Shown here in pieces: positions 1-64,000 of a stretch of DNA of 64,000 bases. Position 1 is the stretch's first letter. The number at the start of each line of letters is the position of its first letter. The DNA comes from Dehalococcoidia bacterium (GTDB lineage Bacteria > Chloroflexota > Dehalococcoidia > Lucifugimonadales > UBA3495): NCBI GenBank assembly GCA_965203195.1, contig OZ241860.1, positions 210,774-274,773 of the forward strand, in the 5' to 3' direction. Below the pieces are notes generated by a model. It ran no database searches, was not told the DNA's origin, and saw only the letters and a program-made list of their open reading frames with translations. Both the position numbers and the translations under genes were made by a program.

Positions 1-2
1 CC

Positions 3-275
3 TGCCTCCCCCTGTTCAAAGAACGCGACATCGCCGTCCTCGGCTCCGACACCGGCAACGACGTCAGCCCGCCCCAGTACGGCGGTCAGCTCACCAACCC
101 CATCCACCAGGTTGCCATCACCGCTATGGGCCTCTGGATCCTGGACAACGCCAACCTGGAGGAACTCGCCGCCGCCTGCCAGGAACGCAACCGCTGGACT
201 TTCCTGGTCAGCATCAACCCCCTCCGACTCCACAACACCACCGGCTCCCCCGTGAACCCCGTCGCCGTGTTCTAG
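3..275 (+). CDS. Cyclase-family (kynurenine formamidase-like) protein, C-terminal fragment; 5' end lies outside the window
   Basis: Open frame from the window edge to TAG at 273-275. Hand translation reads ...DIAVLGSDTGNDVSPPQYGGQLTNPIHQVAITAMGLWILDNANLEEL..., which resembles the C-terminal part of putative cyclases (recalled family pattern). Confidence 0.5.
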   Translation, partial: CLPLFKERDIAVLGSDTGNDVSPPQYGGQLTNPIHQVAITAMGLWILDNANLEELAAACQERNRWTFLVSINPLRLHNTTGSPVNPVAVF

Positions 276-342
276 CCCGCGCCGGACTACAGCCGGACTA
301 CAGGACTACAGCCGGACTACCGACAGAAGGAGATCTACCGAT

Positions 343-564
343 ATGGCCGATGCCGCCGCTAACGCCGACGCCGGCCCGTCCGCCGTCACCTCGGACGACT
401 TGCGCGCCCTGCTGCGCCTCGCCGGCCTGTCGTTGGACGAACCGGAAATAGACGAACTGCTGCCCCTCTACCGCCTCCTGCGCCAGCGCGCCGACACCCT
501 CCACGAAGCCGACCTGCCCCTGTCCGTGCCCTCCGCGATCTTCCCCGCCGACTGGCGCGGCTAG
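343..564 (+). CDS. Small (73 aa) GatC/AtzG-like putative partner subunit of the downstream amidase
   Basis: ORF ends 32 nt before the amidase start, so it looks like one operon. The helical small protein (LRALLRLAGLSLDEPEIDELLPLYRLL...FPADW) resembles the small GatC-like subunits that accompany some amidase-signature enzymes. The family assignment is an inference. Confidence 0.45.
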   Translation: MADAAANADAGPSAVTSDDLRALLRLAGLSLDEPEIDELLPLYRLLRQRADTLHEADLPLSVPSAIFPADWRG

Positions 565-595
565 GCCGGCGCCCGGCGCGACATCGAGGCACGGG

Positions 596-2020
596 ATGAG
601 TACGGAGACAATCACAATGGCCACATCCGGGGAACTGCATTACCTGACCATCGGCGCCGCCGCGCCCCTCATCGCCGCCGGCGAACTCTCGCCGGTAGAA
701 CTCACCCGCGCCTATCTGGACCGCATCGCCGCCGTCGACGCCCGCCTGGACTCCTATGTCACCCTCACGGCGGATCTGGCCCTGTCCCAGGCGCGCCAGG
801 CCGAAGCCGAAATCGCCGCCGGCCGCTACCGCGGCCCCATGCACGGCATCCCCATCGCCCTGAAAGACCTCTACGACACCGCCGGCATCAGAACCACCGC
901 GATGTCCCGCGTCACCCCCGACCGTGTGCCAGCCGCGGACGCCACCGCCGTCGCCAGGCTCTACGACGCCGGCGCCATCCTCCTCGGCAAACTGGCCATG
1001 CACGAATTCGCCCTGGGCGGCCCCGACTTCACCAGCCTGTTCCCTCCGGCCCGCAACCCCTGGAACACCGACCATATCCCCGGCGGCAGCAGCAGCGGCT
1101 CCGGCGCCGCCGTGGCCGCCGGCCTCTGTATGGGCGCCCTGGGCTCCGACACCGGCGGCAGCATCCGCGGCCCCGCCGCAATGTGCGGCATCGCCGGCAT
1201 CAAACCCACCTTCGGCCGCGTCAGCAACTACGGCGTCGCCCCCCTCTCCTGGTCCCAGGACCACTGCGGCCCGATGACCTGGACCGTCGAGGACTGCGCC
1301 ATTATGCTCCAGGCCATCGCCGGCTACGACCCCAAGGACCCTACCACCGCCGATGTCCCCACGCCCAACTACCTGGCCGCCCTCCGCGACGGCGTGCGCG
1401 GCCTGACCATCGGCGTCCCCCGCCAGCACTTCTACGAGGCAGCCCCCGGCGTTGACCCTCAGGTCATCGCCGCCGCCGAGCGCGCCCTGGAAACCCTGTC
1501 GGAACTGGGCGCGGAAATCCGCGATGTGGAACTCCCCCATATCGGCTACGCCCAGGCCACCAACCAGGTCATTATGCTCTCCGAAGCCTACTCCTACCAC
1601 GAAGCCGACCTCAAACGCCGGCGGCAGGACTACGGGGATATGGTGCGAAACCGCTTCCTGCTCGGCGGCCTGCTGTCCGCCTCCGACTACAACCAGGCCC
1701 TGCGAATGCGCCGCGTCATCAAGGATGAAATGGCGGCGGCCCTCCGCCAGTCCGATGTGCTGGTCACCCCCACCTACGCGTCTCCGGCGCCGGAAATCCA
1801 GGGCTACGCCGGCGCCAGCACTTTGACCCAGCCCAGCTTCACCGGCCCCTTCAATGTCTCCGGCCTGCCGGCGGTATCCACCCCCAGCGGCCTGTCCGCC
1901 GCGGGCCTGCCTATGGGCCTGCAAGTGGTGGGCCGGCCTTTTGACGAAGCCACCGCCCTCCGCGTCGCCCACGCCTACGAACAGGCCGCCCGCTTCATCG
2001 ACCGCCGCCCGCCCCTGTAA
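596..2020 (+). CDS. Amidase-signature family amidase
   Basis: 474-aa ORF with the GGSSSGSGAAVAAG Gly/Ser-rich amidase-signature motif and a conserved KD...T context (ALKDLYDTAGIRTT). Clear paralogue of gatA at 60620. Confidence 0.9.
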   Translation: MSTETITMATSGELHYLTIGAAAPLIAAGELSPVELTRAYLDRIAAVDARLDSYVTLTADLALSQARQAEAEIAAGRYRGPMHGIPIALKDLYDTAGIRTTAMSRVTPDRVPAADATAVARLYDAGAILLGKLAMHEFALGGPDFTSLFPPARNPWNTDHIPGGSSSGSGAAVAAGLCMGALGSDTGGSIRGPAAMCGIAGIKPTFGRVSNYGVAPLSWSQDHCGPMTWTVEDCAIMLQAIAGYDPKDPTTADVPTPNYLAALRDGVRGLTIGVPRQHFYEAAPGVDPQVIAAAERALETLSELGAEIRDVELPHIGYAQATNQVIMLSEAYSYHEADLKRRRQDYGDMVRNRFLLGGLLSASDYNQALRMRRVIKDEMAAALRQSDVLVTPTYASPAPEIQGYAGASTLTQPSFTGPFNVSGLPAVSTPSGLSAAGLPMGLQVVGRPFDEATALRVAHAYEQAARFIDRRPPL

Positions 2021-2183
2021 CCCCCGGCGCGTACGGCTGCTCATTGATCTGAAAGCCGCCGGCGCATTGACCTGAACCTCCACCCGGGGCTATTCAAAAC
2101 CGGAGCGATTCCGGGCGCGGGCTGCGGATTTCGTCGCATTCTCGAGCTCCTTCCCACCCATTCCCGAAACGAGGTTTTGTCAG

Positions 2184-2468
2184 ATGACAACCCAAGTGGC
2201 CATCAACTGCGCTAAGTGCGAAAACCTGATCGATTCCCCCCTCGCCGCCGACGGGCAGACGATGAAAGACGGAGTAGCCATTGCCTTGGCCATCTGCGCC
2301 GTCTGCGGGCCCTTCCACTGCCTCACCTGCAAGCAGCGGACTGCCTCCATCAACCCCGAGCTCTATACTATGGGCAACGGCCACCCGGGCAGCCGCGGCA
2401 TCTGCGCCGTCTGCGGCCGGAAAAAGAACCGCCTCGGCGCCCTCCCCGTTCTCCGCCCCGCCGGATAG
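2184..2468 (+). CDS. Cys-rich small protein (multiple CxxC, zinc-ribbon-like), hypothetical
   Basis: 94-aa ORF with CAKC, CAVC, CLTC and CAVC pairs. The composition is non-repetitive, unlike the overlapping shadow ORFs. Confidence 0.45.
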   Translation: MTTQVAINCAKCENLIDSPLAADGQTMKDGVAIALAICAVCGPFHCLTCKQRTASINPELYTMGNGHPGSRGICAVCGRKKNRLGALPVLRPAG

Positions 2469-2771
2469 CCGGTTTGAGACCCCGCCGGCAGCCCGGTTCC
2501 AAACGCCCGCCGGCCATTCCCCAATTTCAGCGCGCGCCGGAGCCTCGCCCGCATCCGGCGCTCCTGTTTAACTGGATACTGTTGACCTTTCCCCGTCCGA
2601 GTATGGGCATAGCGCGGAGGCATGGCGTCCAGGAGCGGCGTCAAAGCCTTTCCCCGTCCGGGCATTGGCATAGACAGCCCCTTTGCCCCTTCCAATGCCG
2701 GTTCCGGGTTCATACCCCGGCCGCTTGACGCCAGCGAAAACGGCGGCAAAAGCACCCGCATTCCGGCATTA

Positions 2772-3839
2772 GCCGGCGCCCGGCGCGCCCTGATCCCGGC
2801 GCCGCGCCCAATCCGCCCGCCGGATTTTAAAAATCGCCGCCATTTATGACACAGGGCTATCGCATATGGATTTCTCTCCGGCCGTCTTACCGATATACCG
2901 GATTCCAGAAGCCACAATGCAGCTGTATTCGTAGCTGCATTACGAATTCAGTCGTGGCTGTCCGCTAAAACCGGGCCCATATCAAGCGAATCGATCCATA
3001 TGCGATAGCCCTGATTTATGACACCCGCCCCCTTGCGCCCTGAACATCAGTACTGCTAACCTGAAACACGGATGCGGCAACCCGCCCGGCGGCCCGGGGA
3101 ACAGCTGCCCCGACCGCCATCCGCCACAGCCCCGGCGCGGACGCGCGCCCGGCGCCAAAACGGACACCAGCTATGCCTACTCCAATCCGAAATCGACGTC
3201 GTACCACCATCGGGGAAACCATTTCGGGCTAACCACCAAACGGGCCTCCAGGAAACGGCCTAACCCTTGTCGGAACCCAATTTCAGCTGGTCCTGCTTCG
3301 TCGCTGTGTGTATCATACGGCCCGTGTAGTTCTGTGCCAGCCAGCGGGTGTCACCACCGCCCCGTGCCGGAAACGACGGCCCTGAAAAGCTGCCGCCTCC
3401 GGGACACGGAAAACTAGGACGAAAACTCACGCGTTACGCTCTCAGGCCGTAGCGCCGACAACCTGGAAACCCCAAGGCCAGCCCGAGCCTTCCCCGATGC
3501 CATCATCTTGCCAACCACCACTTACCAGCCATCAATCGCCCACCCATCGGAAAGGAGCCGACTTCCCCATGAAAACTTCCCTGCCCCCAACCGCCCGCCC
3601 CCCGCCCGCCGGAACCGCCCTGGTAACCGCAACATCCACGCCAATCAAGGAGCGCCAGTGAATTAAGGCCCCTCGCCAAGCGCATTTTGCCGTCGCCAAC
3701 GGCGGCATCGCATAACCCCCGTCAGTCCGGTGCAAGCCGGCGTCCGGGCATCTTCCCCGCCGGCTGCTCCGCAGCAACAGGCGCTTGCCCCGGATTGCCG
3801 GCCCCTCCCGGACTGGCGGGCGATTTTCACGACGCCCCC
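2772..3839. repeat. Copy A of a ~0.88-kb non-coding inverted repeat (interrupted by a MITE); partner at 31832-32710
   Basis: Its reverse complement aligns by eye along the whole length with 31832-32710, at roughly nine in ten positions plus small indels. The indels shift frame, so ORFs differ between copies (3072..3263 vs 32324..32581). That argues against coding. Confidence 0.85.
2852..3013. mobile_element. MITE-like non-autonomous element, 162 bp, perfect 19-bp terminal inverted repeats, 10-bp target-site duplication
   Basis: Terminal inverted repeat CAGGGCTATCGCATATGGA at 2852-2870, with its exact reverse complement at 2995-3013. Flanking direct repeat ATTTATGACA at 2842-2851 and 3014-3023. 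The paralogous repeat copy (about 32630-32639) has an uninterrupted AATTATGACA site. The interior is AT-richer and has a nested hairpin (AATGCAGCT...AGCTGCATT). Confidence 0.8.
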
Positions 3840-4210
3840 TGGCATATATCCTGCGGCCTCATCGTCTGCGCCCCCGTTGCCATCGCCGCCGTCATGCACG
3901 CTTGCCCAAAGGATTTCGGGCGCCGCCATCCCTGCCACCCGCCTGTCGGGCCTTGAGCCGGCCGTAAGCAACCCGCCGCTCAAAAACGTCCGCGCCATCG
4001 CCGCCGCCCTGAAAGCGCCATCGCCGGCGCTTTTCTCTTTTCATCCCCACTCCCCCGATACCGGCTGACCGGAAACCGCACCCGCCGCCGGGTCGCCCCC
4101 ACGCAAAATTGCCCCCCGGCAACGCCCCCGTGTAGAATGCCGGCGTCCGGCGCCGGACGCTGGACGCCGGCAAACCCACCCGCCAGCCCAACGCCAACGG
4201 AGGCCACCCT

Positions 4211-4630
4211 ATGTATCAGAAACCCACCCTGAGCCTGAAGCAGGTTCGCAATGCGATGAGCGCCATGCTGGACAAGGCCGAAGCCGAACCCGACCGCCCC
4301 TTGGCCATCGCCATCGTTGACGCCGACGCCAAACTGCTCGCCTACGCCCGTATGGACCACTGCCGCGCCCTGCCCCAGCGGATGGCCGTCAGCAAGGCTT
4401 ACACCTCCGCAATGTCCGGCCAGGACTCCGACGCCTACGCCCGCCGCCTTAAGAATGAAAACCGCAGCGTCGCCGACTTCGGCGACCCCCAGCTGGTGGC
4501 CGTGCAGGGCGCCGTGGTGGTGCGCGACCCGGCCACCGACCTGGTGCTGGGCGCCATCGGCGTCAGCGGCCTTACCGCCCAGGAGGACGAGGATCTGGCG
4601 CGCCTGGGCCTGGCCGCCCTGGCCCTGTAA
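4211..4630 (+). CDS. GlcG/HbpS-like (DUF336) heme-binding family protein
   Basis: 139-aa ORF with GGAGG 6 nt upstream of the ATG. The sequence pattern ...IAIVDADAKLLAYARMD...KAYTSA...GAIGVSGLTAQEDEDLA is typical of the GlcG family. Confidence 0.8.
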   Translation: MYQKPTLSLKQVRNAMSAMLDKAEAEPDRPLAIAIVDADAKLLAYARMDHCRALPQRMAVSKAYTSAMSGQDSDAYARRLKNENRSVADFGDPQLVAVQGAVVVRDPATDLVLGAIGVSGLTAQEDEDLARLGLAALAL

Positions 4631-4779
4631 AACCCGGCCCCCGGCAATGCCCCGTCCGCCGCCGGGATGAACAACGCCGGCGGCGGACAGCCGGCCGGCC
4701 GGCGTCCATTCGGCATTCCCGCTACAATAGAAAGAGGCTATGCGCCCCCCACGCCATCCCCGTTGCGAGGTACGCTTTT

Positions 4780-6684
4780 ATGGTTCAGCAGGGACAGATT
4801 GACCATCTTTTGCAGGAGGCCGGCGAAATCCCCCCGCCGCCTTATGTGGCCGCCCAGGCCACCCTGTCCGACTACGACGCCGTCTATCAGCGCTCGGTAG
4901 CCGACCCCGAAGGGTTCTGGGCCGAGGCCGCCGCGGAACTCCACTGGTTCCGCCCCTGGGACGAAGTGTTCCAGTGGGACTACCCCAACTTCCGCTGGTT
5001 CGTCGGCGGCCAAACCAACATTGCCTACAACGCCCTCGACCGCCACCTGGACACCCCCCGCCGCAACAAGGCCGCCCTCATCTGGCTGGGCGAGGACGGC
5101 TCCGAACAGGTCTATACCTACGCCCGCCTCGCCCAGCAGGTCAACCGCATGGCCAACGGCCTCAAGTCCCTCGGCATCGGCAAGGGCGACCGCGTGGTCA
5201 TCTATATGCCCCTAACCCCCGAAGGCGCCATTAGTATGCTGGCCTGCGCCCGCATCGGCGCCATCCACAGCGTCGTCTATGCCGGCTTCAGCGTCGGCAG
5301 CCTCCGCGACCGCATCCAGGACGCCCAGGCCAAAGCCCTCATCACCGGCGACATCGGCTACCGCCGCGGCGGCCGCGTCGACCTCAAAGCCATCGCCGAC
5401 GAAGCCGTCGTCGGCTGCGACACCTTGCAGGCCGTCATCGTCTGGCGCCGCGAACTCCCCCGGACGGACCTGAACGACGGCGAAACCGACTTCGACGAAC
5501 TCCTCGCCAACAGCCCCATCGCTTGTCCCGCCGCAATTATGGACGCCGAGGATCCCCTCTACATCCTCTACACCAGCGGCACCACCGGCAAACCCAAGGG
5601 CGTCGTCCACGTCCACGGCGGCTATATGGTCGGCACCCACTACCACTTCAAAACCTTCTGGGATGTGAAGGACAACGATGTGTTCTGGTGTATGTCCGAC
5701 ATCGGCTGGGTGGTGGGCCACAGCTACATCGTCTATGCGCCCCTGGTCGCCGGCGCCACCACCGTGTTCCGCGAAGGCGCCCCCGACTATCCCCACAACG
5801 CCGTGTTCTACGAAGTCATTGAGAAGTACGGCGTCAATGTGATTTTCACCGCCCCCACCGCCGTGCGGATGCTGATGCGCTACGGCGCTGAACCGGCCCG
5901 CCGCTACAACCTGCGTTCCCTGCGTTTCCTGACCTGCGCCGGCGAGCCCCTGAACCCCGAAGCCCTCCGCTGGGCCTACGAACACATCTGCGGCAACGGC
6001 GAATGGGCGCATATGGTGGACAACTGGTGGCAGACCGAAACCGGCGGCCCCTGCCTCGGCACCACCGCCACGATGCCCACCCGCCCCGGCCGCGTCGGCA
6101 AACCCCTGCCCGGCGCCGTAATGGACATCGTGGACCGCGAAGGCCAGTCCATCGCCGAACCCGACCAGGGCGGCCTCCTGGTCATCCGCCGCCCCTTCCC
6201 CCACTTCTCCCGCACCGTCTGGGGCGACCCTGAACGGTACGCCGACACCTGGCAGCAGGTGCCCGGCGTATATCTTTCCGGCGATGTCGCCCTCCGCGAC
6301 GCCGACGGCTACTATATGGTAGTAGGCCGCGCCGACGATGTGCTCAATGTAGCCGGCCACCGCATCGGTTCCGCCGAGGTAGAAAGCGCCCTGGTGTCCC
6401 ACCCCGAAGTCGCCGAGGCCGCCGTCATCGGCAAACCCGACCAGCTGCGCGGCGAAGTCATCAAGGGCTTCGTAACCCTGCGAATGGGCAGCCAGGGTTC
6501 CGACCGGATGGTCAACGACCTGCAACAGCACGTCCGCCGGGAGCTGGGCCCCATCGCAATGCCCGCGGAAATCGAGTTCACGCCGGCCCTCCCCAAAACC
6601 CGCTCCGGCAAAATAATGCGCCGCCTCCTCAAGGCCCGGGAGCTGGGCCTGGATCCGGGCGACATCACCACCCTGGAGGACTGA
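4780..6684 (+). CDS. acs: Acetyl-CoA synthetase (acetate--CoA ligase)
   Basis: 634 aa with an Acs-type N-terminus (YQRSVADPEGFWAEAA), the AMP-binding motif YTSGTTGKPKG, and the C-terminal PKTRSGKIMRR. Confidence 0.9.
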   Translation: MVQQGQIDHLLQEAGEIPPPPYVAAQATLSDYDAVYQRSVADPEGFWAEAAAELHWFRPWDEVFQWDYPNFRWFVGGQTNIAYNALDRHLDTPRRNKAALIWLGEDGSEQVYTYARLAQQVNRMANGLKSLGIGKGDRVVIYMPLTPEGAISMLACARIGAIHSVVYAGFSVGSLRDRIQDAQAKALITGDIGYRRGGRVDLKAIADEAVVGCDTLQAVIVWRRELPRTDLNDGETDFDELLANSPIACPAAIMDAEDPLYILYTSGTTGKPKGVVHVHGGYMVGTHYHFKTFWDVKDNDVFWCMSDIGWVVGHSYIVYAPLVAGATTVFREGAPDYPHNAVFYEVIEKYGVNVIFTAPTAVRMLMRYGAEPARRYNLRSLRFLTCAGEPLNPEALRWAYEHICGNGEWAHMVDNWWQTETGGPCLGTTATMPTRPGRVGKPLPGAVMDIVDREGQSIAEPDQGGLLVIRRPFPHFSRTVWGDPERYADTWQQVPGVYLSGDVALRDADGYYMVVGRADDVLNVAGHRIGSAEVESALVSHPEVAEAAVIGKPDQLRGEVIKGFVTLRMGSQGSDRMVNDLQQHVRRELGPIAMPAEIEFTPALPKTRSGKIMRRLLKARELGLDPGDITTLED

Positions 6685-6753
6685 CCGCAGAACTGCGCCT
6701 GTTGACGGGCGCGCCGCTACACAGGACAATACGGCAATGAACGGCTAGGATTC

Positions 6754-6942
6754 GTGCGGCGCGCCCGTCGCTACGCCAGACGTCACGGGCTGGATTGCTA
6801 TTTCGACCCCGCGCATGGCAAAGGGAGCCACGGGACTTTTCGCTTGGGCGAGTATCAAACCACGGTTCAGCACGGAGAGATTCCCCGGAGAACATTTTTT
6901 GCCATGCTGCGGCAGCTGCGGATTGAAGCGAAGGAGTTCTGA
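6754..6942 (+). CDS. hicA: HicA-like mRNA interferase toxin
   Basis: 62 aa with a GTG start. Has the GKGSHGTF...TTVQHGEIPRRTFFAMLRQLRI pattern of the HicA/YcfA family. It ends 2 nt before a HicB-like gene. Confidence 0.65.
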   Translation: MRRARRYARRHGLDCYFDPAHGKGSHGTFRLGEYQTTVQHGEIPRRTFFAMLRQLRIEAKEF

Positions 6943-6944
6943 CT

Positions 6945-7379
6945 ATGCGATACCTTTATCCCTGCGACATTGTGGGCAACGCGGCAGACGGGGATGGGTT
7001 TGTAGCTACATTTCCCGATGTGCCAGGCGCCATCACCGGCAGCTTTACATTCCAGGAAACTCTCATTCTGGCCGAGGACTGCCTGGTAGCGGCGCTGGGC
7101 GCCTATATTGACCGCCAGCGCGATCTGCCCATTCCCAGCCCGATGCAAGACGGCCAGGAACTGCTAACCGTGCAGCCGGTTATCGCCGCCCAGCTTGACC
7201 TCTACACCGCGATGCGCAAGCAGAACATCAGCCGGGCCGACCTGGCGGAGCGGCTGGGCATCAGCGTTGCGAAAGCGAGCGAACTGTTGCGCCTTGACTA
7301 CGGCACGCCCATTAGCCGGATCGATAAAGCCCTGCACACCCTGGGCTGCGGGCTGACGGCGGCCGACCGGGCCGCTTGA
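6945..7379 (+). CDS. hicB: HicB-like antitoxin with C-terminal HTH
   Basis: 144 aa. The N-terminus (YLYPCDI...GFVATFPDVPGAITGSFTFQETLILAEDCL) matches the HicB fold pattern, and the C-terminal region looks like an HTH (ISRADLAERLGISVAKASELL). Confidence 0.75.
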   Translation: MRYLYPCDIVGNAADGDGFVATFPDVPGAITGSFTFQETLILAEDCLVAALGAYIDRQRDLPIPSPMQDGQELLTVQPVIAAQLDLYTAMRKQNISRADLAERLGISVAKASELLRLDYGTPISRIDKALHTLGCGLTAADRAA

Positions 7380-7411
7380 CCATCAAATGGAGACAGCAAA
7401 GGAGCAATGCT

Positions 7412-7834
7412 ATGGACATCAGCCAAATCTATCGGGAATACCCCCATCTCCGCATCGGCTATGGCGGCGTGCAGGGCCGCCTCAAGGCCGTGCCTGCTGT
7501 CGGCGGGAACCGCAAATACCTGGTGGCGGAGCAGCTCACCGACCGGGAAGTGGAGTGCCTCGTCCCGCCCGAACTGGAGCAGCAAGCCGCTGCCGCCGCC
7601 GCCGCGCACCGCCGGGTGGCAATGTCCGGCAAGTTGTATCGCAATGCGGACGGCGCCAAAGAGCGCGTGGAAGTCAGCCATATCCTGGTAATGCCCGAGG
7701 CCCACGAACTGCCATCCCTGGACGAACTGGCGGGCAGCCTGCCCGACATCACCGGAGGCCGCAGCGTCGAGGAACATCTCCGCATACTCCGCAGCGAAGG
7801 CTATGACGACTACCCGGAACCCGACCATGACTAG
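7412..7834 (+). CDS. Hypothetical protein, possible antitoxin partner of the downstream PIN protein
   Basis: ATG at 7412 preceded by AAGGAG. The 140-aa product has no recognised motif. Its 3' end overlaps the PIN gene start. Confidence 0.45.
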   Translation: MDISQIYREYPHLRIGYGGVQGRLKAVPAVGGNRKYLVAEQLTDREVECLVPPELEQQAAAAAAAHRRVAMSGKLYRNADGAKERVEVSHILVMPEAHELPSLDELAGSLPDITGGRSVEEHLRILRSEGYDDYPEPDHD

Positions 7835-8282
7835 CCCGCCACGGTTGCGCTATGCCGATTCATCGCTCCTTTTGGCATTGCTCAACAGGGAGAGCATAGC
7901 GACGGGTACCGGGACGACCCGGTTCAATGCGGCGCTCCGCATTTTCCGAAACGCCGCCGCCGGCGAATATCGGATGCTCACCTCGGTGTTGACTATCGCC
8001 GAAGTACGCACTACGCCGGGCGGTACCATAGCCTCCGCTCTGCCACAGAGCGAGGGCGGCATCTTTGGGCTGCCCTACCTTCGCACCGTAGATGTTAATG
8101 CGGAGATAGCCTTTGCCGCACAGCGTATGGGCGATGAATATGGACTGAAACCCCCCGACGCCATCCACCTGGCCACCGCCATCCAATACAACTGCGCCGA
8201 ACTGCTGGTTTGGGACGACGCCTTCATCCGCCGCGTCAACCGCCGCCCCATCCCCGGCCTGTGGGTTGGCGAACCCTACTAA
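7803..8282 (+). CDS. PIN-domain (VapC-like) ribonuclease toxin
   Basis: YADSSLLLALL near the N-terminus, LTIAEV, and DAIHLATAIQYNCAELLVWDDAF near the C-terminus fit the PIN acidic-residue layout. The start could instead be ATG 7827. Confidence 0.7.
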   Translation: MTTTRNPTMTSPPRLRYADSSLLLALLNRESIATGTGTTRFNAALRIFRNAAAGEYRMLTSVLTIAEVRTTPGGTIASALPQSEGGIFGLPYLRTVDVNAEIAFAAQRMGDEYGLKPPDAIHLATAIQYNCAELLVWDDAFIRRVNRRPIPGLWVGEPY

Positions 8283-8486
8283 TGTTGCTGTTGACCGGAT
8301 GCGGTATAATCGGTGCCGGGTTTCCGGCGAGGAGAAGCCCGATGCCCATTGACGGCCTGGCCAGCGTGAATGAAACACAGGTGGGCAGGCAATCACCTAT
8401 ACCGCAAAACTGCTGCAACACTGCGGCGTCAACTCCGCCAATATATTCGTCCAAACCGGCCCATAACCCGCCCAACCATAGCCGCT

Positions 8487-8873
8487 ATGCCTATGCCCTC
8501 GCCCGCCCCCAGTTTGCCCGGCGACGCTGACGCCGTCCTCGCCGAAGCGGCCGCCCGGCTGGAAGCCATACTGGCCGACCAGTGCCGCCGCCTGACCCCG
8601 TTCCCCGCCTTTATGGGGATGGCTACCATCCAGGCGGTGGAACTGGAGCCGGCGCTGGCCGTCCCCCGCGACCGGGGCTGCGTGGTCGTTACCCCGGAGG
8701 GAACCATCGCCGAGCTGGACATCGCCGCCATCCCCGGCATCGTCGGCGTCCTGGAAGTCGACCAGGTTGAGGAGTTCAAACCCCTGGACGGCCTCGCCGC
8801 CGAGGAATACCTCATTTATCTGCTGGCTGCCATCCGCCAGCTGGACGCCGAACTGCGCCGGCGCGGCGGTTAA
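8487..8873 (+). CDS. Hypothetical protein
   Basis: Internal ATG of ORF 8370..8873. The downstream part has non-shadow composition (…VVVTPEGTIAELDIAAIPGIVGVLEVDQVEEFKPLDGL…). No family recognised. Confidence 0.3.
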   Translation: MPMPSPAPSLPGDADAVLAEAAARLEAILADQCRRLTPFPAFMGMATIQAVELEPALAVPRDRGCVVVTPEGTIAELDIAAIPGIVGVLEVDQVEEFKPLDGLAAEEYLIYLLAAIRQLDAELRRRGG

Positions 8874-8895
8874 CCCCCAACCCCGCCCCGACCAG

Positions 8896-8925
8896 ATCAG
8901 GTCAGGTCAGGTCAGGTCAGGTCAA
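8896..8925. repeat. Pentanucleotide microsatellite, about six units of period 5 (CAGGT/GGTCA register)
   Basis: Direct reading gives ATCAG GTCAG GTCAG GTCAG GTCAG GTCAA. It lies just 3' of the 8487..8873 CDS and overlaps the stop codon and last codons of moaC (...DVDLT). Confidence 0.8.
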
Positions 8926-9415
8926 CATCCCCCGACTGGCCGCCGGTTTTCCGCAGCAGCCGGATGCCGTCAATCCGCACCCCCCGGTCCACGGCTTTGC
9001 ACATATCATAGACCGTCAGCGCCGCCACGCTGACCGCCGTCAGCGCTTCCATCTCCACGCCCGTTTGCCCCGAAGTGGTCGCCGTGGCCGTAACGCGGAC
9101 CCGGCTGCCCGGTTCATCCAGAACCAGCGACACATCAACTTTGTTGAGGGGCAGCGGGTGGCACAGGGGAATCAGCTCCGCCGTCCGCTTGGCGCCCATA
9201 ATGCCGGCCAGTTGGGCGATGGTCAGCACATCGCCCTTTTTCATCAGCCCGTCGCGGATCAGCGCCAGCGTGGCCGGTTGCATTGCCACCTCGCCCGTGG
9301 CCGTCGCCATCCGGTCCGTAACGGGTTTCCAGCCCACGTCCACCATACGGGCGCTGCCGTCCTCGGCCAGATGGGTCAGGCGGTCGGCGGGCGGGACGGC
9401 GTTTCCAGTGGTCAT
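8912..9415 (-). CDS. moaC: Cyclic pyranopterin monophosphate synthase MoaC
   Basis: 167 aa. Contains [12 protein letters not shown]...[30 protein letters not shown]...[24 protein letters not shown], the canonical MoaC pattern. Confidence 0.9.
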
Positions 9416-9427
9416 AGCGTATCTCCC

Positions 9428-10444
9428 TTACCCGCCAATCTGGTACATTTCAACTTTGGGACGCGCCCCCGGGCCGGCCTCGGCAATGCCGGCCCGTTCC
9501 TCGGAGTAGCGGTCGCGGCGCCGGCCCCAGACGCCGGCGATGATGCTGCCCAGTTCGGCGTCCGACGCCCCCTGCCGCAGCGGCCCGCGCAAATCCACGC
9601 CGCCAGTGGCGAACAGGCAGGTGTAAAGCCGCCCGTCGGTGGACAGCCGCGCGCGGGTGCAGTCCGCGCAGAAGGGCTGCGTCACCGAGGCGATGACGCC
9701 GATTTCGCCATCGCCGTCGCGGTAACGCCACCGCCGGGCCACTTCGCCCGTATAGTTGGCTTCCGCCGCCTCCAGCGGCAGCTCGGCGTCAATCAGCGCC
9801 ACGATTTCGGCGGCGGACACCACTTCCGCCGGCCGCCAGCCGTTGCGGTTGCCCACATCCATATACTCAATAAAGCGGACAATCTGCCCCGTGCCTTTGA
9901 AATGGCGCGCCAGGTCAACGATGCTATGGTCGTTGACGCCCTTCTGCACTACGGCGTTGATCTTCACCGGGTTCAGCCCGGCGGCGGCCGCCCGGCCAAT
10001 GCCGTCCAGCACCCGCCGGGTTCCGAAACCCCGCCCGTTCATCGCCTTAAAGACGTCCTCGTCCAGCGAGTCCAGGCTCACGGTGACCCGGTGCAGCCCC
10101 GCCTCGGCCAGGGCCGGCGCCTGCTGCGCCAGCAGGTAGCCGTTGGTGGTCAGCGTAATGTCGTCCGCCCCGGGGATGGCGGCCAGCTGCCCGATGAGCC
10201 GGGACAGGTCCGCCCGCAGCAGCGGTTCCCCGCCGGTGATGCGCAGCTTGTTCACCCCCGCGCCCACGAACAGCCCCGCCAGCCGCGCGATTTCCTCAAA
10301 GGTGAGGATTTCCTCTTTGGGCAGAAATTGGTACGCCTCGCCGAAAATCTCCGCCGGCATACAATAGGGGCAGCGGAAATTGCAACGGTCGGTCACGGAA
10401 ATCCGCAAATCCCGCAGCGGGCGTCCCAACAGATCGGTAATCAT
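9428..10444 (-). CDS. moaA: GTP 3',8-cyclase MoaA (radical SAM)
   Basis: 338 aa with the CNFRCPYCMP radical-SAM cluster motif and a C-terminal CxxC cluster (FCADCTRARLSTDGRLYTCLF). Confidence 0.92.
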   Translation of the reverse strand: MITDLLGRPLRDLRISVTDRCNFRCPYCMPAEIFGEAYQFLPKEEILTFEEIARLAGLFVGAGVNKLRITGGEPLLRADLSRLIGQLAAIPGADDITLTTNGYLLAQQAPALAEAGLHRVTVSLDSLDEDVFKAMNGRGFGTRRVLDGIGRAAAAGLNPVKINAVVQKGVNDHSIVDLARHFKGTGQIVRFIEYMDVGNRNGWRPAEVVSAAEIVALIDAELPLEAAEANYTGEVARRWRYRDGDGEIGVIASVTQPFCADCTRARLSTDGRLYTCLFATGGVDLRGPLRQGASDAELGSIIAGVWGRRRDRYSEERAGIAEAGPGARPKVEMYQIGG

Positions 10445-11052
10445 AGTGCATCCAGAATGCGCCGGGCTTTGCGGGCGGCGTCCCCTCGGTGGCTGATGCG
10501 GTTCTTGGCGTCCACCGGCAACTGCGCCAGCGTCCGCCCGTACGATGGCAGGTAGAACACCGGGTCATAGCCAAAGCCGTGTTCGCCCGCCGGCTCGTAT
10601 TGTATCATCCCGGCCACGGAACCCACGAGGATAGCAATCCGGCACTGGCCGCCGCCGTGGGGCCGGGCAACTGCCGTAAAGCAGCGGAAACGGGCGATGC
10701 GCCGCGCCCAAGGCACGCCGTCCATGTTGTGGAGCAGCAGCGCCACCCGGTCAGCATCGGAGCGGCAGGCGTCTCCGCCATAGCGCGCCGAATACACGCC
10801 CGGCGCCCCGCCCAAAGCGTGCGCTTCCAGGCCGGAATCGTCGGAGAGCGTAAGACACCCGGACAGCCGGCAGTAGGTTGCCGCCTTCAGTCGCGCGTTC
10901 TCCGCAAAGGTGGCCCCCGTCTCCTCGACCTCGTCGGGAATGCCGGCCTCGTCCAGCGAAATCAGCCGGCCGGCGTAACCGCCCAGCAGCTCCCGGTACT
11001 CCCGCATCTTGCCCGCATTGCGGGTAGCGACCAACAAAGTGGGTGGCGGCAT
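10441..11052 (-). CDS. rdgB: RdgB/HAM1 non-canonical purine NTP pyrophosphatase
   Basis: 203 aa. LLVATRNAGKMREY...ETGATFAENARLKA...FGYDPVF is the characteristic family pattern. There is a 4-nt overlap with the moaA start. Confidence 0.88.
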   Translation of the reverse strand: MPPPTLLVATRNAGKMREYRELLGGYAGRLISLDEAGIPDEVEETGATFAENARLKAATYCRLSGCLTLSDDSGLEAHALGGAPGVYSARYGGDACRSDADRVALLLHNMDGVPWARRIARFRCFTAVARPHGGGQCRIAILVGSVAGMIQYEPAGEHGFGYDPVFYLPSYGRTLAQLPVDAKNRISHRGDAARKARRILDAL

Positions 11053-11114
11053 AGTCCAATGCTCCCCGGATAATTCCGATACTCCCCGGATAATTCCGTC
11101 CGGACAAACCCGCC

Positions 11115-12413
11115 CTAAACAACCCCGGCGGCCGCCAGGCCGGCCAGTTCGTCATCGTCCAGCCCCAGCCACCCGCCATACACGGCGGCGTTGTGCTGCC
11201 CCAGGGACGGCCCCATAGCGCGCAGTTCGCCGGGCGTGTCGCTGAATTTAGGCGCCAGCCCCGGCATCCGGGTCGGCCCCAGCTCCGGGTCGTCCAGCGC
11301 CACGATGTCGTTCCGTTCCTGGTAGTGGGGATCGTCCATAATGTCGGCGCTGTTATAGACCGGCCCGACCACGCCGCCGGCGGGTATCAGCTCGTCCATA
11401 ATATCAGCGGCGCTACGGCGCCCCAGCCAGGCTTGCAGGATTTCGTTGAGGGCGTCCTTGTGCTGCAAGCGGGCGGCGTTATCGGCAAACCGGGCGTCGG
11501 CCAGCAGTTCGTCCAGCCCCATAGCCCGCGCCAGTCCTTCCCAGGTGTTTTGAGAGGTTGCGGAGAGGCCCAGCCAGCGGCCGTCGGCGGTGCGGTACAG
11601 GCTGCGCGGCGCCGCGTCGGGAAAATCGTTGCCTACCCGCTCCCGAATTTCCCCCAGCTTGTCGTAGATGGCAAGATGCGGGATGCAGAGGCGAAAGAGC
11701 GGCTCAAAGAGACTCAGGTCAACTACCTGCCCGGCCCCCGGCAGCCCGGCGCGCCGGTCGGCGTCCCGGCGGTAAATCGCCATCATCCCCGCCATCGCTC
11801 CGAACACGCCGGCGATTTCGTCAGCCAGCGGCACCGGCGGCAGATTGGGCGGCGTGTCGGGGAAACCCGTCATGCCAATGTACCCGCTCATGCATTCCGC
11901 AATGGTGCCAAAACCGGGGCGGTCTTTATACGGCCCCGTCTGCCCGAACCCTGAAAAACGCAGCATGACCAGGCCCGGGTTGACCTCCGGGGCGCGCAAA
12001 TCGTCCGGCCCCAGCCCCCACCGTTCCAGAGTGCCGGGCCGGAACCCCTCAATCAGCGCATCGGCCTGCGCCGCCAGCCGCTTCAGCAAATCCCGCCCCT
12101 GCGGCGTCGCCATATTGAGCGTAACCGACTGCTTGTTGCGGGAGTGAACCTTCCACCACAGCGACACGCCCCGGTAAAAAGGCCCCCAGTTCCGCAGCGG
12201 ATCGCCCGCGCCGGGCCGTTCCACCTTGACCACCTCGGCGCCAAAATCGGCCATCAGCGACGACGCCGTGCCGCCGGCCACGATGATGGACAGGTCCAGA
12301 ACCTTCAGCCCCGCCAGGGGGCCGGCGGCCGGCGCGGCGCGGTCGGACGCCTCGGACACCGGATCCGGGGACAGAGAGGAGGCCGGGGATTCGCCGGCGG
12401 ATGGGTCAGTCAT
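11115..12413 (-). CDS. Family III (CaiB/BaiF) CoA-transferase
   Basis: 432 aa. LAGLKVLDLSIIVAGGTASSLMADFGAEVVKVERPGAGDPLRNW is the hallmark N-terminal motif. Confidence 0.88.
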   Translation of the reverse strand: MTDPSAGESPASSLSPDPVSEASDRAAPAAGPLAGLKVLDLSIIVAGGTASSLMADFGAEVVKVERPGAGDPLRNWGPFYRGVSLWWKVHSRNKQSVTLNMATPQGRDLLKRLAAQADALIEGFRPGTLERWGLGPDDLRAPEVNPGLVMLRFSGFGQTGPYKDRPGFGTIAECMSGYIGMTGFPDTPPNLPPVPLADEIAGVFGAMAGMMAIYRRDADRRAGLPGAGQVVDLSLFEPLFRLCIPHLAIYDKLGEIRERVGNDFPDAAPRSLYRTADGRWLGLSATSQNTWEGLARAMGLDELLADARFADNAARLQHKDALNEILQAWLGRRSAADIMDELIPAGGVVGPVYNSADIMDDPHYQERNDIVALDDPELGPTRMPGLAPKFSDTPGELRAMGPSLGQHNAAVYGGWLGLDDDELAGLAAAGVV

Positions 12414-12546
12414 TATGGCGGCCTCGACGCTGGTAGGCGGCCGGTTTCATCCGCACTGCCCCGCACTGCGGGCAGCGCCACTTTTCCTGCTTGTGCGGGC
12501 GATGGGCTTCAACCCGCATCTTGGAGCGGCAGCGACGGCAGCGCAT
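12406..12546 (-). CDS. Small (46 aa) zinc-ribbon protein, hypothetical; below the ORF-track size cut-off
   Basis: Hand translation gives MRCRRCRSKMRVEAHRPHKQEKWRCPQCGAVRMKPAAYQRRGRHND, with two CxxC pairs. Its TGA overlaps the ATG of the CoA-transferase (ATGACTGA), which suggests translational coupling. Confidence 0.4.
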   Translation of the reverse strand: MRCRRCRSKMRVEAHRPHKQEKWRCPQCGAVRMKPAAYQRRGRHND

Positions 12547-12656
12547 AGCGACAACGGACGATTGCGGCCGGGACAAACCGGGCAAAAGGAGAACGGGTTG
12601 GTTGATGAGGCAAAACCGGGCAAAGGGATGGCGGTTGCCGCCGGTTGGGGATGATA

Positions 12657-13547
12657 TTACGGCGCATCCCGCCCGGCGTCAAACCATTCCCCCGCCACCG
12701 CCAGCACATCGTCCGGGTATTCCATCGGCAGAAAATGGCTGCCCTTGCCCATCGGCATAACTGCGGCGCCGGCCACCAGCTCCCGGAACCGCCGGATGCC
12801 GGGGTTATCAATCCGCTGGCAACCGGGATAATCGGCCAGCAGCAGCAGCCAGTCGCCGGGCAGCCCCCGCAGGTAATCCGCAATCGGCAAATCATCCCGC
12901 ATCCCGTAAAAAGCGGCCTCCGTTTCGGGATGGCACTTCAGCTCCGCCCGCCCGTCGGCCAGCAGGCGGACGCCGCCATCGATAAAAGCCCGGAACGCCT
13001 CATCCTGCCAGTCCCGGAAAGCGGCGCGGTGGCGATAAGCGTCAAACATCGCCTCCCGGCTGGCCCAGACGGAACGCTTCATCCGGGTGCGTTCCGCGCG
13101 GCGCTGCAAATCCTGCCCCGGCGCGGTGGCCGGGTCATTGCCAACCCGCGTCTCCACCAGAACCGTCGGCCCGATGCTGCCGGGAGGCAGCGATGCGGCG
13201 GCGATAATCGTCGCCAGCCCGCCCGACGAATGTCCGATGACCCGCGGCTCTTTCAACCCCAGGGCGGCGATAATCGCCGCCAGGTCCTCGCCCGCGTACT
13301 CAAAACGATAGCCCTTGTCGGAGCGGTCCGTGTCCCCGTGTCCTCGCTGGTCAAAGGCCAGCACACGATAGCGCGCCGCCAGCCGCCGGGCGATGGGCTG
13401 CCAGGGCGCCGCGCACAGCCCGGTGGCGTGCAGCATCAGCAGCGGCGGGCCGGCCGCATCATCGCCCCACTCCAGATAGTGATGACGGATGCCGTTGGCG
13501 TGAACGAACCGGCTTACGCCGGCGCCGGGATGCGGATCGGTGGACAT
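12657..13547 (-). CDS. Alpha/beta-fold hydrolase
   Basis: 296 aa with the HG oxyanion region (LLMLHATG) and the nucleophile elbow VIGHSSGG. Confidence 0.8.
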   Translation of the reverse strand: MSTDPHPGAGVSRFVHANGIRHHYLEWGDDAAGPPLLMLHATGLCAAPWQPIARRLAARYRVLAFDQRGHGDTDRSDKGYRFEYAGEDLAAIIAALGLKEPRVIGHSSGGLATIIAAASLPPGSIGPTVLVETRVGNDPATAPGQDLQRRAERTRMKRSVWASREAMFDAYRHRAAFRDWQDEAFRAFIDGGVRLLADGRAELKCHPETEAAFYGMRDDLPIADYLRGLPGDWLLLLADYPGCQRIDNPGIRRFRELVAGAAVMPMGKGSHFLPMEYPDDVLAVAGEWFDAGRDAP

Positions 13548-13655
13548 AGCGCCATCCTAAAAAATCGCCGTCGTGTCGTATTTGCGCGCTTGTTACGCGC
13601 CCGTATTTGAGCGGCTACCCCCAGGCTGCCCTCGATTGACTGACGCGCGCCGGGG

Positions 13656-14657
13656 TTAATCCAGTTGCGCCCCGATGAATTGCGGGTAGCCCCGCAGAAA
13701 ATCGGCGGCGGCGGCCGGCCGCCGGCCGGCCAGCTGCAACCGGCGCACCGCCAGCAGCCCGTCCCCGGCGCCAATGACAATGCCGCCGCCGGTGCTATCG
13801 TCGCCGGTGCCGCCGGCCAATGCCACGCGGCCGGGGACAATATCGCCCCCGCCAATATCGTCCCTGCCGGGAATAGCGTCAACCTGCAACAGCTTGACCT
13901 CGGCGCCGTTCCAGCGGGCGTACAGCCCCGGCCAGGGCGTATAAGCCCGCTGCCGCCGCGCCAGCAGCGCCGCCGGCAGACGAAAATCAGCCCGGCCGTC
14001 GCTGCGCTCAATTTTGGCGCTGTAGGTCGCCAGGCGGCCAGCCTGCGGCACGGCGACCAGGGCGCCTGCCGCCCATTGCGGGATGATGTCATTGAGCAGA
14101 GCGGCGCCGTCGCTGAACAGGGCCGCAGTCAAAGTGGCGGCGTCATCCTCGGGAGCGATGCGCCGTTCCCGCCGGGCGATGACCGGCCCGGTGTCCATCC
14201 CCTCGTCCAGGAGCATCACACTGACGCCGGTGACCGCATCGCCGGCCAGCAGCGCGCCGGCGACGGGTGCCGGCCCCCGGTGGCGCGGCAGCAGGGACGG
14301 GTGCAGGTTGAGGCAGCCCAACCGGGGCCGGGCCAGAACGGATGGCGGCAGCAGCCGTCCGTAGGCGGCCACGACAATGAGGTCGGGCGCAAGGGCGGCC
14401 AGTTCCGCCACGGCGTCCGGGCTGCGTAGGCTTGGCGGCTGCCATACGGGGATGCCCAGAGCCAGGGCGCGCCGCTTGACGGGCGTCGCTTCCAGGGCTT
14501 GCCCCCGGCCCCGCCGCCGGTCGGGCGGCGTAACGGCGGCGACCAGCCCGATTCCGGGGTTGGCCGCCAGCGCGTCCAGCGCGGGGACGACAAAAGACGG
14601 CGTGCCGAAAAATACGGCGCGCCAGGGCGTAAAATTGGATGCGACAGGGGTTGACAA
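13656..14657 (-). CDS. fmt: Methionyl-tRNA formyltransferase
   Basis: 333 aa. Shows VFFGTPSFVVPALDAL, the NLHPSLLPRHRGPAPV (SLLP) motif, and a C-terminal OB-like domain. Confidence 0.9.
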   Translation of the reverse strand: MSTPVASNFTPWRAVFFGTPSFVVPALDALAANPGIGLVAAVTPPDRRRGRGQALEATPVKRRALALGIPVWQPPSLRSPDAVAELAALAPDLIVVAAYGRLLPPSVLARPRLGCLNLHPSLLPRHRGPAPVAGALLAGDAVTGVSVMLLDEGMDTGPVIARRERRIAPEDDAATLTAALFSDGAALLNDIIPQWAAGALVAVPQAGRLATYSAKIERSDGRADFRLPAALLARRQRAYTPWPGLYARWNGAEVKLLQVDAIPGRDDIGGGDIVPGRVALAGGTGDDSTGGGIVIGAGDGLLAVRRLQLAGRRPAAAADFLRGYPQFIGAQLD

Positions 14658-14751
14658 GGCGCTCTCCCGGCGGTAAATTATGGGTCAACCGCTTGCGCTT
14701 GCGGAATTTGAACAAGGAGGTGATGGCTAATGGAACACAGTTTAACACACT

Positions 14752-14873
14752 GGGGCGATGGTAGGCACCAGTCTGGACACGACGGGGTGAACGCCTCCTA
14801 GCGTCATCGCTTTCCAACACCAAACGGCATTCTGCCCGTCCGTCGGGCCCAGACCAGTGCCTACCGTCGCCCC
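14752..14873 (-). ncRNA. Candidate structured RNA: long imperfect hairpin (17 bp + 2x2 internal loop + 6 bp, plus inner helices); identity unknown
   Basis: Arm 14752-14776 pairs with arm 14849-14873, and inner pairs include GACGGG/CCCGTC and GAACGCC/GGCATTC. Mismatch positions become G-U wobbles mostly when read on the minus strand, so I call the strand as minus. It sits in the 455-nt divergent fmt/rpsP intergenic region. No SRP, RNase P or tmRNA signature was found. Confidence 0.35.
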
Positions 14874-15037
14874 ACGGGTCGTGGGAGCTCTCGGGCACAT
14901 CCAAAAGTCCAGTCTGGGCCCGATAACCTTTTTAAGGCACGCCGCCCTTCCGGCCGCCGCCCCGTTCCTCTACCGCCCGCCCCGCGTTGCCGGCCGATAG
15001 CACTAGCCCGCGCTACGCCCGCGCCCGGCGGCGGCGT

Positions 15038-15066
15038 TTGACAAATCCGGCGCTATTCCCTAAATT
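15038..15066 (+). promoter_or_regulatory. Sigma70-type promoter candidate for the rpsP operon
   Basis: TTGACA (15038-15043), a 17-nt spacer, then TAAATT (15061-15066). It lies about 47 nt upstream of the rpsP ATG. Confidence 0.45.
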
Positions 15067-15112
15067 GGAATATACCCTCATTTTCCGGCACGAACGGCTA
15101 CACGGAGTTGAA

Positions 15113-15391
15113 ATGCTACGGATCCGCCTGCGGCGCGTGGGCAAGAAAGGCCGCCCCTACTATCGCATCGTCGTCGCCGAGCAGCGCAGCCCCCGGGACG
15201 GGGCCTACATTGACGGCATCGGCCACTATGACCCCATGGCCGACCCGCCCGCGGTGACCCTGGACGAGCGGCGGGCGGTGGACTGGCTCCGCAAGGGCGC
15301 CCAGCCCTCGAATCCGGTGCGTCGCATCTTTGACTACCACGACGTCTTCAGCAAGGTTCGCCCGGGTGTCGCTGATGAAAGAACTGATTGA
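15113..15391 (+). CDS. rpsP: 30S ribosomal protein S16
   Basis: The internal ATG gives MLRIRLRRVGKKGRPYYRIVVAEQRSPRDG..., the canonical S16 N-terminus. Confidence 0.92.
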   Translation: MLRIRLRRVGKKGRPYYRIVVAEQRSPRDGAYIDGIGHYDPMADPPAVTLDERRAVDWLRKGAQPSNPVRRIFDYHDVFSKVRPGVADERTD

Positions 15392-15602
15392 GTTTATCGC
15401 CCGGTCGCTGACCTCCAACCCCGACGCGGTGCGGGTCACGAAGTCCGACGAGGGCGACCAGATCGTAATACGCCTGGAAGTGGCGCCCGAAGACAAGGGC
15501 AAAGTCATCGGGCGACAGGGCCGGGTGGCGCAGGCAATGCGCACGCTGCTCCGGGTGGCCGCCGTCAAGGACGGCACCCGCGCCGTGCTGGAGATTGTCT
15601 AA
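15375..15602 (+). CDS. KH-domain RNA-binding protein (YlqC/UPF0109 family)
   Basis: MKELIEFIARSLTSNPDAV...EDKGKVIGRQGRVAQAMRTLL contains the KH GxxG motif. Its position between rpsP and rimM is conserved. Confidence 0.85.
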   Translation: MKELIEFIARSLTSNPDAVRVTKSDEGDQIVIRLEVAPEDKGKVIGRQGRVAQAMRTLLRVAAVKDGTRAVLEIV

Positions 15603-15690
15603 ACGCCGCGGCAATGGACGCCGGCGTCGCACGCCAGCGTCCCCGCCACGCCGGCCGGATCCGCCGCCCGCCCCGGAAGCCCCGGCCGGG

Positions 15691-16179
15691 ATGGTGATTG
15701 TAGGCCGCATCGTCCGCAGTCACGGCATGGACGGCGCGTTGCGTATCCGGTCCCATTCCGACAACCCCGCCCGCTTCCTGGCCGGCAGCGTCCTTTCCGT
15801 AGCCGGGGAACCCCACACCGTAGCATCCTGCCAGCCACTGCCCGACAGCCACGCCCTGCTCCGTCTGGAGGGCATCGCAAATGCCCACGCTGCGCGCCGG
15901 CTGACCGGCCAGTGGCTGCTGGCCCCCGTTGACCCCGCTCCGGCGCTGCCGCCGGGCGAGTACTATCACTACCAGCTGGTGGGGCTGACGGTCATCACCG
16001 AGCAGGGCGAAAGGCTGGGCCGGGTGCAGGAAGTGCTGGTCACCGGCAGCAACGACGTCTATATCGTTAAATCCGATGACGGCGCCGAACTGTTGCTGCC
16101 GGCCATTACGCAGGTCGTCAAGGATATTGACCTGGCCGCCGGCCGGATGCTGGTGCGCCTGCTGGACGGCCTGCGGTAG
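15691..16179 (+). CDS. rimM: Ribosome maturation factor RimM
   Basis: MVIVGRIVRSHGMDGALRIRSHSD... plus a C-terminal PRC barrel. The track ORF starts at a TTG at 15595 and adds an Arg/Pro-rich extension, so the true start is uncertain. Confidence 0.85.
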   Translation: MVIVGRIVRSHGMDGALRIRSHSDNPARFLAGSVLSVAGEPHTVASCQPLPDSHALLRLEGIANAHAARRLTGQWLLAPVDPAPALPPGEYYHYQLVGLTVITEQGERLGRVQEVLVTGSNDVYIVKSDDGAELLLPAITQVVKDIDLAAGRMLVRLLDGLR

Positions 16180-16232
16180 CAACCCGGCCCGACCTGGCCG
16201 AAGCGTCCGGGCCATCCGGGTTGGAGTATGGC

Positions 16233-16712
16233 CTAATCGGCCGCCGCTGCCGTGTGCTGTTCCCCGTGGACGCGGTGATGCTCGGCCTCGTCGGCGAACT
16301 CGTGATTTTCACAGGCCACCCAGCGGGAGCCGTCCGCGAACCATTCCTTTTTCCAGATGGGAACGATGGTTTTGATGCGGTTGACGGCTTCGTGGCACGC
16401 CTCGAAGGCTTCCCGCCGGTGGGGCGACGCCACCGCCACCACCAGGCTGATGTGGCCCACATCCACCCGCCCGGTGCGGTGGGCAATGGCTATATCCTCA
16501 ATGCCGAAATCGGCGCGCAGGCTGTCGCGCACCTCGCCCAGCTTTCTGATAGCCATCGCGTCATAGGCTTCGTACTCCAGCCGGGTGACGCGCTTGCCGC
16601 CGAAGTTGTCGCGGGTAGCGCCCAGGAAGGTCACCACCGCGCCGTTGCCGTCCTGGCGCACGGAATCGGTGACGGCCACCGGGTCCAGGGGTTCGTCGGT
16701 GAGGATAATCAT
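16233..16712 (-). CDS. moaE: Molybdopterin synthase catalytic subunit MoaE
   Basis: 159 aa. GAVVTFLGATRDN...LEYEAYDAMA...IAIAHRTGRVDVGHISLVVAVASPHR...PIWKKE is the MoaE pattern. Confidence 0.88.
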   Translation of the reverse strand: MIILTDEPLDPVAVTDSVRQDGNGAVVTFLGATRDNFGGKRVTRLEYEAYDAMAIRKLGEVRDSLRADFGIEDIAIAHRTGRVDVGHISLVVAVASPHRREAFEACHEAVNRIKTIVPIWKKEWFADGSRWVACENHEFADEAEHHRVHGEQHTAAAAD

Positions 16713-16716
16713 CGGG

Positions 16717-16977
16717 TCAGCGACCTCCGCTCACGGGGGGAATCAGGCAAACTTCATCGCCGGCCTGTAGGGGCTGGTCGTCGTCCGCGTACTCGGCGTT
16801 GACGGCAACCACGATACGCACCTCCGGAGGCGCCAGGCGTGGGTAGGCGGCCCGCACCGCCGCCACCAGGTCGCCGACCAGGGCGCCATCGGGCAGGGTC
16901 ACCGCCACCACGGAGGCGCCGGCGCGTTCCCGGTAGAGGGCGAAAAGGCGGACTTCGAAGCGCATTGTACTCATCAC
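16717..16977 (-). CDS. moaD: MoaD/ThiS-family sulfur carrier (C-terminus ...PPVSGGR)
   Basis: 86 aa with a beta-grasp pattern (FALYRERAG...AVNAEY...GDEVCLIPPVSGG). It lies immediately upstream of moaE. One residue follows the Gly-Gly. Confidence 0.75.
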   Translation of the reverse strand: MMSTMRFEVRLFALYRERAGASVVAVTLPDGALVGDLVAAVRAAYPRLAPPEVRIVVAVNAEYADDDQPLQAGDEVCLIPPVSGGR

Positions 16978-17261
16978 ACCAAAGGATTATGGGCAAGGGT
17001 GTCAATTGCGAAAAAGCCGGTGCGCCGGTCGGGAACAGGTTTAGCCGACTTGCCGACCTGAACGGGGATAAAAGGCCGCTCTTGCTCAATTCCAACGCCC
17101 GGAGCCGGGCCGATTTTAGCGCCCCACCACGACTGGCGCAAACCGCCGGCGCCGGCGCATAATATCCCGCCGGCAGAACCGCCCGGCTACCCTACCCCCG
17201 CGCATTCCAAAACAACCGGAACCCCATACCTAGCGCCCGCCTGCTGCCCGGAGATGCCCCG

Positions 17262-18389
17262 ATGCCCAACCGCGCCCGCCTTACCCGGACCCTGATTGAC
17301 CTGATTCGCATTGACAGCCCCACCGGAGAGGAGGACGCCGTTGACGCCCACCTTACCGCCCGCCTCTCCGCTTTGGGCGCCGCCGTGCGCCACGACGCCT
17401 ACGGCAACCTGGTGGCCACCCTGCCCGGCAGCCCCGGCAACGGCAGCGCCAGCATCAACCCGGCGGACAGCGATGATCCCGTGCTGCTGTCCGCCCATAT
17501 GGACACCGTGGAGCCGGGGCGCGGCATCAAACCCACGCTGGACGCCGACGGCGATACCTTGCGGTCGGACGGCAGCACCATCCTCGGCGGCGACTGCAAG
17601 GCCGGGTTGGCCATCGTGCTGGAGGGGCTGGAATCCGCCCTTGAGGACGGCATCCCCCGCCGTCCGGTGCAGGTGGTATTCTCCCGCGCCGAGGAAGGCG
17701 GACTGAACGGGGCGCGCAACCTGGACTTTACGCTGGTGCAGGCCCGCGCCGGCATCGTCTTTGACGGCGAGGGGCCGGTGAGCCGCATCTGCGTGGGTGC
17801 CCCGGCGCAGAATGTGGTGCAGTGCCACATCACCGGCGTAGCGGCCCACGCCGGGCTGGAACCGGAAAACGGCGTCTCCGCCCTGCTGGTGGCCGCCCAT
17901 ATCCTCACCCGCCTGCCCCTGGGGAGAATTGACGCGGAAACCACCGCCAACATCGGTGCCCTGCATGGCGGCCTGAAGCGGAACATCATCCCCGAAACGG
18001 CGTACCTGGACGGCGAACTGCGCTCGCTTCGTCAGGCCAGCCTGGACAACTACACCGCCGAGTTCCGGCGCGCCTTTGACCAGGCGGCGGCGCTGTACCC
18101 CAAAGCGCAGGTTGACCTGGACATTCGCAGCCAGTATCGCGCCTACCGGGTGCCGGACGACCACCCGGCGTTACAGGACATCGCCGGCGCGGTGGCGGCC
18201 GCCGGCCTCGCGCCCACAATGATGACTACCGGCGGCGGCTCCGACGCCAATGTGTTCTTTGAGCGCGGCATCGCCGCCCTGCCCGTCGGCATCGGGGTGC
18301 GCGACTTCCATACTACCCGAGAAACGGCCCGCATCAGCGAAGTGCTGGACGCGGCGCAGGTGTGCCGGGCTTTTATCGGCGCGCGCTGA
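17262..18389 (+). CDS. M20-family metallopeptidase (PepT/tripeptidase-like)
   Basis: 375 aa. Shows LIRIDSPTGEE, SAHMDTVEPG, and GGDCKAG...EEGGLNGA metal-ligand regions. Confidence 0.8.
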   Translation: MPNRARLTRTLIDLIRIDSPTGEEDAVDAHLTARLSALGAAVRHDAYGNLVATLPGSPGNGSASINPADSDDPVLLSAHMDTVEPGRGIKPTLDADGDTLRSDGSTILGGDCKAGLAIVLEGLESALEDGIPRRPVQVVFSRAEEGGLNGARNLDFTLVQARAGIVFDGEGPVSRICVGAPAQNVVQCHITGVAAHAGLEPENGVSALLVAAHILTRLPLGRIDAETTANIGALHGGLKRNIIPETAYLDGELRSLRQASLDNYTAEFRRAFDQAAALYPKAQVDLDIRSQYRAYRVPDDHPALQDIAGAVAAAGLAPTMMTTGGGSDANVFFERGIAALPVGIGVRDFHTTRETARISEVLDAAQVCRAFIGAR

Positions 18390-18497
18390 CCCGCGCCGCG
18401 CCCGGTGCCGGCCGGCACCGGCTGGCGTCGAAATGATGGATCCGGACCACGGCATCGGGCCGGATTGAAAGACCCTGCTTTGCGTCTGCCCTTGCGC

Positions 18498-18526
18498 TTG
18501 ACAGGTTTAACCCAGTTCGCTAGATT
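18498..18526 (+). promoter_or_regulatory. Sigma70-type promoter candidate upstream of the polyprenyl synthase / hopanoid genes
   Basis: TTGACA (18498-18503), an exactly 17-nt spacer, then TAGATT (18521-18526). Confidence 0.45.
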
Positions 18527-18712
18527 CTGCCCGCACTGGAAATGAACCCGCCCTGCGGCGCGCTAACCCGTCTTTTGTCTGTCTATTCCTAACCGCCCGG
18601 CAGGCTGTTACCAATGGGCACTGCACCAACCGCCACCGTGTCCGCCCGCCAACCCGTGGGCAATGCGGTCCAGCCGCCGGCCCATCCCCGCGCCGGGCCG
18701 GAACTGCCGGGG

Positions 18713-19741
18713 ATGTTTGACCGCTACCGGGATTATCTGGAAACCGCGCTGGCCCGCGCCGTGCCCCGCGCGGAACTGCATCCCGTCAACGCCGTGCTGC
18801 GCTACCATCTGGGCTGGTCAGACCGGGACGGCAACCCGTCGCCCACGCCGGCCTCCCAGGGCAAGGCGCTGCGGCCTACCCTCTGTATGTTCGCCTGCGA
18901 CGCCCTGGGGGGAGAACCCCGCCGCGCCGCGCCCGCCGCCGCCGCCCTGGAACTGATCCACAACTTCTCTCTGATCCACGACGACATCCAGGACGAGGGC
19001 CTGGAGCGCCGCCACCAGCCCACGGTATGGGCGCTTTGGGGAACGGCAAAGGCGTTGGCGGCCGGCAACGCCATGCAGTCGCTAGGCGACCTGGCTACGG
19101 CGCGCGGCAACCGGAGCGGCGTCCCCGGCGTCCCCGCCGCCGTTGCCGTCCAGATTGCCGGGCTGCTGACGCAAAGCTGCTTGGAGATGATTGAGGGGCA
19201 GTGCCGGGACTTGCAGTTTGAGCGCCGCGCCGTCATCGGCATTGACGAATACCTGGATATGATTGCGCTGAAAACCGGGGCGCTGATACGCAGCAGCTTG
19301 GTCATCGGGGCCACCATCGCTACCGGCGATGCCGATACCATCGCCGGCGTGGCCCGGTTCGGACGCGCCATCGGGCGGCTGTTCCAAATCCGGGACGACT
19401 ACCTGGGCATCTGGGGCGATGAGGCCATCACCGGCAAATCTACCGACAGCGACATCGTGCAGCGTAAAAAGACCTACCCTGTGGTGTACGCTTTTCAGCA
19501 ATCGGCCGGCGTCCACCAGGAGGAACTCCGGCGTCTCTACGGGCAGGAAGCTTTGGATGAAGGCGATGTGGACCGCGTCCTCAACATTCTGGACCACATC
19601 GGCGCGGCGCAGCAAACCGACGAGCTTACCGAAGCCACCGCTCGGGAAGCGCGCTCCGCCCTGGCCACGCTGGAACTGCCGCCCTGGGCCACTAAGGAAG
19701 CCCGCAGTCTGATTGACTTTATGGCGTACCGGCTGTTCTAG
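18713..19741 (+). CDS. Polyprenyl diphosphate synthase (FPP/GGPP synthase family)
   Basis: First Asp-rich motif FSLIHDDIQDE and second motif FQIRDDYLG. I prefer the start at MFDRYRDYLE (ATG 18713) over the track start at 18614, but this is uncertain. Confidence 0.85.
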   Translation: MFDRYRDYLETALARAVPRAELHPVNAVLRYHLGWSDRDGNPSPTPASQGKALRPTLCMFACDALGGEPRRAAPAAAALELIHNFSLIHDDIQDEGLERRHQPTVWALWGTAKALAAGNAMQSLGDLATARGNRSGVPGVPAAVAVQIAGLLTQSCLEMIEGQCRDLQFERRAVIGIDEYLDMIALKTGALIRSSLVIGATIATGDADTIAGVARFGRAIGRLFQIRDDYLGIWGDEAITGKSTDSDIVQRKKTYPVVYAFQQSAGVHQEELRRLYGQEALDEGDVDRVLNILDHIGAAQQTDELTEATAREARSALATLELPPWATKEARSLIDFMAYRLF

Positions 19742-19862
19742 CCGGCGCCGGCAGCCATCCCGTGGCCGGCGCAATGCTTCACTCTGCCCCTGCCCTTGCC
19801 TCTGCCGCCCCTGTTGAATAACCTCCAACTGCCCCGCCTGGCGCTACCCGGGAGACGCAACG

Positions 19863-20675
19863 ATGACTACCAACGCCAATGCCGCCACCATAACCACCAC
19901 CCGGTCGGGCCGGCCATTGCCCAAAGACGCCCCCGCGCCCGCCCCGGCCCCGGCCGCATTCCCCGACTTCCCGCCCCGCAACGATCTGATGAACTCCGAA
20001 AATCTCCACGACTACGGCAACCAGCCCGCCCTGCGCCTCCACCTGGGCAACCCGGACACTACCGTAGTACTCGGCGAAACGCCCATCTACTGGCGCATCC
20101 CCACCGGACGGGCCGGCGTGCGCGTGCCGGACCTGCTCATCGCCTTCAACATCCGCCGCGCCCTCATCAGCGCCCAGAAGGGATTTTCCATCGCCGACCA
20201 GGGCAAGCCCCCCGATTTTGTGCTGGAAGTGGCCTCGGACTCCACCGCCCGCAACGATGAAACCGCCAAAAGGCGCGACTACGCCGCTTTTGGCGTAACG
20301 GAATACTGGCTCTTTGACCCCGACTGGGGGCAGCGTTACGAGCGGGGGCTGATAGGCTGGACGCTGGTGCAGGGCAGCTACGAACCCATTGCCATTCACC
20401 AGTACGGGCCGGAGCTGCACTACGGGTGGAGCGATGTTTTGGGGCTGTATGTCTGCTGGGAATATGGCCGGCTGCGCTGGTACGACCCGGCCGTGGGGTA
20501 TCTGCGGACACACGATGAGGAACGCAGCGGACGCATCGCCGCGGAGGATCGGCTGGAGGCAGCCGAAGCGCAGCGGGCCGAGGAGCGTAGCGGACGCATC
20601 GCCGCCGAAGCGGAAGCGCAGTACTTGCGGGAGGAAGTCACCCGCCTGCGCGCCACAAATGAGGACGAAACATAA
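19863..20675 (+). CDS. Uma2-family (DUF820) PD-(D/E)xK endonuclease, copy 1
   Basis: 270 aa. PDLLIAFNI...PDFVLEVASDST...D...KRRDYAAFGVTEYWLFDP is the Uma2 pattern. The C-terminal coiled-coil tail has one full 21-aa repeat. Confidence 0.8.
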   Translation: MTTNANAATITTTRSGRPLPKDAPAPAPAPAAFPDFPPRNDLMNSENLHDYGNQPALRLHLGNPDTTVVLGETPIYWRIPTGRAGVRVPDLLIAFNIRRALISAQKGFSIADQGKPPDFVLEVASDSTARNDETAKRRDYAAFGVTEYWLFDPDWGQRYERGLIGWTLVQGSYEPIAIHQYGPELHYGWSDVLGLYVCWEYGRLRWYDPAVGYLRTHDEERSGRIAAEDRLEAAEAQRAEERSGRIAAEAEAQYLREEVTRLRATNEDET

Positions 20676-20920
20676 GCCGCGGCGGCGTACTGTCGCCACG
20701 CCGCCGCCCGGACGCTATCATCCCGAAGGATCGGGAACGACCGGAAAAGGAAGCCCGCAGTCTGATTGACTTTATGGCGTACCGGCTGTTCTAGCCGGCG
20801 CCGGCGCCATCCCGTGGCCGGCGCAATGCTTTGCTCTGCCCCTGACCTTGCTCTTGCCCATGACGCCCCTGTTGAATACCCTCCAACTGCCCCGCCGGGC
20901 GCTACCCGGGAGACGCAACG

Positions 20921-21856
20921 ATGACTACCAACGCCAATGCCGCCGCCACAACCACTACCCGGCCGGGCCGGCCATTGCCCAAAGACGCCCCCACGCCCGC
21001 CCCGGCCCCGGCCGCATTCCCCGACTTCCCGCCCCGCAACGATCTGATGAACTCCGAAAATCTCCACGACTACGGCAACCAGCCCGCCCTGCGCCTCCAC
21101 TTGGGCAACCCGGACACTACCGCAGTACTCGGCGAAACGCCTATCTACTGGCGCGTCCCCACCGGACGGGCTGGCGTGCGCGTGCCGGACCTGCTCATCG
21201 CCTTCAACATCCGCCGCGCCCTCATCAGCGCCCAGAAGGGATTTTCCATCGCCGACCAGGGCAAACCTCCCGATTTTGTGTTGGAAGTGGCCTCGGACTC
21301 CACCGCCCGCAACGATGAAACCGCCAAAAGGCGCGACTACGCCGCTTTTGGCGTAACGGAATACTGGCTCTTTGACCCCGACTGGGGGCAGCGCTACGAG
21401 CGGGGGCTGATAGGCTGGACGCTGGTGCAGGGCAGCTACGAACCCATTGCCATTCACCAGTACGGGCCGGAGCTGCACTACGGGTGGAGTGATGTTTTGG
21501 GGTTGTATATCTGCTGGGAATATGGCCGGCTGCGCTGGTACGACCCGGCCGTGGGGTATCTGCGGACACACGATGAGGAACGCAGCGGACGCATCGCCGC
21601 CGAGGATCGGCTGGAAGCAGCCGAAACGCATCAGGCTGAGGAGCGCAGCGGGCGCATCGCCGCGGAGGATCGGCTGGAGGCAGCCGAAACGCAGCGGGAC
21701 GAGGAACGCAGCGGGCGCATCGCCGCCGAGGATCGCTTGGAAGCAACCGAAACACAACGGGCCGAGGAGCGCCGCGGGCGCATCGCCGCCGAAGCGAAAG
21801 CGCAGCGCCTGCTGGAGGAACTCGCCCGCCTGCGCGCCGCCGAGGACGAGGCATAA
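20921..21856 (+). CDS. Uma2-family (DUF820) PD-(D/E)xK endonuclease, copy 2 (expanded C-terminal repeats)
   Basis: 311 aa and near-identical to copy 1 over the nuclease core. It has three full 63-nt (21-aa) EERSGRIAAEDRLEAAETxxx repeats starting at 21575, 21638 and 21701, plus a partial one. Confidence 0.8.
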   Translation: MTTNANAAATTTTRPGRPLPKDAPTPAPAPAAFPDFPPRNDLMNSENLHDYGNQPALRLHLGNPDTTAVLGETPIYWRVPTGRAGVRVPDLLIAFNIRRALISAQKGFSIADQGKPPDFVLEVASDSTARNDETAKRRDYAAFGVTEYWLFDPDWGQRYERGLIGWTLVQGSYEPIAIHQYGPELHYGWSDVLGLYICWEYGRLRWYDPAVGYLRTHDEERSGRIAAEDRLEAAETHQAEERSGRIAAEDRLEAAETQRDEERSGRIAAEDRLEATETQRAEERRGRIAAEAKAQRLLEELARLRAAEDEA

Positions 21857-21972
21857 GTCGCGGCAGCACCTTGTTGTCACGCCGCCGCCTGCTCGCTATC
21901 ATTCCCGAATCCTTCGGCGACAACCGACCGGAAAACGCCAGAAAAAAACGGAACCACCGGAGACCGTCAATT

Positions 21973-23049
21973 ATGGCCCAAACTCACCAAGACCCGCCCG
22001 TTGCCGTCAAGCCGGCCAAGCGGCCGATGGAGCTGGGCGTCCGCATGGGTTGGTACATCCTCAAGAACCGGCTGCGGGGGCGCAAGCGTTTCCCCCTGGT
22101 GACGATGCTGGAGCCGTTGGAAATGTGCAACCTGGCCTGCATCGGCTGCGGGCGCATCCGCGAGTATCGCGGCGTGCTGGACCAGATGATGCCCGTTGGC
22201 CAGGCCCTGGCGGCAGTGCGGGACGCCGGCGCGCCCATCGTTTCCATCGCCGGCGGCGAACCCACGATCCACCCGCAGATTGACGAAATCATCAACACGC
22301 TGGTGTCCGAAAAATATTTCGTCTATTGCTGCACCAACGCCCTGCTGCTGCCCCGGATGCTGGACAAAATCCCCCCGTCCAAGTATTTCTGCTGGGTGGT
22401 GCATATTGACGGGATGGAGGAAAAGCACGACGAATCCGTAGCCCGCCCCGGCGTGTTCCGGCGGGCGGTGGACGGCATCACAATGGCGGTGGCGCGCGGC
22501 TACCGCGTATGCACCAACACCACCGTGTTCCGCAACAGCGATGTTGAGGATCTGCGGGCCATGTTCCGCTATGTCAGCAGCTTGGGGGTTGAGGGTTCAA
22601 TGCTCTCCCCCGGCTACGACTTTGAGGACGCGCCCGACCAGGATCTGTTCCTGACCCGGCAGGAATCGCGGCGCGTGTTCCGCAGCCTGCTCGACCCGGC
22701 CCGAATGGACGGGATGCGTTTCTACAACAACCCCCTTTACCTGAACTTTCTGCGCGGGGAACGGGAATACCAGTGCACGGCGTGGTCCAACCCCACCTAC
22801 ACGGTGTTGGGCTGGCGCCAGCCCTGCTACCCGCTGGCCGACGAGCATACCCATGATGTGGCCGACCTGTACGAACCCCGCTTGTGGGAGGAACAGTACG
22901 GCGTGGGCCGCGACCCGCGCTGTAGCAACTGCATGATGCACTGCGGGTTCGAGTCGGCCACGATTTTCAACGCCATCGGCAAGCCCCGGGAGTGGGTAAC
23001 TTTCATCAAGTCCGGCGCGGCCCACAAAGGCGGCATCAGCGTCGGCTGA
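21973..23049 (+). CDS. hpnH: Adenosyl-hopene transferase HpnH (radical SAM)
   Basis: LVTMLEPLEMCNLACIGCGRIREY is the CxxxCxxC motif in the HpnH context, with conserved C-terminal Cys residues. Start taken at ATG 21973 (MAQTHQD). Confidence 0.88.
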   Translation: MAQTHQDPPVAVKPAKRPMELGVRMGWYILKNRLRGRKRFPLVTMLEPLEMCNLACIGCGRIREYRGVLDQMMPVGQALAAVRDAGAPIVSIAGGEPTIHPQIDEIINTLVSEKYFVYCCTNALLLPRMLDKIPPSKYFCWVVHIDGMEEKHDESVARPGVFRRAVDGITMAVARGYRVCTNTTVFRNSDVEDLRAMFRYVSSLGVEGSMLSPGYDFEDAPDQDLFLTRQESRRVFRSLLDPARMDGMRFYNNPLYLNFLRGEREYQCTAWSNPTYTVLGWRQPCYPLADEHTHDVADLYEPRLWEEQYGVGRDPRCSNCMMHCGFESATIFNAIGKPREWVTFIKSGAAHKGGISVG

Positions 23050-23087
23050 CCAGGCAACGGCGCCCTTGATTCGAGGCGTGGCTGCAT

Positions 23088-23771
23088 ATGCTATTCATAC
23101 TGGCGCCAATGGCCGTTGAAGCGGCCGGCATCCAGCGGGCCCTGCGCCGGCTCCCCGATACCCGCGCCGGCGTGCGCGTTACCGGCATCGGACGGGAACG
23201 GGTGGCGGCCGGCGTGGCGCAGGCGGCGGCCGAGGGGGCCACGGCCATCCTTGCCGTCGGATTCTGCGGCGCGCTGGACCCGGCGCTGCGCGCCGGAGAT
23301 CTGCACATTGCCGGCGAATTCCACGCCAACGGCCATAGCGGAGACTATGGCGGCGTTCCTGAGTATGCCATCCCGGCGGATGCGCGGCTGACGGCGCGGC
23401 TCCGCGCGGCCGCCCCGGACGCCGCCGCCGGCCCGTCGGTCACAGTGGCCGGCATCGCCCAGCCGGACGCCAAAGCGACGCTGTGGCAAACCGGCGCCGG
23501 CCGCACTGTCAATATGGAGGATTACTGGGCGGCGCAGGCGGCGGCCGGCACTGGCCTTCCCTTTGCCTCCGTCCGGACGGTGCTGGATACCGCCGGCCAG
23601 TCGCTGCCGGATTGTTTGACGGCGGACGGCATAACGGGCGGCGCGGGTACGCTGCGCCTTGCGCTGGGCGTAGCCGGCCATCCCGGCCGTGCGCCCGCGC
23701 TGGTCCGGCTGGCGCGACAGTCCCGGCAGGCGCAGCAGCGCTTGACCCGCTGCGTAATGGAGGCGCTATGA
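23088..23771 (+). CDS. hpnG: Hopanoid-associated phosphorylase/nucleosidase HpnG-like (PNP/UDP family)
   Basis: 227 aa. Begins MLFILAPMAVEAAG and contains ILAVGFCGALDP...GDL. It lies between hpnH and hpnA. The assignment is partly by context. Confidence 0.7.
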   Translation: MLFILAPMAVEAAGIQRALRRLPDTRAGVRVTGIGRERVAAGVAQAAAEGATAILAVGFCGALDPALRAGDLHIAGEFHANGHSGDYGGVPEYAIPADARLTARLRAAAPDAAAGPSVTVAGIAQPDAKATLWQTGAGRTVNMEDYWAAQAAAGTGLPFASVRTVLDTAGQSLPDCLTADGITGGAGTLRLALGVAGHPGRAPALVRLARQSRQAQQRLTRCVMEAL

Positions 23772-24784
23772 CGGCTACCCTGGTGACCGGCGCCACCGGC
23801 TTTATCGGCGGCAACCTGGCCCGCGCCCTGGCCCGGCGCGGCGATGGCGCAGTGCGCGCCCTGGTGCGTCCGGGGGCCAATGACCTGGCCATCCGCGATT
23901 GCGCCGTGACGCAGCTGCCCGGTGATTTGCTGGACAGCGCATCGCTGCGGCGGGCGATGGCCGGCTGCGATACCGTCTATCACTGCGCCGCCACTTACGC
24001 CTTCTGGGCGCGCCGGCCGGCGGCCATCTACGCGGCGAATGTGACCGGAACGGAGAACGTGCTGGCGGCGGCGCGCTCCGCCGGCGTGCGCCGGGTTGTG
24101 TTCACCAGCTCGGTGGCTACCATTGGCCTGCCCCCCGGCGGAGCGTCAGACCAGTGGCCGGGTGACGAAACTATGCCGCCGGACGCCTCTCATCTCATCG
24201 GCCATTACAAGCAGTCCAAATACCGGGCGGAGCGGATTGCCCTGGCCGCCAACGGCGACGGCCTGGAAGTGGTGGTGGTCAACCCCTGCGCCCCGGTAGG
24301 CAAGTGGGATGTCAAGCCAACGCCGACGGGCCGCATCCCGCTGGACTTTGCGCGGGGGCGCATCCCCGGCTATCTGAACACGGGTCTGAACCTGGTGGAT
24401 GTGGGCGATGTGGCCCAGGGGCATATTCTGGCGATGGAACGGGGCCGTCCGGGGGAACGCTATATTCTGGGGCATCGCAACCTGACGCTGCGCGAGGTGT
24501 TCGGGATGCTGGCGGAGATTACCGGCCGGCGCGCCCCCCGTCTGCGTTTTCCCTACTGGCTGATTCTGGGCGCCGCCCGCTGCGACCAGTGGCTGGAAAG
24601 CGGCTTGCTGCGCCGCCCGCCGGCCATCCCCCTGGAGGGCATAAAAATCGCCCGCCATCCGATGTATGTCAGCCCGCAAAAGGCGGTGTCCGAACTGGGC
24701 CTGCCCCAAAGCCCGGTGGAAGCGGCTCTGGAAAAAGCCGTCCGCTGGTTTGCGGATTACGGGTATTTACGGCGGCATTGCTGA
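23768..24784 (+). CDS. hpnA: Hopanoid-associated NAD-dependent sugar epimerase/dehydratase HpnA-like
   Basis: MTATLVTGATGFIGGNLARAL is a Rossmann GxxGxxG motif, and YKQSK is the catalytic YxxxK. ATGA overlap with the hpnG stop. Confidence 0.8.
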   Translation: MTATLVTGATGFIGGNLARALARRGDGAVRALVRPGANDLAIRDCAVTQLPGDLLDSASLRRAMAGCDTVYHCAATYAFWARRPAAIYAANVTGTENVLAAARSAGVRRVVFTSSVATIGLPPGGASDQWPGDETMPPDASHLIGHYKQSKYRAERIALAANGDGLEVVVVNPCAPVGKWDVKPTPTGRIPLDFARGRIPGYLNTGLNLVDVGDVAQGHILAMERGRPGERYILGHRNLTLREVFGMLAEITGRRAPRLRFPYWLILGAARCDQWLESGLLRRPPAIPLEGIKIARHPMYVSPQKAVSELGLPQSPVEAALEKAVRWFADYGYLRRHC

Positions 24785-24818
24785 ATAATTAGGGCGTCAA
24801 TTCCGCCTTGCGTTACTG

Positions 24819-26921
24819 GTGATTATGGTACAGCAAACATCATCGGCAACCCGCGCCATCCACAGCCCCGCCTCGCCCGGCGCCGCCACGCCGGCGCCGG
24901 CGGCGCTGGACGACGCCATCGGCCGGTTGCAGGATCACTTCCGCAGCATCCAGAACGTCCTCGGCTACTGGTGGGGCGAGCTGGAATCCAACAATACGAT
25001 GGAAGCGGAGTACGTTATGTTATCCCGCTTCCTGGGGCGGCGCAACCCGGAACGGGAACGGCATATCGTCAACTACCTGTTGCACAAGCAGCGGGACGAC
25101 GGCTCCTGGCCGATTTACTACGGCGCGCCCGGCGACCTGTCCACTTCGGTAGAGTGCTACTTCGCCCTGAAGTTGTGCGGCCAGTCTCCCGATGCGGAGC
25201 CGATGCGCCGGGCTCGCCGGTTCATCCTGGAACGGGGCGGCATTCCCAAAACGCGGATGTTCACCCGCATCTGGCTGGCGCTGTTCGGCCAGTGGGAATG
25301 GGACGGCACGCCGCGTCTGCCCACCGAAATGATCCTGCTGCCCCCCTGGGCGCCGTTCAGCATCTACCGCTTCGCCAGCTGGGCCCGGGGCTGCATCGTG
25401 CCCCTGTCCATCGTGCTGTCCCGCCGCCCGGTGCGTACCATACCGCCGGAATGCGCCATTGACGAACTGTTCCCCAACGGGCGCTCCGCCGCCGACTATT
25501 CGCTGCCGGCGCCGCCGGGATTCAACCTGCCCCGCCTGGTGCATCTGGCGGAGCGCACCGTAGGCACGATTTACAACCGCCTGCGCTTCAACCCCTTCCG
25601 CAAGCTGGCCGAAAAGAAGGCCATCCGCTGGATACTGGAGCGGCAGGAGGACGACGGCAGCTGGGCCGGCATTCAGCCCCCTTGGGTGTACAGCCTGATT
25701 GCCTTGAGCGTGTGCGGGTTTGACAACGACCACCCGGCCATGGCGAAAGGGTTCAGCGGGCTGGACGGCTTCGGCATCCAGAAGGGCGATATGTGGACGA
25801 TACAGGGCTGCATTTCGCCGGTATGGGATACCTGCCTGGTGGTGCAGGCGCTGGCGGAAAGCGGCGTGGCGCCCGACGACCCGATGCTGGAAGCGGCCAC
25901 GCGCTGGCTGGTGGACAAGCAGATCCTGGTGGGCGGCGACTGGCAGGTGCAAGCCCGGCAGGTGCAGCCCGGCGGCTGGGCCTTTGAGTTTTACAACGAC
26001 TATTACCCCGACATTGACGATACCGCCGAGGTGGTTCTGGCCTTGCGTCTGGGTCGGCTGCCCGGCGCCGAGGACGGACGCCGCCGCCAGGCCATCTCCA
26101 GGGCCTTGCAGTGGGTTGCCGGGATGCAGAACAAGGACGGCGGCTGGGCGTCTTTTGACAAGAACAACAATCACGGCTACCTGACGGCCCTTACTTTCAG
26201 CGATTTCGGCGAGGTGCTGGACCCGTCCAGCGCCGATGTCACCGCCCATGTGCTGGAAATGTACGGCCGGCTGGGCTACAAGACCGATGACCGCACCCTA
26301 CAGGCCGCCTATCGTTACCTGCGCGCCGAACAGGAAGCGGACGGCAGCTGGTTCGGGCGGTGGGGCGTCAACTACATCTACGGCCTGGGGGCGGCGCTGC
26401 CGGCGCTGGAAGCGGCGGGCGAAAATATGCGCCAGCCCTACATCCGGCGCGCGGTGGAATGGCTGGCGTCCCGCCAGAACGATGACGGCGGCTGGGGCGA
26501 GTCCTGCGCCTCTTATATTGACCCGGCGCAGCGCGGCGCGGGGCCAAGCACGGCCTCGCAGACGGGGTGGGCCATCATCGCCATGATTGCGGCGGGCGAG
26601 GCCGGCCATCCCGCCACGCAGCGGGGCGTCCGCTACCTGCTGGACACGCAGCGGCCGGGCGGCGACTGGGATGAACCGCACTTCACCGGCACGGGGTTTC
26701 CCGGCTACCTGAAGGGAGAACGGGTCGCGAAGATCCCGCAGCCGGGGGAACGGGGCTTTCAGGGCGCTGAGCTGTCGGCCGGGTTTATGATCAACTATCA
26801 CCTGTACCGGAACACCTGGCCGCTGCTGGCGCTGGCGCGCTACCGCAAGGCGCTGGGGCTGGCGGCGCCCGGCATAGTTGCGCCGCCACCACCACATCGC
26901 AACGGCACCTATGCCCCGTAA
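24819..26921 (+). CDS. shc: Squalene-hopene cyclase
   Basis: 700 aa with multiple QW motifs (QRDDGSW, QEDDGSWAG, QNKDGGW, QEADGSW, QNDDGGWGE) and the catalytic DIDDTAEV (DxDD) motif. Confidence 0.93.
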   Translation: MIMVQQTSSATRAIHSPASPGAATPAPAALDDAIGRLQDHFRSIQNVLGYWWGELESNNTMEAEYVMLSRFLGRRNPERERHIVNYLLHKQRDDGSWPIYYGAPGDLSTSVECYFALKLCGQSPDAEPMRRARRFILERGGIPKTRMFTRIWLALFGQWEWDGTPRLPTEMILLPPWAPFSIYRFASWARGCIVPLSIVLSRRPVRTIPPECAIDELFPNGRSAADYSLPAPPGFNLPRLVHLAERTVGTIYNRLRFNPFRKLAEKKAIRWILERQEDDGSWAGIQPPWVYSLIALSVCGFDNDHPAMAKGFSGLDGFGIQKGDMWTIQGCISPVWDTCLVVQALAESGVAPDDPMLEAATRWLVDKQILVGGDWQVQARQVQPGGWAFEFYNDYYPDIDDTAEVVLALRLGRLPGAEDGRRRQAISRALQWVAGMQNKDGGWASFDKNNNHGYLTALTFSDFGEVLDPSSADVTAHVLEMYGRLGYKTDDRTLQAAYRYLRAEQEADGSWFGRWGVNYIYGLGAALPALEAAGENMRQPYIRRAVEWLASRQNDDGGWGESCASYIDPAQRGAGPSTASQTGWAIIAMIAAGEAGHPATQRGVRYLLDTQRPGGDWDEPHFTGTGFPGYLKGERVAKIPQPGERGFQGAELSAGFMINYHLYRNTWPLLALARYRKALGLAAPGIVAPPPPHRNGTYAP

Positions 26922-27201
26922 CCCGCGCCGGCGACTGCCGTAACGATTGGCGGGGGCGTGGCCGGCCGCCCGTCCCGGCGCTGGTTGCTGACCGGCCATC
27001 TCCGCAACCGGCATTGCCGGGCTCAAGGCGCCGGCGCGGGTGGCTCACAGGGCAGGGGCAGCGCGCGCGTGGTCGGGTACGGGCCACGGGCGTCCAGTCA
27101 AGGAACGGGCCGGCGGCGTTGCCCGCGCCCGCGCCGGCGGGTACACTGGCGGGTGTCGCAATCACGGACGCCGGGCGCGGAGCGCCGGGAGGAACCGGAC
27201 T

Positions 27202-27540
27202 ATGGAGCCGCATCTGAACGCCGCCGAACTGGAATGGGTTGCAGCCTACCGCAAGGCTGTTGACGAGCAGTATCCGGGGACGGTGATGCGAATGCTGCTG
27301 TATGGCGCGGAAGCCCGAGGCTGTCTGCTTGACGATAACAAGTTGAACCTGCTGCTGGTAACGCGGGACGAGGCTGAGGAAAAGGCGTACCCAATGGAAC
27401 TGCTGGGGTACAGCCTGGCCGATTTCGTGGCAACTTTTCCATTCGTTACGGTTTGGACACAAAAGGAATGGCGCCGGCAGAAAGAAGCCGGGTCGCTATT
27501 CCAGCAGGCGATGGAGCAGCACGGTGTATGGTTACAGTGA
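27202..27540 (+). CDS. MNT-type nucleotidyltransferase antitoxin
   Basis: ATG at 27202 preceded by GGGAGGA. The LLYGAEARG motif is a GSxxRG-like nucleotidyltransferase signature. Its 3' end overlaps the HEPN gene by 13 nt. Confidence 0.7.
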   Translation: MEPHLNAAELEWVAAYRKAVDEQYPGTVMRMLLYGAEARGCLLDDNKLNLLLVTRDEAEEKAYPMELLGYSLADFVATFPFVTVWTQKEWRRQKEAGSLFQQAMEQHGVWLQ

Positions 27541-27959
27541 ATCGCGGCTTGGCGGTTGCGGAATGGCAGCGCAGCCGGTCGGCATTGCAATCAGCGTCGG
27601 TATTGAGCCGGGCCGAGCTTTCTGCCGATGCCATCTCCCGGGCCTACTATGCCATCCTCCACGCCGCCAAAGCGGCGCTGCTAACCAGATCTATAACTGC
27701 CAGCAGCCACCATGCCATCAACCGTTTGTTGAACCGGCATCTGATTTACGCTGGCTTTGTTGAGCGGGAATGGCTGGATGTGTTCCGGGCTGCGATGCGG
27801 GCCAGGATGGAGGCGGACTACGATGTCATGGCGGCATTCACGCCATGGCAAGCGGAGGGCCACCGCCGGCAGGCCGCCGCCTTCTGCGCGCGTATCCGCC
27901 GTCATCTGCGGGCAGAGGGGTTTGACGATGGGGAACTGAATGGCGATGACGGGCCGTAA
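27528..27959 (+). CDS. HEPN-domain toxin
   Basis: From the internal ATG at 27528. AISRAYYAILHAAKAALL...SHHAINRLL...RMEADYD is a typical HEPN helical pattern. Confidence 0.7.
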   Translation: MVTVNRGLAVAEWQRSRSALQSASVLSRAELSADAISRAYYAILHAAKAALLTRSITASSHHAINRLLNRHLIYAGFVEREWLDVFRAAMRARMEADYDVMAAFTPWQAEGHRRQAAAFCARIRRHLRAEGFDDGELNGDDGP

Positions 27960-28151
27960 AGCCGGGGCAACGGCCTGACGTCAAAGCCGGTCAGTCACAA
28001 TACGATCAGGATCAACAGGGCAAGCCGGGCAGCGGCGGGCGTTGCCCGCGCCCGGAACAAGGCGGGCGGCGTGTGCTATTATGGGGCGGGCCGGCATAGC
28101 TGATGCTGTCGGCCCGTTGCCACCCCGAACCGCACAGGTGGAGGTATTCCC

Positions 28152-29168
28152 ATGTCCCCGACCGGCAATGACTGGCTGGCTCTTACCACGGAACCCGCGC
28201 GGCAACCCGACCTGCCCATCTGCGACCCGCATCATCACTTCTGGGTGCAACGCCCGGAACCGGCGGATTACCAGCAGTATCTGCTGCCCGAACTGCTGGC
28301 CGACATCAACAGCGGCCACAATGTCCGTTCCACGGTGTTTATTGAGGCCCGCTCTGAATACCGCGCCGACGGGCCGGAGGAGTTCCGCTCCGTGGGCGAG
28401 GTGGAGTTCGTCCAGCGGATTGCCGAGGAAAGCGCGTCGGGCCGTTATGGGGAAAGCCGCGCCGCCGCCGCCATCATCGGGCGCGCTGATCTCAAAATGG
28501 GCGCCGCCGTCCGCCCGGTACTGGAAGCTTTGCAGGCCGCCAGCCCCGACCGCTTGCGCGGCATTCGCCACGCCGTGGGCTGGGATCCCCACCCGGAGGT
28601 GGAAAACCGCGAGGTGGAAGGCTGCCTGTTCCGGGACGATTACCTGGCCGGCGCCCGCGTTCTGCGGGATATGGGCTTGCTGCTGGAGACTACGGTCTAT
28701 TTTCCGCAGCTGCCCGACTTGGCCGATTTCGCCCGCAAGATTCCCGACCTGCCTATCGTCCTCAATCACATTGGCGGAATGATACGCACCGGGCCTTACG
28801 CCAACCGGGACGATGAGGTGACGGCGCAGTGGCGGCGGGGCATCGCCGCGGTGGCCGCCTGCCCGAACATCGCGCTCAAGCTGGGGGGCATCGGTATGCC
28901 CCGCATCGGCTTTGACTGGCACACCCGCGCCGCGCCGATTGGTTCGGAGGAACTGGCGGCGTCCGTCGGGCCGTGGCTGGATTACTGCCTGGAGCAGTTC
29001 GGCCCCGACCGCTGTATGTTTGAGAGCAACTTCCCGGTGGACAAGGTGTCCTTCTCCTACAATGTCCTCTACAACGCTTTCAAGCGCATTGCCGGGCCTT
29101 ATACGGACGCCGAGCGCGCCGCCGCCTTTCACGACACCGCCGTCCGTATTTACCGCATCACCGACTAG
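28152..29168 (+). CDS. Amidohydrolase-2 (ACMSD-like TIM-barrel metal-dependent hydrolase) family protein
   Basis: 338 aa with the ICDPHHHFW metal-binding motif near the N-terminus, VLNHIGG, and a C-terminal FESNFPVD. Confidence 0.8.
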   Translation: MSPTGNDWLALTTEPARQPDLPICDPHHHFWVQRPEPADYQQYLLPELLADINSGHNVRSTVFIEARSEYRADGPEEFRSVGEVEFVQRIAEESASGRYGESRAAAAIIGRADLKMGAAVRPVLEALQAASPDRLRGIRHAVGWDPHPEVENREVEGCLFRDDYLAGARVLRDMGLLLETTVYFPQLPDLADFARKIPDLPIVLNHIGGMIRTGPYANRDDEVTAQWRRGIAAVAACPNIALKLGGIGMPRIGFDWHTRAAPIGSEELAASVGPWLDYCLEQFGPDRCMFESNFPVDKVSFSYNVLYNAFKRIAGPYTDAERAAAFHDTAVRIYRITD

Positions 29169-29257
29169 ACGGGGGCAACCTGACGGGAGCAACCGGGCGG
29201 GGCAACGCCGCGTCTCATTCCCTTTCCGCCGCGCCGAAGGTCAAGGAGAGCATTGCT

Positions 29258-30406
29258 ATGGAACCCTTTGTCATCAATATCAGCGACGAGACGCTGGACG
29301 ATTTGCGCCATCGTCTGGGGCAGACCCGGTGGCCCGACGAGATGCCCGGCGTGGGCTGGGATTACGGTTCCAACCTGGCCTATATCAGGGAGCTGGTGGA
29401 GTACTGGCGCACGGAATTTGACTGGCGCGCCCAGGAAAAGAAGCTCAACGCTTTCCGGCATTACAAGTCGGCGGTGGACGGGCTGGACATTCATTTCATC
29501 CAGGAGCGGGGGACGGGGCCGAGTCCGATGCCGCTGGTGATTACGCACGGCTGGCCCAGCACTTTCTTTGAGATGACGAAAATCATTCCGCTGCTGGCCG
29601 ACCCCGGCGGGCACGGGGGCGACCCGGCGGACGCCTTTGATGTGGTGGCGCCGTCGCTGCCCGGTTTCGGCTTTTCGCAGGCGGCGCAAGCGCCGGGGAT
29701 GCAGGTGCAGAAAGTCGCCGACCTGTGGGCCAAGTTGATGACAGAGCATCTGGGCTACGGCAGGTTTGCGGCCCAGGGCGGGGACATTGGCGCCGGGGTG
29801 ACTTCCCGGCTGGGCTACGCTCATGCCGACAAGATGATCGGCATTCACCTGACTTCCATAACCCGGCCCACGCCGTACCTGGGCCCCGGTTCGCAGCCGT
29901 TGACCGCCGCCGAGCAGGCCCATTCCGACCAGCGGGAACGGTGGCAGCAAAGCGAGGGCGGTTACAGCCACATTCAAGGCACCAAGCCGCAAACCCTGTC
30001 CTATGGCCTCAACGATTCGCCGGCGGGGCTGGCCGCCTGGATTGTGGAGAAGTATCGCACCTGGAGCGACTGCAACGGCGATGTGGAGAGCCGGTACAGC
30101 AAAGACGAGCTGCTCACTACCGTGACCATTTACTGGGCCACGCAGACGATTGGGTCGTCGGTGCGGATGTACAAGGAAAACCAGAGTTCGGTCTGGGAGA
30201 TGGGCCGGGACGAGAAGGTGGGCACGCCGGCGGGGATGGCGATGTTCCCGCAGGAAATTGCCCGCCCGCCCCGGGAGTGGGCGGAGCGTTCCTACGATGT
30301 GCGGCGGTGGCAGGAAATGCCGCGGGGCGGACACTTTGCGGCGCTGGAGGAACCGGAGCTGCTGGCTCACGAAATCCGCGCGTTTTTCCGCCCGTTCCGG
30401 GGCTGA
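29258..30406 (+). CDS. Epoxide hydrolase (microsomal-type, EHN N-terminal domain + alpha/beta fold)
   Basis: 382 aa. FVINISDETLDDLRHRL...RWPDE...WDYG, the HGWP oxyanion motif (ITHGWPSTFFE), and the nucleophile GGDIGA. Confidence 0.85.
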   Translation: MEPFVINISDETLDDLRHRLGQTRWPDEMPGVGWDYGSNLAYIRELVEYWRTEFDWRAQEKKLNAFRHYKSAVDGLDIHFIQERGTGPSPMPLVITHGWPSTFFEMTKIIPLLADPGGHGGDPADAFDVVAPSLPGFGFSQAAQAPGMQVQKVADLWAKLMTEHLGYGRFAAQGGDIGAGVTSRLGYAHADKMIGIHLTSITRPTPYLGPGSQPLTAAEQAHSDQRERWQQSEGGYSHIQGTKPQTLSYGLNDSPAGLAAWIVEKYRTWSDCNGDVESRYSKDELLTTVTIYWATQTIGSSVRMYKENQSSVWEMGRDEKVGTPAGMAMFPQEIARPPREWAERSYDVRRWQEMPRGGHFAALEEPELLAHEIRAFFRPFRG

Positions 30407-30499
30407 CCGCAAGCTCCAGGATAACGGCCGGACAGCGGGGGCCGGGGACAATGGCGATTGTCCCCGGCCCCCGGCGTCGTCGGGTGGCGGCGTGGCCGG

Positions 30500-31399
30500 T
30501 CAGCGGCGCAGGAAATCGACGATATGCGGGTTCACCGCCTCCGGTTTTTCCTGGTGCATGAAGTGGCCGGTTCCGGGGATGATGACCCGTTCCAGACCGC
30601 CGGCGAAGTAGGCGTCGGTGGCGGCGCTCTGGAAGGCTTCCAGACGCCGGGGGCGGTCGCGGGTGCCGTGCAGGGCCAGGGTGGGGACAGTTACGGGGCC
30701 GGCGTCGATGCGGGCCTGGTCGGCGCGCACGGCGGCGTCGCTTTGGGATGCGTCGTAGCGGGCGCGGTAGTAGCCCAGGGCGGCCTGGACCACGCCGGGC
30801 TGCCGGAAGGTGGCGCGGATGCTCTCCAGCGCCGCCGCCGGGATGTCCCACTCGGGCGCCGCCCAGCGCCACCATTGCTCAATGAAGGCGAAGTCGTTGT
30901 GGGCCACGGTTTCCTCAGCGAAGGGCATCTGGAAATAGTAGGAATGCCAGGTGCCTTGCAGGTACTGGAAGTCGCGGCTCAATTCCCGGTCCACCTGGCC
31001 GGCGGCGATGGTGACCAGGCGGCTGACTTTTTCCGGGGCCAGGACGGTGGCGCCGACCACGGCGCCGGCGCCCCAGTCGTTGCCGATGAGGCAGGCCCGT
31101 TCCGCGCCTAAGGCATCGATCAGGGCCACGGCGTCCCGGGCCAGCAGGGCTGGGTGGTAGCGTCCGTCGGCCGGGGCGGTGGTGGGCGCATAGCCGCGCA
31201 TAAAGGGGGCCACGGCGCGGAAGCCGGCGGCGGCCAGGTCGGGCAGCAGGTGGCGGAAGGACCAGGCGTGGTCGGGGAAGCCGTGCAGGCAAAGGGCCAG
31301 GGGGCCTTCGCCCATTTCCAGGTAGTGGAAGTTGATGCCGTTGGCGTTGACGCTGCCGGCGGTGAAGTCGGTCATCGCATTCATTATTGATCCGTTCAT
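30500..31399 (-). CDS. Alpha/beta hydrolase (epoxide-hydrolase/haloalkane-dehalogenase-like)
   Basis: INFHYLEMGEGPLALCLHGFPDHAWSFRH, nucleophile elbow IGNDWGA, and C-terminal GTGHFMHQEKPE. The start is ATG 31399 or 31384. The track ORF extends to 31987 only because it runs into the repeat and rpsT antisense. Confidence 0.8.
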   Translation of the reverse strand: MNGSIMNAMTDFTAGSVNANGINFHYLEMGEGPLALCLHGFPDHAWSFRHLLPDLAAAGFRAVAPFMRGYAPTTAPADGRYHPALLARDAVALIDALGAERACLIGNDWGAGAVVGATVLAPEKVSRLVTIAAGQVDRELSRDFQYLQGTWHSYYFQMPFAEETVAHNDFAFIEQWWRWAAPEWDIPAAALESIRATFRQPGVVQAALGYYRARYDASQSDAAVRADQARIDAGPVTVPTLALHGTRDRPRRLEAFQSAATDAYFAGGLERVIIPGTGHFMHQEKPEAVNPHIVDFLRR

Positions 31400-31467
31400 C
31401 CGGGATCCGTAGCTCCGGCGCTGAAACGCCGGGGGCATCGCGGCGCAGAGGGCTTCGGGGAGGCTGG

Positions 31468-31725
31468 CTACCGGATGGCGCGGATCCGGTTGAGGGCGAC
31501 GGCGAGGCGGGCTTTGCGGCGGGAGGCGTTGTTCCGGTGCAGCACGCCCTTGCGGACGGCGATGTCCAGCATACTCATGGCGTTGCGGACGGCGTCCTCG
31601 GATTCGGGGGCGGCGACGGACAGGGCGCGGCGGGCGCGCCCGACGGCGGTGCGGGTGGCGCGGCGCACGCTCATATTGCGGGCGTAGCGTTTCACGGATT
31701 GGCGGTGGGCTTTGGGTGCCGGCAA
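31468..31725 (-). CDS. rpsT: 30S ribosomal protein S20 (TTG start)
   Basis: The TTG at 31725 is preceded by AGGAG. The product (M)PAPKAHRQSVKRYARNMSVRRATRTAVGRARRAL...RKARLAVALNR matches the basic S20 pattern. Confidence 0.85.
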   Translation of the reverse strand: MPAPKAHRQSVKRYARNMSVRRATRTAVGRARRALSVAAPESEDAVRNAMSMLDIAVRKGVLHRNNASRRKARLAVALNRIRAIR

Positions 31726-31831
31726 AGGGAATCTCCTGTAGGGTAGGTTGGCGACAGGAATGATAGCAGGAGGAGCGCGAAATGTCATCCGCCGTCATCG
31801 TGGCACCGTTATCATAACGAAGGGAGTTTCC

Positions 31832-32710
31832 CGGGGCGCGTCGTGAAATCGCCCGCCAGTCCGGGAGGGGCCGGCAATCCGGGGCAAGGGCCCGTGGCCT
31901 GCGGAGCAGGCGGGCGGTGAGGATGCCCGGATGCCGGCTTGCACCGGACCGACGGGGGTTATGCGATGCCGCCGTTGGCGACGGCACAATGCGCTTGGCG
32001 AGGGGCCTTAATTCACTGGCGCTCCTTGATTGGCGTGGATATTGCGGTTACCAGGGCGGTTCCGGCGGGCGGGGGGCGGGCGGTTGGGGGGATGGCTACG
32101 GTTTTCATAGGGAAGTCGGCTCCTTTTCGGTGCGTGGGTGGTTGGCAAATTGATGGCATCGGGGAAGGCTCGGGCTGGCCTTTTGGGTTCCAGGTTGTCG
32201 GCGCTACGGCCTGAGAGCGTAACGCGTGAATTTCGTCCTAGTTTTCCGTGTCCCGGAGCGGCGGCTTTTGAGGGCCGACAGCCCGGCACGGGGCGGTGGT
32301 GACATCCGCTGGCTGGCACAGAACTACACGGGCCGCACGATACATACAGCGACGAAGCAGGACCAGCTGAAATTGGGTTCCGACAAAGGGTTAGGCCGTT
32401 TCCTGGAGGCCCGTTTGGTGGTTAGCCCGAAAGGTTGTTCCCCGATGGTGGTACGACGTCGATTTCGGATTGGATTGGGCATTGCGGTGTCCGTTTTGGC
32501 GCCGGGCGCGCGTCCGCGCCGGGGCTGTGGCGGATGGCGGTCGGGGCAGCTGTCCCCGGGCCGCCGGGCGGGTTGCCGCATCCGTGTTTGAGGTTAGCAG
32601 TACTGATGTTCAGGGCGCAAGGGCGCGGATGTCATAATTGGCGGCGAATTTTAAAATCCGACGGGCGGATTGGGCGCGGCGCCGGGATCAGGGCGCGGCG
32701 GGCGCCGGCG
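31832..32710. repeat. Copy B of the ~0.88-kb non-coding inverted repeat (uninterrupted)
   Basis: Reverse complement of 2772-3839 minus the MITE. It retains the intact target site (about 32630-32639). Confidence 0.85.
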
Positions 32711-32726
32711 GAGACCGGAGTCTGTT

Positions 32727-32780
32727 GGGAACGCCGGGATGTCGGGGAAACGCCCGGATGTAGGGAAACGCCGGGATGCC
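32727..32780. repeat. Three tandem ~18-nt direct repeats (GGGAAACGCCGGGATGyn)
   Basis: GGGAACGCCGGGATGTC / GGGGAAACGCCCGGATGTA / GGGAAACGCCGGGATGCC, read directly. Located just outside the repeat boundary, about 125 nt upstream of dtd. Confidence 0.5.
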
Positions 32781-32904
32781 AGCCGGCGCCGGAATGACGG
32801 GCAAAGATCAAACCGCCCGATTGGAAACGCTGCCCTGGCGTCTGCGGCGAATTGACCCGTCGTCGGCGTGGGCGCTACACTTCCCGACGAGGGTGAGGCA
32901 CATT

Positions 32905-33378
32905 ATGCGCGCTTTGCTGCAACGGGTTACATCGGCGTCGGTTCGCATCGGCGCCGGCGAAACGGCGCGCATCGGCCCCGGCCTGCTGATACTGCTGGGC
33001 ATAGCCGAGGGCGACGAGCAGGCGGACGCGCGGTATGTGGTGGATAAAGCGGCGCAGATGCGGATTTTCGCGGACGAGCAGGGCCGTTTCAACCGCTCCG
33101 TCCTGGATGTGAATGGCGAATTGCTGGTGGTGTCCCAGTTCACCCTCTATGCGGACACGCGGCGGGGGCGGCGGCCGGATTTCACCCGCGCCGCCGCGCC
33201 CGATGCGGCGCGACAGCTCTACGAATACACCATCGGGCTGTTCCGGGAAACCGGCCTGAGGGTAGCAGCCGGCGAGTTCCGGGCGTATATGTATGTGCAG
33301 CTGGAAAACGACGGTCCGGTGACCATCTTGGTGGACAGCGCCGACCGGAGCCGGCCGCGCCGCAGTCTGTCCGGCTGA
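32905..33378 (+). CDS. dtd: D-aminoacyl-tRNA deacylase
   Basis: From the internal ATG at 32905: MRALLQRVTSASV...GLLILLGI...VVSQFTLYADTRRGRRPDF...NDGPVT, the canonical Dtd pattern. Confidence 0.9.
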   Translation: MRALLQRVTSASVRIGAGETARIGPGLLILLGIAEGDEQADARYVVDKAAQMRIFADEQGRFNRSVLDVNGELLVVSQFTLYADTRRGRRPDFTRAAAPDAARQLYEYTIGLFRETGLRVAAGEFRAYMYVQLENDGPVTILVDSADRSRPRRSLSG

Positions 33379-33399
33379 ACCGGATCAGGCTGAACCGGG

Positions 33400-34278
33400 T
33401 CAGGCTACGGCCGGCATCACCTCCGCGGCGATGGTCGCCAGGGCCGGGAACACTTCCGAGGGGTTGCCGGAGTAGGGCGACACCACGATGCGGGATACGC
33501 CGAGGTCGGCATAGGCCCGGGCGTTGGCGCGCATTTCCGCCGGCTCCGCGCCCAGGGCAAAGCGGCCGGGGCGCCCGCCCCGCAGGGGCACGCTGACGGA
33601 TACGGGGATGGACGCCGGGTCGCGTCCGGCCTGTTCGGCCTGTTCGCCCAGGTAGCGGATGCCTTGCGCCAGATCCTCCGGCGGCATGGCGGTGGGATGC
33701 CAGCCGTGGCCGTGGCGGGCGGCGCGGCGGATGGCCGCCCGGCTGACGCCGCCAATCAGCAGGGGAATGCCCTCGGGGCGCGCCGGGCGGGGCGAAAAGG
33801 CCATACCGGAGAACCGGAAGAACCTGCCCTCGTGCCGGGGGTTGTCATCGCGCCACAGGGTTTTCATTATGGCGATGGACTCGTCGGTATAGGCGCCGCG
33901 CTCGGCGAATGGGACGCCCATGGCTTCCAGCTCGGTGTCAATGACGCCCACGCCTACGCCCAGGGTCAGGCGTCCGCCGGAGAGCTGGTCCAGGGTGGCC
34001 GCCTGTTTGGCCAGGCGCATAGGGTTGTGGTAGGGCAGCACCAGCACGCTGGTGCCCAGGGTGATGCGCTCGGTGCGGGCGGCGGCAAAGGCCAGGATGG
34101 TCAGCGGGTCATAGTAGGGCCGCCGGCCGATGCGCTCATAGACATAGCTGACATTGAACACATGGTCGCTGGCCCACACCGAATCGTAGCCCAGTTCCTC
34201 GGCACGGGCGGCGATCCGCACCACGTCCTGGACGTCGGTGAGGCCTTGGTTGTTGGAGAGGGAAAAGCCGATGTTCAT
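33400..34278 (-). CDS. LLM-class (luciferase-like) F420/flavin-dependent oxidoreductase
   Basis: MNIGFSLSN...LGYDSVWASDHV...LGTSVLVLPYHNPMRLAKQAATLDQLSGGRLTLGVGVG is the LLM pattern. Confidence 0.85.
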   Translation of the reverse strand: MNIGFSLSNNQGLTDVQDVVRIAARAEELGYDSVWASDHVFNVSYVYERIGRRPYYDPLTILAFAAARTERITLGTSVLVLPYHNPMRLAKQAATLDQLSGGRLTLGVGVGVIDTELEAMGVPFAERGAYTDESIAIMKTLWRDDNPRHEGRFFRFSGMAFSPRPARPEGIPLLIGGVSRAAIRRAARHGHGWHPTAMPPEDLAQGIRYLGEQAEQAGRDPASIPVSVSVPLRGGRPGRFALGAEPAEMRANARAYADLGVSRIVVSPYSGNPSEVFPALATIAAEVMPAVA

Positions 34279-34384
34279 AGCGCGTCTCCGTGGACAGAAT
34301 CGATGTATCAGCAATCCGCTCTGACGGCCCCGGCACGGTGTTGACTGGCACCATTTGCGGTTCCCTCCGGTTGGCCCGGTCAGA

Positions 34385-34822
34385 TCAGGTCAGATGGACG
34401 ATTTCGACATTGCCCCAATGCCGTTGCAGGTATTCGGCGACCAGCCGGCGGTGGCAGCGTTCCGGTTTGTCCTCGCTGCACAGCAGGCAGGCGTTGCTGA
34501 TTATATCCTGCGGCACGGCAGCCTGTATCAGTCGCCGCTCCATCAGGGCCAGGAACCGGCTTTCGTAGGCAGCCCAGTTCAGCTGCCGTTTGCGGTAAGC
34601 GTCCAGCATATCTCCGGTGGGGGCCAGCCGGGGCAGGTGGATGTAGTCCATAGCGCAAAGTTCCCGCAGGAACCAGGCCAGGTCGTTCTTTTTGGCGAAA
34701 CCGGCTAGGCCGGAGGTGTTGCGCAGCCGCACATCCACCAGCCGCTGCGCCCCCGATTCCCGCAGCAGGCCAAAGAAATGGGCGGCGGATTTTCTGGTGA
34801 ACCCGATGGTGTACACCTTCAT
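34385..34822 (-). CDS. DUF488-family protein
   Basis: 145 aa. MKVYTIGFTRKSAAHFF...LVDVRL...CLLCSEDKPERCHRRLVAEYL is the hallmark DUF488 pattern. Confidence 0.8.
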   Translation of the reverse strand: MKVYTIGFTRKSAAHFFGLLRESGAQRLVDVRLRNTSGLAGFAKKNDLAWFLRELCAMDYIHLPRLAPTGDMLDAYRKRQLNWAAYESRFLALMERRLIQAAVPQDIISNACLLCSEDKPERCHRRLVAEYLQRHWGNVEIVHLT

Positions 34823-35457
34823 GATGCCATCTCCTGCGGGCGCGGGCCGGCGGGCGGCCGGGCAACGTCCACATAAGCGAATTTCTGCGCCTGGCGATGC
34901 AGGGCTTCGGCAATGACATCATCCCGGGTGCGGAACAGATCGCCCTGCTGGGGCAGCTTGAGAATGTCCAGCAGGCGGGACAGCGCGTCATCGTAGCATT
35001 CCAGTTGCCCGTCGGCCAGGATATGCTCAACGGCGACGCCGCGCCGGGCCAGGTTGCGGGCTACCAGCAGGGTGCGGTGGCATTCCAGGGGTTCCTTTTC
35101 GCTGCACAGGAGGGCGATGCGGCGGTCGTCGGCGCTGCGGATGATGCGGCGGACGCCGTCGTCAAAGCCGTCGGTTTCGGCAACCCGGTCGTAGATTACC
35201 CGTCCGTCGGCATCGTAGCAGGAACGGTCGGCGGGCCGGCCGCCCAGTTCCCCGCCGAGGAAAGCATAGCCGATGCCGACATCGTCCAGCAGCCCGGACA
35301 GGGCATCGTGATTGAAGTGCGGGGTATAGCGGCTGTACGGGGCGGAACGTACGTCGGCCACCTCGTCAATGCCGTGCCGGATGAGCAGGTTGACGAAGGC
35401 ATCCGGCGGGTGGTTGGAATGGCCGACGGTAAAAACGGGATATTGGGTCAGGGACAC
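34819..35457 (-). CDS. DUF488-family protein (second paralogue, GTG start)
   Basis: VFTVGHSNHPPDAF...VADVRSAPYSRY...LLCSEKEPLECHRTLLVARNL. The GTG at 35457 has GGAG about 12 nt upstream. 4-nt overlap with the downstream DUF488 gene. Confidence 0.7.
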   Translation of the reverse strand: MSLTQYPVFTVGHSNHPPDAFVNLLIRHGIDEVADVRSAPYSRYTPHFNHDALSGLLDDVGIGYAFLGGELGGRPADRSCYDADGRVIYDRVAETDGFDDGVRRIIRSADDRRIALLCSEKEPLECHRTLLVARNLARRGVAVEHILADGQLECYDDALSRLLDILKLPQQGDLFRTRDDVIAEALHRQAQKFAYVDVARPPAGPRPQEMAS

Positions 35458-35473
35458 GGCGGGGTCTGCTCCG

Positions 35474-36160
35474 TCAGGGTTTGATGATGGCGGCGATGAG
35501 CTTGTAGATGTAGCCCTCGAAGGGGTAGGCGGCGAGGCTGACGGTGAGGTAGCGTTCCCCGACCGGATAGTCGCCGTAGTCCAGTTGCAATGCGCCGGCT
35601 TCGCTTTCGGGGTCGGTGATGCGTAGCGCATAATCATCGCCATTGTACCGGAACCGGCCGCGCAGGATGGGAAAGTTGGCGCTGGGACGCGCGGGTTCCA
35701 GCACCGATACCTGCAATGCGTCAACCCGGATCAGGCGCAGAGAATCGACCAGCCGGCTGGCGTCGTCAAAGGGAATCCGGTCGTTTTGGCCGCCGGATGA
35801 GCTATGGCCGTTAGTCCACAGGGGCGCATCGGGGTCAACCCACACGGGCAGGTCAGCCCGGCCGATACTGCCGGCGCGGGCCCAGCGGCGCGCCGGGTCA
35901 AGGCGCCAGTTTTCTCGCTGGTAGGCGGCCGGAGCGGCGTTGAGTACCGGAATATCAACGGCGTCCAGCAAGCGAGGTTCGCCGCCGTCGGCATACTGTC
36001 GTTCCCGTTCCGATACTTCCTCGCCTTCCCGGTTGCTGACCGGGCGTAGCCAGGGGCCGGGGCGGCCGCCGGGCAGCAGCTCCTTGCCGGCTATGCAACG
36101 GCCGTTCATCCGGCGGGAGTTGGCGAAGCAGACGATGCGTTTGACGGTTGCGGTAGTCAT
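35474..36160 (-). CDS. Uncharacterised protein, tentatively dual-OB-like (from memory of similar N-termini); function unknown
   Basis: 228 aa. N-terminus KRIVCFANSRRMNGRCIAGKEL...WLRPVS, normal composition, and tightly packed in the operon. I recall this N-terminal pattern from proteins annotated as dual OB domain-containing, but I cannot verify that here. Confidence 0.55.
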   Translation of the reverse strand: MTTATVKRIVCFANSRRMNGRCIAGKELLPGGRPGPWLRPVSNREGEEVSERERQYADGGEPRLLDAVDIPVLNAAPAAYQRENWRLDPARRWARAGSIGRADLPVWVDPDAPLWTNGHSSSGGQNDRIPFDDASRLVDSLRLIRVDALQVSVLEPARPSANFPILRGRFRYNGDDYALRITDPESEAGALQLDYGDYPVGERYLTVSLAAYPFEGYIYKLIAAIIKP

Positions 36161-36211
36161 AATCAGCCTCTCTTGCGCCGCGATTGTCGCCAGTATATCA
36201 CCGGCGCACAG

Positions 36212-36985
36212 TTAATCGATAAGCGCAAGCGACGCCTCCAGATAGGCCTGCGCCGCGCCGATGTCCAGCCGGTCGTTCCCATCCCGCAGCCGCCCTTCGG
36301 CGTCAATGCTGATAACGCTGCCCCAATCCGGCAGCAGGGGCGCCAGCAGCGCGGCTAGGTTGCCGGCGTGCAGGCCGCCGGCGGCGACCAGGCCCAAAGC
36401 CGGGGCGGCGGACGCTATCGCACCCAGATAACGAGCCGTCCGTTCCGCGTCCAGAGGCTGTCCCAGACCTTCCGATGCGTCCACCAAAACATCGGTGATG
36501 ATGCCGGCGTAGGCGGCGCAGCGGCGGGCGATTTCCGCCGGGTTATGCTCCGCCGCGGCTGTGGCTTCCCGCCCCACTTGCAACACGATGCGCCGGGGCC
36601 GGCGGCGTTCCCGGTATTCGGCCAACGCCGCCGGTTCCGGCCAGGGCGCGCCGCGGGTGGCGTTAATCTGGACGCCATGGCAGTTGGGGCCGCCGATGTC
36701 GGACACGCGGGCCAGGGCGTCGGCCAGGTTGGCGCCGGCGCGGGGGCGGTAGTGAACCAGGTTGAGGCAGCGCGGGTCGTCGGCAAAGATGCCGGCGATG
36801 GCGTCCGGCGGCGGGCAGCGGTTGGGCGCAGCGCTGGGCTGCCCGGACAGCAGGGCGTTGCTCAACAGGACGCCGCACATCAGCAGCCGCGCCGGACGCT
36901 CCGGCAATGCGCCGATGACGGCGGCCACTTCATCCGCCGTGGTGAACCCGGTAATTCCGATGTAAGGCGCGGGCGTGGTCATCAT
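36212..36985 (-). CDS. TIM-barrel protein resembling phosphoribosylanthranilate isomerase (TrpF-like), function unknown
   Basis: 257 aa. IGITGFT near the N-terminus, VDASEGLGQPLD in the middle, and AAGGLHAGN...SIDAEGRLRD near the C-terminus parallel the TrpF layout (ICGIT / D.SGGTG / LAGGL / DVSSGVE). No other trp genes are nearby. Confidence 0.5.
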   Translation of the reverse strand: MMTTPAPYIGITGFTTADEVAAVIGALPERPARLLMCGVLLSNALLSGQPSAAPNRCPPPDAIAGIFADDPRCLNLVHYRPRAGANLADALARVSDIGGPNCHGVQINATRGAPWPEPAALAEYRERRRPRRIVLQVGREATAAAEHNPAEIARRCAAYAGIITDVLVDASEGLGQPLDAERTARYLGAIASAAPALGLVAAGGLHAGNLAALLAPLLPDWGSVISIDAEGRLRDGNDRLDIGAAQAYLEASLALID

Positions 36986-38637
36986 CAGACGCCGGCCAGT
37001 CCCAGCTTTTCGGCGGCCATCTGCCGCAGCAGGTATTTCTGCACCTTGCCGCTGGAGGTCATCGGGTAATCGTCAACGATGAGCAGATGGCGGGGAATCT
37101 TGAAGCTGGCCATTTTGCCGCGGCAGAAATCGGCCACATCGGCGGCGGCGATGGACAGACCCGGCTCAACCACCACGCAGGCGCAGGCGACTTCGGAAAG
37201 GCGGGCGTCCGGCACGCCGATGACCTGGGCCTTGCTGACGGCAGGATGCTGCAACAGGAATGCCTCTACTTCGGTGGGGTCAACGTTTTCGCCGCCCACC
37301 TTGAGCTGGTCTTTGTAGCGACCCAGGAAGCGGACGCTGCCGTCGGCGCGGATGGCGCAAACGTCGCCGGTGTGGAACCAGCCGTTGGCGTCAATGGCGG
37401 CGGCGGTGGCCTCCGGGCGTTTGTAGTAGCCCTGCATCAGGGCGTAGCCGCGCACGCACAGCTCGCCCATCGTGGACGGGGGCAGCGTGTCGCCGGTGTC
37501 GGGGTCAATGACCTTGAACTCATAGCCGGGCAGAGGGTGGCCGCTTTCCGAGCAGCGGTCGTCCACCGGGGCGTCCAGAAAAGTGCGGGTGGCGCCCACG
37601 CCCACCTCGGTCATTCCCCAGGCCGACAGGGTGGGGCCGAACTTTTGCTGCGCCAGCCGGGCCACGGGTTCGCTGCTGGACATACCCACCGCCAGCAGGA
37701 CGGTACGCAGGCTGCTGCGGTCGGTTTCGGCTACGGCGGGATGATGGCAGAGGTCGTAGAAGTGGGAGTCAAAGCCGTTCATCACGGTGGCCCGCTCCGA
37801 CTCCAGCAGGCGCAGGGTTTCGCCGGCGTCAAACATTGTGGTCAGCACCATACGCGCGCCCGCAACCCAGGACATCAGCGGCCCTTCGTAGAGGCCGAAG
37901 CAGTGGAACAGGGGCAGGTACATCAGGATGACATCCCGCGCGGACATCCCCATCCGGTTGGCGGCGTCGGTGATGGTGCGGATGGGGTTGTGGCAGTGCA
38001 TTACGCCTTTGGGGAAGCCGGTAGTGCCGCTGGTGTACATCAGCAGAAAGGTGTCGTCGGGATGGACGGCCTGCTCCCGCCGGGCCAGTTCGGAGGCGGG
38101 GACTTCGCCGGCGCCGGCCAGCAGCGCATCCCAATCGGTGACACCCCGGGCGATGGCGCCGGCGGGCCGTTCCGCGCCGATGACGATGACATTGCGGAGG
38201 GCGGGAAAGGCGGCGGGATGCAGGGCATCGGGATTGCCGCCATCAATCTCCGGGGCTACTTCCCGCAGCATTGTCAGATAATCCACGGGGCCGGATTTGT
38301 CCATCAGAACCAGGGCGGCGGAGTCGGAATGATTGACCAGATACTCCATATCGCCGGTGCGAAAGCGGGTGTTGATGGGAACGATGATGGCGCCGATTTT
38401 GGCGATGGCGCCGAACAGGAAGAGCCATTCGGCGCGGTTGGGCATCCATACGGATACCTTGTCGCCAGGGCCGACGCCCAGGCCGATGAGGGCGCGGGCC
38501 ACCCGGTCGGTTTCGGCGCGGAACTCGGCGAAAGTCCAGCGCCGGCCCTGGTGCATCAGGGCTTCGCGGGGGCCGTGCCGGGCGGCGGCCTGGTTAATCA
38601 GGTCGCCAACGGTCTGCTTGTGGAACCAGTCGGACAT
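36985..38637 (-). CDS. AMP-dependent acyl-CoA synthetase/ligase
   Basis: YTSGTTGFPKGV AMP-binding motif, GWFHTGD, and C-terminal SSGKVQK. The start at 38637 is preceded by GGAGG. Its stop overlaps the start of the TrpF-like gene (TGATG). Confidence 0.88.
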   Translation of the reverse strand: MSDWFHKQTVGDLINQAAARHGPREALMHQGRRWTFAEFRAETDRVARALIGLGVGPGDKVSVWMPNRAEWLFLFGAIAKIGAIIVPINTRFRTGDMEYLVNHSDSAALVLMDKSGPVDYLTMLREVAPEIDGGNPDALHPAAFPALRNVIVIGAERPAGAIARGVTDWDALLAGAGEVPASELARREQAVHPDDTFLLMYTSGTTGFPKGVMHCHNPIRTITDAANRMGMSARDVILMYLPLFHCFGLYEGPLMSWVAGARMVLTTMFDAGETLRLLESERATVMNGFDSHFYDLCHHPAVAETDRSSLRTVLLAVGMSSSEPVARLAQQKFGPTLSAWGMTEVGVGATRTFLDAPVDDRCSESGHPLPGYEFKVIDPDTGDTLPPSTMGELCVRGYALMQGYYKRPEATAAAIDANGWFHTGDVCAIRADGSVRFLGRYKDQLKVGGENVDPTEVEAFLLQHPAVSKAQVIGVPDARLSEVACACVVVEPGLSIAAADVADFCRGKMASFKIPRHLLIVDDYPMTSSGKVQKYLLRQMAAEKLGLAGV

Positions 38638-38925
38638 AGGGACGCTACCTCCGGCGGACAATGACAATAAGGGGGGCAACGAGGCGATGTATTGGTCAGT
38701 GGTGAATGTAGCGTTTTATGCGGGCGCCGGCAAGCGGCACGCACGCGGGAACGCCGGCCAACGCCGGCCGGCCCGGCAATGACGCCCCTCAATTTGCTTC
38801 CTCTGCTGCTGACGGACAGGTCTGGCCATATGGCGACGCCGGGCATACGCCAGCCGGGCATACGCCAATGGGGGCGACAGGCGCCGGGCTGATGCGGCGG
38901 GCGGCCTTCCAGTCAACCTTCTGTG

Positions 38926-38955
38926 TTGACGCTGCGGGCGGTGGCTGCCTATAAT
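38926..38955 (+). promoter_or_regulatory. Sigma70-type promoter candidate
   Basis: TTGACG (38926-38931), an 18-nt spacer, then TATAAT (38950-38955), upstream of the 39000 ORF. Confidence 0.4.
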
Positions 38956-38999
38956 TCCGCGCATCATTCTACCTACGGATTGGCGAGGTGTTCCAGGCG

Positions 39000-39302
39000 A
39001 TGAATCTGAAAACCGGACAGCGTTATGTCGGCCCCGGCGGCGCCGAGATGATTGTCAGCAAGGCCAGCGGCGCGGGCGATTTGACCGATGGCGACATTCC
39101 GTTGCAAATCAAAGGCCCCGATGTGGATTTCGGAGGCGCGGCAACCGCAGAGGACGCGCCGGAAGTCACTATGGGCAAGCGGCTGACTTCCGCCGACGGC
39201 AGTGTATCGGTGCTGATCACCAAGGCGGGCAAGTGCGATTTGCGGCTCAACGGCGCGCCTATGGAATTGCAAGAAGCCAAGCAGCTGCCGTCGTCCGACT
39301 GA
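39000..39302 (+). CDS. Hypothetical small protein
   Basis: MNLKTGQRYVGPGGAEMIVSKASGAGDL... It may instead start at GTG 38988. No Cys ligands and no recognised family. Confidence 0.4.
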   Translation: MNLKTGQRYVGPGGAEMIVSKASGAGDLTDGDIPLQIKGPDVDFGGAATAEDAPEVTMGKRLTSADGSVSVLITKAGKCDLRLNGAPMELQEAKQLPSSD

Positions 39303-39552
39303 CTGGCGGCGGACTGATGACGGAATGACTGGCGCGGCGCGGCGGGTGGGGCAAAAGACCTGCGCTCCCCATAGGCAGCTAATGCGCTGCTGATGAGCGC
39401 GGTTGCCGATGTCCGGCCGGTGCCGGGCATATTCAGGCGGGCGGTCTTTCCGGCCAGCGCGCCGAAGCCGGCGCAGGGGCTGGCCGGCTTCGCCCGAAGT
39501 TGCCGATTGTCCTGCGCCGGCGAATGTTGTACCATCGAGGTGCCCTTCAAAT

Positions 39553-39589
39553 CCGGCCGGCCCGTCCACTTGGGGCCGCCCGGCCTTTT
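39553..39589 (+). terminator. GC-rich hairpin followed by a T-run (terminator or attenuator candidate) in the thiolase leader
   Basis: GGCCGG (39555-39560) pairs with CCGGCC (39580-39585), with inner CCC/GGG pairs, followed by TTTT (39586-89). It sits 36 nt upstream of the thiolase ATG. Confidence 0.35.
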
Positions 39590-39624
39590 CAATTCAATGG
39601 AAGTTCAACTACGGGAGTTCAACT

Positions 39625-40797
39625 ATGGTCAGCACCGCACGCGAGCGCGACATCGCCATCGTCGGCGTCGCCGAATCGGATGTTATGGGCAACGTTCCCA
39701 ACAAGTCATCCTTGCAGCATCACGCCGAAGCCGCCCACAACGCCCTGGCCGACGCCGGCCTGAAGCTGTCGGACATCAACGGGCTGATGACGGCCGGCTT
39801 CAGCACCCTGGCCACCGCCGAATACTTCGGGTTGCAGCCCTCTTTCACCGACAACACTTCGGTGGGCGGTTCCTCTTTCGTCATCCATGTGGCCCACGCC
39901 GCCGCCGCCATCCGCGCCGGGTACTGCGACACTGTGCTGATTACTCACGGGCAGGCCGGACGCTCCACCCGCGTTCCCGTGCCGCCGGACCGCAACCTGC
40001 CGGTGGCCCAGTACGAAACGCCCTACGGGATGATCGGACAGCCCATCAACTACGCCATGGCCTGCACTCGCTATATGCACGAGTACGGCGAGGAACGCAC
40101 CCGCCAGGCGCTGGCCGAAATCGCCGTCGCCACCCGCAAGTGGGCCAACCTGAACCCGGTGGCCTATATGCACGGGACGCCGATGTCCTTTGACGATTAC
40201 CACAACTCCCGCTGGGTGGCCTGGCCCTTCCACCTGTTTGACTGCTGTCTGGTGACCGACTCCGGGGCGGCGATTATCGTGACCACGGCGGAGAAGGCGC
40301 GGGACTGCCGCAAGGAGCCGGTGTGGGTGCTGGGCGCCGCCGAGGGCCACGACCACAACCTCATCAGCTTTATGCCCGACCATACCTCCACCTGGTCGCG
40401 GCAAACCGGGCCGCTGGCGCTGGAACGGGCCGGGCTGACCCACGCCGACATTGACCACACGATGATTTACGACTCGTTCACCTACACCACGCTGGTGACC
40501 ATTGAGGGCCTCGGGTTCTGCGGGCCGGGCGAGGGGCCGGATTTCGTGGCCAACCAGCGCACGGCGCCCGGCGGCGATTTCGCCCTGAACACCAACGGGG
40601 GCGGCTTGTCGTACAGCCATCCGGGGATGTACGGCAGCTTCCTGCTGGTGGAATCGGTGCGGCAGCTGCGCGGGGAATGCGGGGAACGGCAGGTGTACCG
40701 CAAGGGTTCCGGCGACCGGCCGGCGGCTACCGGCATCGTCAACGGCACCGGCGGTTCGCTTTCGTCCACCGGCACGGTGGCGCTGGCCACGGGCTAG
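39625..40797 (+). CDS. Thiolase-fold protein (SCP-x/lipid-transfer-type thiolase-like)
   Basis: From ATG 39625 (GGGAG upstream): RDIAIVGVAESD...LMTAGF...GGSSF...FDCCLVTDSGAAIIV...NTNGGGLSYSHPG is the pattern of non-condensing thiolase-like proteins. Confidence 0.85.
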   Translation: MVSTARERDIAIVGVAESDVMGNVPNKSSLQHHAEAAHNALADAGLKLSDINGLMTAGFSTLATAEYFGLQPSFTDNTSVGGSSFVIHVAHAAAAIRAGYCDTVLITHGQAGRSTRVPVPPDRNLPVAQYETPYGMIGQPINYAMACTRYMHEYGEERTRQALAEIAVATRKWANLNPVAYMHGTPMSFDDYHNSRWVAWPFHLFDCCLVTDSGAAIIVTTAEKARDCRKEPVWVLGAAEGHDHNLISFMPDHTSTWSRQTGPLALERAGLTHADIDHTMIYDSFTYTTLVTIEGLGFCGPGEGPDFVANQRTAPGGDFALNTNGGGLSYSHPGMYGSFLLVESVRQLRGECGERQVYRKGSGDRPAATGIVNGTGGSLSSTGTVALATG

Positions 40798-40859
40798 GCC
40801 GCCAGTCATTGCCGGGCAGTCATTGCCGGGGAAGCGTACCACCGGGAAGGAGCGCTACA

Positions 40860-41324
40860 ATGGAAACTGTCAAGACGGCAGCCGAAAAGTACTGGATAAT
40901 CTACTACCTGGTTTATCTGGGCCTGTCCGGCGCCGGCCTGTGGCGCTACTGGCCCCGCCTGCTGTGGTACTGGCGGCAGCCGGTGATGCAGGACGACAGC
41001 ATATATCTGCTGGCCGCCATTTTCGGCACGGCGGCCGGCATTGCCCTTGGCATCGCAATCTCACTGGAGGTAGGTGGTCGCATGGTACTGCTAATCCCGG
41101 CAGCGGTGAAAAAACTCAAGGCGGAGGGCCGCAAGGAAGGCCGGAAAGAAGGTCGTAAGGAGGGCCGCAAGGAGGGTCACAAGGAAGGCCGTATGGAAGA
41201 ACGGCAGCGCACCAGGACCGTGCTCGCCAATTTGGCCGCGCCGGCCGGTGGGGAGCCGGTGTTGCTTACCCCGGAGGAAGTCATGAAAATTCTGCAAGAC
41301 GCGGAGGAGAGCAACCGTTCCTAG
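40860..41324 (+). CDS. Membrane protein with C-terminal (EGRK)n tandem repeat
   Basis: ATG 40860 preceded by GGGAAGGAG. Two hydrophobic segments (YWIIYYLVYLGLSGAGLW; IYLLAAIFGTAAGIALGIAISL), then six 12-nt repeats (about 41124-41195) encoding EGRKEGRKEGRKEGRKEGHKEGRM. Confidence 0.6.
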   Translation: METVKTAAEKYWIIYYLVYLGLSGAGLWRYWPRLLWYWRQPVMQDDSIYLLAAIFGTAAGIALGIAISLEVGGRMVLLIPAAVKKLKAEGRKEGRKEGRKEGRKEGHKEGRMEERQRTRTVLANLAAPAGGEPVLLTPEEVMKILQDAEESNRS

Positions 41325-41338
41325 CCGTAGCATAGTCC

Positions 41339-41602
41339 GCCGGCCGCCATTTTCGGCGCGGCGGCCGGCGTTGCCCCTGGCATCGCAATCTTACCGGAGG
41401 CAGGTGGTCGCATGGTATTGCTGATCCCGGCGGCGGTGAAAAACTCAAGGCGGAAGGCCGAGAGGAAGGTCGCAAGGAAGAAAGCCAGCGCATCAGGGCT
41501 ACGCTCGCCAATTTGGCCGCGCCGGCCGATGGGGAGCCGGCGCTGCTCACCCCGGAGGAAGTCATGAAAATCCTGCAAGATGAGGAGGATCGCAACTCCT
41601 AG
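41339..41602 (+). pseudogene. Truncated, frameshifted tandem copy of the 3' two-thirds of the preceding membrane-protein gene
   Basis: Aligns with about 41013-41324 of the intact gene. The A-run is A5 instead of A6 (GTGAAAAACTCAAGG vs GTGAAAAAACTCAAGG), which breaks the frame. The EGRK repeat is contracted and the N-terminal part is missing. Both copies end ...TAGCCG. Confidence 0.6.
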
Positions 41603-41608
41603 CCGCTT

Positions 41609-42700
41609 ATGGAAATCGCAATCATCGGCCTGCCCCAATCGGGCAAAACCTCCCTGTTCAACGCCCTGACGCAGGGCAAATCCGACGCCAGCGGCGTGGC
41701 CGGCAGCGCCGCCGAAATGCGCCGCGGCGTGGTCAAGGTGCCCGACCCGCGCCTGGACTACTTGGCCGGCATCTACCGCCCCCGCAAGGTGGCGCCGGCC
41801 GAAATCCGCTATACCGACCTGCCTGGCCCGGAGAGTATGGCGAAATCCCGGGGCATCAGCGGGCGCTACCGCAACATATTGCAGTCGGCCACCGCCTTCC
41901 TGGTGGTGGTGCGCGCCTTTGAGAACGAAGCCGTTCCCCATCCCTCCGGCGGGGGCAGCCCGGCCGGCGATCTGGAGACGATGCTCGCCGAACTGTCCTT
42001 CGCCGACCTGGAGGTTTTGGAACGCGCTACAGACCGCCTGGCCGACCAGATCAATAAAACCAAACCCGCCGACCGCCCGGCGGTGGCCCGGCATCAGGAC
42101 GCCGTAGCCAAAGCCCGCGCCGGCCTGGAGAACGGCGTACCCGTCCGCCGGCAGTCCTTTACCGACTCGGAGCGTGCCGCGCTGCTCAACTACCAGTTGC
42201 TTACCGAGAAGGAAGTTATCGCCGTGTTCAACACCGGCGAGGACGCCGGCGCGCTGTCCATTGCCGACCTGGACGTTGACGCCGAACTGGCGCGTGGCGT
42301 GGGGGAAGTAAGCATCAGCGCGCGCCTCGAGGCCGAGCTGGCCCTGATGGACACCGCCGAAGCCGCCGAGTTCCGCGTCGACCTGGAGCTGGGCGCATCC
42401 GCCACCGACCAGGTTATCCGCGCCAGCTATGATACGCTGGGGCTGGTGTCTTTCCTCACTGTGGGCCCCGACGAAGTGCGCGCCTGGAGCGTGCCGGAAG
42501 GCATCCCCGCCGTGGCCGCCGCCGGCGTCATCCATACCGACTTCACCCGCGGCTTCATCCGCGCCGAAGTCATCGCCTACGACGATTTCTACGCCTGCGG
42601 CAGCATGGCGCAGGGCCGCAAAGAGGGCCGCCTGCGCTCCGAAGGTAAAACCTACCCGGTGCGCGACGGCGACATCATCAACTTTCTGATTAATACCTGA
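41609..42700 (+). CDS. ychF: Redox-regulated ATPase YchF (Obg-like)
   Basis: GLPQSGKTSLFNALT P-loop and a C-terminal TGS/DUF933 region (IHTDFTRGFIRAEV...GKTYPVRDGDIINF). Confidence 0.92.
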   Translation: MEIAIIGLPQSGKTSLFNALTQGKSDASGVAGSAAEMRRGVVKVPDPRLDYLAGIYRPRKVAPAEIRYTDLPGPESMAKSRGISGRYRNILQSATAFLVVVRAFENEAVPHPSGGGSPAGDLETMLAELSFADLEVLERATDRLADQINKTKPADRPAVARHQDAVAKARAGLENGVPVRRQSFTDSERAALLNYQLLTEKEVIAVFNTGEDAGALSIADLDVDAELARGVGEVSISARLEAELALMDTAEAAEFRVDLELGASATDQVIRASYDTLGLVSFLTVGPDEVRAWSVPEGIPAVAAAGVIHTDFTRGFIRAEVIAYDDFYACGSMAQGRKEGRLRSEGKTYPVRDGDIINFLINT

Positions 42701-42704
42701 CGCA

Positions 42705-43268
42705 TTGACAATGACAATGACGATGCCCACCGCCCAAACCGGCGCCGTTGCCATCCGGCGGTTCCGACCCGACGACGCTCCGGCCGTGCGCGACCTGTTC
42801 GCGCATGCGCAGGATGATTTCGTGTCCAGCTACCTGCACACCGAGGCGGACCGGCAGGGGTTCCGCGAGTATGTGGACGGCGCGCTGACCCACGACCTGG
42901 CGGACATCGGCCACAGCTACCTGGAACGGCCCGGCAGCAATTTCTGGATTGCGGAGCTGGACGGGCTGCCCGCCGGCTGCCTGGGCGCCTACCGCCGCAG
43001 CGGGGCCGAGGCCGAAATCCGCCGCTTTGCCGTGCGCCGGGAGGCCAGGCGGCGAGGCATTGCCGGGCGGCTGCTGGACACTGCCGAGGTTTTCTGCCGG
43101 GACGCCGGCTACGCCCGCGTCATCGTTTGGACCAGCAACCATATGACAGCGGCCATCGCTTTCCTGGAACGGCGGGGCTACCGGGAGGTGGAGGAGCACG
43201 CCTTCCCGCACACCAGCCTGACGCTGTACCTGTACGAGCGGGAGCTAGCCGACAACCCGGCAAGGTGA
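42705..43268 (+). CDS. GNAT-family N-acetyltransferase
   Basis: IRRFRPDDAPAV... and the acetyl-CoA motif RRFAVRREARRRGIAGRLL (Q/RxxGxG/A). Confidence 0.8.
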   Translation: MTMTMTMPTAQTGAVAIRRFRPDDAPAVRDLFAHAQDDFVSSYLHTEADRQGFREYVDGALTHDLADIGHSYLERPGSNFWIAELDGLPAGCLGAYRRSGAEAEIRRFAVRREARRRGIAGRLLDTAEVFCRDAGYARVIVWTSNHMTAAIAFLERRGYREVEEHAFPHTSLTLYLYERELADNPAR

Positions 43269-43275
43269 CCGGCAT

Positions 43276-43304
43276 TTGACACAAACGCCGGGTTTGCTTA
43301 TACT
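43276..43304 (+). promoter_or_regulatory. Near-consensus sigma70 promoter upstream of ptuA-like gene
   Basis: TTGACA (43276-43281), a 17-nt spacer, then TATACT (43299-43304). AAGGAGG follows, 7 nt before ATG 43327. Confidence 0.5.
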
Positions 43305-43326
43305 GGGCGGCAAGGAGGTTGTTCTG

Positions 43327-44652
43327 ATGCACGTTACCGGCATGACGATAAGCGGGATTCCCCCGTTCACGGAGACGGTGGAGTTCAAATTTGATGAACG
43401 GGTCAACCTGTTCATCGGCCCAAACGGGTCGGGAAAATCCACTGCCCTGCGGATATTGCAGGCTCGCACTACGCTGGACGAAAGATTTGACTTCCAGCTG
43501 AGTGAGGATTGGCAGCAATCATCGCTGGTACCTTGGATGGCCGCGCGCGCTCGGAGTACGGTCAGGCTTTCGTCAGGGCCGACGCAAAAAGAAGAATCCA
43601 ACATGGTGCCGTGGATGTATGTTCCGGCGCTTCGCCTCAGCTTGCCACTCAGCGGCGACACCGGTGCTATGCACCCCCTGCAATCGCCTGAGGCTATGGT
43701 GGTATTTGATGGCGAAGAGATCGAGCCGAACCCGATTGGAGCACTACATCACTCGTTGTCCAAATATCGCTTTGACGGTATCATAATTCAAAGGTACTGC
43801 AAAATGATAACTGACTTGTTCAGGACGAACGAGGCACATTCCAATGCCATTGCACGGCATCAATTTGTCACAAAGGTGGCGTACGAATGCTCTCAGAGCA
43901 TATGCCACGATATTTTGTCGTCGAACAATGTCCCATCTGGCTATATGTATGATCAAGTCGTGGGACATGATTTTGCAGTCCCTAGCATACTTGACTATAT
44001 GGGTATAACACACACGGGCACAAGCGGTGACTTGATCTTCGCTGGAGACTTGAGTGCCGGCACTCAAGCGACTCTTTTGTGGATTTGGTATTTGGCCATA
44101 GAAATGGCTGACTTCTACCGAAACTACGCGGATTGGAGCACCAGGCCAGCCATCCTGCTGATTGACGAAATTGAGAACCACCTGCACCCCAGCTGGCAGC
44201 GGCGCGTCATACCGGCGTTGTTGGAACATTTTCCGGGGTTGCAGATTTTCGCCACTACCCACTCGCCATTTGTGGTGGCCGGGCTGCGTACCGGGCAGGT
44301 GCATCTGCTGAACCGGGACGCTGGCGGCGTGATTACGGCCAGCTCCAACGACCGGGACATCATCGGCTGGACGGCGGACCAGATACTGCGAACCTTTATG
44401 GGGGTTGACGAGCCTACCGACCAGCTTACCGTCGACCGGAACAACCGCCTGCGGGAGTTGCATAGCAAGGCATCCCTTACCGCGGAGGAGGAAGCCGAGC
44501 TGAACGACCTGCGCCGTCAGGTAGGCGAAAGTTTCCCGCTGAACCCGGTTGACCCGCAGCTTGATGCCCAGCGGGAACGCTACTCGGATCTGATGGAGCG
44601 GTTTCTGCGCTCCCGTATGTCCGACGCCGCGCCCGACAGCGGCGAGGCATAA
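43327..44652 (+). CDS. ptuA: Septu PtuA-like ABC/AAA_21-type ATPase
   Basis: Walker A FIGPNGSGKST, Walker B LLIDEIENHLHP, H-loop ATTHSPFV. Visibly lower GC than the flanks. Paired with an HNH gene, as in Septu. Confidence 0.75.
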   Translation: MHVTGMTISGIPPFTETVEFKFDERVNLFIGPNGSGKSTALRILQARTTLDERFDFQLSEDWQQSSLVPWMAARARSTVRLSSGPTQKEESNMVPWMYVPALRLSLPLSGDTGAMHPLQSPEAMVVFDGEEIEPNPIGALHHSLSKYRFDGIIIQRYCKMITDLFRTNEAHSNAIARHQFVTKVAYECSQSICHDILSSNNVPSGYMYDQVVGHDFAVPSILDYMGITHTGTSGDLIFAGDLSAGTQATLLWIWYLAIEMADFYRNYADWSTRPAILLIDEIENHLHPSWQRRVIPALLEHFPGLQIFATTHSPFVVAGLRTGQVHLLNRDAGGVITASSNDRDIIGWTADQILRTFMGVDEPTDQLTVDRNNRLRELHSKASLTAEEEAELNDLRRQVGESFPLNPVDPQLDAQRERYSDLMERFLRSRMSDAAPDSGEA

Positions 44653-45326
44653 TGCGCTGGATTGACCGGGGGCCGGAACCGGACGGCGTAGCCGGCTATG
44701 CCAGACAGTTCACGCCGGGGTGGGTTGCGTACTTCCGCCATAATACCGGCGGTCGCCCCACCGATTCTTACTGGAGGCAGTATCGCGCCGATCTGGGCCA
44801 CCTCTCCAACGGCAACTGCTGGTACTGCGAGCGGCGATGCGCGCTCGCACCGCCGGCCGAAGCTCCCCTGGCGGCGACGGTTGACCACTTCAAACCCTTG
44901 CGCCGCTTCCCCGAACTCGCCTACGCATGGAGCAACTGGATATTCAGTTGTCAAAGGTGCAAAGGTGAAAACAAGCAGGACAAATGGCCGGCCGCCGGCT
45001 ATGTTGATCCTGCCGCTGCCGACGAATCGGATTCCCCGGAACGGTATTTTGACTACGACCTGGATTCCGGCCACATCGTTCCCCGCACCGATTTGTCGGA
45101 GAAAGCGCGCCGGAAGGCGTTGGATACCATCAACGACCTGGGATTGAACAAACTGGACGTGCTGTTTTATCGCTTGGAATGGACACGCCGTATCGTCGCC
45201 GACTTGCGGCGATTCCCGATTGCAGAACGACAGGCTTTCGCCGAATTTTACCTCAAGCAGCCGATTGAATACGCCGGCGTAACAGGAATGGCAATAGCGC
45301 AGTTGCGGCAGAGCGGCGAAATCTAG
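44652..45326 (+). CDS. ptuB: Septu PtuB-like HNH endonuclease (TIGR02646-like)
   Basis: CWYCE ... VDHFKP...NWIFSCQRCKGENKQDKW is the HNH/zinc pattern of the family. Its ATG overlaps the ptuA stop (TAATG). Confidence 0.75.
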   Translation: MRWIDRGPEPDGVAGYARQFTPGWVAYFRHNTGGRPTDSYWRQYRADLGHLSNGNCWYCERRCALAPPAEAPLAATVDHFKPLRRFPELAYAWSNWIFSCQRCKGENKQDKWPAAGYVDPAAADESDSPERYFDYDLDSGHIVPRTDLSEKARRKALDTINDLGLNKLDVLFYRLEWTRRIVADLRRFPIAERQAFAEFYLKQPIEYAGVTGMAIAQLRQSGEI

Positions 45327-45431
45327 TGGACTGGTATGGCAAGGTCAGCCTAATGAACGGCCCGGGCCGGCAGCAATAGCGGGCGAATTGCGTTGACGCC
45401 GGCGGCGCGATGGGGCACAATAGCCAGCACT

Positions 45432-46592
45432 ATGAAACTGCACGAATACCAGGCCAAAGCGATTTTCGCCCGCTACGGCATCCCCGTCCCCGAAGGCCGG
45501 GTGGCGCAGACGGCTGCCGATGCCGCTGCCGCCGTGGCCGATTTTGGCGGGCGCGCCGTCATCAAGGCTCAGGCGCACGCCGGCGGGCGCGGCCTGGCCG
45601 GCGGCGTCAGGGTGGTTGACTCGCCGGCGGCGGGGCGGGATTTTGCCGCAGGCCTGCTGGGTTCCCGCCTGGTTACCCACCAGACCGGCGGCGGCGGAGC
45701 GCCCGTGGACAGCGTGCTGGTGGAGGAACTGGCCGACATCGCGCGCGAAATATACCTTGCCCTGACCATCGACCGCAATCACCGGGGGACGATGCTCATC
45801 GCCAGCGCCGCCGGCGGTATGTCCATTGAGGAAGTCGCCGCCAGCGACCCCGACGCCATCATCACCGAAGCGGTGGCCCCCGTCCTGGGGCTGATGCCCT
45901 ACCAGCGTAGGCGCATCGCGGCGCGGCTGGGGCTGGCTGGCGCCACGGCGCGGGCCGCGGCCGATGTCATCGCCGCCCTGTACCGCGTCTTTACCGAAAA
46001 TGACTGCGCTCTGGTGGAAGTCAACCCGCTGGTGGTCACCGGCGACGGCGGCGTGATGGCGCTGGACGCCAAGATGGATGTTGAGGACGACGCCCTGTTT
46101 CGTCAGCCCGACCTGCGGGAACTGCGCGACCGGGCGCAAGAGGACGCGCTGGAAGCCCGCGCGGCCGATGACGATATAGCTTATGTCAGCCTGGACGGCA
46201 GCGTGGGCTGCCTGGTGAACGGCGCCGGGCTGGCCATGGCCACGCTGGATGTCGCCAACGCCGCGGGCGCGGCGCCGGCCAACTTTCTGGATGTTGGCGG
46301 GGGCGCATCGGCGGAGAAAGTCGCCACGGCGGTGGGCATCATCCTGTCCGATCCGAAAGTGGACCGGGTGCTGGTCAACATATTCGGCGGCATCCTGCGC
46401 TGCGATGTTGCGGCGCAGGGCATCGTGATGGCCTACGCCGAGCGGCAGGCCACCCAGCCGCTGGTGGCGCGAATGCTGGGGACGAACCTGGAGGAAGGCA
46501 AGGCGATTCTGGCGCAGTCCGGCCTCAATGTAACTTTCACGGACACGCTGACCGCCGCGGCGGCGGCGCTGGCGACGGCGCCGGACGGGTAG
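45432..46592 (+). CDS. sucC: Succinate--CoA ligase (ADP-forming) beta subunit
   Basis: MKLHEYQAKAIFARYGIPVP, the canonical SucC N-terminus (ATG 45432). Confidence 0.92.
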   Translation: MKLHEYQAKAIFARYGIPVPEGRVAQTAADAAAAVADFGGRAVIKAQAHAGGRGLAGGVRVVDSPAAGRDFAAGLLGSRLVTHQTGGGGAPVDSVLVEELADIAREIYLALTIDRNHRGTMLIASAAGGMSIEEVAASDPDAIITEAVAPVLGLMPYQRRRIAARLGLAGATARAAADVIAALYRVFTENDCALVEVNPLVVTGDGGVMALDAKMDVEDDALFRQPDLRELRDRAQEDALEARAADDDIAYVSLDGSVGCLVNGAGLAMATLDVANAAGAAPANFLDVGGGASAEKVATAVGIILSDPKVDRVLVNIFGGILRCDVAAQGIVMAYAERQATQPLVARMLGTNLEEGKAILAQSGLNVTFTDTLTAAAAALATAPDG

Positions 46593-46607
46593 GCGCAGGG
46601 TAGAGCT

Positions 46608-47501
46608 ATGGGCATTCTGCTCAACGAGGAGTCGCGGGTTCTGGTGCAGGGGATTACCGGGCGCGAAGGCGGTTTCCATGCCCGCGCCTGCCGCGCTTAC
46701 GGCACGCAGGTAGTGGCCGGGGTGACGCCGGGCCGGGGCGGGCAGTGGTTTGACGAGGCGGTTCCGGTTTTTGATTCCGTAGGCGAAGCGGTGGCCGCTA
46801 CCGGGGCCAATGTGGCGCTGATTTTCGTCCCGCCGGCTTTCGCCGCCGACGCTATCGCCGAGTCGGTGGACGCCGGCGTACCGCTGATCGCCGCCATCAC
46901 CGAAGGCATTCCGGTGCAGGATATGGTCGGATTGTACCGCTATGTCCAGGACAGTTCCTCGCGTCTCATCGGCCCCAACTGTCCCGGCCTGATCAACCCG
47001 GCCGCCCGTTGCAAGGTGGGCATAATGCCCGGCAGCATTCACCTGCCGGGGCGGGTGGGCGTGGTTTCCCGCAGCGGCACGCTGACTTACGAAGCGGTGG
47101 GGCAGCTGACCGGGCTGGGCATCGGCCAGTCGTCCTGCGTGGGCATTGGCGGCGACCCCATTATCGGCAGCAGCTTTGTGGACATCCTGCGGCTGTACAA
47201 TGATGACCCGGACACTGATCTGGTGGCACTCATTGGCGAAATCGGCGGCGCTATGGAACAGGAGGCCGCCGAATACATTGGTTCGGCGGAGTTCACCAAG
47301 CCGGTCTGCGCGCTGGTGGTGGGGGCCACGGCGCCGGCGGGCAAGCGGATGGGCCACGCGGGGGCGATAATCACCGGCGAGTCGGCCACGGCGGCGGCCA
47401 AAATAGCGGCGCTGGAACGGGCCGGGGCGGCGATTATACCAACGCCGGCGGATATTGGGGCCACGGCGGCGCGGGCACTGCGGGAGGCGAGGTTAGCCTA
47501 A
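46608..47501 (+). CDS. sucD: Succinate--CoA ligase alpha subunit
   Basis: [11 protein letters not shown]..., SRSGTLTYE, and the phosphohistidine region GHAGAII. Confidence 0.93.
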
Positions 47502-48034
47502 TCGTCGGCATTGTTAGCAAGGTGGTTCAGTGCATCTATCCCCAGTTGCAGGTAGTCCGGCTTGGCTTCGGCAATGCGGCGCCAGCGCGCCAGGCGTTCT
47601 ACTGAGATGGTGTTTTTCCGCAACCACCGGGCAAGCAACGCCACCTCCGGGGCGGGATTGGCAGCGGCAATTCTTACGCACGTTTCCTCAACCTCGTCCT
47701 GCGGAGCGATGATGAGATAGTCATTGAACGCCAGAAAAGTCAGGCAACAGATAAAGCCCATCCGCTTATTGCCATCTATGAATGGGTGGTTGCAGGTTAC
47801 GGAACGCCACAGCGCGGCGGCCTTGTGGTATATCGTGCGGTGCAGGTACTGCCCTCCGAAAGTTTGCCGTGGTTCGGCAAGGGCGGATTCCAGAAGGCCA
47901 CGACCGCGTTCCCCGTCCAGGTACTGGTAATCCGGCACCGGATCCGGGTAATTGCGGAAAAACTCGGCAATGGCTTCGGCAAAACTGCGTTCCACCATAT
48001 CTATGGTGACGAACCGGTAGCGTCGGGAAGGCAT
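47498..48034 (-). CDS. doc: Fic/Doc-family toxin (Doc-type motif)
   Basis: [11 protein letters not shown] matches the Doc variant of the Fic motif, with K in place of the second G. GGAGG precedes the ATG. Lower GC. Its stop overlaps the sucD stop by 4 nt (convergent). Confidence 0.75.
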
Positions 48035-48124
48035 TATGGTAACCTCCGATCTGAGCTGATAGCAAAATTAGTAGCCCCCCCGATCGCTCAGAGGGGCTTT
48101 CGTTAGGCAGGTCAACCGGAAATA

Positions 48125-48262
48125 TCAGCGGCGGGCAAGCGCGCGCAGGGCCGGTTCGTTGGTTGCCAGGATAAGGTTGACGACAGCCTTGACCTGCTCG
48201 GGCGTCGGCTCCTTGGGATTCTGGGTAGCGTTGGAGCGCTTGCTGATTTTAGCGGTTGCCAT
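48125..48262 (-). CDS. Possible small (45 aa) protein upstream of doc; candidate antitoxin, weak
   Basis: Internal ATG of ORF 48125..48400 (MATAKISKRSNATQNPKEPTPEQVKAVVNLILATNEPALRALARR). The longer ORF would run antisense through the tRNA-Gly. It is separated from doc by 90 nt containing a hairpin. Confidence 0.25.
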   Translation of the reverse strand: MATAKISKRSNATQNPKEPTPEQVKAVVNLILATNEPALRALARR

Positions 48263-48379
48263 TTTACCATCTCCGTGGGCCGGTGGGAAAGGCCAGTTCA
48301 CAATCAGTGTAACCCATCTACAGGCCGTTGTCAAAGGGGATGACGCCGCGCCGCCGGCGCGGTATAATAACCCCAGCAA

Positions 48380-48453
48380 GCGGGCGTAGCTTAGTGGCAA
48401 AGCCCCAGCCTTCCAAGCTGGCTACGTGGGTTCGATTCCCATCGCCCGCTCCA
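48380..48453 (+). tRNA. tRNA-Gly (anticodon UCC), CCA encoded
   Basis: Hand-folded cloverleaf: acceptor GCGGGCG/CGCCCGC, D arm GCTT/AAGC, anticodon arm CCAGC-CTTCCAA-GCTGG, T arm GTGGG-TTCGATT-CCCAT, then discriminator T and CCA. TATAAT lies at 48363-48368. Confidence 0.93.
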
Positions 48454-48644
48454 TAACCATCAGCCATCGCTATCCCCTGACTATCCTCGGCAGTTGCCGG
48501 GGGTTCCCGCTTGTTGCCGGCCGGGATGGACGCTATCTGCGGTAGCGGACATCCCGGAGCCTGGCCCCGGCCGCCGCCCGTCGCCGGCAGCGCCCCTGTT
48601 CCCGGAAAGGACGACCAGAGACGACTAGAAAGGACGACAACGCT

Positions 48645-49463
48645 ATGGTCACCACCGCCTACTCCTGCATCAGCGCCGAAACCGTGGCCCGCCCCGCCAT
48701 GATGGGCCGCAATGAAGTTGAAACTCACATCGGCGTGGTCACCCTCAACCGGCCCGAAGTGCTTAACGCCCTCAATTTGCAGCTGGCGCGCGAGCTGGAC
48801 CAGGCCATCACCGACTACGAAAACGACGACCGCGTGGGCGCCGTCATCATCACCGGCGCCGGGGAACGCGCTTTCTCCGCCGGCGCCGACATTCACGAAA
48901 ACCGGGAACTTGCCCCGGAGGAACGGGAAGCCGGTCAGGCGGAGCGCGCCGAATATACCTGGCATCTCCATACCAGCAGCAAGCCGGTCATTGGCGCCGT
49001 CAACGGCCTTTGCTACGGCGGCGGCACGGTACTTGCCACCAGCCTGGATTTTCTGGTGGGCTGCGAAAAGACGAGCTTCCGCTTCCTGGCCGTTAACTAC
49101 GGTCAGATGAACGCCACCTGGAGCCTGCCCCAGTTAGTAGGCATCAATCGCGCCAAAGAGCTGCTGTTCAGCGGGCGTGAAGTCTTTGCCGACGAAGCCT
49201 ATCACATCGGCCTCATCAACCATTTGGTTCCATCCGAGGAACTGATGGAACGCACGCTGGACATCGCCGCCGGCATTGCCCGCAACCGCGCTGAGGGGGT
49301 GGCGAACATCAAACAGCTGCTGCTGGAACATTCCGGCCAGCCCATCGGGGAGCAGTTCCGCAACGAAATCGCGGGGCGCGCGGGACGCTTCCAGGGGCTG
49401 TCGGTTGAGGAAGGGTTCGCTGATTTTCTGGATCGCAAGGGCCGCAAGCCGCGCGCCGTTTGA
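48645..49463 (+). CDS. Enoyl-CoA hydratase/isomerase (crotonase) family protein
   Basis: VVTLNRPEVLNALN, ITGAGERAFSAGADI, and AVNGLCYGGG oxyanion-hole motifs. The start may be an internal Met. Confidence 0.85.
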   Translation: MVTTAYSCISAETVARPAMMGRNEVETHIGVVTLNRPEVLNALNLQLARELDQAITDYENDDRVGAVIITGAGERAFSAGADIHENRELAPEEREAGQAERAEYTWHLHTSSKPVIGAVNGLCYGGGTVLATSLDFLVGCEKTSFRFLAVNYGQMNATWSLPQLVGINRAKELLFSGREVFADEAYHIGLINHLVPSEELMERTLDIAAGIARNRAEGVANIKQLLLEHSGQPIGEQFRNEIAGRAGRFQGLSVEEGFADFLDRKGRKPRAV

Positions 49464-49499
49464 TCCGCAAGGCCCACACTGCAACCGGGAGGCCGCACA

Positions 49500-50891
49500 A
49501 TGATGATTTGTGAAACGCTGCCGGCTGCCGTCCGCAATTTGCGGATGGCAGCCTGGTATTTCCTGCTGTGCGCGCTGGCGGCGATTGCGCTGGCTTTGAC
49601 CGGCTGCGCTGCGCCGCCTAATTCGGCGAGCGTCACGCCCGAACCCAACTTGCCGGCCACAATCAGCGCGATGGCAGCAACGATAGACGCTCCCAACGCG
49701 ACGCCTTTGCCGACTGATACCCCGCAACCGATTGCTACGCCCACGCCTGACTTGCCGGCTACAATCAGCGCTATGGCGGCGACGCTGGACGCCCCTACGT
49801 CGCTGCCTACCGCAACACCCCTGCCGACAGCCACGCCCCAACCCACGGCCACGCCGCAGCCGACGGCAACCCCGTACCCCACTGCTACACCAACACCTCA
49901 CCCTACATCGACTCCGCAGCCTACTCCAACTCCGCGACCAACGCCAAGGCCGACCGCCACGCCGACGATCGCTGATTGGAGCGAACGATTAGAGCCATGG
50001 GTAGTTCATGTAGCACGACCTGACGGCGGCATAGGCACGGGGTTCTTTATTAATGATCCCGTACGGAATTCGGATTGGTACGTAGTCACTAACGCGCACG
50101 TCGTTGGCAATAACGACTATGTACAAGTCAGTTGGGCTTACATCGGAATCCCGGTCATTAGCTACGTTCGCGTACTAGGCGTGGATGAATTTGCAGACGT
50201 GGCACTACTGGATGTAAGTCCCAACGACTTTGACTTGAGCAGTACGAACTGGCCCAACGGCCTTGAACTGCTGCATTACCGGGGCGACGGAATAAGGGCG
50301 TCCACCTCCATACGGCAAGGCGTAGAGGTTTTGGCGATGGGCTTCCCCGATGGCGGCGGCGGCAGGACTACAACGCGAGGAATCGTATCGGTCGAGCGGG
50401 CATATGATGTCGGGTACAGAACGGGCATAGGCTGGATAAAGACCGATACAGCAGTCAACCCGGGCAACAGCGGTGGGCCTCTGATGACGCTCAGCGGTGA
50501 AATTATTGGTATGAACACCTGGATAAGGACTGACTTGGAGAACGTCGGCTATGCGCTGCCAATGCAGGAGATTTTCAGCCGATTTGACGCTTTAAAAAGG
50601 GGGCAAAGTCGCATCGCGGCAACCCCTACGCCGGCCCCCACGCCCATCCCCAAAGCCGACCTTACCGATGGTTCATTCTTGGCCGTCCTTGCTTGGGATG
50701 ACGGTTGGTACAATACATGGCAAGACGGAACCATATGCGTTGACCGCGTGGTGGAGTCCGGCGATTATATCGAGTGGAACTGGGGCGAATGCCTGTACAG
50801 CGGCCAAGAACAGGATGGAAAAGTGTACGTCCGGTATCAGGGCCAATGGCTGGAAGCCTATTGGATTGAGCTGGAATCTCGTCCCTATTAA
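49500..50891 (+). CDS. Secreted/lipoprotein trypsin-like serine protease (S1C-like) with Pro/Thr-rich repeat linker
   Basis: Signal peptide with lipobox-like LTGC, a duplicated LPATISAMAAT(I/L)DAP segment, and a long TPxP linker. Catalytic regions GTGFFI...VVTNAHVV, D...ALL and NPGNSGGPL. The catalytic part has lower GC. Confidence 0.8.
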   Translation: MMICETLPAAVRNLRMAAWYFLLCALAAIALALTGCAAPPNSASVTPEPNLPATISAMAATIDAPNATPLPTDTPQPIATPTPDLPATISAMAATLDAPTSLPTATPLPTATPQPTATPQPTATPYPTATPTPHPTSTPQPTPTPRPTPRPTATPTIADWSERLEPWVVHVARPDGGIGTGFFINDPVRNSDWYVVTNAHVVGNNDYVQVSWAYIGIPVISYVRVLGVDEFADVALLDVSPNDFDLSSTNWPNGLELLHYRGDGIRASTSIRQGVEVLAMGFPDGGGGRTTTRGIVSVERAYDVGYRTGIGWIKTDTAVNPGNSGGPLMTLSGEIIGMNTWIRTDLENVGYALPMQEIFSRFDALKRGQSRIAATPTPAPTPIPKADLTDGSFLAVLAWDDGWYNTWQDGTICVDRVVESGDYIEWNWGECLYSGQEQDGKVYVRYQGQWLEAYWIELESRPY

Positions 50892-50901
50892 GGATGGATT
50901 T

Positions 50902-51378
50902 ATGCCCGAACCAACGCTGCCGCCCGTCGGACGCCGCTCCGGTGCTGCGATTACCGCCCCGGACGGCTCCGCGGTGCGTCTGCTGCTGACCGAGGTGCAC
51001 GGGGCCACCCGGTACAGCATGGTAGAGGTCAGCATCCCCGCCGGCGCCGTCAGCCGGCCGGTGCGCCACCGCGCCGTGGAGGAAGTGTGGTACATTATCG
51101 CCGGCCGGGGGCGGGTCTGGCGTTGTCCGCCGGATTTGCCGGCTGCCGAAGCCACGCCGGTGGCAGTGGCGGCCGGCGATGCGATCGTGATCCCCACCGG
51201 CTGGGCGTTTCAGTTCGCCGCCGACGGCAATGACGACAGCGCCGGCGATGCGGACACCGGCGCCGGCGGGCTGCGCTTTATCTGCGTTACGATGCCGCCC
51301 TGGCCGGGGATGGACGAGGCCGAAATCCTGCCGCCGGCAAGTGGCGGCCTGGGCCCTCCTACGCTGCCGCCGCCCTGA
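50902..51378 (+). CDS. Cupin-domain protein
   Basis: From ATG 50902. The beta-barrel pattern ...VSRPVRHRAVEEVWYIIAGRGRVW...AGDAIVIPTGWAFQF is typical of cupin_2. Confidence 0.65.
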   Translation: MPEPTLPPVGRRSGAAITAPDGSAVRLLLTEVHGATRYSMVEVSIPAGAVSRPVRHRAVEEVWYIIAGRGRVWRCPPDLPAAEATPVAVAAGDAIVIPTGWAFQFAADGNDDSAGDADTGAGGLRFICVTMPPWPGMDEAEILPPASGGLGPPTLPPP

Positions 51379-51437
51379 CCGGCGCGGGCGGCCGCCTGTC
51401 GATAGCTACCCCTGTCGATGGCTACCCTTGCCGCCGG

Positions 51438-51674
51438 CTACCCCTGCCGCCGCACCTCAATGGTCTCCCCGTCCGCCAGGGCCACGCGGCGGTACTGGAT
51501 GCCCATTTTCAGCATCCAGTAGCCCAGGGTCGCCGGGCTGACGCCCAGCTGGGCGGCGGCCCGGCTCATCCCCATTTCGTTGACCAAGTCCGGCACCAGA
51601 TGCTCCAGCGGACGGCCGTGCTTTTCCTCCACGCTCCGCATCAACTTGGTCTTTTTGATTCGCTGCGTCGCCAT
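51438..51674 (-). CDS. Small HTH DNA-binding protein
   Basis: 78 aa from ATG 51674. The HTH-like segment is MSRAAAQLGVSPATLGYWMLKMGI. Confidence 0.5.
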   Translation of the reverse strand: MATQRIKKTKLMRSVEEKHGRPLEHLVPDLVNEMGMSRAAAQLGVSPATLGYWMLKMGIQYRRVALADGETIEVRRQG

Positions 51675-51845
51675 ATTCCCTCGTCCGGTTTGGGGCCGGC
51701 GGACGGCGCGGGGCCGCGCTGCCGGGTTTCGTAATGGGGCTATCATACACCATCGCCGGCCCCCGGCGCCTTTGCCGGCTGGCGCTGGCTGTCATTATTT
51801 TGAAAATTGCCCAAAATCGGGCAATGACCGGGCGGGCGGCGCGCC

Positions 51846-52943
51846 TTACGCCGCCACCGCCGTTCCGTTCAGGTCGGCGACCTGCGGCATCACCCGCTCC
51901 GCCAGCAGCCGGGTTGAGCGTTCCCAAGCGACGTTGTTTTCCGACTGGTCGTACACCAGCATCAGCAGGCCGCCGAAACCGCCCACGTCCTGGTACAGGC
52001 GCCGGATTTTGCCGGCCACCGTGTCCGGCGAACCGATGAGCCACAGGTGGTCGGCCATATACTCAATGTTCACGGCTTCGTCGGGAACTTCGGCGTCGTG
52101 CTTGAAAACCTTCATCAGGTCGAATTCCCGGAACAGGGGCAGCAGATAATCGTGCCAGACGCGGCCGAGCATCCCGTTGAGGGCCAAGTCGCGGGCTTCC
52201 GCGTCGCTGTCGGCCACATAGACGTCCCGGACGAGGCGCCAGTCGGCGCGGGACGGCGTGCGGCCGGTGCGCTGCGCGCCTTCCTCAATGGCTTCCCAGT
52301 GGCTGCGGCAGTAATCGTTGTTCAGGGCCAGGCTCATGGGGATAAAGCCCCGTTCCCCGGCAATGGTCAGGGTGGGAGAACGGTAGCTCACCGAGGCCAC
52401 GCCGATGGGCGGGTGCGGGCGCTGGTAGGGGCGCAGGAAAAACTCCAGGGTGCCGTACATCGGTTCCGGGATGCTGACATTCCAGTACTTGCCCTGGTAC
52501 TCAAAGGGGCCGTCGTTCTGCCAGATTTTGAGGATGATGTCCAGGGATTCGCGGGTCATATCCCGGTGCTGGCCGTTGTTGCCGTCCACATCAAACAGCG
52601 CCCAGTCGCTGGGCAGGCCGCTGGCGCCCACGCCGAACAGAAAACGCCCTTGGGACAGGTGGTCCAGGTATGCCACCCGGTGCGCCAGTTCCGCCGGGTG
52701 ATGAAAGGGCAGCAGGTGCGCCCCGGAACCCAGGCGGATGCGCTTCGTTTTCATCAGCGCCTGGGCAATCAGCAGGTCGGGCGCCGGAATCGGTTCCCAG
52801 GGCGAGGTGAAGTGCTCGCCAATCCAGGCTTCGTCAAAGCCCAGCTCATCGCACAGGGTCAGGTATTCCAGATCCCACTGGTGGGCGTCGTAGATGTTCC
52901 GTTCCGGCGGATGGGACGGCATCATAAACAATCCGTATTTCAT
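51846..52943 (-). CDS. LLM-class flavin-dependent monooxygenase/oxidoreductase
   Basis: From ATG 52943 (GGAGG upstream): MKYGLFMMPSHPP...GFDEAWIGEHF...LGSGAHLLPFHHPAELAHRVAYLDHLSQGRFLFGVG. Confidence 0.85.
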   Translation of the reverse strand: MKYGLFMMPSHPPERNIYDAHQWDLEYLTLCDELGFDEAWIGEHFTSPWEPIPAPDLLIAQALMKTKRIRLGSGAHLLPFHHPAELAHRVAYLDHLSQGRFLFGVGASGLPSDWALFDVDGNNGQHRDMTRESLDIILKIWQNDGPFEYQGKYWNVSIPEPMYGTLEFFLRPYQRPHPPIGVASVSYRSPTLTIAGERGFIPMSLALNNDYCRSHWEAIEEGAQRTGRTPSRADWRLVRDVYVADSDAEARDLALNGMLGRVWHDYLLPLFREFDLMKVFKHDAEVPDEAVNIEYMADHLWLIGSPDTVAGKIRRLYQDVGGFGGLLMLVYDQSENNVAWERSTRLLAERVMPQVADLNGTAVAA

Positions 52944-53271
52944 TGCTCCTCGCTCCTCCGGTGTGGCGGCGGGTGGCGGCGTGGCAGATGCGGCGCTGGT
53001 CGCGATAATGGCTGCCGGCCGGGCCGTTGCCTTACCATAACACAAACCGGGCCGGTTTGCCTCCCGCAAGCAGGATAGGCCGGCCATACGCGGGCAAGCC
53101 GGAGCGGCGCCGGAGGGCGCCATAAACGCCGGGGGCCGGCGCGGAGCAGCGATTGCTTTAATCCCCTGCTGTGCTATGATTGCAGCGCAGCCGCAACGGG
53201 GCTTCGCGCCATCGCCCATCTTACCCCCGGCACCTTCCCCCCGGCATCCTACCCCCGGCCCGCAAACTGCC

Positions 53272-54213
53272 ATGCTTTACAAACTGCGCCAAATCGCAAT
53301 GATGGTCAACGACCTGCCGGAGGCGGTGGCCCTGTACGGGCGCATCCTGGGGATGGAACCGTCCCGCGCCGGCGGGCTGCCCCAGTTCGGGCTGGACAAC
53401 GCCGTGCTGCCGGCCGGCGAAGGCACCTTTGTGGAGCTGCTGGCGCCGGCGCCATCCCCGGCGGGCGCCAATTCCGCCGGGGCGCGCTTTCTGCGGCGGC
53501 GGGGCGAGGCGCCGTATCTCATCATTTTTGAGACCAGGGAGTACGACCGGTTGCGGCGGCGCCTGCGGCAGGCGGGGGTTCGCATCACCGGCGAAACCGA
53601 GCATCACGGCAGCCGTTCCGCATTTCTGCATCCGTCGTCCTGCAACGGGGCGTTCCTGGAAATCGTGGAGGCGTCGGATCCCGACAACCCCTGGCCGGCA
53701 GCCGGCCCCGACTGGGCGTCGCTACCCCGACCGCCTAGCGCCTCACCGCCCGGCGTGGTCCGGCTGCGCCAGGTGGCCATCATCGTACGCGACCTGGACG
53801 CGGCACTGGCCCACTGGGGCCGGCTGTTCGGGCTGGAAGCCACCAAGCGGTTTCAGATCAGCTTCACCGACCTGGAAATAGCCGTGCTGCCCCTGGGCGG
53901 GCGGGATACTTTCATTGAACTGGCCCAACCCACCGGCGCGGATTCCCCGTCGGGGCGTTTCCTGGCCCGCTATGGCGAGGGGATATACCTCACCATCTAC
54001 GAAATAGCCGACTCCCTGGGCGCTGACGCCTACCTGCAAACGCAGGACATCCGCTTTACCACCTCCCGACGCACGGATAATTATGTCAATTCAGGTTTCA
54101 ACAGCATCTGGCTGCATCCGGCCACCTTCAAAGGGGCGTTCACGCAGCTGTCCCAGGTTCTGGACGCCGAAAATCCCTGGCCGCCGGCCGGCGACGACTG
54201 GTTCCGGCAGTAG
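53272..54213 (+). CDS. Two-domain VOC (glyoxalase/methylmalonyl-CoA-epimerase-like) family protein
   Basis: Two repeats of the LRQ(I/V)A(M/I)(M/I)V(N/R)DL...A...Y/W...LG module, each followed by ...FVEL/FIEL...P. Confidence 0.75.
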   Translation: MLYKLRQIAMMVNDLPEAVALYGRILGMEPSRAGGLPQFGLDNAVLPAGEGTFVELLAPAPSPAGANSAGARFLRRRGEAPYLIIFETREYDRLRRRLRQAGVRITGETEHHGSRSAFLHPSSCNGAFLEIVEASDPDNPWPAAGPDWASLPRPPSASPPGVVRLRQVAIIVRDLDAALAHWGRLFGLEATKRFQISFTDLEIAVLPLGGRDTFIELAQPTGADSPSGRFLARYGEGIYLTIYEIADSLGADAYLQTQDIRFTTSRRTDNYVNSGFNSIWLHPATFKGAFTQLSQVLDAENPWPPAGDDWFRQ

Positions 54214-54217
54214 CGCG

Positions 54218-55078
54218 ATGCCACAGCCGTCCCCCGTTCATGGCCATACCCATTCGCTGGCCGGCCGGACACATACCCACGAGGGCCAGGCTCCGCAGGC
54301 CGTGGTCTTTGAAAATCTGACGGTGCGGTACGGCGCCATTCTGGCGCTGGACGGAGTGTCGTTTTCCGTTGCGGCCGGCAGCCTGTCCGGCGTGGTTGGC
54401 CCCAACGGGGGCGGCAAGTCAACCCTGCTCAAGGCGGTGGTGGGGCTGGTGAAACCGGATGCGGGGCAGGCGCTGGTGCATGGCCGCCCCAGCGACCGGA
54501 TGCGGAAACAGATCGGCTTCGTGCCCCAGCTGGAGCAGGTGGACTGGAACTTCCCGGTGTCGGTGTGGGATGTGACGCTGATGGGGCTGACGCCGCAGCG
54601 GGGGCTGTTCCGCGCCCACAGCAGGGCCAACCGCGAGGCCGCCGCCGAGGCTTTGCGAACCGTTGACCTGATCGATTTGCGTCGCCGTTCCATCGGCGAG
54701 CTTTCCGGGGGCCAGCGACGGCGGGCGCTGCTGGCGCGGGCCATTGCGGCGCGGCCTTCGGCGCTGCTGCTGGACGAGCCGATGAACGGCCTGGATCCCA
54801 ACGCCCAGCATCGTTTTCTGGACATCATCGACCGGCTGCGCGCCGGCGGAACCACCGTCATTATGAGCACCCACGACCTGACCTGCGTTTCCGCCCGGGC
54901 CAGCGACGTGGCGCTGATCAACCGCCGTCTGGTGGCCTACGGCCCGCCGGATGAGGTGCTGCTGGAGTCCACGTTGGCCAATGTGTTCGGGCACCAGCTG
55001 GTGGTGCACGCCACCGGCGGGGTGTATGCGCTGCATCACCACGACCATCATATTGACTGGCCGGGGCGGGGCGGATAG
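54218..55078 (+). CDS. ABC transporter ATP-binding protein (metal-uptake ZnuC/MntB-like); no cognate permease adjacent
   Basis: GPNGGGKSTLL, LSGGQRRRALLARA and LLLDEP motifs, with a His-rich N-terminus (HGHTHSLAGRTHTHE) and C-terminus (HHHDHH). Confidence 0.85.
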   Translation: MPQPSPVHGHTHSLAGRTHTHEGQAPQAVVFENLTVRYGAILALDGVSFSVAAGSLSGVVGPNGGGKSTLLKAVVGLVKPDAGQALVHGRPSDRMRKQIGFVPQLEQVDWNFPVSVWDVTLMGLTPQRGLFRAHSRANREAAAEALRTVDLIDLRRRSIGELSGGQRRRALLARAIAARPSALLLDEPMNGLDPNAQHRFLDIIDRLRAGGTTVIMSTHDLTCVSARASDVALINRRLVAYGPPDEVLLESTLANVFGHQLVVHATGGVYALHHHDHHIDWPGRGG

Positions 55079-55083
55079 GGCGG

Positions 55084-55980
55084 ATGGGGCGCAATGGCCT
55101 CGGCCGCGCCATCGCAAACGCCGTGGCCGCCCGGATCGGGCTGCTGCTGTTGGCGGGACTGGTTGCCGGCCTGACGGCGATGGCCTGCACCAGTGAATTA
55201 GCCTTGCCAAACACGATCAGCGCCGGAAGCTCTCATACCTGCGGGATCCGCACGGACGGCAGCGTGGAATGTTGGGGCGATGACAGTTCTAGGCAAACTC
55301 GGGCGCCCGGGGGAGCGTTTCGGTCGATCAGCGCTGGCAGAGATCATACCTGTGGAGTTCGCCCTGATGCCAGTCTGGAATGCTGGGGCGATTACGAAGC
55401 CTGGTATTACCGCCCTCCGGATGGAGAGTTTCGGGCGGTTAGCGCCGGCGGTATGCATACCTGTGGGCTTCATGTTGATGGCAGCGTGGAATGCTGGGGC
55501 GCTACCTGGTATGGGCAATCGCGGGCGCCGGCGGGAGAGTTTCGGTCGATCAGCGCCGGCGGGTTTCATACCTGTGGGATTCGCATGGACGACAGCGTGG
55601 AATGCTGGGGCAATGACAAAAATGGACAATCCCGGGCGCCGGCGGGAGCATTTCAGTCGGTTAGCGCCGGCGAATCCCATACCTGTGGGGTGCGCACGGA
55701 TGGCCGCGTGGAGTGCTGGGGCGATGACGAATATGGTCAATCGTGGATGCCGATGGGAGCATTTCGGTCGGTCAGCGCCGGCGAATCCCATACCTGTGGG
55801 CTGCGCGCTAATGGCCTGGTGGAATGCTGGGGCAGTGACAGATATGGGCGAACGCGTGGGCTGGGCAAAAAGTTTCGGTCGGTTAGCGCCGGCGGATACC
55901 AGGCCTGTGGGGTTCGCACTAATGGCCGCATGGAATGCTGGCCCTACAACCGGGAGACGCCTGGCGGGAAGTTTCGTTAG
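55084..55980 (+). CDS. RCC1-like repeat (beta-propeller) protein with N-terminal signal/anchor
   Basis: Seven ~37-aa repeats of the form ISAG..HTCG(I/V/L)R.DGS(V/L)ECWG.... Hydrophobic N-terminus LLLLAGLVAGLTAMAC. Confidence 0.8.
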   Translation: MGRNGLGRAIANAVAARIGLLLLAGLVAGLTAMACTSELALPNTISAGSSHTCGIRTDGSVECWGDDSSRQTRAPGGAFRSISAGRDHTCGVRPDASLECWGDYEAWYYRPPDGEFRAVSAGGMHTCGLHVDGSVECWGATWYGQSRAPAGEFRSISAGGFHTCGIRMDDSVECWGNDKNGQSRAPAGAFQSVSAGESHTCGVRTDGRVECWGDDEYGQSWMPMGAFRSVSAGESHTCGLRANGLVECWGSDRYGRTRGLGKKFRSVSAGGYQACGVRTNGRMECWPYNRETPGGKFR

Positions 55981-56085
55981 CCATAGTAAAATCCCGCCCC
56001 GCCGCCGGCAATTTACAGCCGCCCCTGCCCCCGCTACAATCCGCCTTGCTTACCATCATTCACCACTCGCAGGAGAACCCGCCTG

Positions 56086-56934
56086 ATGTATGACCTCAAC
56101 GGCAAAGTAGCCCTCGTCACCGGCGCCGGCGGCCGCCACGGCATCGGCCGCGCCATTGCCACCCGCCTGGCCGCCGAAGGCGCCGATGTGGTGGTCACCG
56201 ACATTGAAGCGTCCCTGGACGCCATCCGCACCGAGGACCGGCTGGACGGCTGGCAGGGTCTGCCCAGCGTGGTCGCGGAAATCCGCGCCCTGGGCCGCCG
56301 CAGTCTGGGCCTCTACTACGATGTCGCCGACAGCGGCCAGGTGGACGCTATGCTGGCCGAGGCCCTCAACGAATTCGGGCAGGTGGACATCCTGGTCAAC
56401 AATGCCGGCTCCCGCCCCGGCCGCGACCGGGTGCTTGTTGTGGAGCTGGAGGAGGACGCCTTTGACGAGGTGATGCGGGTCAATGTGCGGGGCACTTATC
56501 TGGTCAGCCGCGCCGTGTGCCGCCACCTGATCGAACGGGGCGGCCCCGGCAAGATCATCAACATTTCCTCCGGCGCCGGCAAGCGGGGCATTGCCCGCTA
56601 CGGGGCATATTGCGCCAGCAAGTTCGCGGTCATCGGCTTTACCCAGTCGCTGGCCCACGAAATGGCGCCTTACCGGGTGAATGTGAACGCCATCTGCCCG
56701 GGCCTGGTGGACACGGAGCGGGTGGATTTCATCGCCGCCGCCCTGGCGCCGGAGGGGGCGTCGGGGGAGGAACACCGCGCGCTGATGGTGCGGGAGCGGG
56801 AGCTGCGGGTTCCGCTGGGGCGCATCGCGCAGGGGGAGGACATTGCGCGGATGGCGGCGTTTTTGGCCTCGGCGGAGTCGGACTATATGACGGGGTTGAG
56901 CGTTAGCGTGTCCGGGGGGTCGGAGATGAGCTAG
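56086..56934 (+). CDS. SDR-family oxidoreductase (FabG-like)
   Basis: TGAGGRHGIGRA cofactor motif, NNAG, and catalytic YCASK. Confidence 0.88.
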   Translation: MYDLNGKVALVTGAGGRHGIGRAIATRLAAEGADVVVTDIEASLDAIRTEDRLDGWQGLPSVVAEIRALGRRSLGLYYDVADSGQVDAMLAEALNEFGQVDILVNNAGSRPGRDRVLVVELEEDAFDEVMRVNVRGTYLVSRAVCRHLIERGGPGKIINISSGAGKRGIARYGAYCASKFAVIGFTQSLAHEMAPYRVNVNAICPGLVDTERVDFIAAALAPEGASGEEHRALMVRERELRVPLGRIAQGEDIARMAAFLASAESDYMTGLSVSVSGGSEMS

Positions 56935-56954
56935 GGCGAGGGGCTTTGCCCGAT

Positions 56955-56983
56955 TTGACACCGACGCCAGGGGCTGCTATAGT
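56955..56983 (+). promoter_or_regulatory. Near-consensus sigma70 promoter driving the low-GC three-gene operon
   Basis: TTGACA (56955-56960), an exactly 17-nt spacer, then TATAGT (56978-56983). GGAG lies 8 nt before the TTG start at 57037. Confidence 0.5.
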
Positions 56984-57036
56984 CCTGCCGTGCGTCAGCT
57001 CAGGCGCACAGGATCCTCATCGACGGAGAAGTTGCG

Positions 57037-57819
57037 TTGCTGATCAGACCCGAAATAGCGTCGCCAGCGCCAACGCTGGAATTCCTGAAACGCTGTTTAC
57101 GTTTCGTCAGCTTGGAGTGGCCGCACGCAGTGCGGGAAGCGGTGCCAGACGCTGGTTTCGAGGGGCAGTTCCGAGACAGCTGCGTCCGGCAGTTGCCGGG
57201 GTGGTCAATCGCGCCCCCGCACGAACTGCGGTTGGGCGCGTGGCTTGATACGCTGTCAGGCACATCGCACGAGGTGGACATCGTAGCTAAAATCAAAGGG
57301 ACAACCGCAGCGGCTGAACTGAAGAATCTGGCCGGCGGGCCCGGCAAAAATGACGTAGTCATCTTTTATGCCAAGATTCTCGACTACCTGCTCGCTAATC
57401 CCGATTTGGCCTATGATGACATTTGCCTGGCCTTTGTGTCGCGGACTACCTTCGACTGCAAGGTACTGGCGGCCTGCTTGAGCTTGGGCATACATCCGGT
57501 ATCGTCCGATCTACGCCCACTCCCTGTGCTGGTCAATAATGCAATGGCGATGCAAGTGGAATTGGATCGAGGGTTGCAAGTCGCCCCTCAATCATTGACG
57601 CGTTTTGAAGATTTTTGCGCCAATCTCAATCGCATGGCTTTAGCTTTGCGGGAAACTTGGCTGAACGACCGATGTAGATACGTTTCCTCCAATGATGGTT
57701 TGCTGTTTCAATCTGCGGAACCGATTGATGCGTGCGATTTAGCGGCGGAATTGCGACAGGCTAACAGTGATTGCATGGCAATCTACCGAGCCTTTCAACA
57801 CGCCCAACGCACGGAGTGA
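57037..57819 (+). CDS. Uncharacterised protein with a PD-(D/E)xK-like nuclease motif (island gene A)
   Basis: 260 aa with a TTG start. Motif ...SHEVD(81)IVAKIKGTTAAAE(94)LK(96)NLAG fits D-x(n)-E-x-K. Visibly lower GC than the flanks. No further family recognised. Confidence 0.6.
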   Translation: MLIRPEIASPAPTLEFLKRCLRFVSLEWPHAVREAVPDAGFEGQFRDSCVRQLPGWSIAPPHELRLGAWLDTLSGTSHEVDIVAKIKGTTAAAELKNLAGGPGKNDVVIFYAKILDYLLANPDLAYDDICLAFVSRTTFDCKVLAACLSLGIHPVSSDLRPLPVLVNNAMAMQVELDRGLQVAPQSLTRFEDFCANLNRMALALRETWLNDRCRYVSSNDGLLFQSAEPIDACDLAAELRQANSDCMAIYRAFQHAQRTE

Positions 57820-57828
57820 CGGCTAACA

Positions 57829-58929
57829 ATGAACATCAGCAGCTACAACATCACCGACGTCACTTATCATTACATCGGATTGCGTGTGTTGGATGGGATG
57901 CCCCCGGCCACCAAGCGTACCGAACAGATAGAAGCTGTTGCCAGCAACGTTCGTAAGTTCGTTAGCGACAGGAACCGGCGCCTGATGGTAACAGTGCGTG
58001 ACTCCACCTACAGAGGCACTGCGCAAAAAATATGCGCGGAGTTGAAGGATTTCCATTTCGTGAAGTCTCAGGGAAAATCAGCCGAAATCGGATATGTCTT
58101 GACCGAATCAGGAAGACACATCCTGGATCTGATGGCGCAACAAAACGCTGTGGCTTTGCGGCGTCTAATGGCCCGGATCCACTTGCAAACCTACGACAAC
58201 CTCCGCGCCGTGGTGCAAAACCATATCGCGGCCGGCCCGGTATGGCGTCCGAGCGAAGTCAAGGCAGAACACATTGGACAGGCGGACTACCTTGAGGCAT
58301 TGCTGGCACCCACGTTCGGGAGCGACGCTGCCGCGGTCGCGGTTGCGATCCGTGCCGAACATGGTGAACAAAGCCCTAGCAAGATTCGCGACGCGCTGCA
58401 CGCCAGGGTCATCAAGCAATTTTTGCCGGGTCAACGAATGGGCGTGGCCAATTTCCGAGGTATGTGCGATCGCTTGGCCACCCTGCGGCTGTTGAATCTC
58501 CGACGCGATACGGTCAAGAACTGCGAGTTCTACAAGACCTACTCCCCTTGCGTGGCCGAAGTGGCTCCGTATGACTGGTACACGCCTCTGGAGGTACCTC
58601 TGTCCAACGGTGAAACTTACCGGATATTTTTCTGCGAACCGGATATGGCAGAGAGGGGTAATCAGGGCATTTTGCTCGACGCCATCGACAATGCTATGCT
58701 TAAGCTGACCCCGGTGGCTGGTTACCATGACATCCCCGACCTGCGCGACACGGTTTGCGAGGGTTTGCTCATACCGGAGGCGGCATTCGATGACGGCCTC
58801 AACTGTCTGCTGGATCGCACGCCGTCGCCGCTGTCGGTTGGGTTCCATTACGAAAGGATTTCGGCCAATCGCAAGCCGCTGGTTCGCCGTCATACCAACC
58901 AGCTCCACAATCTGATCAGGAGGCAGTAA
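57829..58929 (+). CDS. Uncharacterised 366-aa protein, possible winged-helix region (island gene B)
   Basis: Begins 9 nt after gene A. Normal, non-shadow composition. The segment TAQKICAELKDFHFVKSQGKSAEIGYVLTESGRHILDLM looks wHTH-like (inference). No catalytic motif seen. Confidence 0.6.
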   Translation: MNISSYNITDVTYHYIGLRVLDGMPPATKRTEQIEAVASNVRKFVSDRNRRLMVTVRDSTYRGTAQKICAELKDFHFVKSQGKSAEIGYVLTESGRHILDLMAQQNAVALRRLMARIHLQTYDNLRAVVQNHIAAGPVWRPSEVKAEHIGQADYLEALLAPTFGSDAAAVAVAIRAEHGEQSPSKIRDALHARVIKQFLPGQRMGVANFRGMCDRLATLRLLNLRRDTVKNCEFYKTYSPCVAEVAPYDWYTPLEVPLSNGETYRIFFCEPDMAERGNQGILLDAIDNAMLKLTPVAGYHDIPDLRDTVCEGLLIPEAAFDDGLNCLLDRTPSPLSVGFHYERISANRKPLVRRHTNQLHNLIRRQ

Positions 58930-60284
58930 TGCTCAACCTTCCCCGCCGGCCGTCCCAACCAACTACATCCCCGTACGAAAAACTGGGGCTCCGGGACTTG
59001 CCCTTTGCCACCGAGCCCCTGATTGACCCCAACAGCATTGACCCGCGCCGCAACGGTGAGATATTCGCTACTTCGTCGGTGCAGGCGGAGATCGAAAAAT
59101 TCGAGCGTTTGCTGATCCGCCCCGCGGACTTCGGCAATCGGGTCAAATTGGCCTCACTGTGGGCCAAAGGCGAATCCTACCAGGGGCGGGGCATGGGCAA
59201 AACGGCTCTGCTGCGCTATTTTCAGCGTCGCATCAACCAGGACTGGGGGTACGAAGAGTTCGACGGCCAATTTTCCGCCGTGGTCGTCTATGTGGCGTTT
59301 CCCGACCAGGTAGATCGGCGCTGGATGGAGCAGCTGGCTTGGGCTGCGTTGGTCAACGTCTGCGAAGATGGCGTACTAACGGCGTCACGGGCAGCATTGC
59401 GGCGTGATGTGATGACCGACAGTGAGGTTGATGCCATCATCAATTTCAGCGACGCTCCTCGTCTGGATAACCTCCTGGACGACACTATCCTGGAAGACGT
59501 GGGGATAAACCCCTACGACGTGGACGGCAAAATTGAGCGCCTTCTGTTGGGCGAAGGGGTGACCCGAGCGGCAGCCCAGGCATTGGCCATGGGCGATTTC
59601 GAAGGATTTTTGAAGGGCCTGCGACGGGATGGCGAGCTTCGTCCTTACTACATTCCGCGGGATACGAAAGGGCTGGATTACGCGTGCAACCTTTTCTTCA
59701 ACGATGTTGTACGCTACCTGCGGGCCGCCGGCTTTGCCGGTGGATACCTGTTCATCGACGACGTCGAAAACCTGACCGACCAGATGAGGCCACGGCACCA
59801 GCTAGAGTTTGTCAAAGCATTGGGCATTTGCACCGTCCGGCCTGGCTACGCCAACTCAGCCTACGGCTTCTTCTCGTGCGTGTTAACCACCCACCATGAC
59901 GTCGTACAACGCCTTTCGGGGGCGTGGGCTGAAGCCGGCCTGTCGTCCTTTGCTCGCCTAGAGCCCGACGCCCCCACGTCAGTGGAACTACCCTTGCCGA
60001 CACCAGCTCAGGCCACCGCAATCATCACCGCTCATCTGGACTATTATCGCCTCGATCACGGCGAGGACCGTTCTATCAAGCCATTCACGGACGACGGCTT
60101 GTCCGCCCTGATGCAAAAAGCACAGCTACCGCGCGAGTTGCTGTCCAACGCGGCTCATGCCTGTATGCTGGCGGCTCAGAAAGGGGTGTCAGCCATCGAT
60201 GCCCAGCTGGTCGACGAGGCCACCGACAGTCAGTTTGTTCAGACGGCAACGGATTACACGGCCGGCCTGGCTGATTTCACCTAG
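58929..60284 (+). CDS. ExeA/AAA_22-like P-loop ATPase (island gene C)
   Basis: Its ATG overlaps the gene B stop (TAATG). The N-terminus [15 protein letters not shown] is like the ExeA-type 'FGL...PF' lead-in. Walker [11 protein letters not shown] (about residues 86-95), Walker [12 protein letters not shown], and a lid-like [16 protein letters not shown]. Confidence 0.7.
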
Positions 60285-60308
60285 CCGCACTGCCTTGGTC
60301 GCAGAGCT

Positions 60309-60599
60309 ATGCCCATCGACCGCGCCCAGGTACAGCACATCGCCGCCCTGGCCCGCATCGCCCTTACCGATGCCGAAACCGCGGCTTTTACCTGCCAGCT
60401 GTCCGACATCCTGGACCAGTTCCAGACCCTGCAAAGTCTGGACACCGCCGGCGTAGAACCTACGGCCCATGCGGCCGGCCTGGATACCGTGCTGCGCGAC
60501 GACGAACCCGCCGCGCCCCTGGACGTCGCCGATACCCTCCGCAACGCTCCCCAACGCCACGGCGACTTTTTCCGGGTGCGCGCCGTGCTGGACGAGTAG
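60309..60599 (+). CDS. gatC: Asp/Glu-tRNA amidotransferase subunit C
   Basis: 96 aa. [16 protein letters not shown]...L...IL..F..L...DT.GVEPT is the canonical GatC pattern. Lies immediately upstream of gatA. Confidence 0.88.
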
Positions 60600-60619
60600 A
60601 GACGAGCAGAGGTGCCACT

Positions 60620-62083
60620 ATGCCTATGCCCGAACTCTGGCAACTGTCCGTCAGCGAGGCGTCGCGTCTGCTGGCGCGCCGTGAAATCAGCAGCGCCGAA
60701 CTCACGGACGCCGTCCTGGAACGCATCACCGCCGTTGACGGCCGCCTGTCGGCCTACATCACTGTAACCGCCGACCTGGCTCGCCGGCAGGCCGCCGCCG
60801 CCGACCGGCGCATTGCCGCCGGGAACGCCGCTCCGCTGACCGGCGTTCCGATGCAGGTCAAAGACCTGCTCTGCACCAACGGCGTACCTACCACCTGCGC
60901 TTCCCGGATGCTGGCCGAGTATGTTCCCGTGTACGATGCCACCGCCGTGGCCCGCCTGCGCGCCCAGGATGCCGTGCTGCTGGGCAAGGGCAATATGGAT
61001 GAATTCGGCATGGGTTCGTCCACGGAAAACTCCGCTTTCTTTCCCACCCGCAACCCCTGGGACACGGCCCGCGTCCCCGGCGGCAGCAGCGGCGGCTCCG
61101 CGGCGGCAGTGGCGGCCGGCGCGGCGCCCTTTGCTCTCGGCACCGACACCGGCGGCAGCATCCGCCAGCCGGCGGCTTTCTGCGGCGTCACCGGACTCAA
61201 ACCTACCTATGGCCGCGTCAGCCGCTACGGACTGGTGGCCTACGCTTCCTCGCTGGACCAGATTGGCCCTCTGGCCCGCGACGCCGCCGACTGCGCCCTG
61301 GTACTACAGGCCATCGCCGGCCATGACCCCCGCGACGCTACCTCCCTGCCCGACGCCGTTCCCGACTACACTGCCGCCCTCGCCGGCGACATCGCCGGCC
61401 TCCGACTGGGCGTCCCGCAAGAGTATTTCGGCGCCGGCATGGACGCCGGCGTCCGCGCCGCCGTGACCGCCGCCATCGACCGGCTGGCCGCCCTGGGCGC
61501 CGAAATTCATGAGGTATCCCTGCCCACCACCGAGTACGCCCTGGCCTGCTACTACATCATCGCCCCGTCGGAATGTTCCGCCAACCTGGCCCGCTACGAC
61601 GGCGTGAAGTACGGCTATTCCCACCAGGGCGAAGGCGATCTGTGGCAGGCGATGGAAGGCACCCGGCAGCACGGGTTCGGCGCCGAAGTGAAACGGCGCA
61701 TTATGCTGGGGGCTTTTGCGCTGTCATCGGGCTACTATGACGCCTACTACCTTAAGGCGCAGCAGGTGCGCACGCTGATCCGGCTGGATTTCGCCCGCGT
61801 CTTTGACGAGGTTGACGCTCTGGTGGCGCCGGTATCGCCGGTGGCGGCGTTCCCTATCGGGGAACGGGTTGACGACCCGTTGCGGATGTATCTGGTGGAC
61901 ATCTACACGCTGCCGGTGAACATCGCCGGGCTGCCGGCAATGTCCATTCCCTGCGGCTTTGCGGATGGCCTGCCGGTGGGCTTGCAGCTCATCGGCCCCC
62001 ACCTGTCGGAGTCGGCGCTGCTGAACATCGCGCATAGTTACCAGCAGGTTACGGGGTGGCACCGGATGCGGCCCGACATCTAG
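60620..62083 (+). CDS. gatA: Glutamyl-tRNA(Gln) amidotransferase subunit A
   Basis: 487 aa. [33 protein letters not shown], and the C-terminal [11 protein letters not shown]. Confidence 0.93.
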
Positions 62084-62207
62084 GGCGCGCCGCGCGGCGC
62101 GGCGGCGCCGTCTCCGCCGGAACGCCGGGCATTAAAGACGCCCGCAAGGGAAAGCGCGGCGTCTTGACGATAGCGGCCCGGCGGCGCACAATAGAATCCG
62201 AAGGGAT

Positions 62208-62281
62208 TGCCCCATGGTGTAGCGGCAGCACGTCAGCCTTTGGAGCTGAAAGCCCAGGTTCGAATCCTGGCGGGGCAGCCA
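62208..62281 (+). tRNA. tRNA-Gln (anticodon UUG), CCA encoded
   Basis: Hand-folded: acceptor TGCCCCA/CGGGGCA (U1-A72, one A7-C66 mismatch), D arm GTGT/GCAC, anticodon arm TCAGC-CTTTGGA-GCTGA, 4-nt variable loop, T arm CCAGG-TTCGAAT-CCTGG, G73, CCA. The layout parallels bacterial tRNA-Gln. Confidence 0.88.
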
Positions 62282-62358
62282 GATCGCCGCCGGCATAGCC
62301 GGCCCGGCGCGTTGCCACCGCCGGGCCGGCCATTTTTTCGCCCGTCATTTTATTCAGG

Positions 62359-63762
62359 TTATTCAGGCGATGCGCGGCGTTCCAGGTACACCGGCAGGCC
62401 GCCTTTGGGACGCAGGGATACCAGCGGCTGCAACCGGATTTTGTGCCGTAGGTCGGGGCGCATCCGCCAGCGCTGGCCGATGGTCGCCAGCAGCAGTCGC
62501 GTTTCCATGCCGGCGAAACCCTCGCCAATGCACACCCGGGGGCCGCCGCCGAAAGGAAAGTAGGCGAAACGGGGCAGGCTTTCCCGGAACTCCGGCGTCC
62601 AGCGGTCGGGGCGAAACTCCAGCGGCGCCTCAAACCAGCGGGCGTCGCGCTGGATGACCAGCTGGGGCGCCGCCAGCACAGCCCCGGCCGGGATGTGGTA
62701 GCCGGCCAGCTCAAAAGGCTGGAACGCCATCCGCCCGGTAGTCCAAATGGGCGGGTAGAGGCGCATCGCTTCGGTGACAATGCGGTCGGTAAAAGGCAGG
62801 TTGGGCAAGTCGTCCAGAGCCGGCGGGCGCCCGGCCAGCGCCTCGTCCAGCTCGGCATGAAAGCGGGCCTGGATGTCGGGATGGACGGAAAGGAGATGCC
62901 AGGTCCAGGCGAGGGCCACGGCGGTGGTTTCGTGGCCGGCCACGAACAGGGTGATCACTTCATCCCGCAGCTGGGCATCGGTCATCACCGCCTCGTCCGG
63001 GTTGGCGGCGTCCTCATCCCGTATCTGCAACAGCATTGACAGCAGGTCGCTGCCGTCCACTCCCGATTGGCGGCGCTGCTCAATCAGGCCGTACACGGTT
63101 TCGTCAAGGAAAGACAGGTTGCGCTTGAAGCGGCGGGTAAAGGGCGCGGGCAGGCGGTGCAGCAGGGCGCCCAGGCGGCGGGGCTGGTTGCCCCGCGCGG
63201 TCACATAGTCGTTGCCCACCTCAAAAGCGGCGCCAATGCGCCGCACGGCATCGGGCAGCTCCAGGTCAAACAGCGTCTTGACGACGATGTGCAGGGTAAG
63301 GTCGCCCAGCTCGGCCATCAGGTCCAGGCGGGCGCCGTCCCGCCAGCCTTGCTGGTGGCGCCGGGCATAGTCGGCCATAATTTCAGCGTAGCCCTCAATG
63401 CGGCGGCGGTGAAACTGGGGCTGCATCAGCCGTCGCTGCCGGAGATGCAGGGGGCCGTCGGAAGTAACCAGGCCCTCGCCCAGCAGGTATTGCAGGGCTT
63501 CGGTGTTGCGCCCGCGCCCTACTTTCTGGTGGTTGTTGACGAATACCTCGCGCACCAGATCGGGATGGTTGAGCAGATAGACCAGGGCCGGCTTGACGGA
63601 CATCGTAGCCAGATCCCCGTAGGCGGCGGTTTCCCGCATAATGCCGATGGGGTCAAAGACATAGCGAAAAGACCGGCCCACCAGGGGCAGCTCTTTGGGG
63701 CCGGGCGGCAGGGAACGCCGGTCCACGGACGGGGCCGGCGGGTACAGGGCTCGGGTGGTCAT
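62359..63762 (-). CDS. Cytochrome P450
   Basis: From ATG 63762. I-helix FVAGHETTA, ExxR, and heme loop FPFGGGPRVCIGEGFA. Confidence 0.88.
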   Translation of the reverse strand: MTTRALYPPAPSVDRRSLPPGPKELPLVGRSFRYVFDPIGIMRETAAYGDLATMSVKPALVYLLNHPDLVREVFVNNHQKVGRGRNTEALQYLLGEGLVTSDGPLHLRQRRLMQPQFHRRRIEGYAEIMADYARRHQQGWRDGARLDLMAELGDLTLHIVVKTLFDLELPDAVRRIGAAFEVGNDYVTARGNQPRRLGALLHRLPAPFTRRFKRNLSFLDETVYGLIEQRRQSGVDGSDLLSMLLQIRDEDAANPDEAVMTDAQLRDEVITLFVAGHETTAVALAWTWHLLSVHPDIQARFHAELDEALAGRPPALDDLPNLPFTDRIVTEAMRLYPPIWTTGRMAFQPFELAGYHIPAGAVLAAPQLVIQRDARWFEAPLEFRPDRWTPEFRESLPRFAYFPFGGGPRVCIGEGFAGMETRLLLATIGQRWRMRPDLRHKIRLQPLVSLRPKGGLPVYLERRASPE

Positions 63763-63782
63763 TAGGTCGGCTCCGTTCCGGT

Positions 63783-64000
63783 TTATTGACGCCGTTCCAG
63801 GAACAGCGGCATACCCTCGGCCCCGGCGCCGCCGGGGCGCAGGGAAATCAGCGGCAGCATCTTTACCCGGTGGCGGGGGTCGTGGCGGACGCGCCAGCGT
63901 TGCCCGATGGCGGCGAGAATCATTTTGATTTCCATCCAGGCGAAAGCATTGCCGATGCACTGGCGGGGGCCGCCGCCGAAAGGAAAGTAGGCGTAGCGGG
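63783..64000 (-). CDS. Cytochrome P450, C-terminal fragment (continues beyond the window)
   Basis: Hand translation of the minus strand gives ...YAYFPFGGGPRQCIGNAFAWMEIKMILAAIGQRWRVRHDPRHRVKMLPLISLRP...LERRQ*. It is a paralogue of the adjacent P450. Confidence 0.75.
   Translation of the reverse strand, partial: RYAYFPFGGGPRQCIGNAFAWMEIKMILAAIGQRWRVRHDPRHRVKMLPLISLRPGGAGAEGMPLFLERRQ

Follow-up and report, generated by a model that had tools for sequence, protein, structure and literature searches.

Among described systems, the REPINs of REP-RAYT systems are close counterparts of a repeat unit that occurs twice in 64,000 nt of DNA from a Dehalococcoidia bacterium (the whole stretch analysed, here called the window). 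As in REPINs, the 3' ~105 nt of the unit form a doublet of inverted ~30-nt arms, each with a small GC hairpin and a GNRA-type loop (CCGG-UGCAAG-CCGG), and related palindromes of ~110 nt are abundant and extragenic in sister species. There is also a singlet-like copy (L094, position 7229), which is the one solo repeat seen outside 0.9-kb units in this species, no target duplication was seen, and the copies are apparently vertically inherited and fixed. Unlike a REPIN, the unit is 8 times longer and has a solo arm separated from a complete doublet by ~750 nt of unrelated cargo, and no independent short doublets were seen in ~0.33 Mb of DNA from this species. No Y1 transposase was found among the Pfam calls of the examined loci (+/-10 kb around a few genes). 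A second counterpart is provided by MITE-derived mosaic non-autonomous transposons and mobile insertion cassettes, among them the TIMEs of the Tn3 family, whose transcription activation is the subject of a results section in Szuplewska et al. (2014; PMC4133298). The unit is like TIMEs in having terminal inverted repeats (TIRs) of ~31-36 nt and no transposase, in carrying outward promoter-like sites and, like TIMEs mobilising adjacent DNA, in having a solo repeat on one side of its cargo and a complete miniature element on the other. The unit differs from them in having no 5-6-bp target duplication and a cargo that is non-coding save for a 30-codon ORF, and its mobility is putative.

Polyproline or arrest-type leader peptides, such as mgtP of the Salmonella mgtCBR leader and TnaC, couple translation to transcription. 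The short ORF of the unit is similar in having a strong ribosome-binding site, in being conserved only N-terminally up to PPP and in lying in C-rich RNA predicted to be unstructured, with strong hairpins after it. It is dissimilar in that no terminator/antiterminator fold was found, the downstream genes have promoter-like sites, and the ORF is found not in the leader of a single operon but ~500 nt inside a unit that is repeated and looks mobile. A study in E. coli (PMC5021804) treats EF-P with regard to the coupling by which ribosomes keep terminator hairpins from forming and Rho from loading. Large non-coding RNAs (OLE, GOLLD, ROOL and HEARO) and group II introns resemble the unit in size (0.6-0.9 kb), in being non-coding and intergenic and in occurring in several copies, but the unit has no Rfam match, no significant thermodynamic or covariation support and a very narrow phylogenetic range.

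The two copies in the window, A and B, belong to a set of eight or more fixed copies of a probably transposon-like non-coding repeat, and they are no special pair for flipping the 28-kb segment between them. They are placed as follows:

2773-3850, plus strand: copy A, ~0.9 kb without a 162-bp MITE; its MITE-free ortholog is L002 389-1282.
31826-32709, minus strand: copy B, between dtd and rpsT; orthologs occur in nine of ten related assemblies.

The copies are reverse complements of about 91% identity. Alignment by blastn gave 90.6% identity over 834 nt (3016-3842 against 32637-31831) and 95% over 80 nt (2772-2851 against 32709-32630), in keeping with the preliminary description of inverted ~0.88-kb repeats matching at about nine in ten positions. 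A repeat search of the window returned ten collinear inverted-repeat pieces (I1-I10; 44-186 nt, 86-97% complementary) that pair 2762-3826 with 31846-32719, and a 38-mer of the unit occurs exactly twice, versus 0 expected from 100 shuffles; these two are the only copies in the window. Both are intergenic and each is followed by a co-oriented gene, HbpS/GlcG-like from 4211 after copy A and S20 (rpsT) from 31725 after copy B, as had been described. The indels between the copies are scattered, as was also said, but the range of 1-4 nt given for them is slightly off because, besides several of 1 nt, there are single indels of 3 and 21 nt. They do disrupt most reading frames, with the exception that the 3- and 21-nt indels lie in or just before the short ORF and keep its frame. 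Six-frame Pfam scans of the unit found no families and 1-nt indels segregate among copies, so the view that the unit is not protein-coding is essentially correct; the accompanying statement that no ORF is conserved is not quite right because the short ORF is kept at the peptide level. That no composite transposon carries the 28 kb was likewise supported, and searches of the repeat unit gave no plasmid or phage matches.

In closely related Dehalococcoidia/SAR202 assemblies, the unit occupies at least eight unrelated intergenic loci:

glcG: window copy A and L002.
dtd/rpsT: window copy B and nine orthologs.
NUDIX: L094.
pdxS: L095.
Aldedh: L096.
Beside a convergent 206-aa gene: L097/L098.
H+-PPase: L219.
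Beside an IS: L220.

A 145-nt fragment was found in addition. About 19 further copies are known only as spurious antisense "proteins" (distinct antisense-ORF products), which match no DNA among the loci searched and include a divergent subfamily; a 3.78-Mb contig encodes both P0008, the antisense product of window copy B, and a second antisense-ORF product. The earlier proposal of several copies of an unknown repeat family has thus held. The 22-kb loci of 78 other species gave no blastn match to the unit and no nhmmer match to its body, and the full unit is, judging from these sequence searches, restricted to one Dehalococcoidia/SAR202 lineage. In other species it is absent upstream of pdxS and Aldedh, where the upstream regions are short (~270 nt for pdxS in L045 and ~450 nt for Aldedh in L078). 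The rpsT locus is the only one for which many strains were sampled; each of them has the unit there, and no empty site was seen within the species.

Copy A is interrupted by a secondary insertion that lies outside the repeat family:

2852-3013, no strand: MITE of 162 bp with perfect 20-nt TIRs, CAGGGCTATCGCATATGGAT.

The MITE is flanked by a 10-bp target duplication read from the sequence (ATTTATGACA, at 2842-2851 and 3014-3023) and was inserted at the -35 hexamer of copy A's outward promoter-like site. The orthologous contig of another strain (L002) has copy A without the MITE, and L220 contains a second copy of the 162-bp MITE together with a ~1.2-kb IS that has the same ends.

Complete copies of the unit carry TIRs of 31-36 nt at both ends (36 nt at 86% complementarity in L220, 31 nt at 84% in L095), spaced 841-843 nt. 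L094, L095, L219 and L220 have a 24-nt TIR pattern at both of their ends; with up to 3 mismatches allowed, this pattern was found in ~0.33 Mb of same-species DNA at element ends only, plus the one solo copy. Every copy has a sharp right boundary. On the left, four of the eight loci, both window copies among them, have a degenerate terminal repeat; its intact counterpart in L094, L095, L219 and L220 reads GGGCGTGTCGCCAAACCGCCCGCC. The terminal repeats in the window are:

2798-2823, plus strand: degenerate left terminal repeat of copy A, GGCGCCGCGCCCAATCCGCCCGCCGG, with 4 mismatches to the 18-nt core.
3808-3839, plus strand: right terminal repeat of copy A, CCGGACTGGCGGGCGATTTTCACGACGCCCCC, with one T more than other copies.
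32658-32683, minus strand: degenerate left terminal repeat of copy B, assigned by alignment only because the pattern search did not detect it at up to 4 mismatches.
31834-31865, minus strand: right terminal repeat of copy B; the plus strand reads GGGCGCGTCGTGAAATCGCCCGCC..., with 0 mismatches to the 24-nt TIR pattern.

Target-site duplications were looked for and found at none of the copies, and no direct repeat adjoins the ends in L094, L095, L219 or L220, where the last has only a chance-compatible 4-nt CTAT at a 2-nt offset; because the copies are old, a short target duplication could have decayed. Neither an autonomous partner nor a transposase with the same ends was found in ~5.4 Mb of loci, and the IS copies adjoining the elements have unrelated ends. 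The ends also appear to lack Tn3-type features (a 38-bp repeat ending in TAAG). TIRs, dispersed copies and the lack of an internal transposase are what would be expected of a MITE-, MIC- or TIME-like element, and the missing target duplication is not.

The 3' part of each copy is a palindrome:

3718-3820, no strand: REPIN-like 3' palindrome of copy A, with arms CCCGTCAGTCCGGTGCAAGCCGGC and GCCGGCCCCTCCCGGACTGGCGGG.
31852-31956, no strand: REPIN-like 3' palindrome of copy B, from the inverted-repeat search, with weak homology to the L045 palindromes.

The arms within the 3' ~105 nt are 24-31 nt long at 72-77% complementarity, and the fold has a z-score of -4.6. The ~110-nt palindromes of L045, a locus in another species, have perfect 29-35-nt arms and number six in 22 kb, and matches to such palindromes occur in the loci of 20 other species. 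With nhmmer, the 3' palindrome aligned weakly to those of L045 (E = 9e-4 to 9e-3), a link that is significant in one direction only, as the reverse search from the small palindromes did not match the element; by manual count, the arms agree at 23/29 positions. Upstream of pdxS, L045 has a ~110-nt palindrome where L095 has the 0.9-kb unit, and the left end is alignable. Neither the REPIN-like palindrome nor the terminal repeats figured in the preliminary description.

A complete unit begins with the left terminal repeat of ~30 nt, which is followed by an AT-rich palindrome bearing an outward promoter-like site, an inward promoter-like site that varies from weak to strong, and a ~440-nt C-rich non-coding body with a highly conserved core of ~84 nt. 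An unstructured C-rich stretch with a strong ribosome-binding site and a short ORF (M..PTARPPP...) comes next, and the ~105-nt REPIN-like palindrome, whose outer arm is the right terminal repeat, closes the unit. The corresponding features are:

2818-2839, no strand: conserved imperfect palindrome of copy A, CGCCGGATTTTAAAAATCGCCG, immediately within its left end; also in L220, L094 and L219.
2824-2852, minus strand: outward promoter-like site of copy A, GTGTCA-17-TAAAAT, 9/12; also in copy B and L095.
32629-32657, plus strand: outward promoter-like site of copy B, ATGTCA-17-TAAAAT, 9/12, towards dtd.
3033-3062, plus strand: inward promoter-like site of copy A, weak, TTGCGC-N18-TAACCT, 6/12.
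32591-32620, minus strand: inward promoter-like position of copy B, weak.
3064-3833, plus strand: C-rich conserved body of copy A, from AAACACGG to TTTCACGAC; putative transcript.
31840-32589, minus strand: conserved body of copy B, by alignment.
3284-3367, plus strand: most conserved core of copy A, CAGCTGGTCCTGCTTCGTCGCTGT...CACCACCGCCCCGTGC, with a predicted hairpin.
32286-32369, minus strand: most conserved core of copy B, as in copy A.
3551-3661, plus strand: Shine-Dalgarno AAAGGAG (3551-3557) and 30-codon ORF (3569-3661) of copy A, MKTSLPPTARPPPAGTALVTATSTPIKERQ and stop.
32013-32126, minus strand: Shine-Dalgarno (32126-32120) and 31-codon ORF (32108-32013) of copy B, MKTVAIPPTARPPPAGTALVTAISTPIKERQ and stop.

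The palindrome at 2818-2839 looks like an operator site. The core has long invariant runs, and helices 16-18 are predicted in it.

Sequence comparison revealed mosaicism among the copies. Window copy B shares 92% identity with L220 and L098, two copies at other loci, and only 81-92% with its nine positional orthologs. The flanking genes are 90-99% identical at third codon positions, and a 21-nt deletion is common to window copy B, L094 and L095 only. Likeness between loci often exceeds likeness within a locus, and gene conversion is therefore indicated. No presence/absence polymorphism among strains was seen at the one locus sampled in many strains, so any mobility need not be recent. What the sequences show directly is the family with its ends and distribution, the mosaicism and the lack of inversion; mobility, a mobilising enzyme and any transcription or translation are inferred.

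The reading that we favour, and hold to be reasonably likely, is that a single dispersed, non-autonomous element of ~0.9 kb, bounded by REP/TIR sequences, gave rise to copies A and B as old insertions that are now fixed. The element would have spread in trans through an enzyme recognising its terminal repeats, for which a transposase or a REP-associated tyrosine transposase are candidates; alternatively or additionally, it may have spread by recombination between dispersed REP-like sequences. The insertions would then have become fixed, and the copies would since have exchanged sequence via gene conversion.

A possible but clearly less probable explanation is that the unit is a multi-copy functional gene or cis-regulatory cassette with its own promoter, a long leader RNA and a short leader/arrest peptide (M..PTARPPP). 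A polyproline stall would couple translation to transcriptional read-through into the gene downstream, via Rho or hairpin attenuation, in an EF-P- or proline-dependent manner; the REP-like ends would account for copying alone, and this explanation is compatible with the favoured one. AAAGGAG and ATG are present in 19/19 copies, and three different 3-nt in-frame indels fall at codons 4-5 of the ORF, which is conserved only through M..PTARPPP and has a tail that is frameshifted or replaced in five copies. Variant states fall at codon position 3 in 8/10 cases in the eight codons PPTARPPP (binomial P = 0.0034) and in 0/8 in the 17-codon tail (Fisher P = 0.001 versus PPTARPPP), in a codon-position test that was post hoc, run once frame and region had been picked, and on DNA that also resembles the TIR core. 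The ORF region, C-rich and G-poor, is less structured than shuffled sequence (z = +2.8), and the 3' part has strong structure. Downstream of the ORF, no canonical terminator was found in the contexts of copies A and B, L098 and L095. In L098, an 11/12 promoter-like site (TTGACA-18-TATTAT) stands exactly before the conserved body, and L097 has TTGACA at the same position, but the inward promoter is weak (6/12) in most copies. In seven of the eight copies, the unit and the gene after it point the same way (one-sided binomial P = 0.035), which would also fit a regulatory role; one copy, at the L097/L098 locus, abuts a convergent gene. Both rpsT and glcG have their own promoter-like sites 3' of the unit, a terminator-like hairpin separates copy A from glcG, and sister species lack the unit at orthologous genes. 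The divergent subfamily has kept the core almost unchanged, with its antisense translation ARGGGD[IT]RWLAQNYTGR..HTATKQDQL; among strains, the body changes about as fast as third codon positions do.

It is improbable that the unit represents a new class of large structured non-coding RNA with several gene copies, a suggestion of the preliminary description, even though its non-coding body of ~760 nt has defined ends and is similar in size to OLE, GOLLD and ROOL. Neither copy matched an Rfam family at gathering score in the window, and at E <= 10 matches were at chance level only. Fold z-scores were -0.9 for the whole unit and -0.9 to -1.8 for the body (-1.2 to -1.8 for the 5' body), the palindrome alone being thermodynamically significant. 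RNAalifold predicted 188 pairs with 99% of cells paired, of which 142 never vary. Six pairs changed on both sides, versus 2.6 +/- 1.2 in shuffles and 0-2 in slid controls, a comparison in which the shuffle control overstates the support for covariation because the sequences are closely related and mosaic; the reverse strand gave five such pairs and a lower energy. Pairing on this strand survives three one-sided changes in the core hairpin (U-A to U-G, G-U to A-U and U-A to U-G, at pairs 246-256, 247-255 and 248-254), and the two longest invariant blocks are predicted to pair together. The covariation is thus marginal and equalled on the opposite strand, and the single-lineage range is unlike that of known large RNA classes.

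Reversible inversion of the 28-kb segment, with the two copies existing or functioning as its substrate, was also suggested at the outset and is very improbable. Two inverted repeats of ~0.88 kb at ~91% identity are in principle long enough for RecA-mediated inversion, and the copies do recombine, in that they exchange sequence with other copies. Nonetheless, gene order across copy B is collinear with the window in nine of ten related assemblies, where dtd lies outside and rpsT, the abhydrolase gene and the hopanoid genes lie inside; the tenth has an IS-mediated truncation at copy B and no inversion. All nine informative assemblies have the window orientation at copy B, as does L002 at copy A, and no recombinase was noticed among the ORFs scanned next to either copy. 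It is incidental that A and B, in inverted orientation, bracket 28 kb of housekeeping genes, because the family has at least eight loci in both orientations.

A simple old segmental duplication, a relic with no other copies, would fit the two copies alone within the window and is ruled out by the unit's presence at six or more other loci and by about 19 copies besides.

Two observations count somewhat against the favoured reading: the constraint on the peptide and a core kept across subfamilies suggest, at the level of sequence comparison, that the cargo of the element is more than junk.

The inverted pair reported in the preliminary description is real: a repeat search aligns window 2762-3826 with 31846-32719 as ten collinear inverted pieces of 86-97% complementarity, blastn matches the two copies over 834 nt at 90.6% identity plus 80 nt at 95%, and the window holds exactly two occurrences of a 38-mer of the unit (by chance, none is expected). 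The statement that both copies are intergenic also holds. They do not form a pair, however; the 0.9-kb unit is a family, found at eight or more loci, in unrelated contexts of related assemblies, and in antisense-ORF products from further copies. The unit is a genuine repeat. We favor, with some confidence, the reading that it is of an ordinary kind, a non-autonomous family bounded by REP/TIR sequences (TIR, terminal inverted repeat) and specific to one lineage, in which copies A and B are two fixed insertions. Their opposite orientation, 28 kb apart, is happenstance. The features of the window are as follows.

2773-3850, plus strand: copy A, with the amidase region on one side and the GlcG/HbpS-like gene on the other
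31826-32709, minus strand: copy B, between dtd (D-Tyr-tRNA deacylase) and rpsT
2852-3013, within copy A: 162-bp MITE with perfect 20-nt TIRs
3284-3367 (copy A) and 32369-32286 (copy B): conserved core of ~84 nt, the most conserved stretch of the unit
4011-4034 and 4109-4138: promoter-like sites and hairpin region between copy A and glcG
31760-31788: promoter-like site of rpsT, ATGACA-17-TATCAT with TG, 10/12
32268-32588, plus strand: antisense ORF over copy B

The S20 protein is identical across ten related assemblies. In nine of these the dtd-rpsT interval carries the unit, at 84-93% identity; L086, the tenth, retains only its last 58 nt, the rest having been removed by an IS. Further loci were found by looking up the peptide of the unit's 30-31-codon ORF, which gene callers sometimes report, and its relatives. 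Antisense ORFs led to two more loci and to a 145-nt fragment of the unit.

L094: unit upstream of a NUDIX hydrolase gene
L095: unit upstream of pdxS
L096: unit upstream of an aldehyde dehydrogenase gene
L097/L098: unit beside a convergent 206-aa gene
L219: unit upstream of an H+-pyrophosphatase gene; found via antisense ORFs
L220: unit adjoining an IS; found via antisense ORFs

The unit is co-oriented with the next gene in seven of the eight loci. The "genes" called in public assemblies across the unit are antisense ORFs of up to 247 aa (P0006-P0029; P0028 has 247 aa), and they are annotation artefacts, since different copies place them in different frames. When the antisense translation of the core was used as a protein query, 20 products were obtained, 19 of which match none of the copies' DNA compared. 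Among these 19 is a clearly divergent subfamily (P0015, P0020-23, P0025, and P0029), one member of which shares a contig with P0008, the antisense ORF product of copy B.

An acs-anchored search gave metagenome-assembled genomes labeled Dehalococcoidia, "Chloroflexi bacterium," and "SAR202 cluster" at 70-93% protein identity; several of their isolate names (SB06xx, IRC4, RHO) may point to bins from sponge symbionts. Synteny at the acs loci of 78 related species ends just upstream of acs, short of the glcG-upstream region. The 22-kb loci of 78 other species gave no blastn match to the unit and no nhmmer match to its body. Exact 23-mers had no matches in genome and metagenome contig collections, exact seeds had none in viral contigs, plasmid and phage searches matched nothing, and a core 18-mer found 120 loci in metagenome contigs, all chance matches. 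The corresponding upstream regions of other species are short (pdxS, ~270 nt in L045; aldehyde dehydrogenase, ~450 nt in L078). The 0.9-kb unit thus seems to be restricted to a single lineage at the species level.

All copies share a sharp right boundary, ...GGCGGGCGATTTCACGAC, and in many of them GCGCCC comes next. The left boundary in L094, L095, L219, and L220, GGGCGTGTCG[CT]CAAA[CT]CGCCCGCC, matches the right end in reverse complement; this left repeat is degenerate in copies A and B. By repeat search the TIR arms, 841-843 nt apart, are 36 nt long in L220 (86% complementarity) and 31 nt long in L095 (84%). In same-species DNA a 24-nt TIR pattern (at most three mismatches) occurs only at element ends, plus one solo copy.

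L094, 7229-7265: solo left terminal repeat GAGCGTGTCGCCAAATTGCCCGTCATTCCGGCGCC, immediately following the NUDIX gene; no second arm is close by

At its 3' end the unit has a long palindrome of ~105 nt whose outer arm doubles as the right terminal repeat. The unit is thus laid out as a solo arm, cargo, and a complete REPIN-like doublet. Such a layout is a known product of recombination or of mobilization by small inverted-repeat elements (PMC4133298; for REPINs, PMC3116915). Palindromic elements are abundant in other species: six lie in 22 kb of L045, matches occur in the loci of 20 other species, and REPIN/MITE-like palindromes are also present in L023, L082, L011, L072, L041, L074, and other Dehalococcoidia loci. 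Those of L045 are ~110-130 nt long, with perfect 29-35-nt arms (CCGTCGTTCCGGCGAAAGCCGGAATCCAG) and a small hairpin in each arm.

L045, palindromic elements: 577-708, 3939-4067, 9336-9462, 11951-12068, 15557-15686, 16949-17066

The 3' palindrome of the unit aligns weakly with the ~110-nt palindromes of L045 (nhmmer, E ~1e-3), the arms agreeing at 23 of 29 positions by hand count. At the pdxS-upstream site that is occupied by the 0.9-kb unit in L095, the orthologous position has one of these palindromes, and the two left ends are alignable. If the solo arm recombined with the inner arm of like orientation, the cargo would be lost and just such a small palindrome would remain.

We infer mobility, a mobilizing enzyme, and expression for the unit; searches for a target-site duplication at its ends and, within the loci compared, for an autonomous partner found neither. 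On three independent occasions an IS has landed in, or immediately beside, an end of the unit (L086 ~9130-9860, L098 4270-5457, and L220 4692-5878), which suggests that IS elements prefer the palindromic ends. One ~1.19-kb IS (GCGTACCCACTTT...) lies at the left end of the unit in L098 and 22 nt from its right end in L220. This IS was rejected as the autonomous partner, since the ends of the IS copies adjoining three elements are unrelated to those of the unit.

The copies have exchanged sequence. Third codon positions of the flanking genes are 90-99% identical among ten strains, and the rpsT-locus loci are collinear at 94-96% identity, with elements that are only 81-95% alike. Copy B is nearest to copies at other loci (L220, 92.3%; L098, 92.2%), and the unit of L002, the glcG locus of another strain, is 94-95% identical to units at the rpsT and aldehyde dehydrogenase loci and 94.3% to its own ortholog. 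A 21-nt deletion is common to copy B, L094, and L095, and a hairpin-top variant to copy B, L089, and L094. Such mosaicism, with variant blocks common to different loci, indicates gene conversion. Between orthologous units the rate of change in the body is close to neutral; it is higher in the 3' third.

The unit is unusual in the size and nature of its cargo, in an apparently selected 13-residue polyproline motif, and in its invariant core. The earlier judgment that the element is probably non-coding is borne out by a six-frame Pfam scan, which found no protein families, and by single-nucleotide indels, present in some copies and not in others, within the first ~440 nt, but it does not extend to a short ORF with a peptide-level signature in PPTARPPP. 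In all 19 copies AAAGGAG is followed by ATG after 10-11 nt, counted from the end of AAAGGAG (hexamer-plus-one). The peptide reads M-[KT]-T-x(1-3)-[LIP]-PPTARPPP and is variable beyond; it ends in ...AGTALVTAISTPIKERQ in 14 copies and is frameshifted or replaced after PPP in five, and additional peptide variants have TPTARPPP. Every indel at codons 4-5 is of 3 nt. The eight codons of PPTARPPP have 10 variant states, of which 8 are synonymous changes at position 3 (binomial P = 0.0034, post hoc), against none of eight at position 3 in the 17-codon tail (Fisher P = 0.001, post hoc). Peptide-level selection on the polyproline motif, with a free tail, is therefore apparent, although the DNA of PPTARPPP resembles the terminal-repeat core, which calls for caution. 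Leader and arrest peptides likewise combine a selected motif with a free tail. At the ORF stop, and overlapping it, lies a second AAGGAG, after which GTG-AAT-TAA forms a mini-ORF of two codons (window 3649-3666 and 32025-32008) that is lost in L090, L091, and L093.

An inward promoter-like site lies exactly before the conserved body (11/12 in L098; TTGACA in L097) and reaches only 6/12 in most copies, including A and B; a putative transcript would begin at AAACACGG. The left end has a conserved outward-facing site (9/12), whose -35 hexamer is where the MITE lies in copy A. The core has invariant runs of up to 28 nt, and the divergent subfamily keeps its antisense translation nearly unchanged while adjacent sequence diverges. 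TGGCAC in the antisense core was considered as a sigma-54-like site and dismissed on visual inspection (no GC at -12).

It is conceivable, though unlikely, that the unit is a mobile regulatory cassette. The REP/TIR-bounded element would bring its own promoter and a conserved ~440-nt leader, whose core hairpin would bind a protein or ligand; M..PTARPPP would act as a polyproline arrest peptide that responds to the activity of EF-P or to the supply of proline and so controls transcription into whichever gene is downstream. Copied before rpsT, pdxS, hppA, glcG, and the NUDIX hydrolase and aldehyde dehydrogenase genes, and kept uniform by gene conversion, it would wire housekeeping genes into one translational-status regulon. 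Two findings call for caution on any leader-peptide role of the short ORF: rpsT and glcG each have promoter-like sequence of their own beyond the unit, on its downstream side, and predictions on the window copies and further copies gave no canonical terminator after the ORF. Copy A and glcG are separated by a terminator-like hairpin.

A structured non-coding RNA, one of the options raised earlier, is disfavored, as the evidence for folding is weak. The fold z-score is -0.9 for the whole unit, -1.2 to -1.8 for the 5' body, +2.8 for the ORF region (less structured than chance), and -4.6 for the palindrome in the 3' part. RNAalifold proposes 188 pairs, of which 142 never vary and six change on both sides (2.6 +/- 1.2 in shuffles; five on the reverse strand). 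An Rfam search of the unit gave no match, in keeping with the earlier report of no group II intron, RNase P, or tmRNA signatures, and ruled out group I/II introns, RNase P, tmRNA, HEARO, and similar families.

The suggested reversible 28-kb inversion was not seen in the assemblies compared, which would miss rare events: all nine informative ones agree with the window in having rpsT, the abhydrolase gene, and the hopanoid genes on the inner side and dtd on the outer side, and L002 keeps the window arrangement at copy A. A decayed transposase or other known coding relic was rejected on the empty six-frame Pfam scan.

The MITE in copy A belongs to a different family from the 0.9-kb unit. A 10-bp target duplication, ATTTATGACA, read from the sequence, brackets it, and L002 has copy A without it. 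A second MITE copy, 90% identical, lies at L220 2206-2368. The 22-nt end of the MITE also bounds a ~1.2-kb IS (L220 2379-3592) whose transposase has DDE_Tnp_1_assoc and DDE_Tnp_1, and this IS is probably its autonomous parent. Elsewhere in the window, the coding strands of 1-6700 are C-rich, with a GC skew near -0.2 over the amidase and acs genes; the unit in its "sense" orientation has the same skew. A ~1058-bp tandem duplication occupies 19694-21889 (300 nt at 95% and 59 nt at 100% identity), together with 63-nt tandem repeats (21569-21792) that resemble a repetitive coding region.

Annotators can mask the 0.9-kb unit as a repeat, where public assemblies now call spurious antisense genes, and the 28-kb segment should not be taken as a switchable cassette. 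As a derivative of REPIN-like palindromes that bears cargo, the unit is a clean case; it comes from a Dehalococcoidia/SAR202 lineage that is uncultivated and has relatives known mostly as metagenome bins. Sequence exchange between its copies is clearly visible, and a polyproline motif of 13 residues is apparently under selection within a repeat. If the peptide and core are not functional, the unit is an ordinary lineage-specific repeat; if they are, it would show how a mobile element can spread a translational sensor over a genome.
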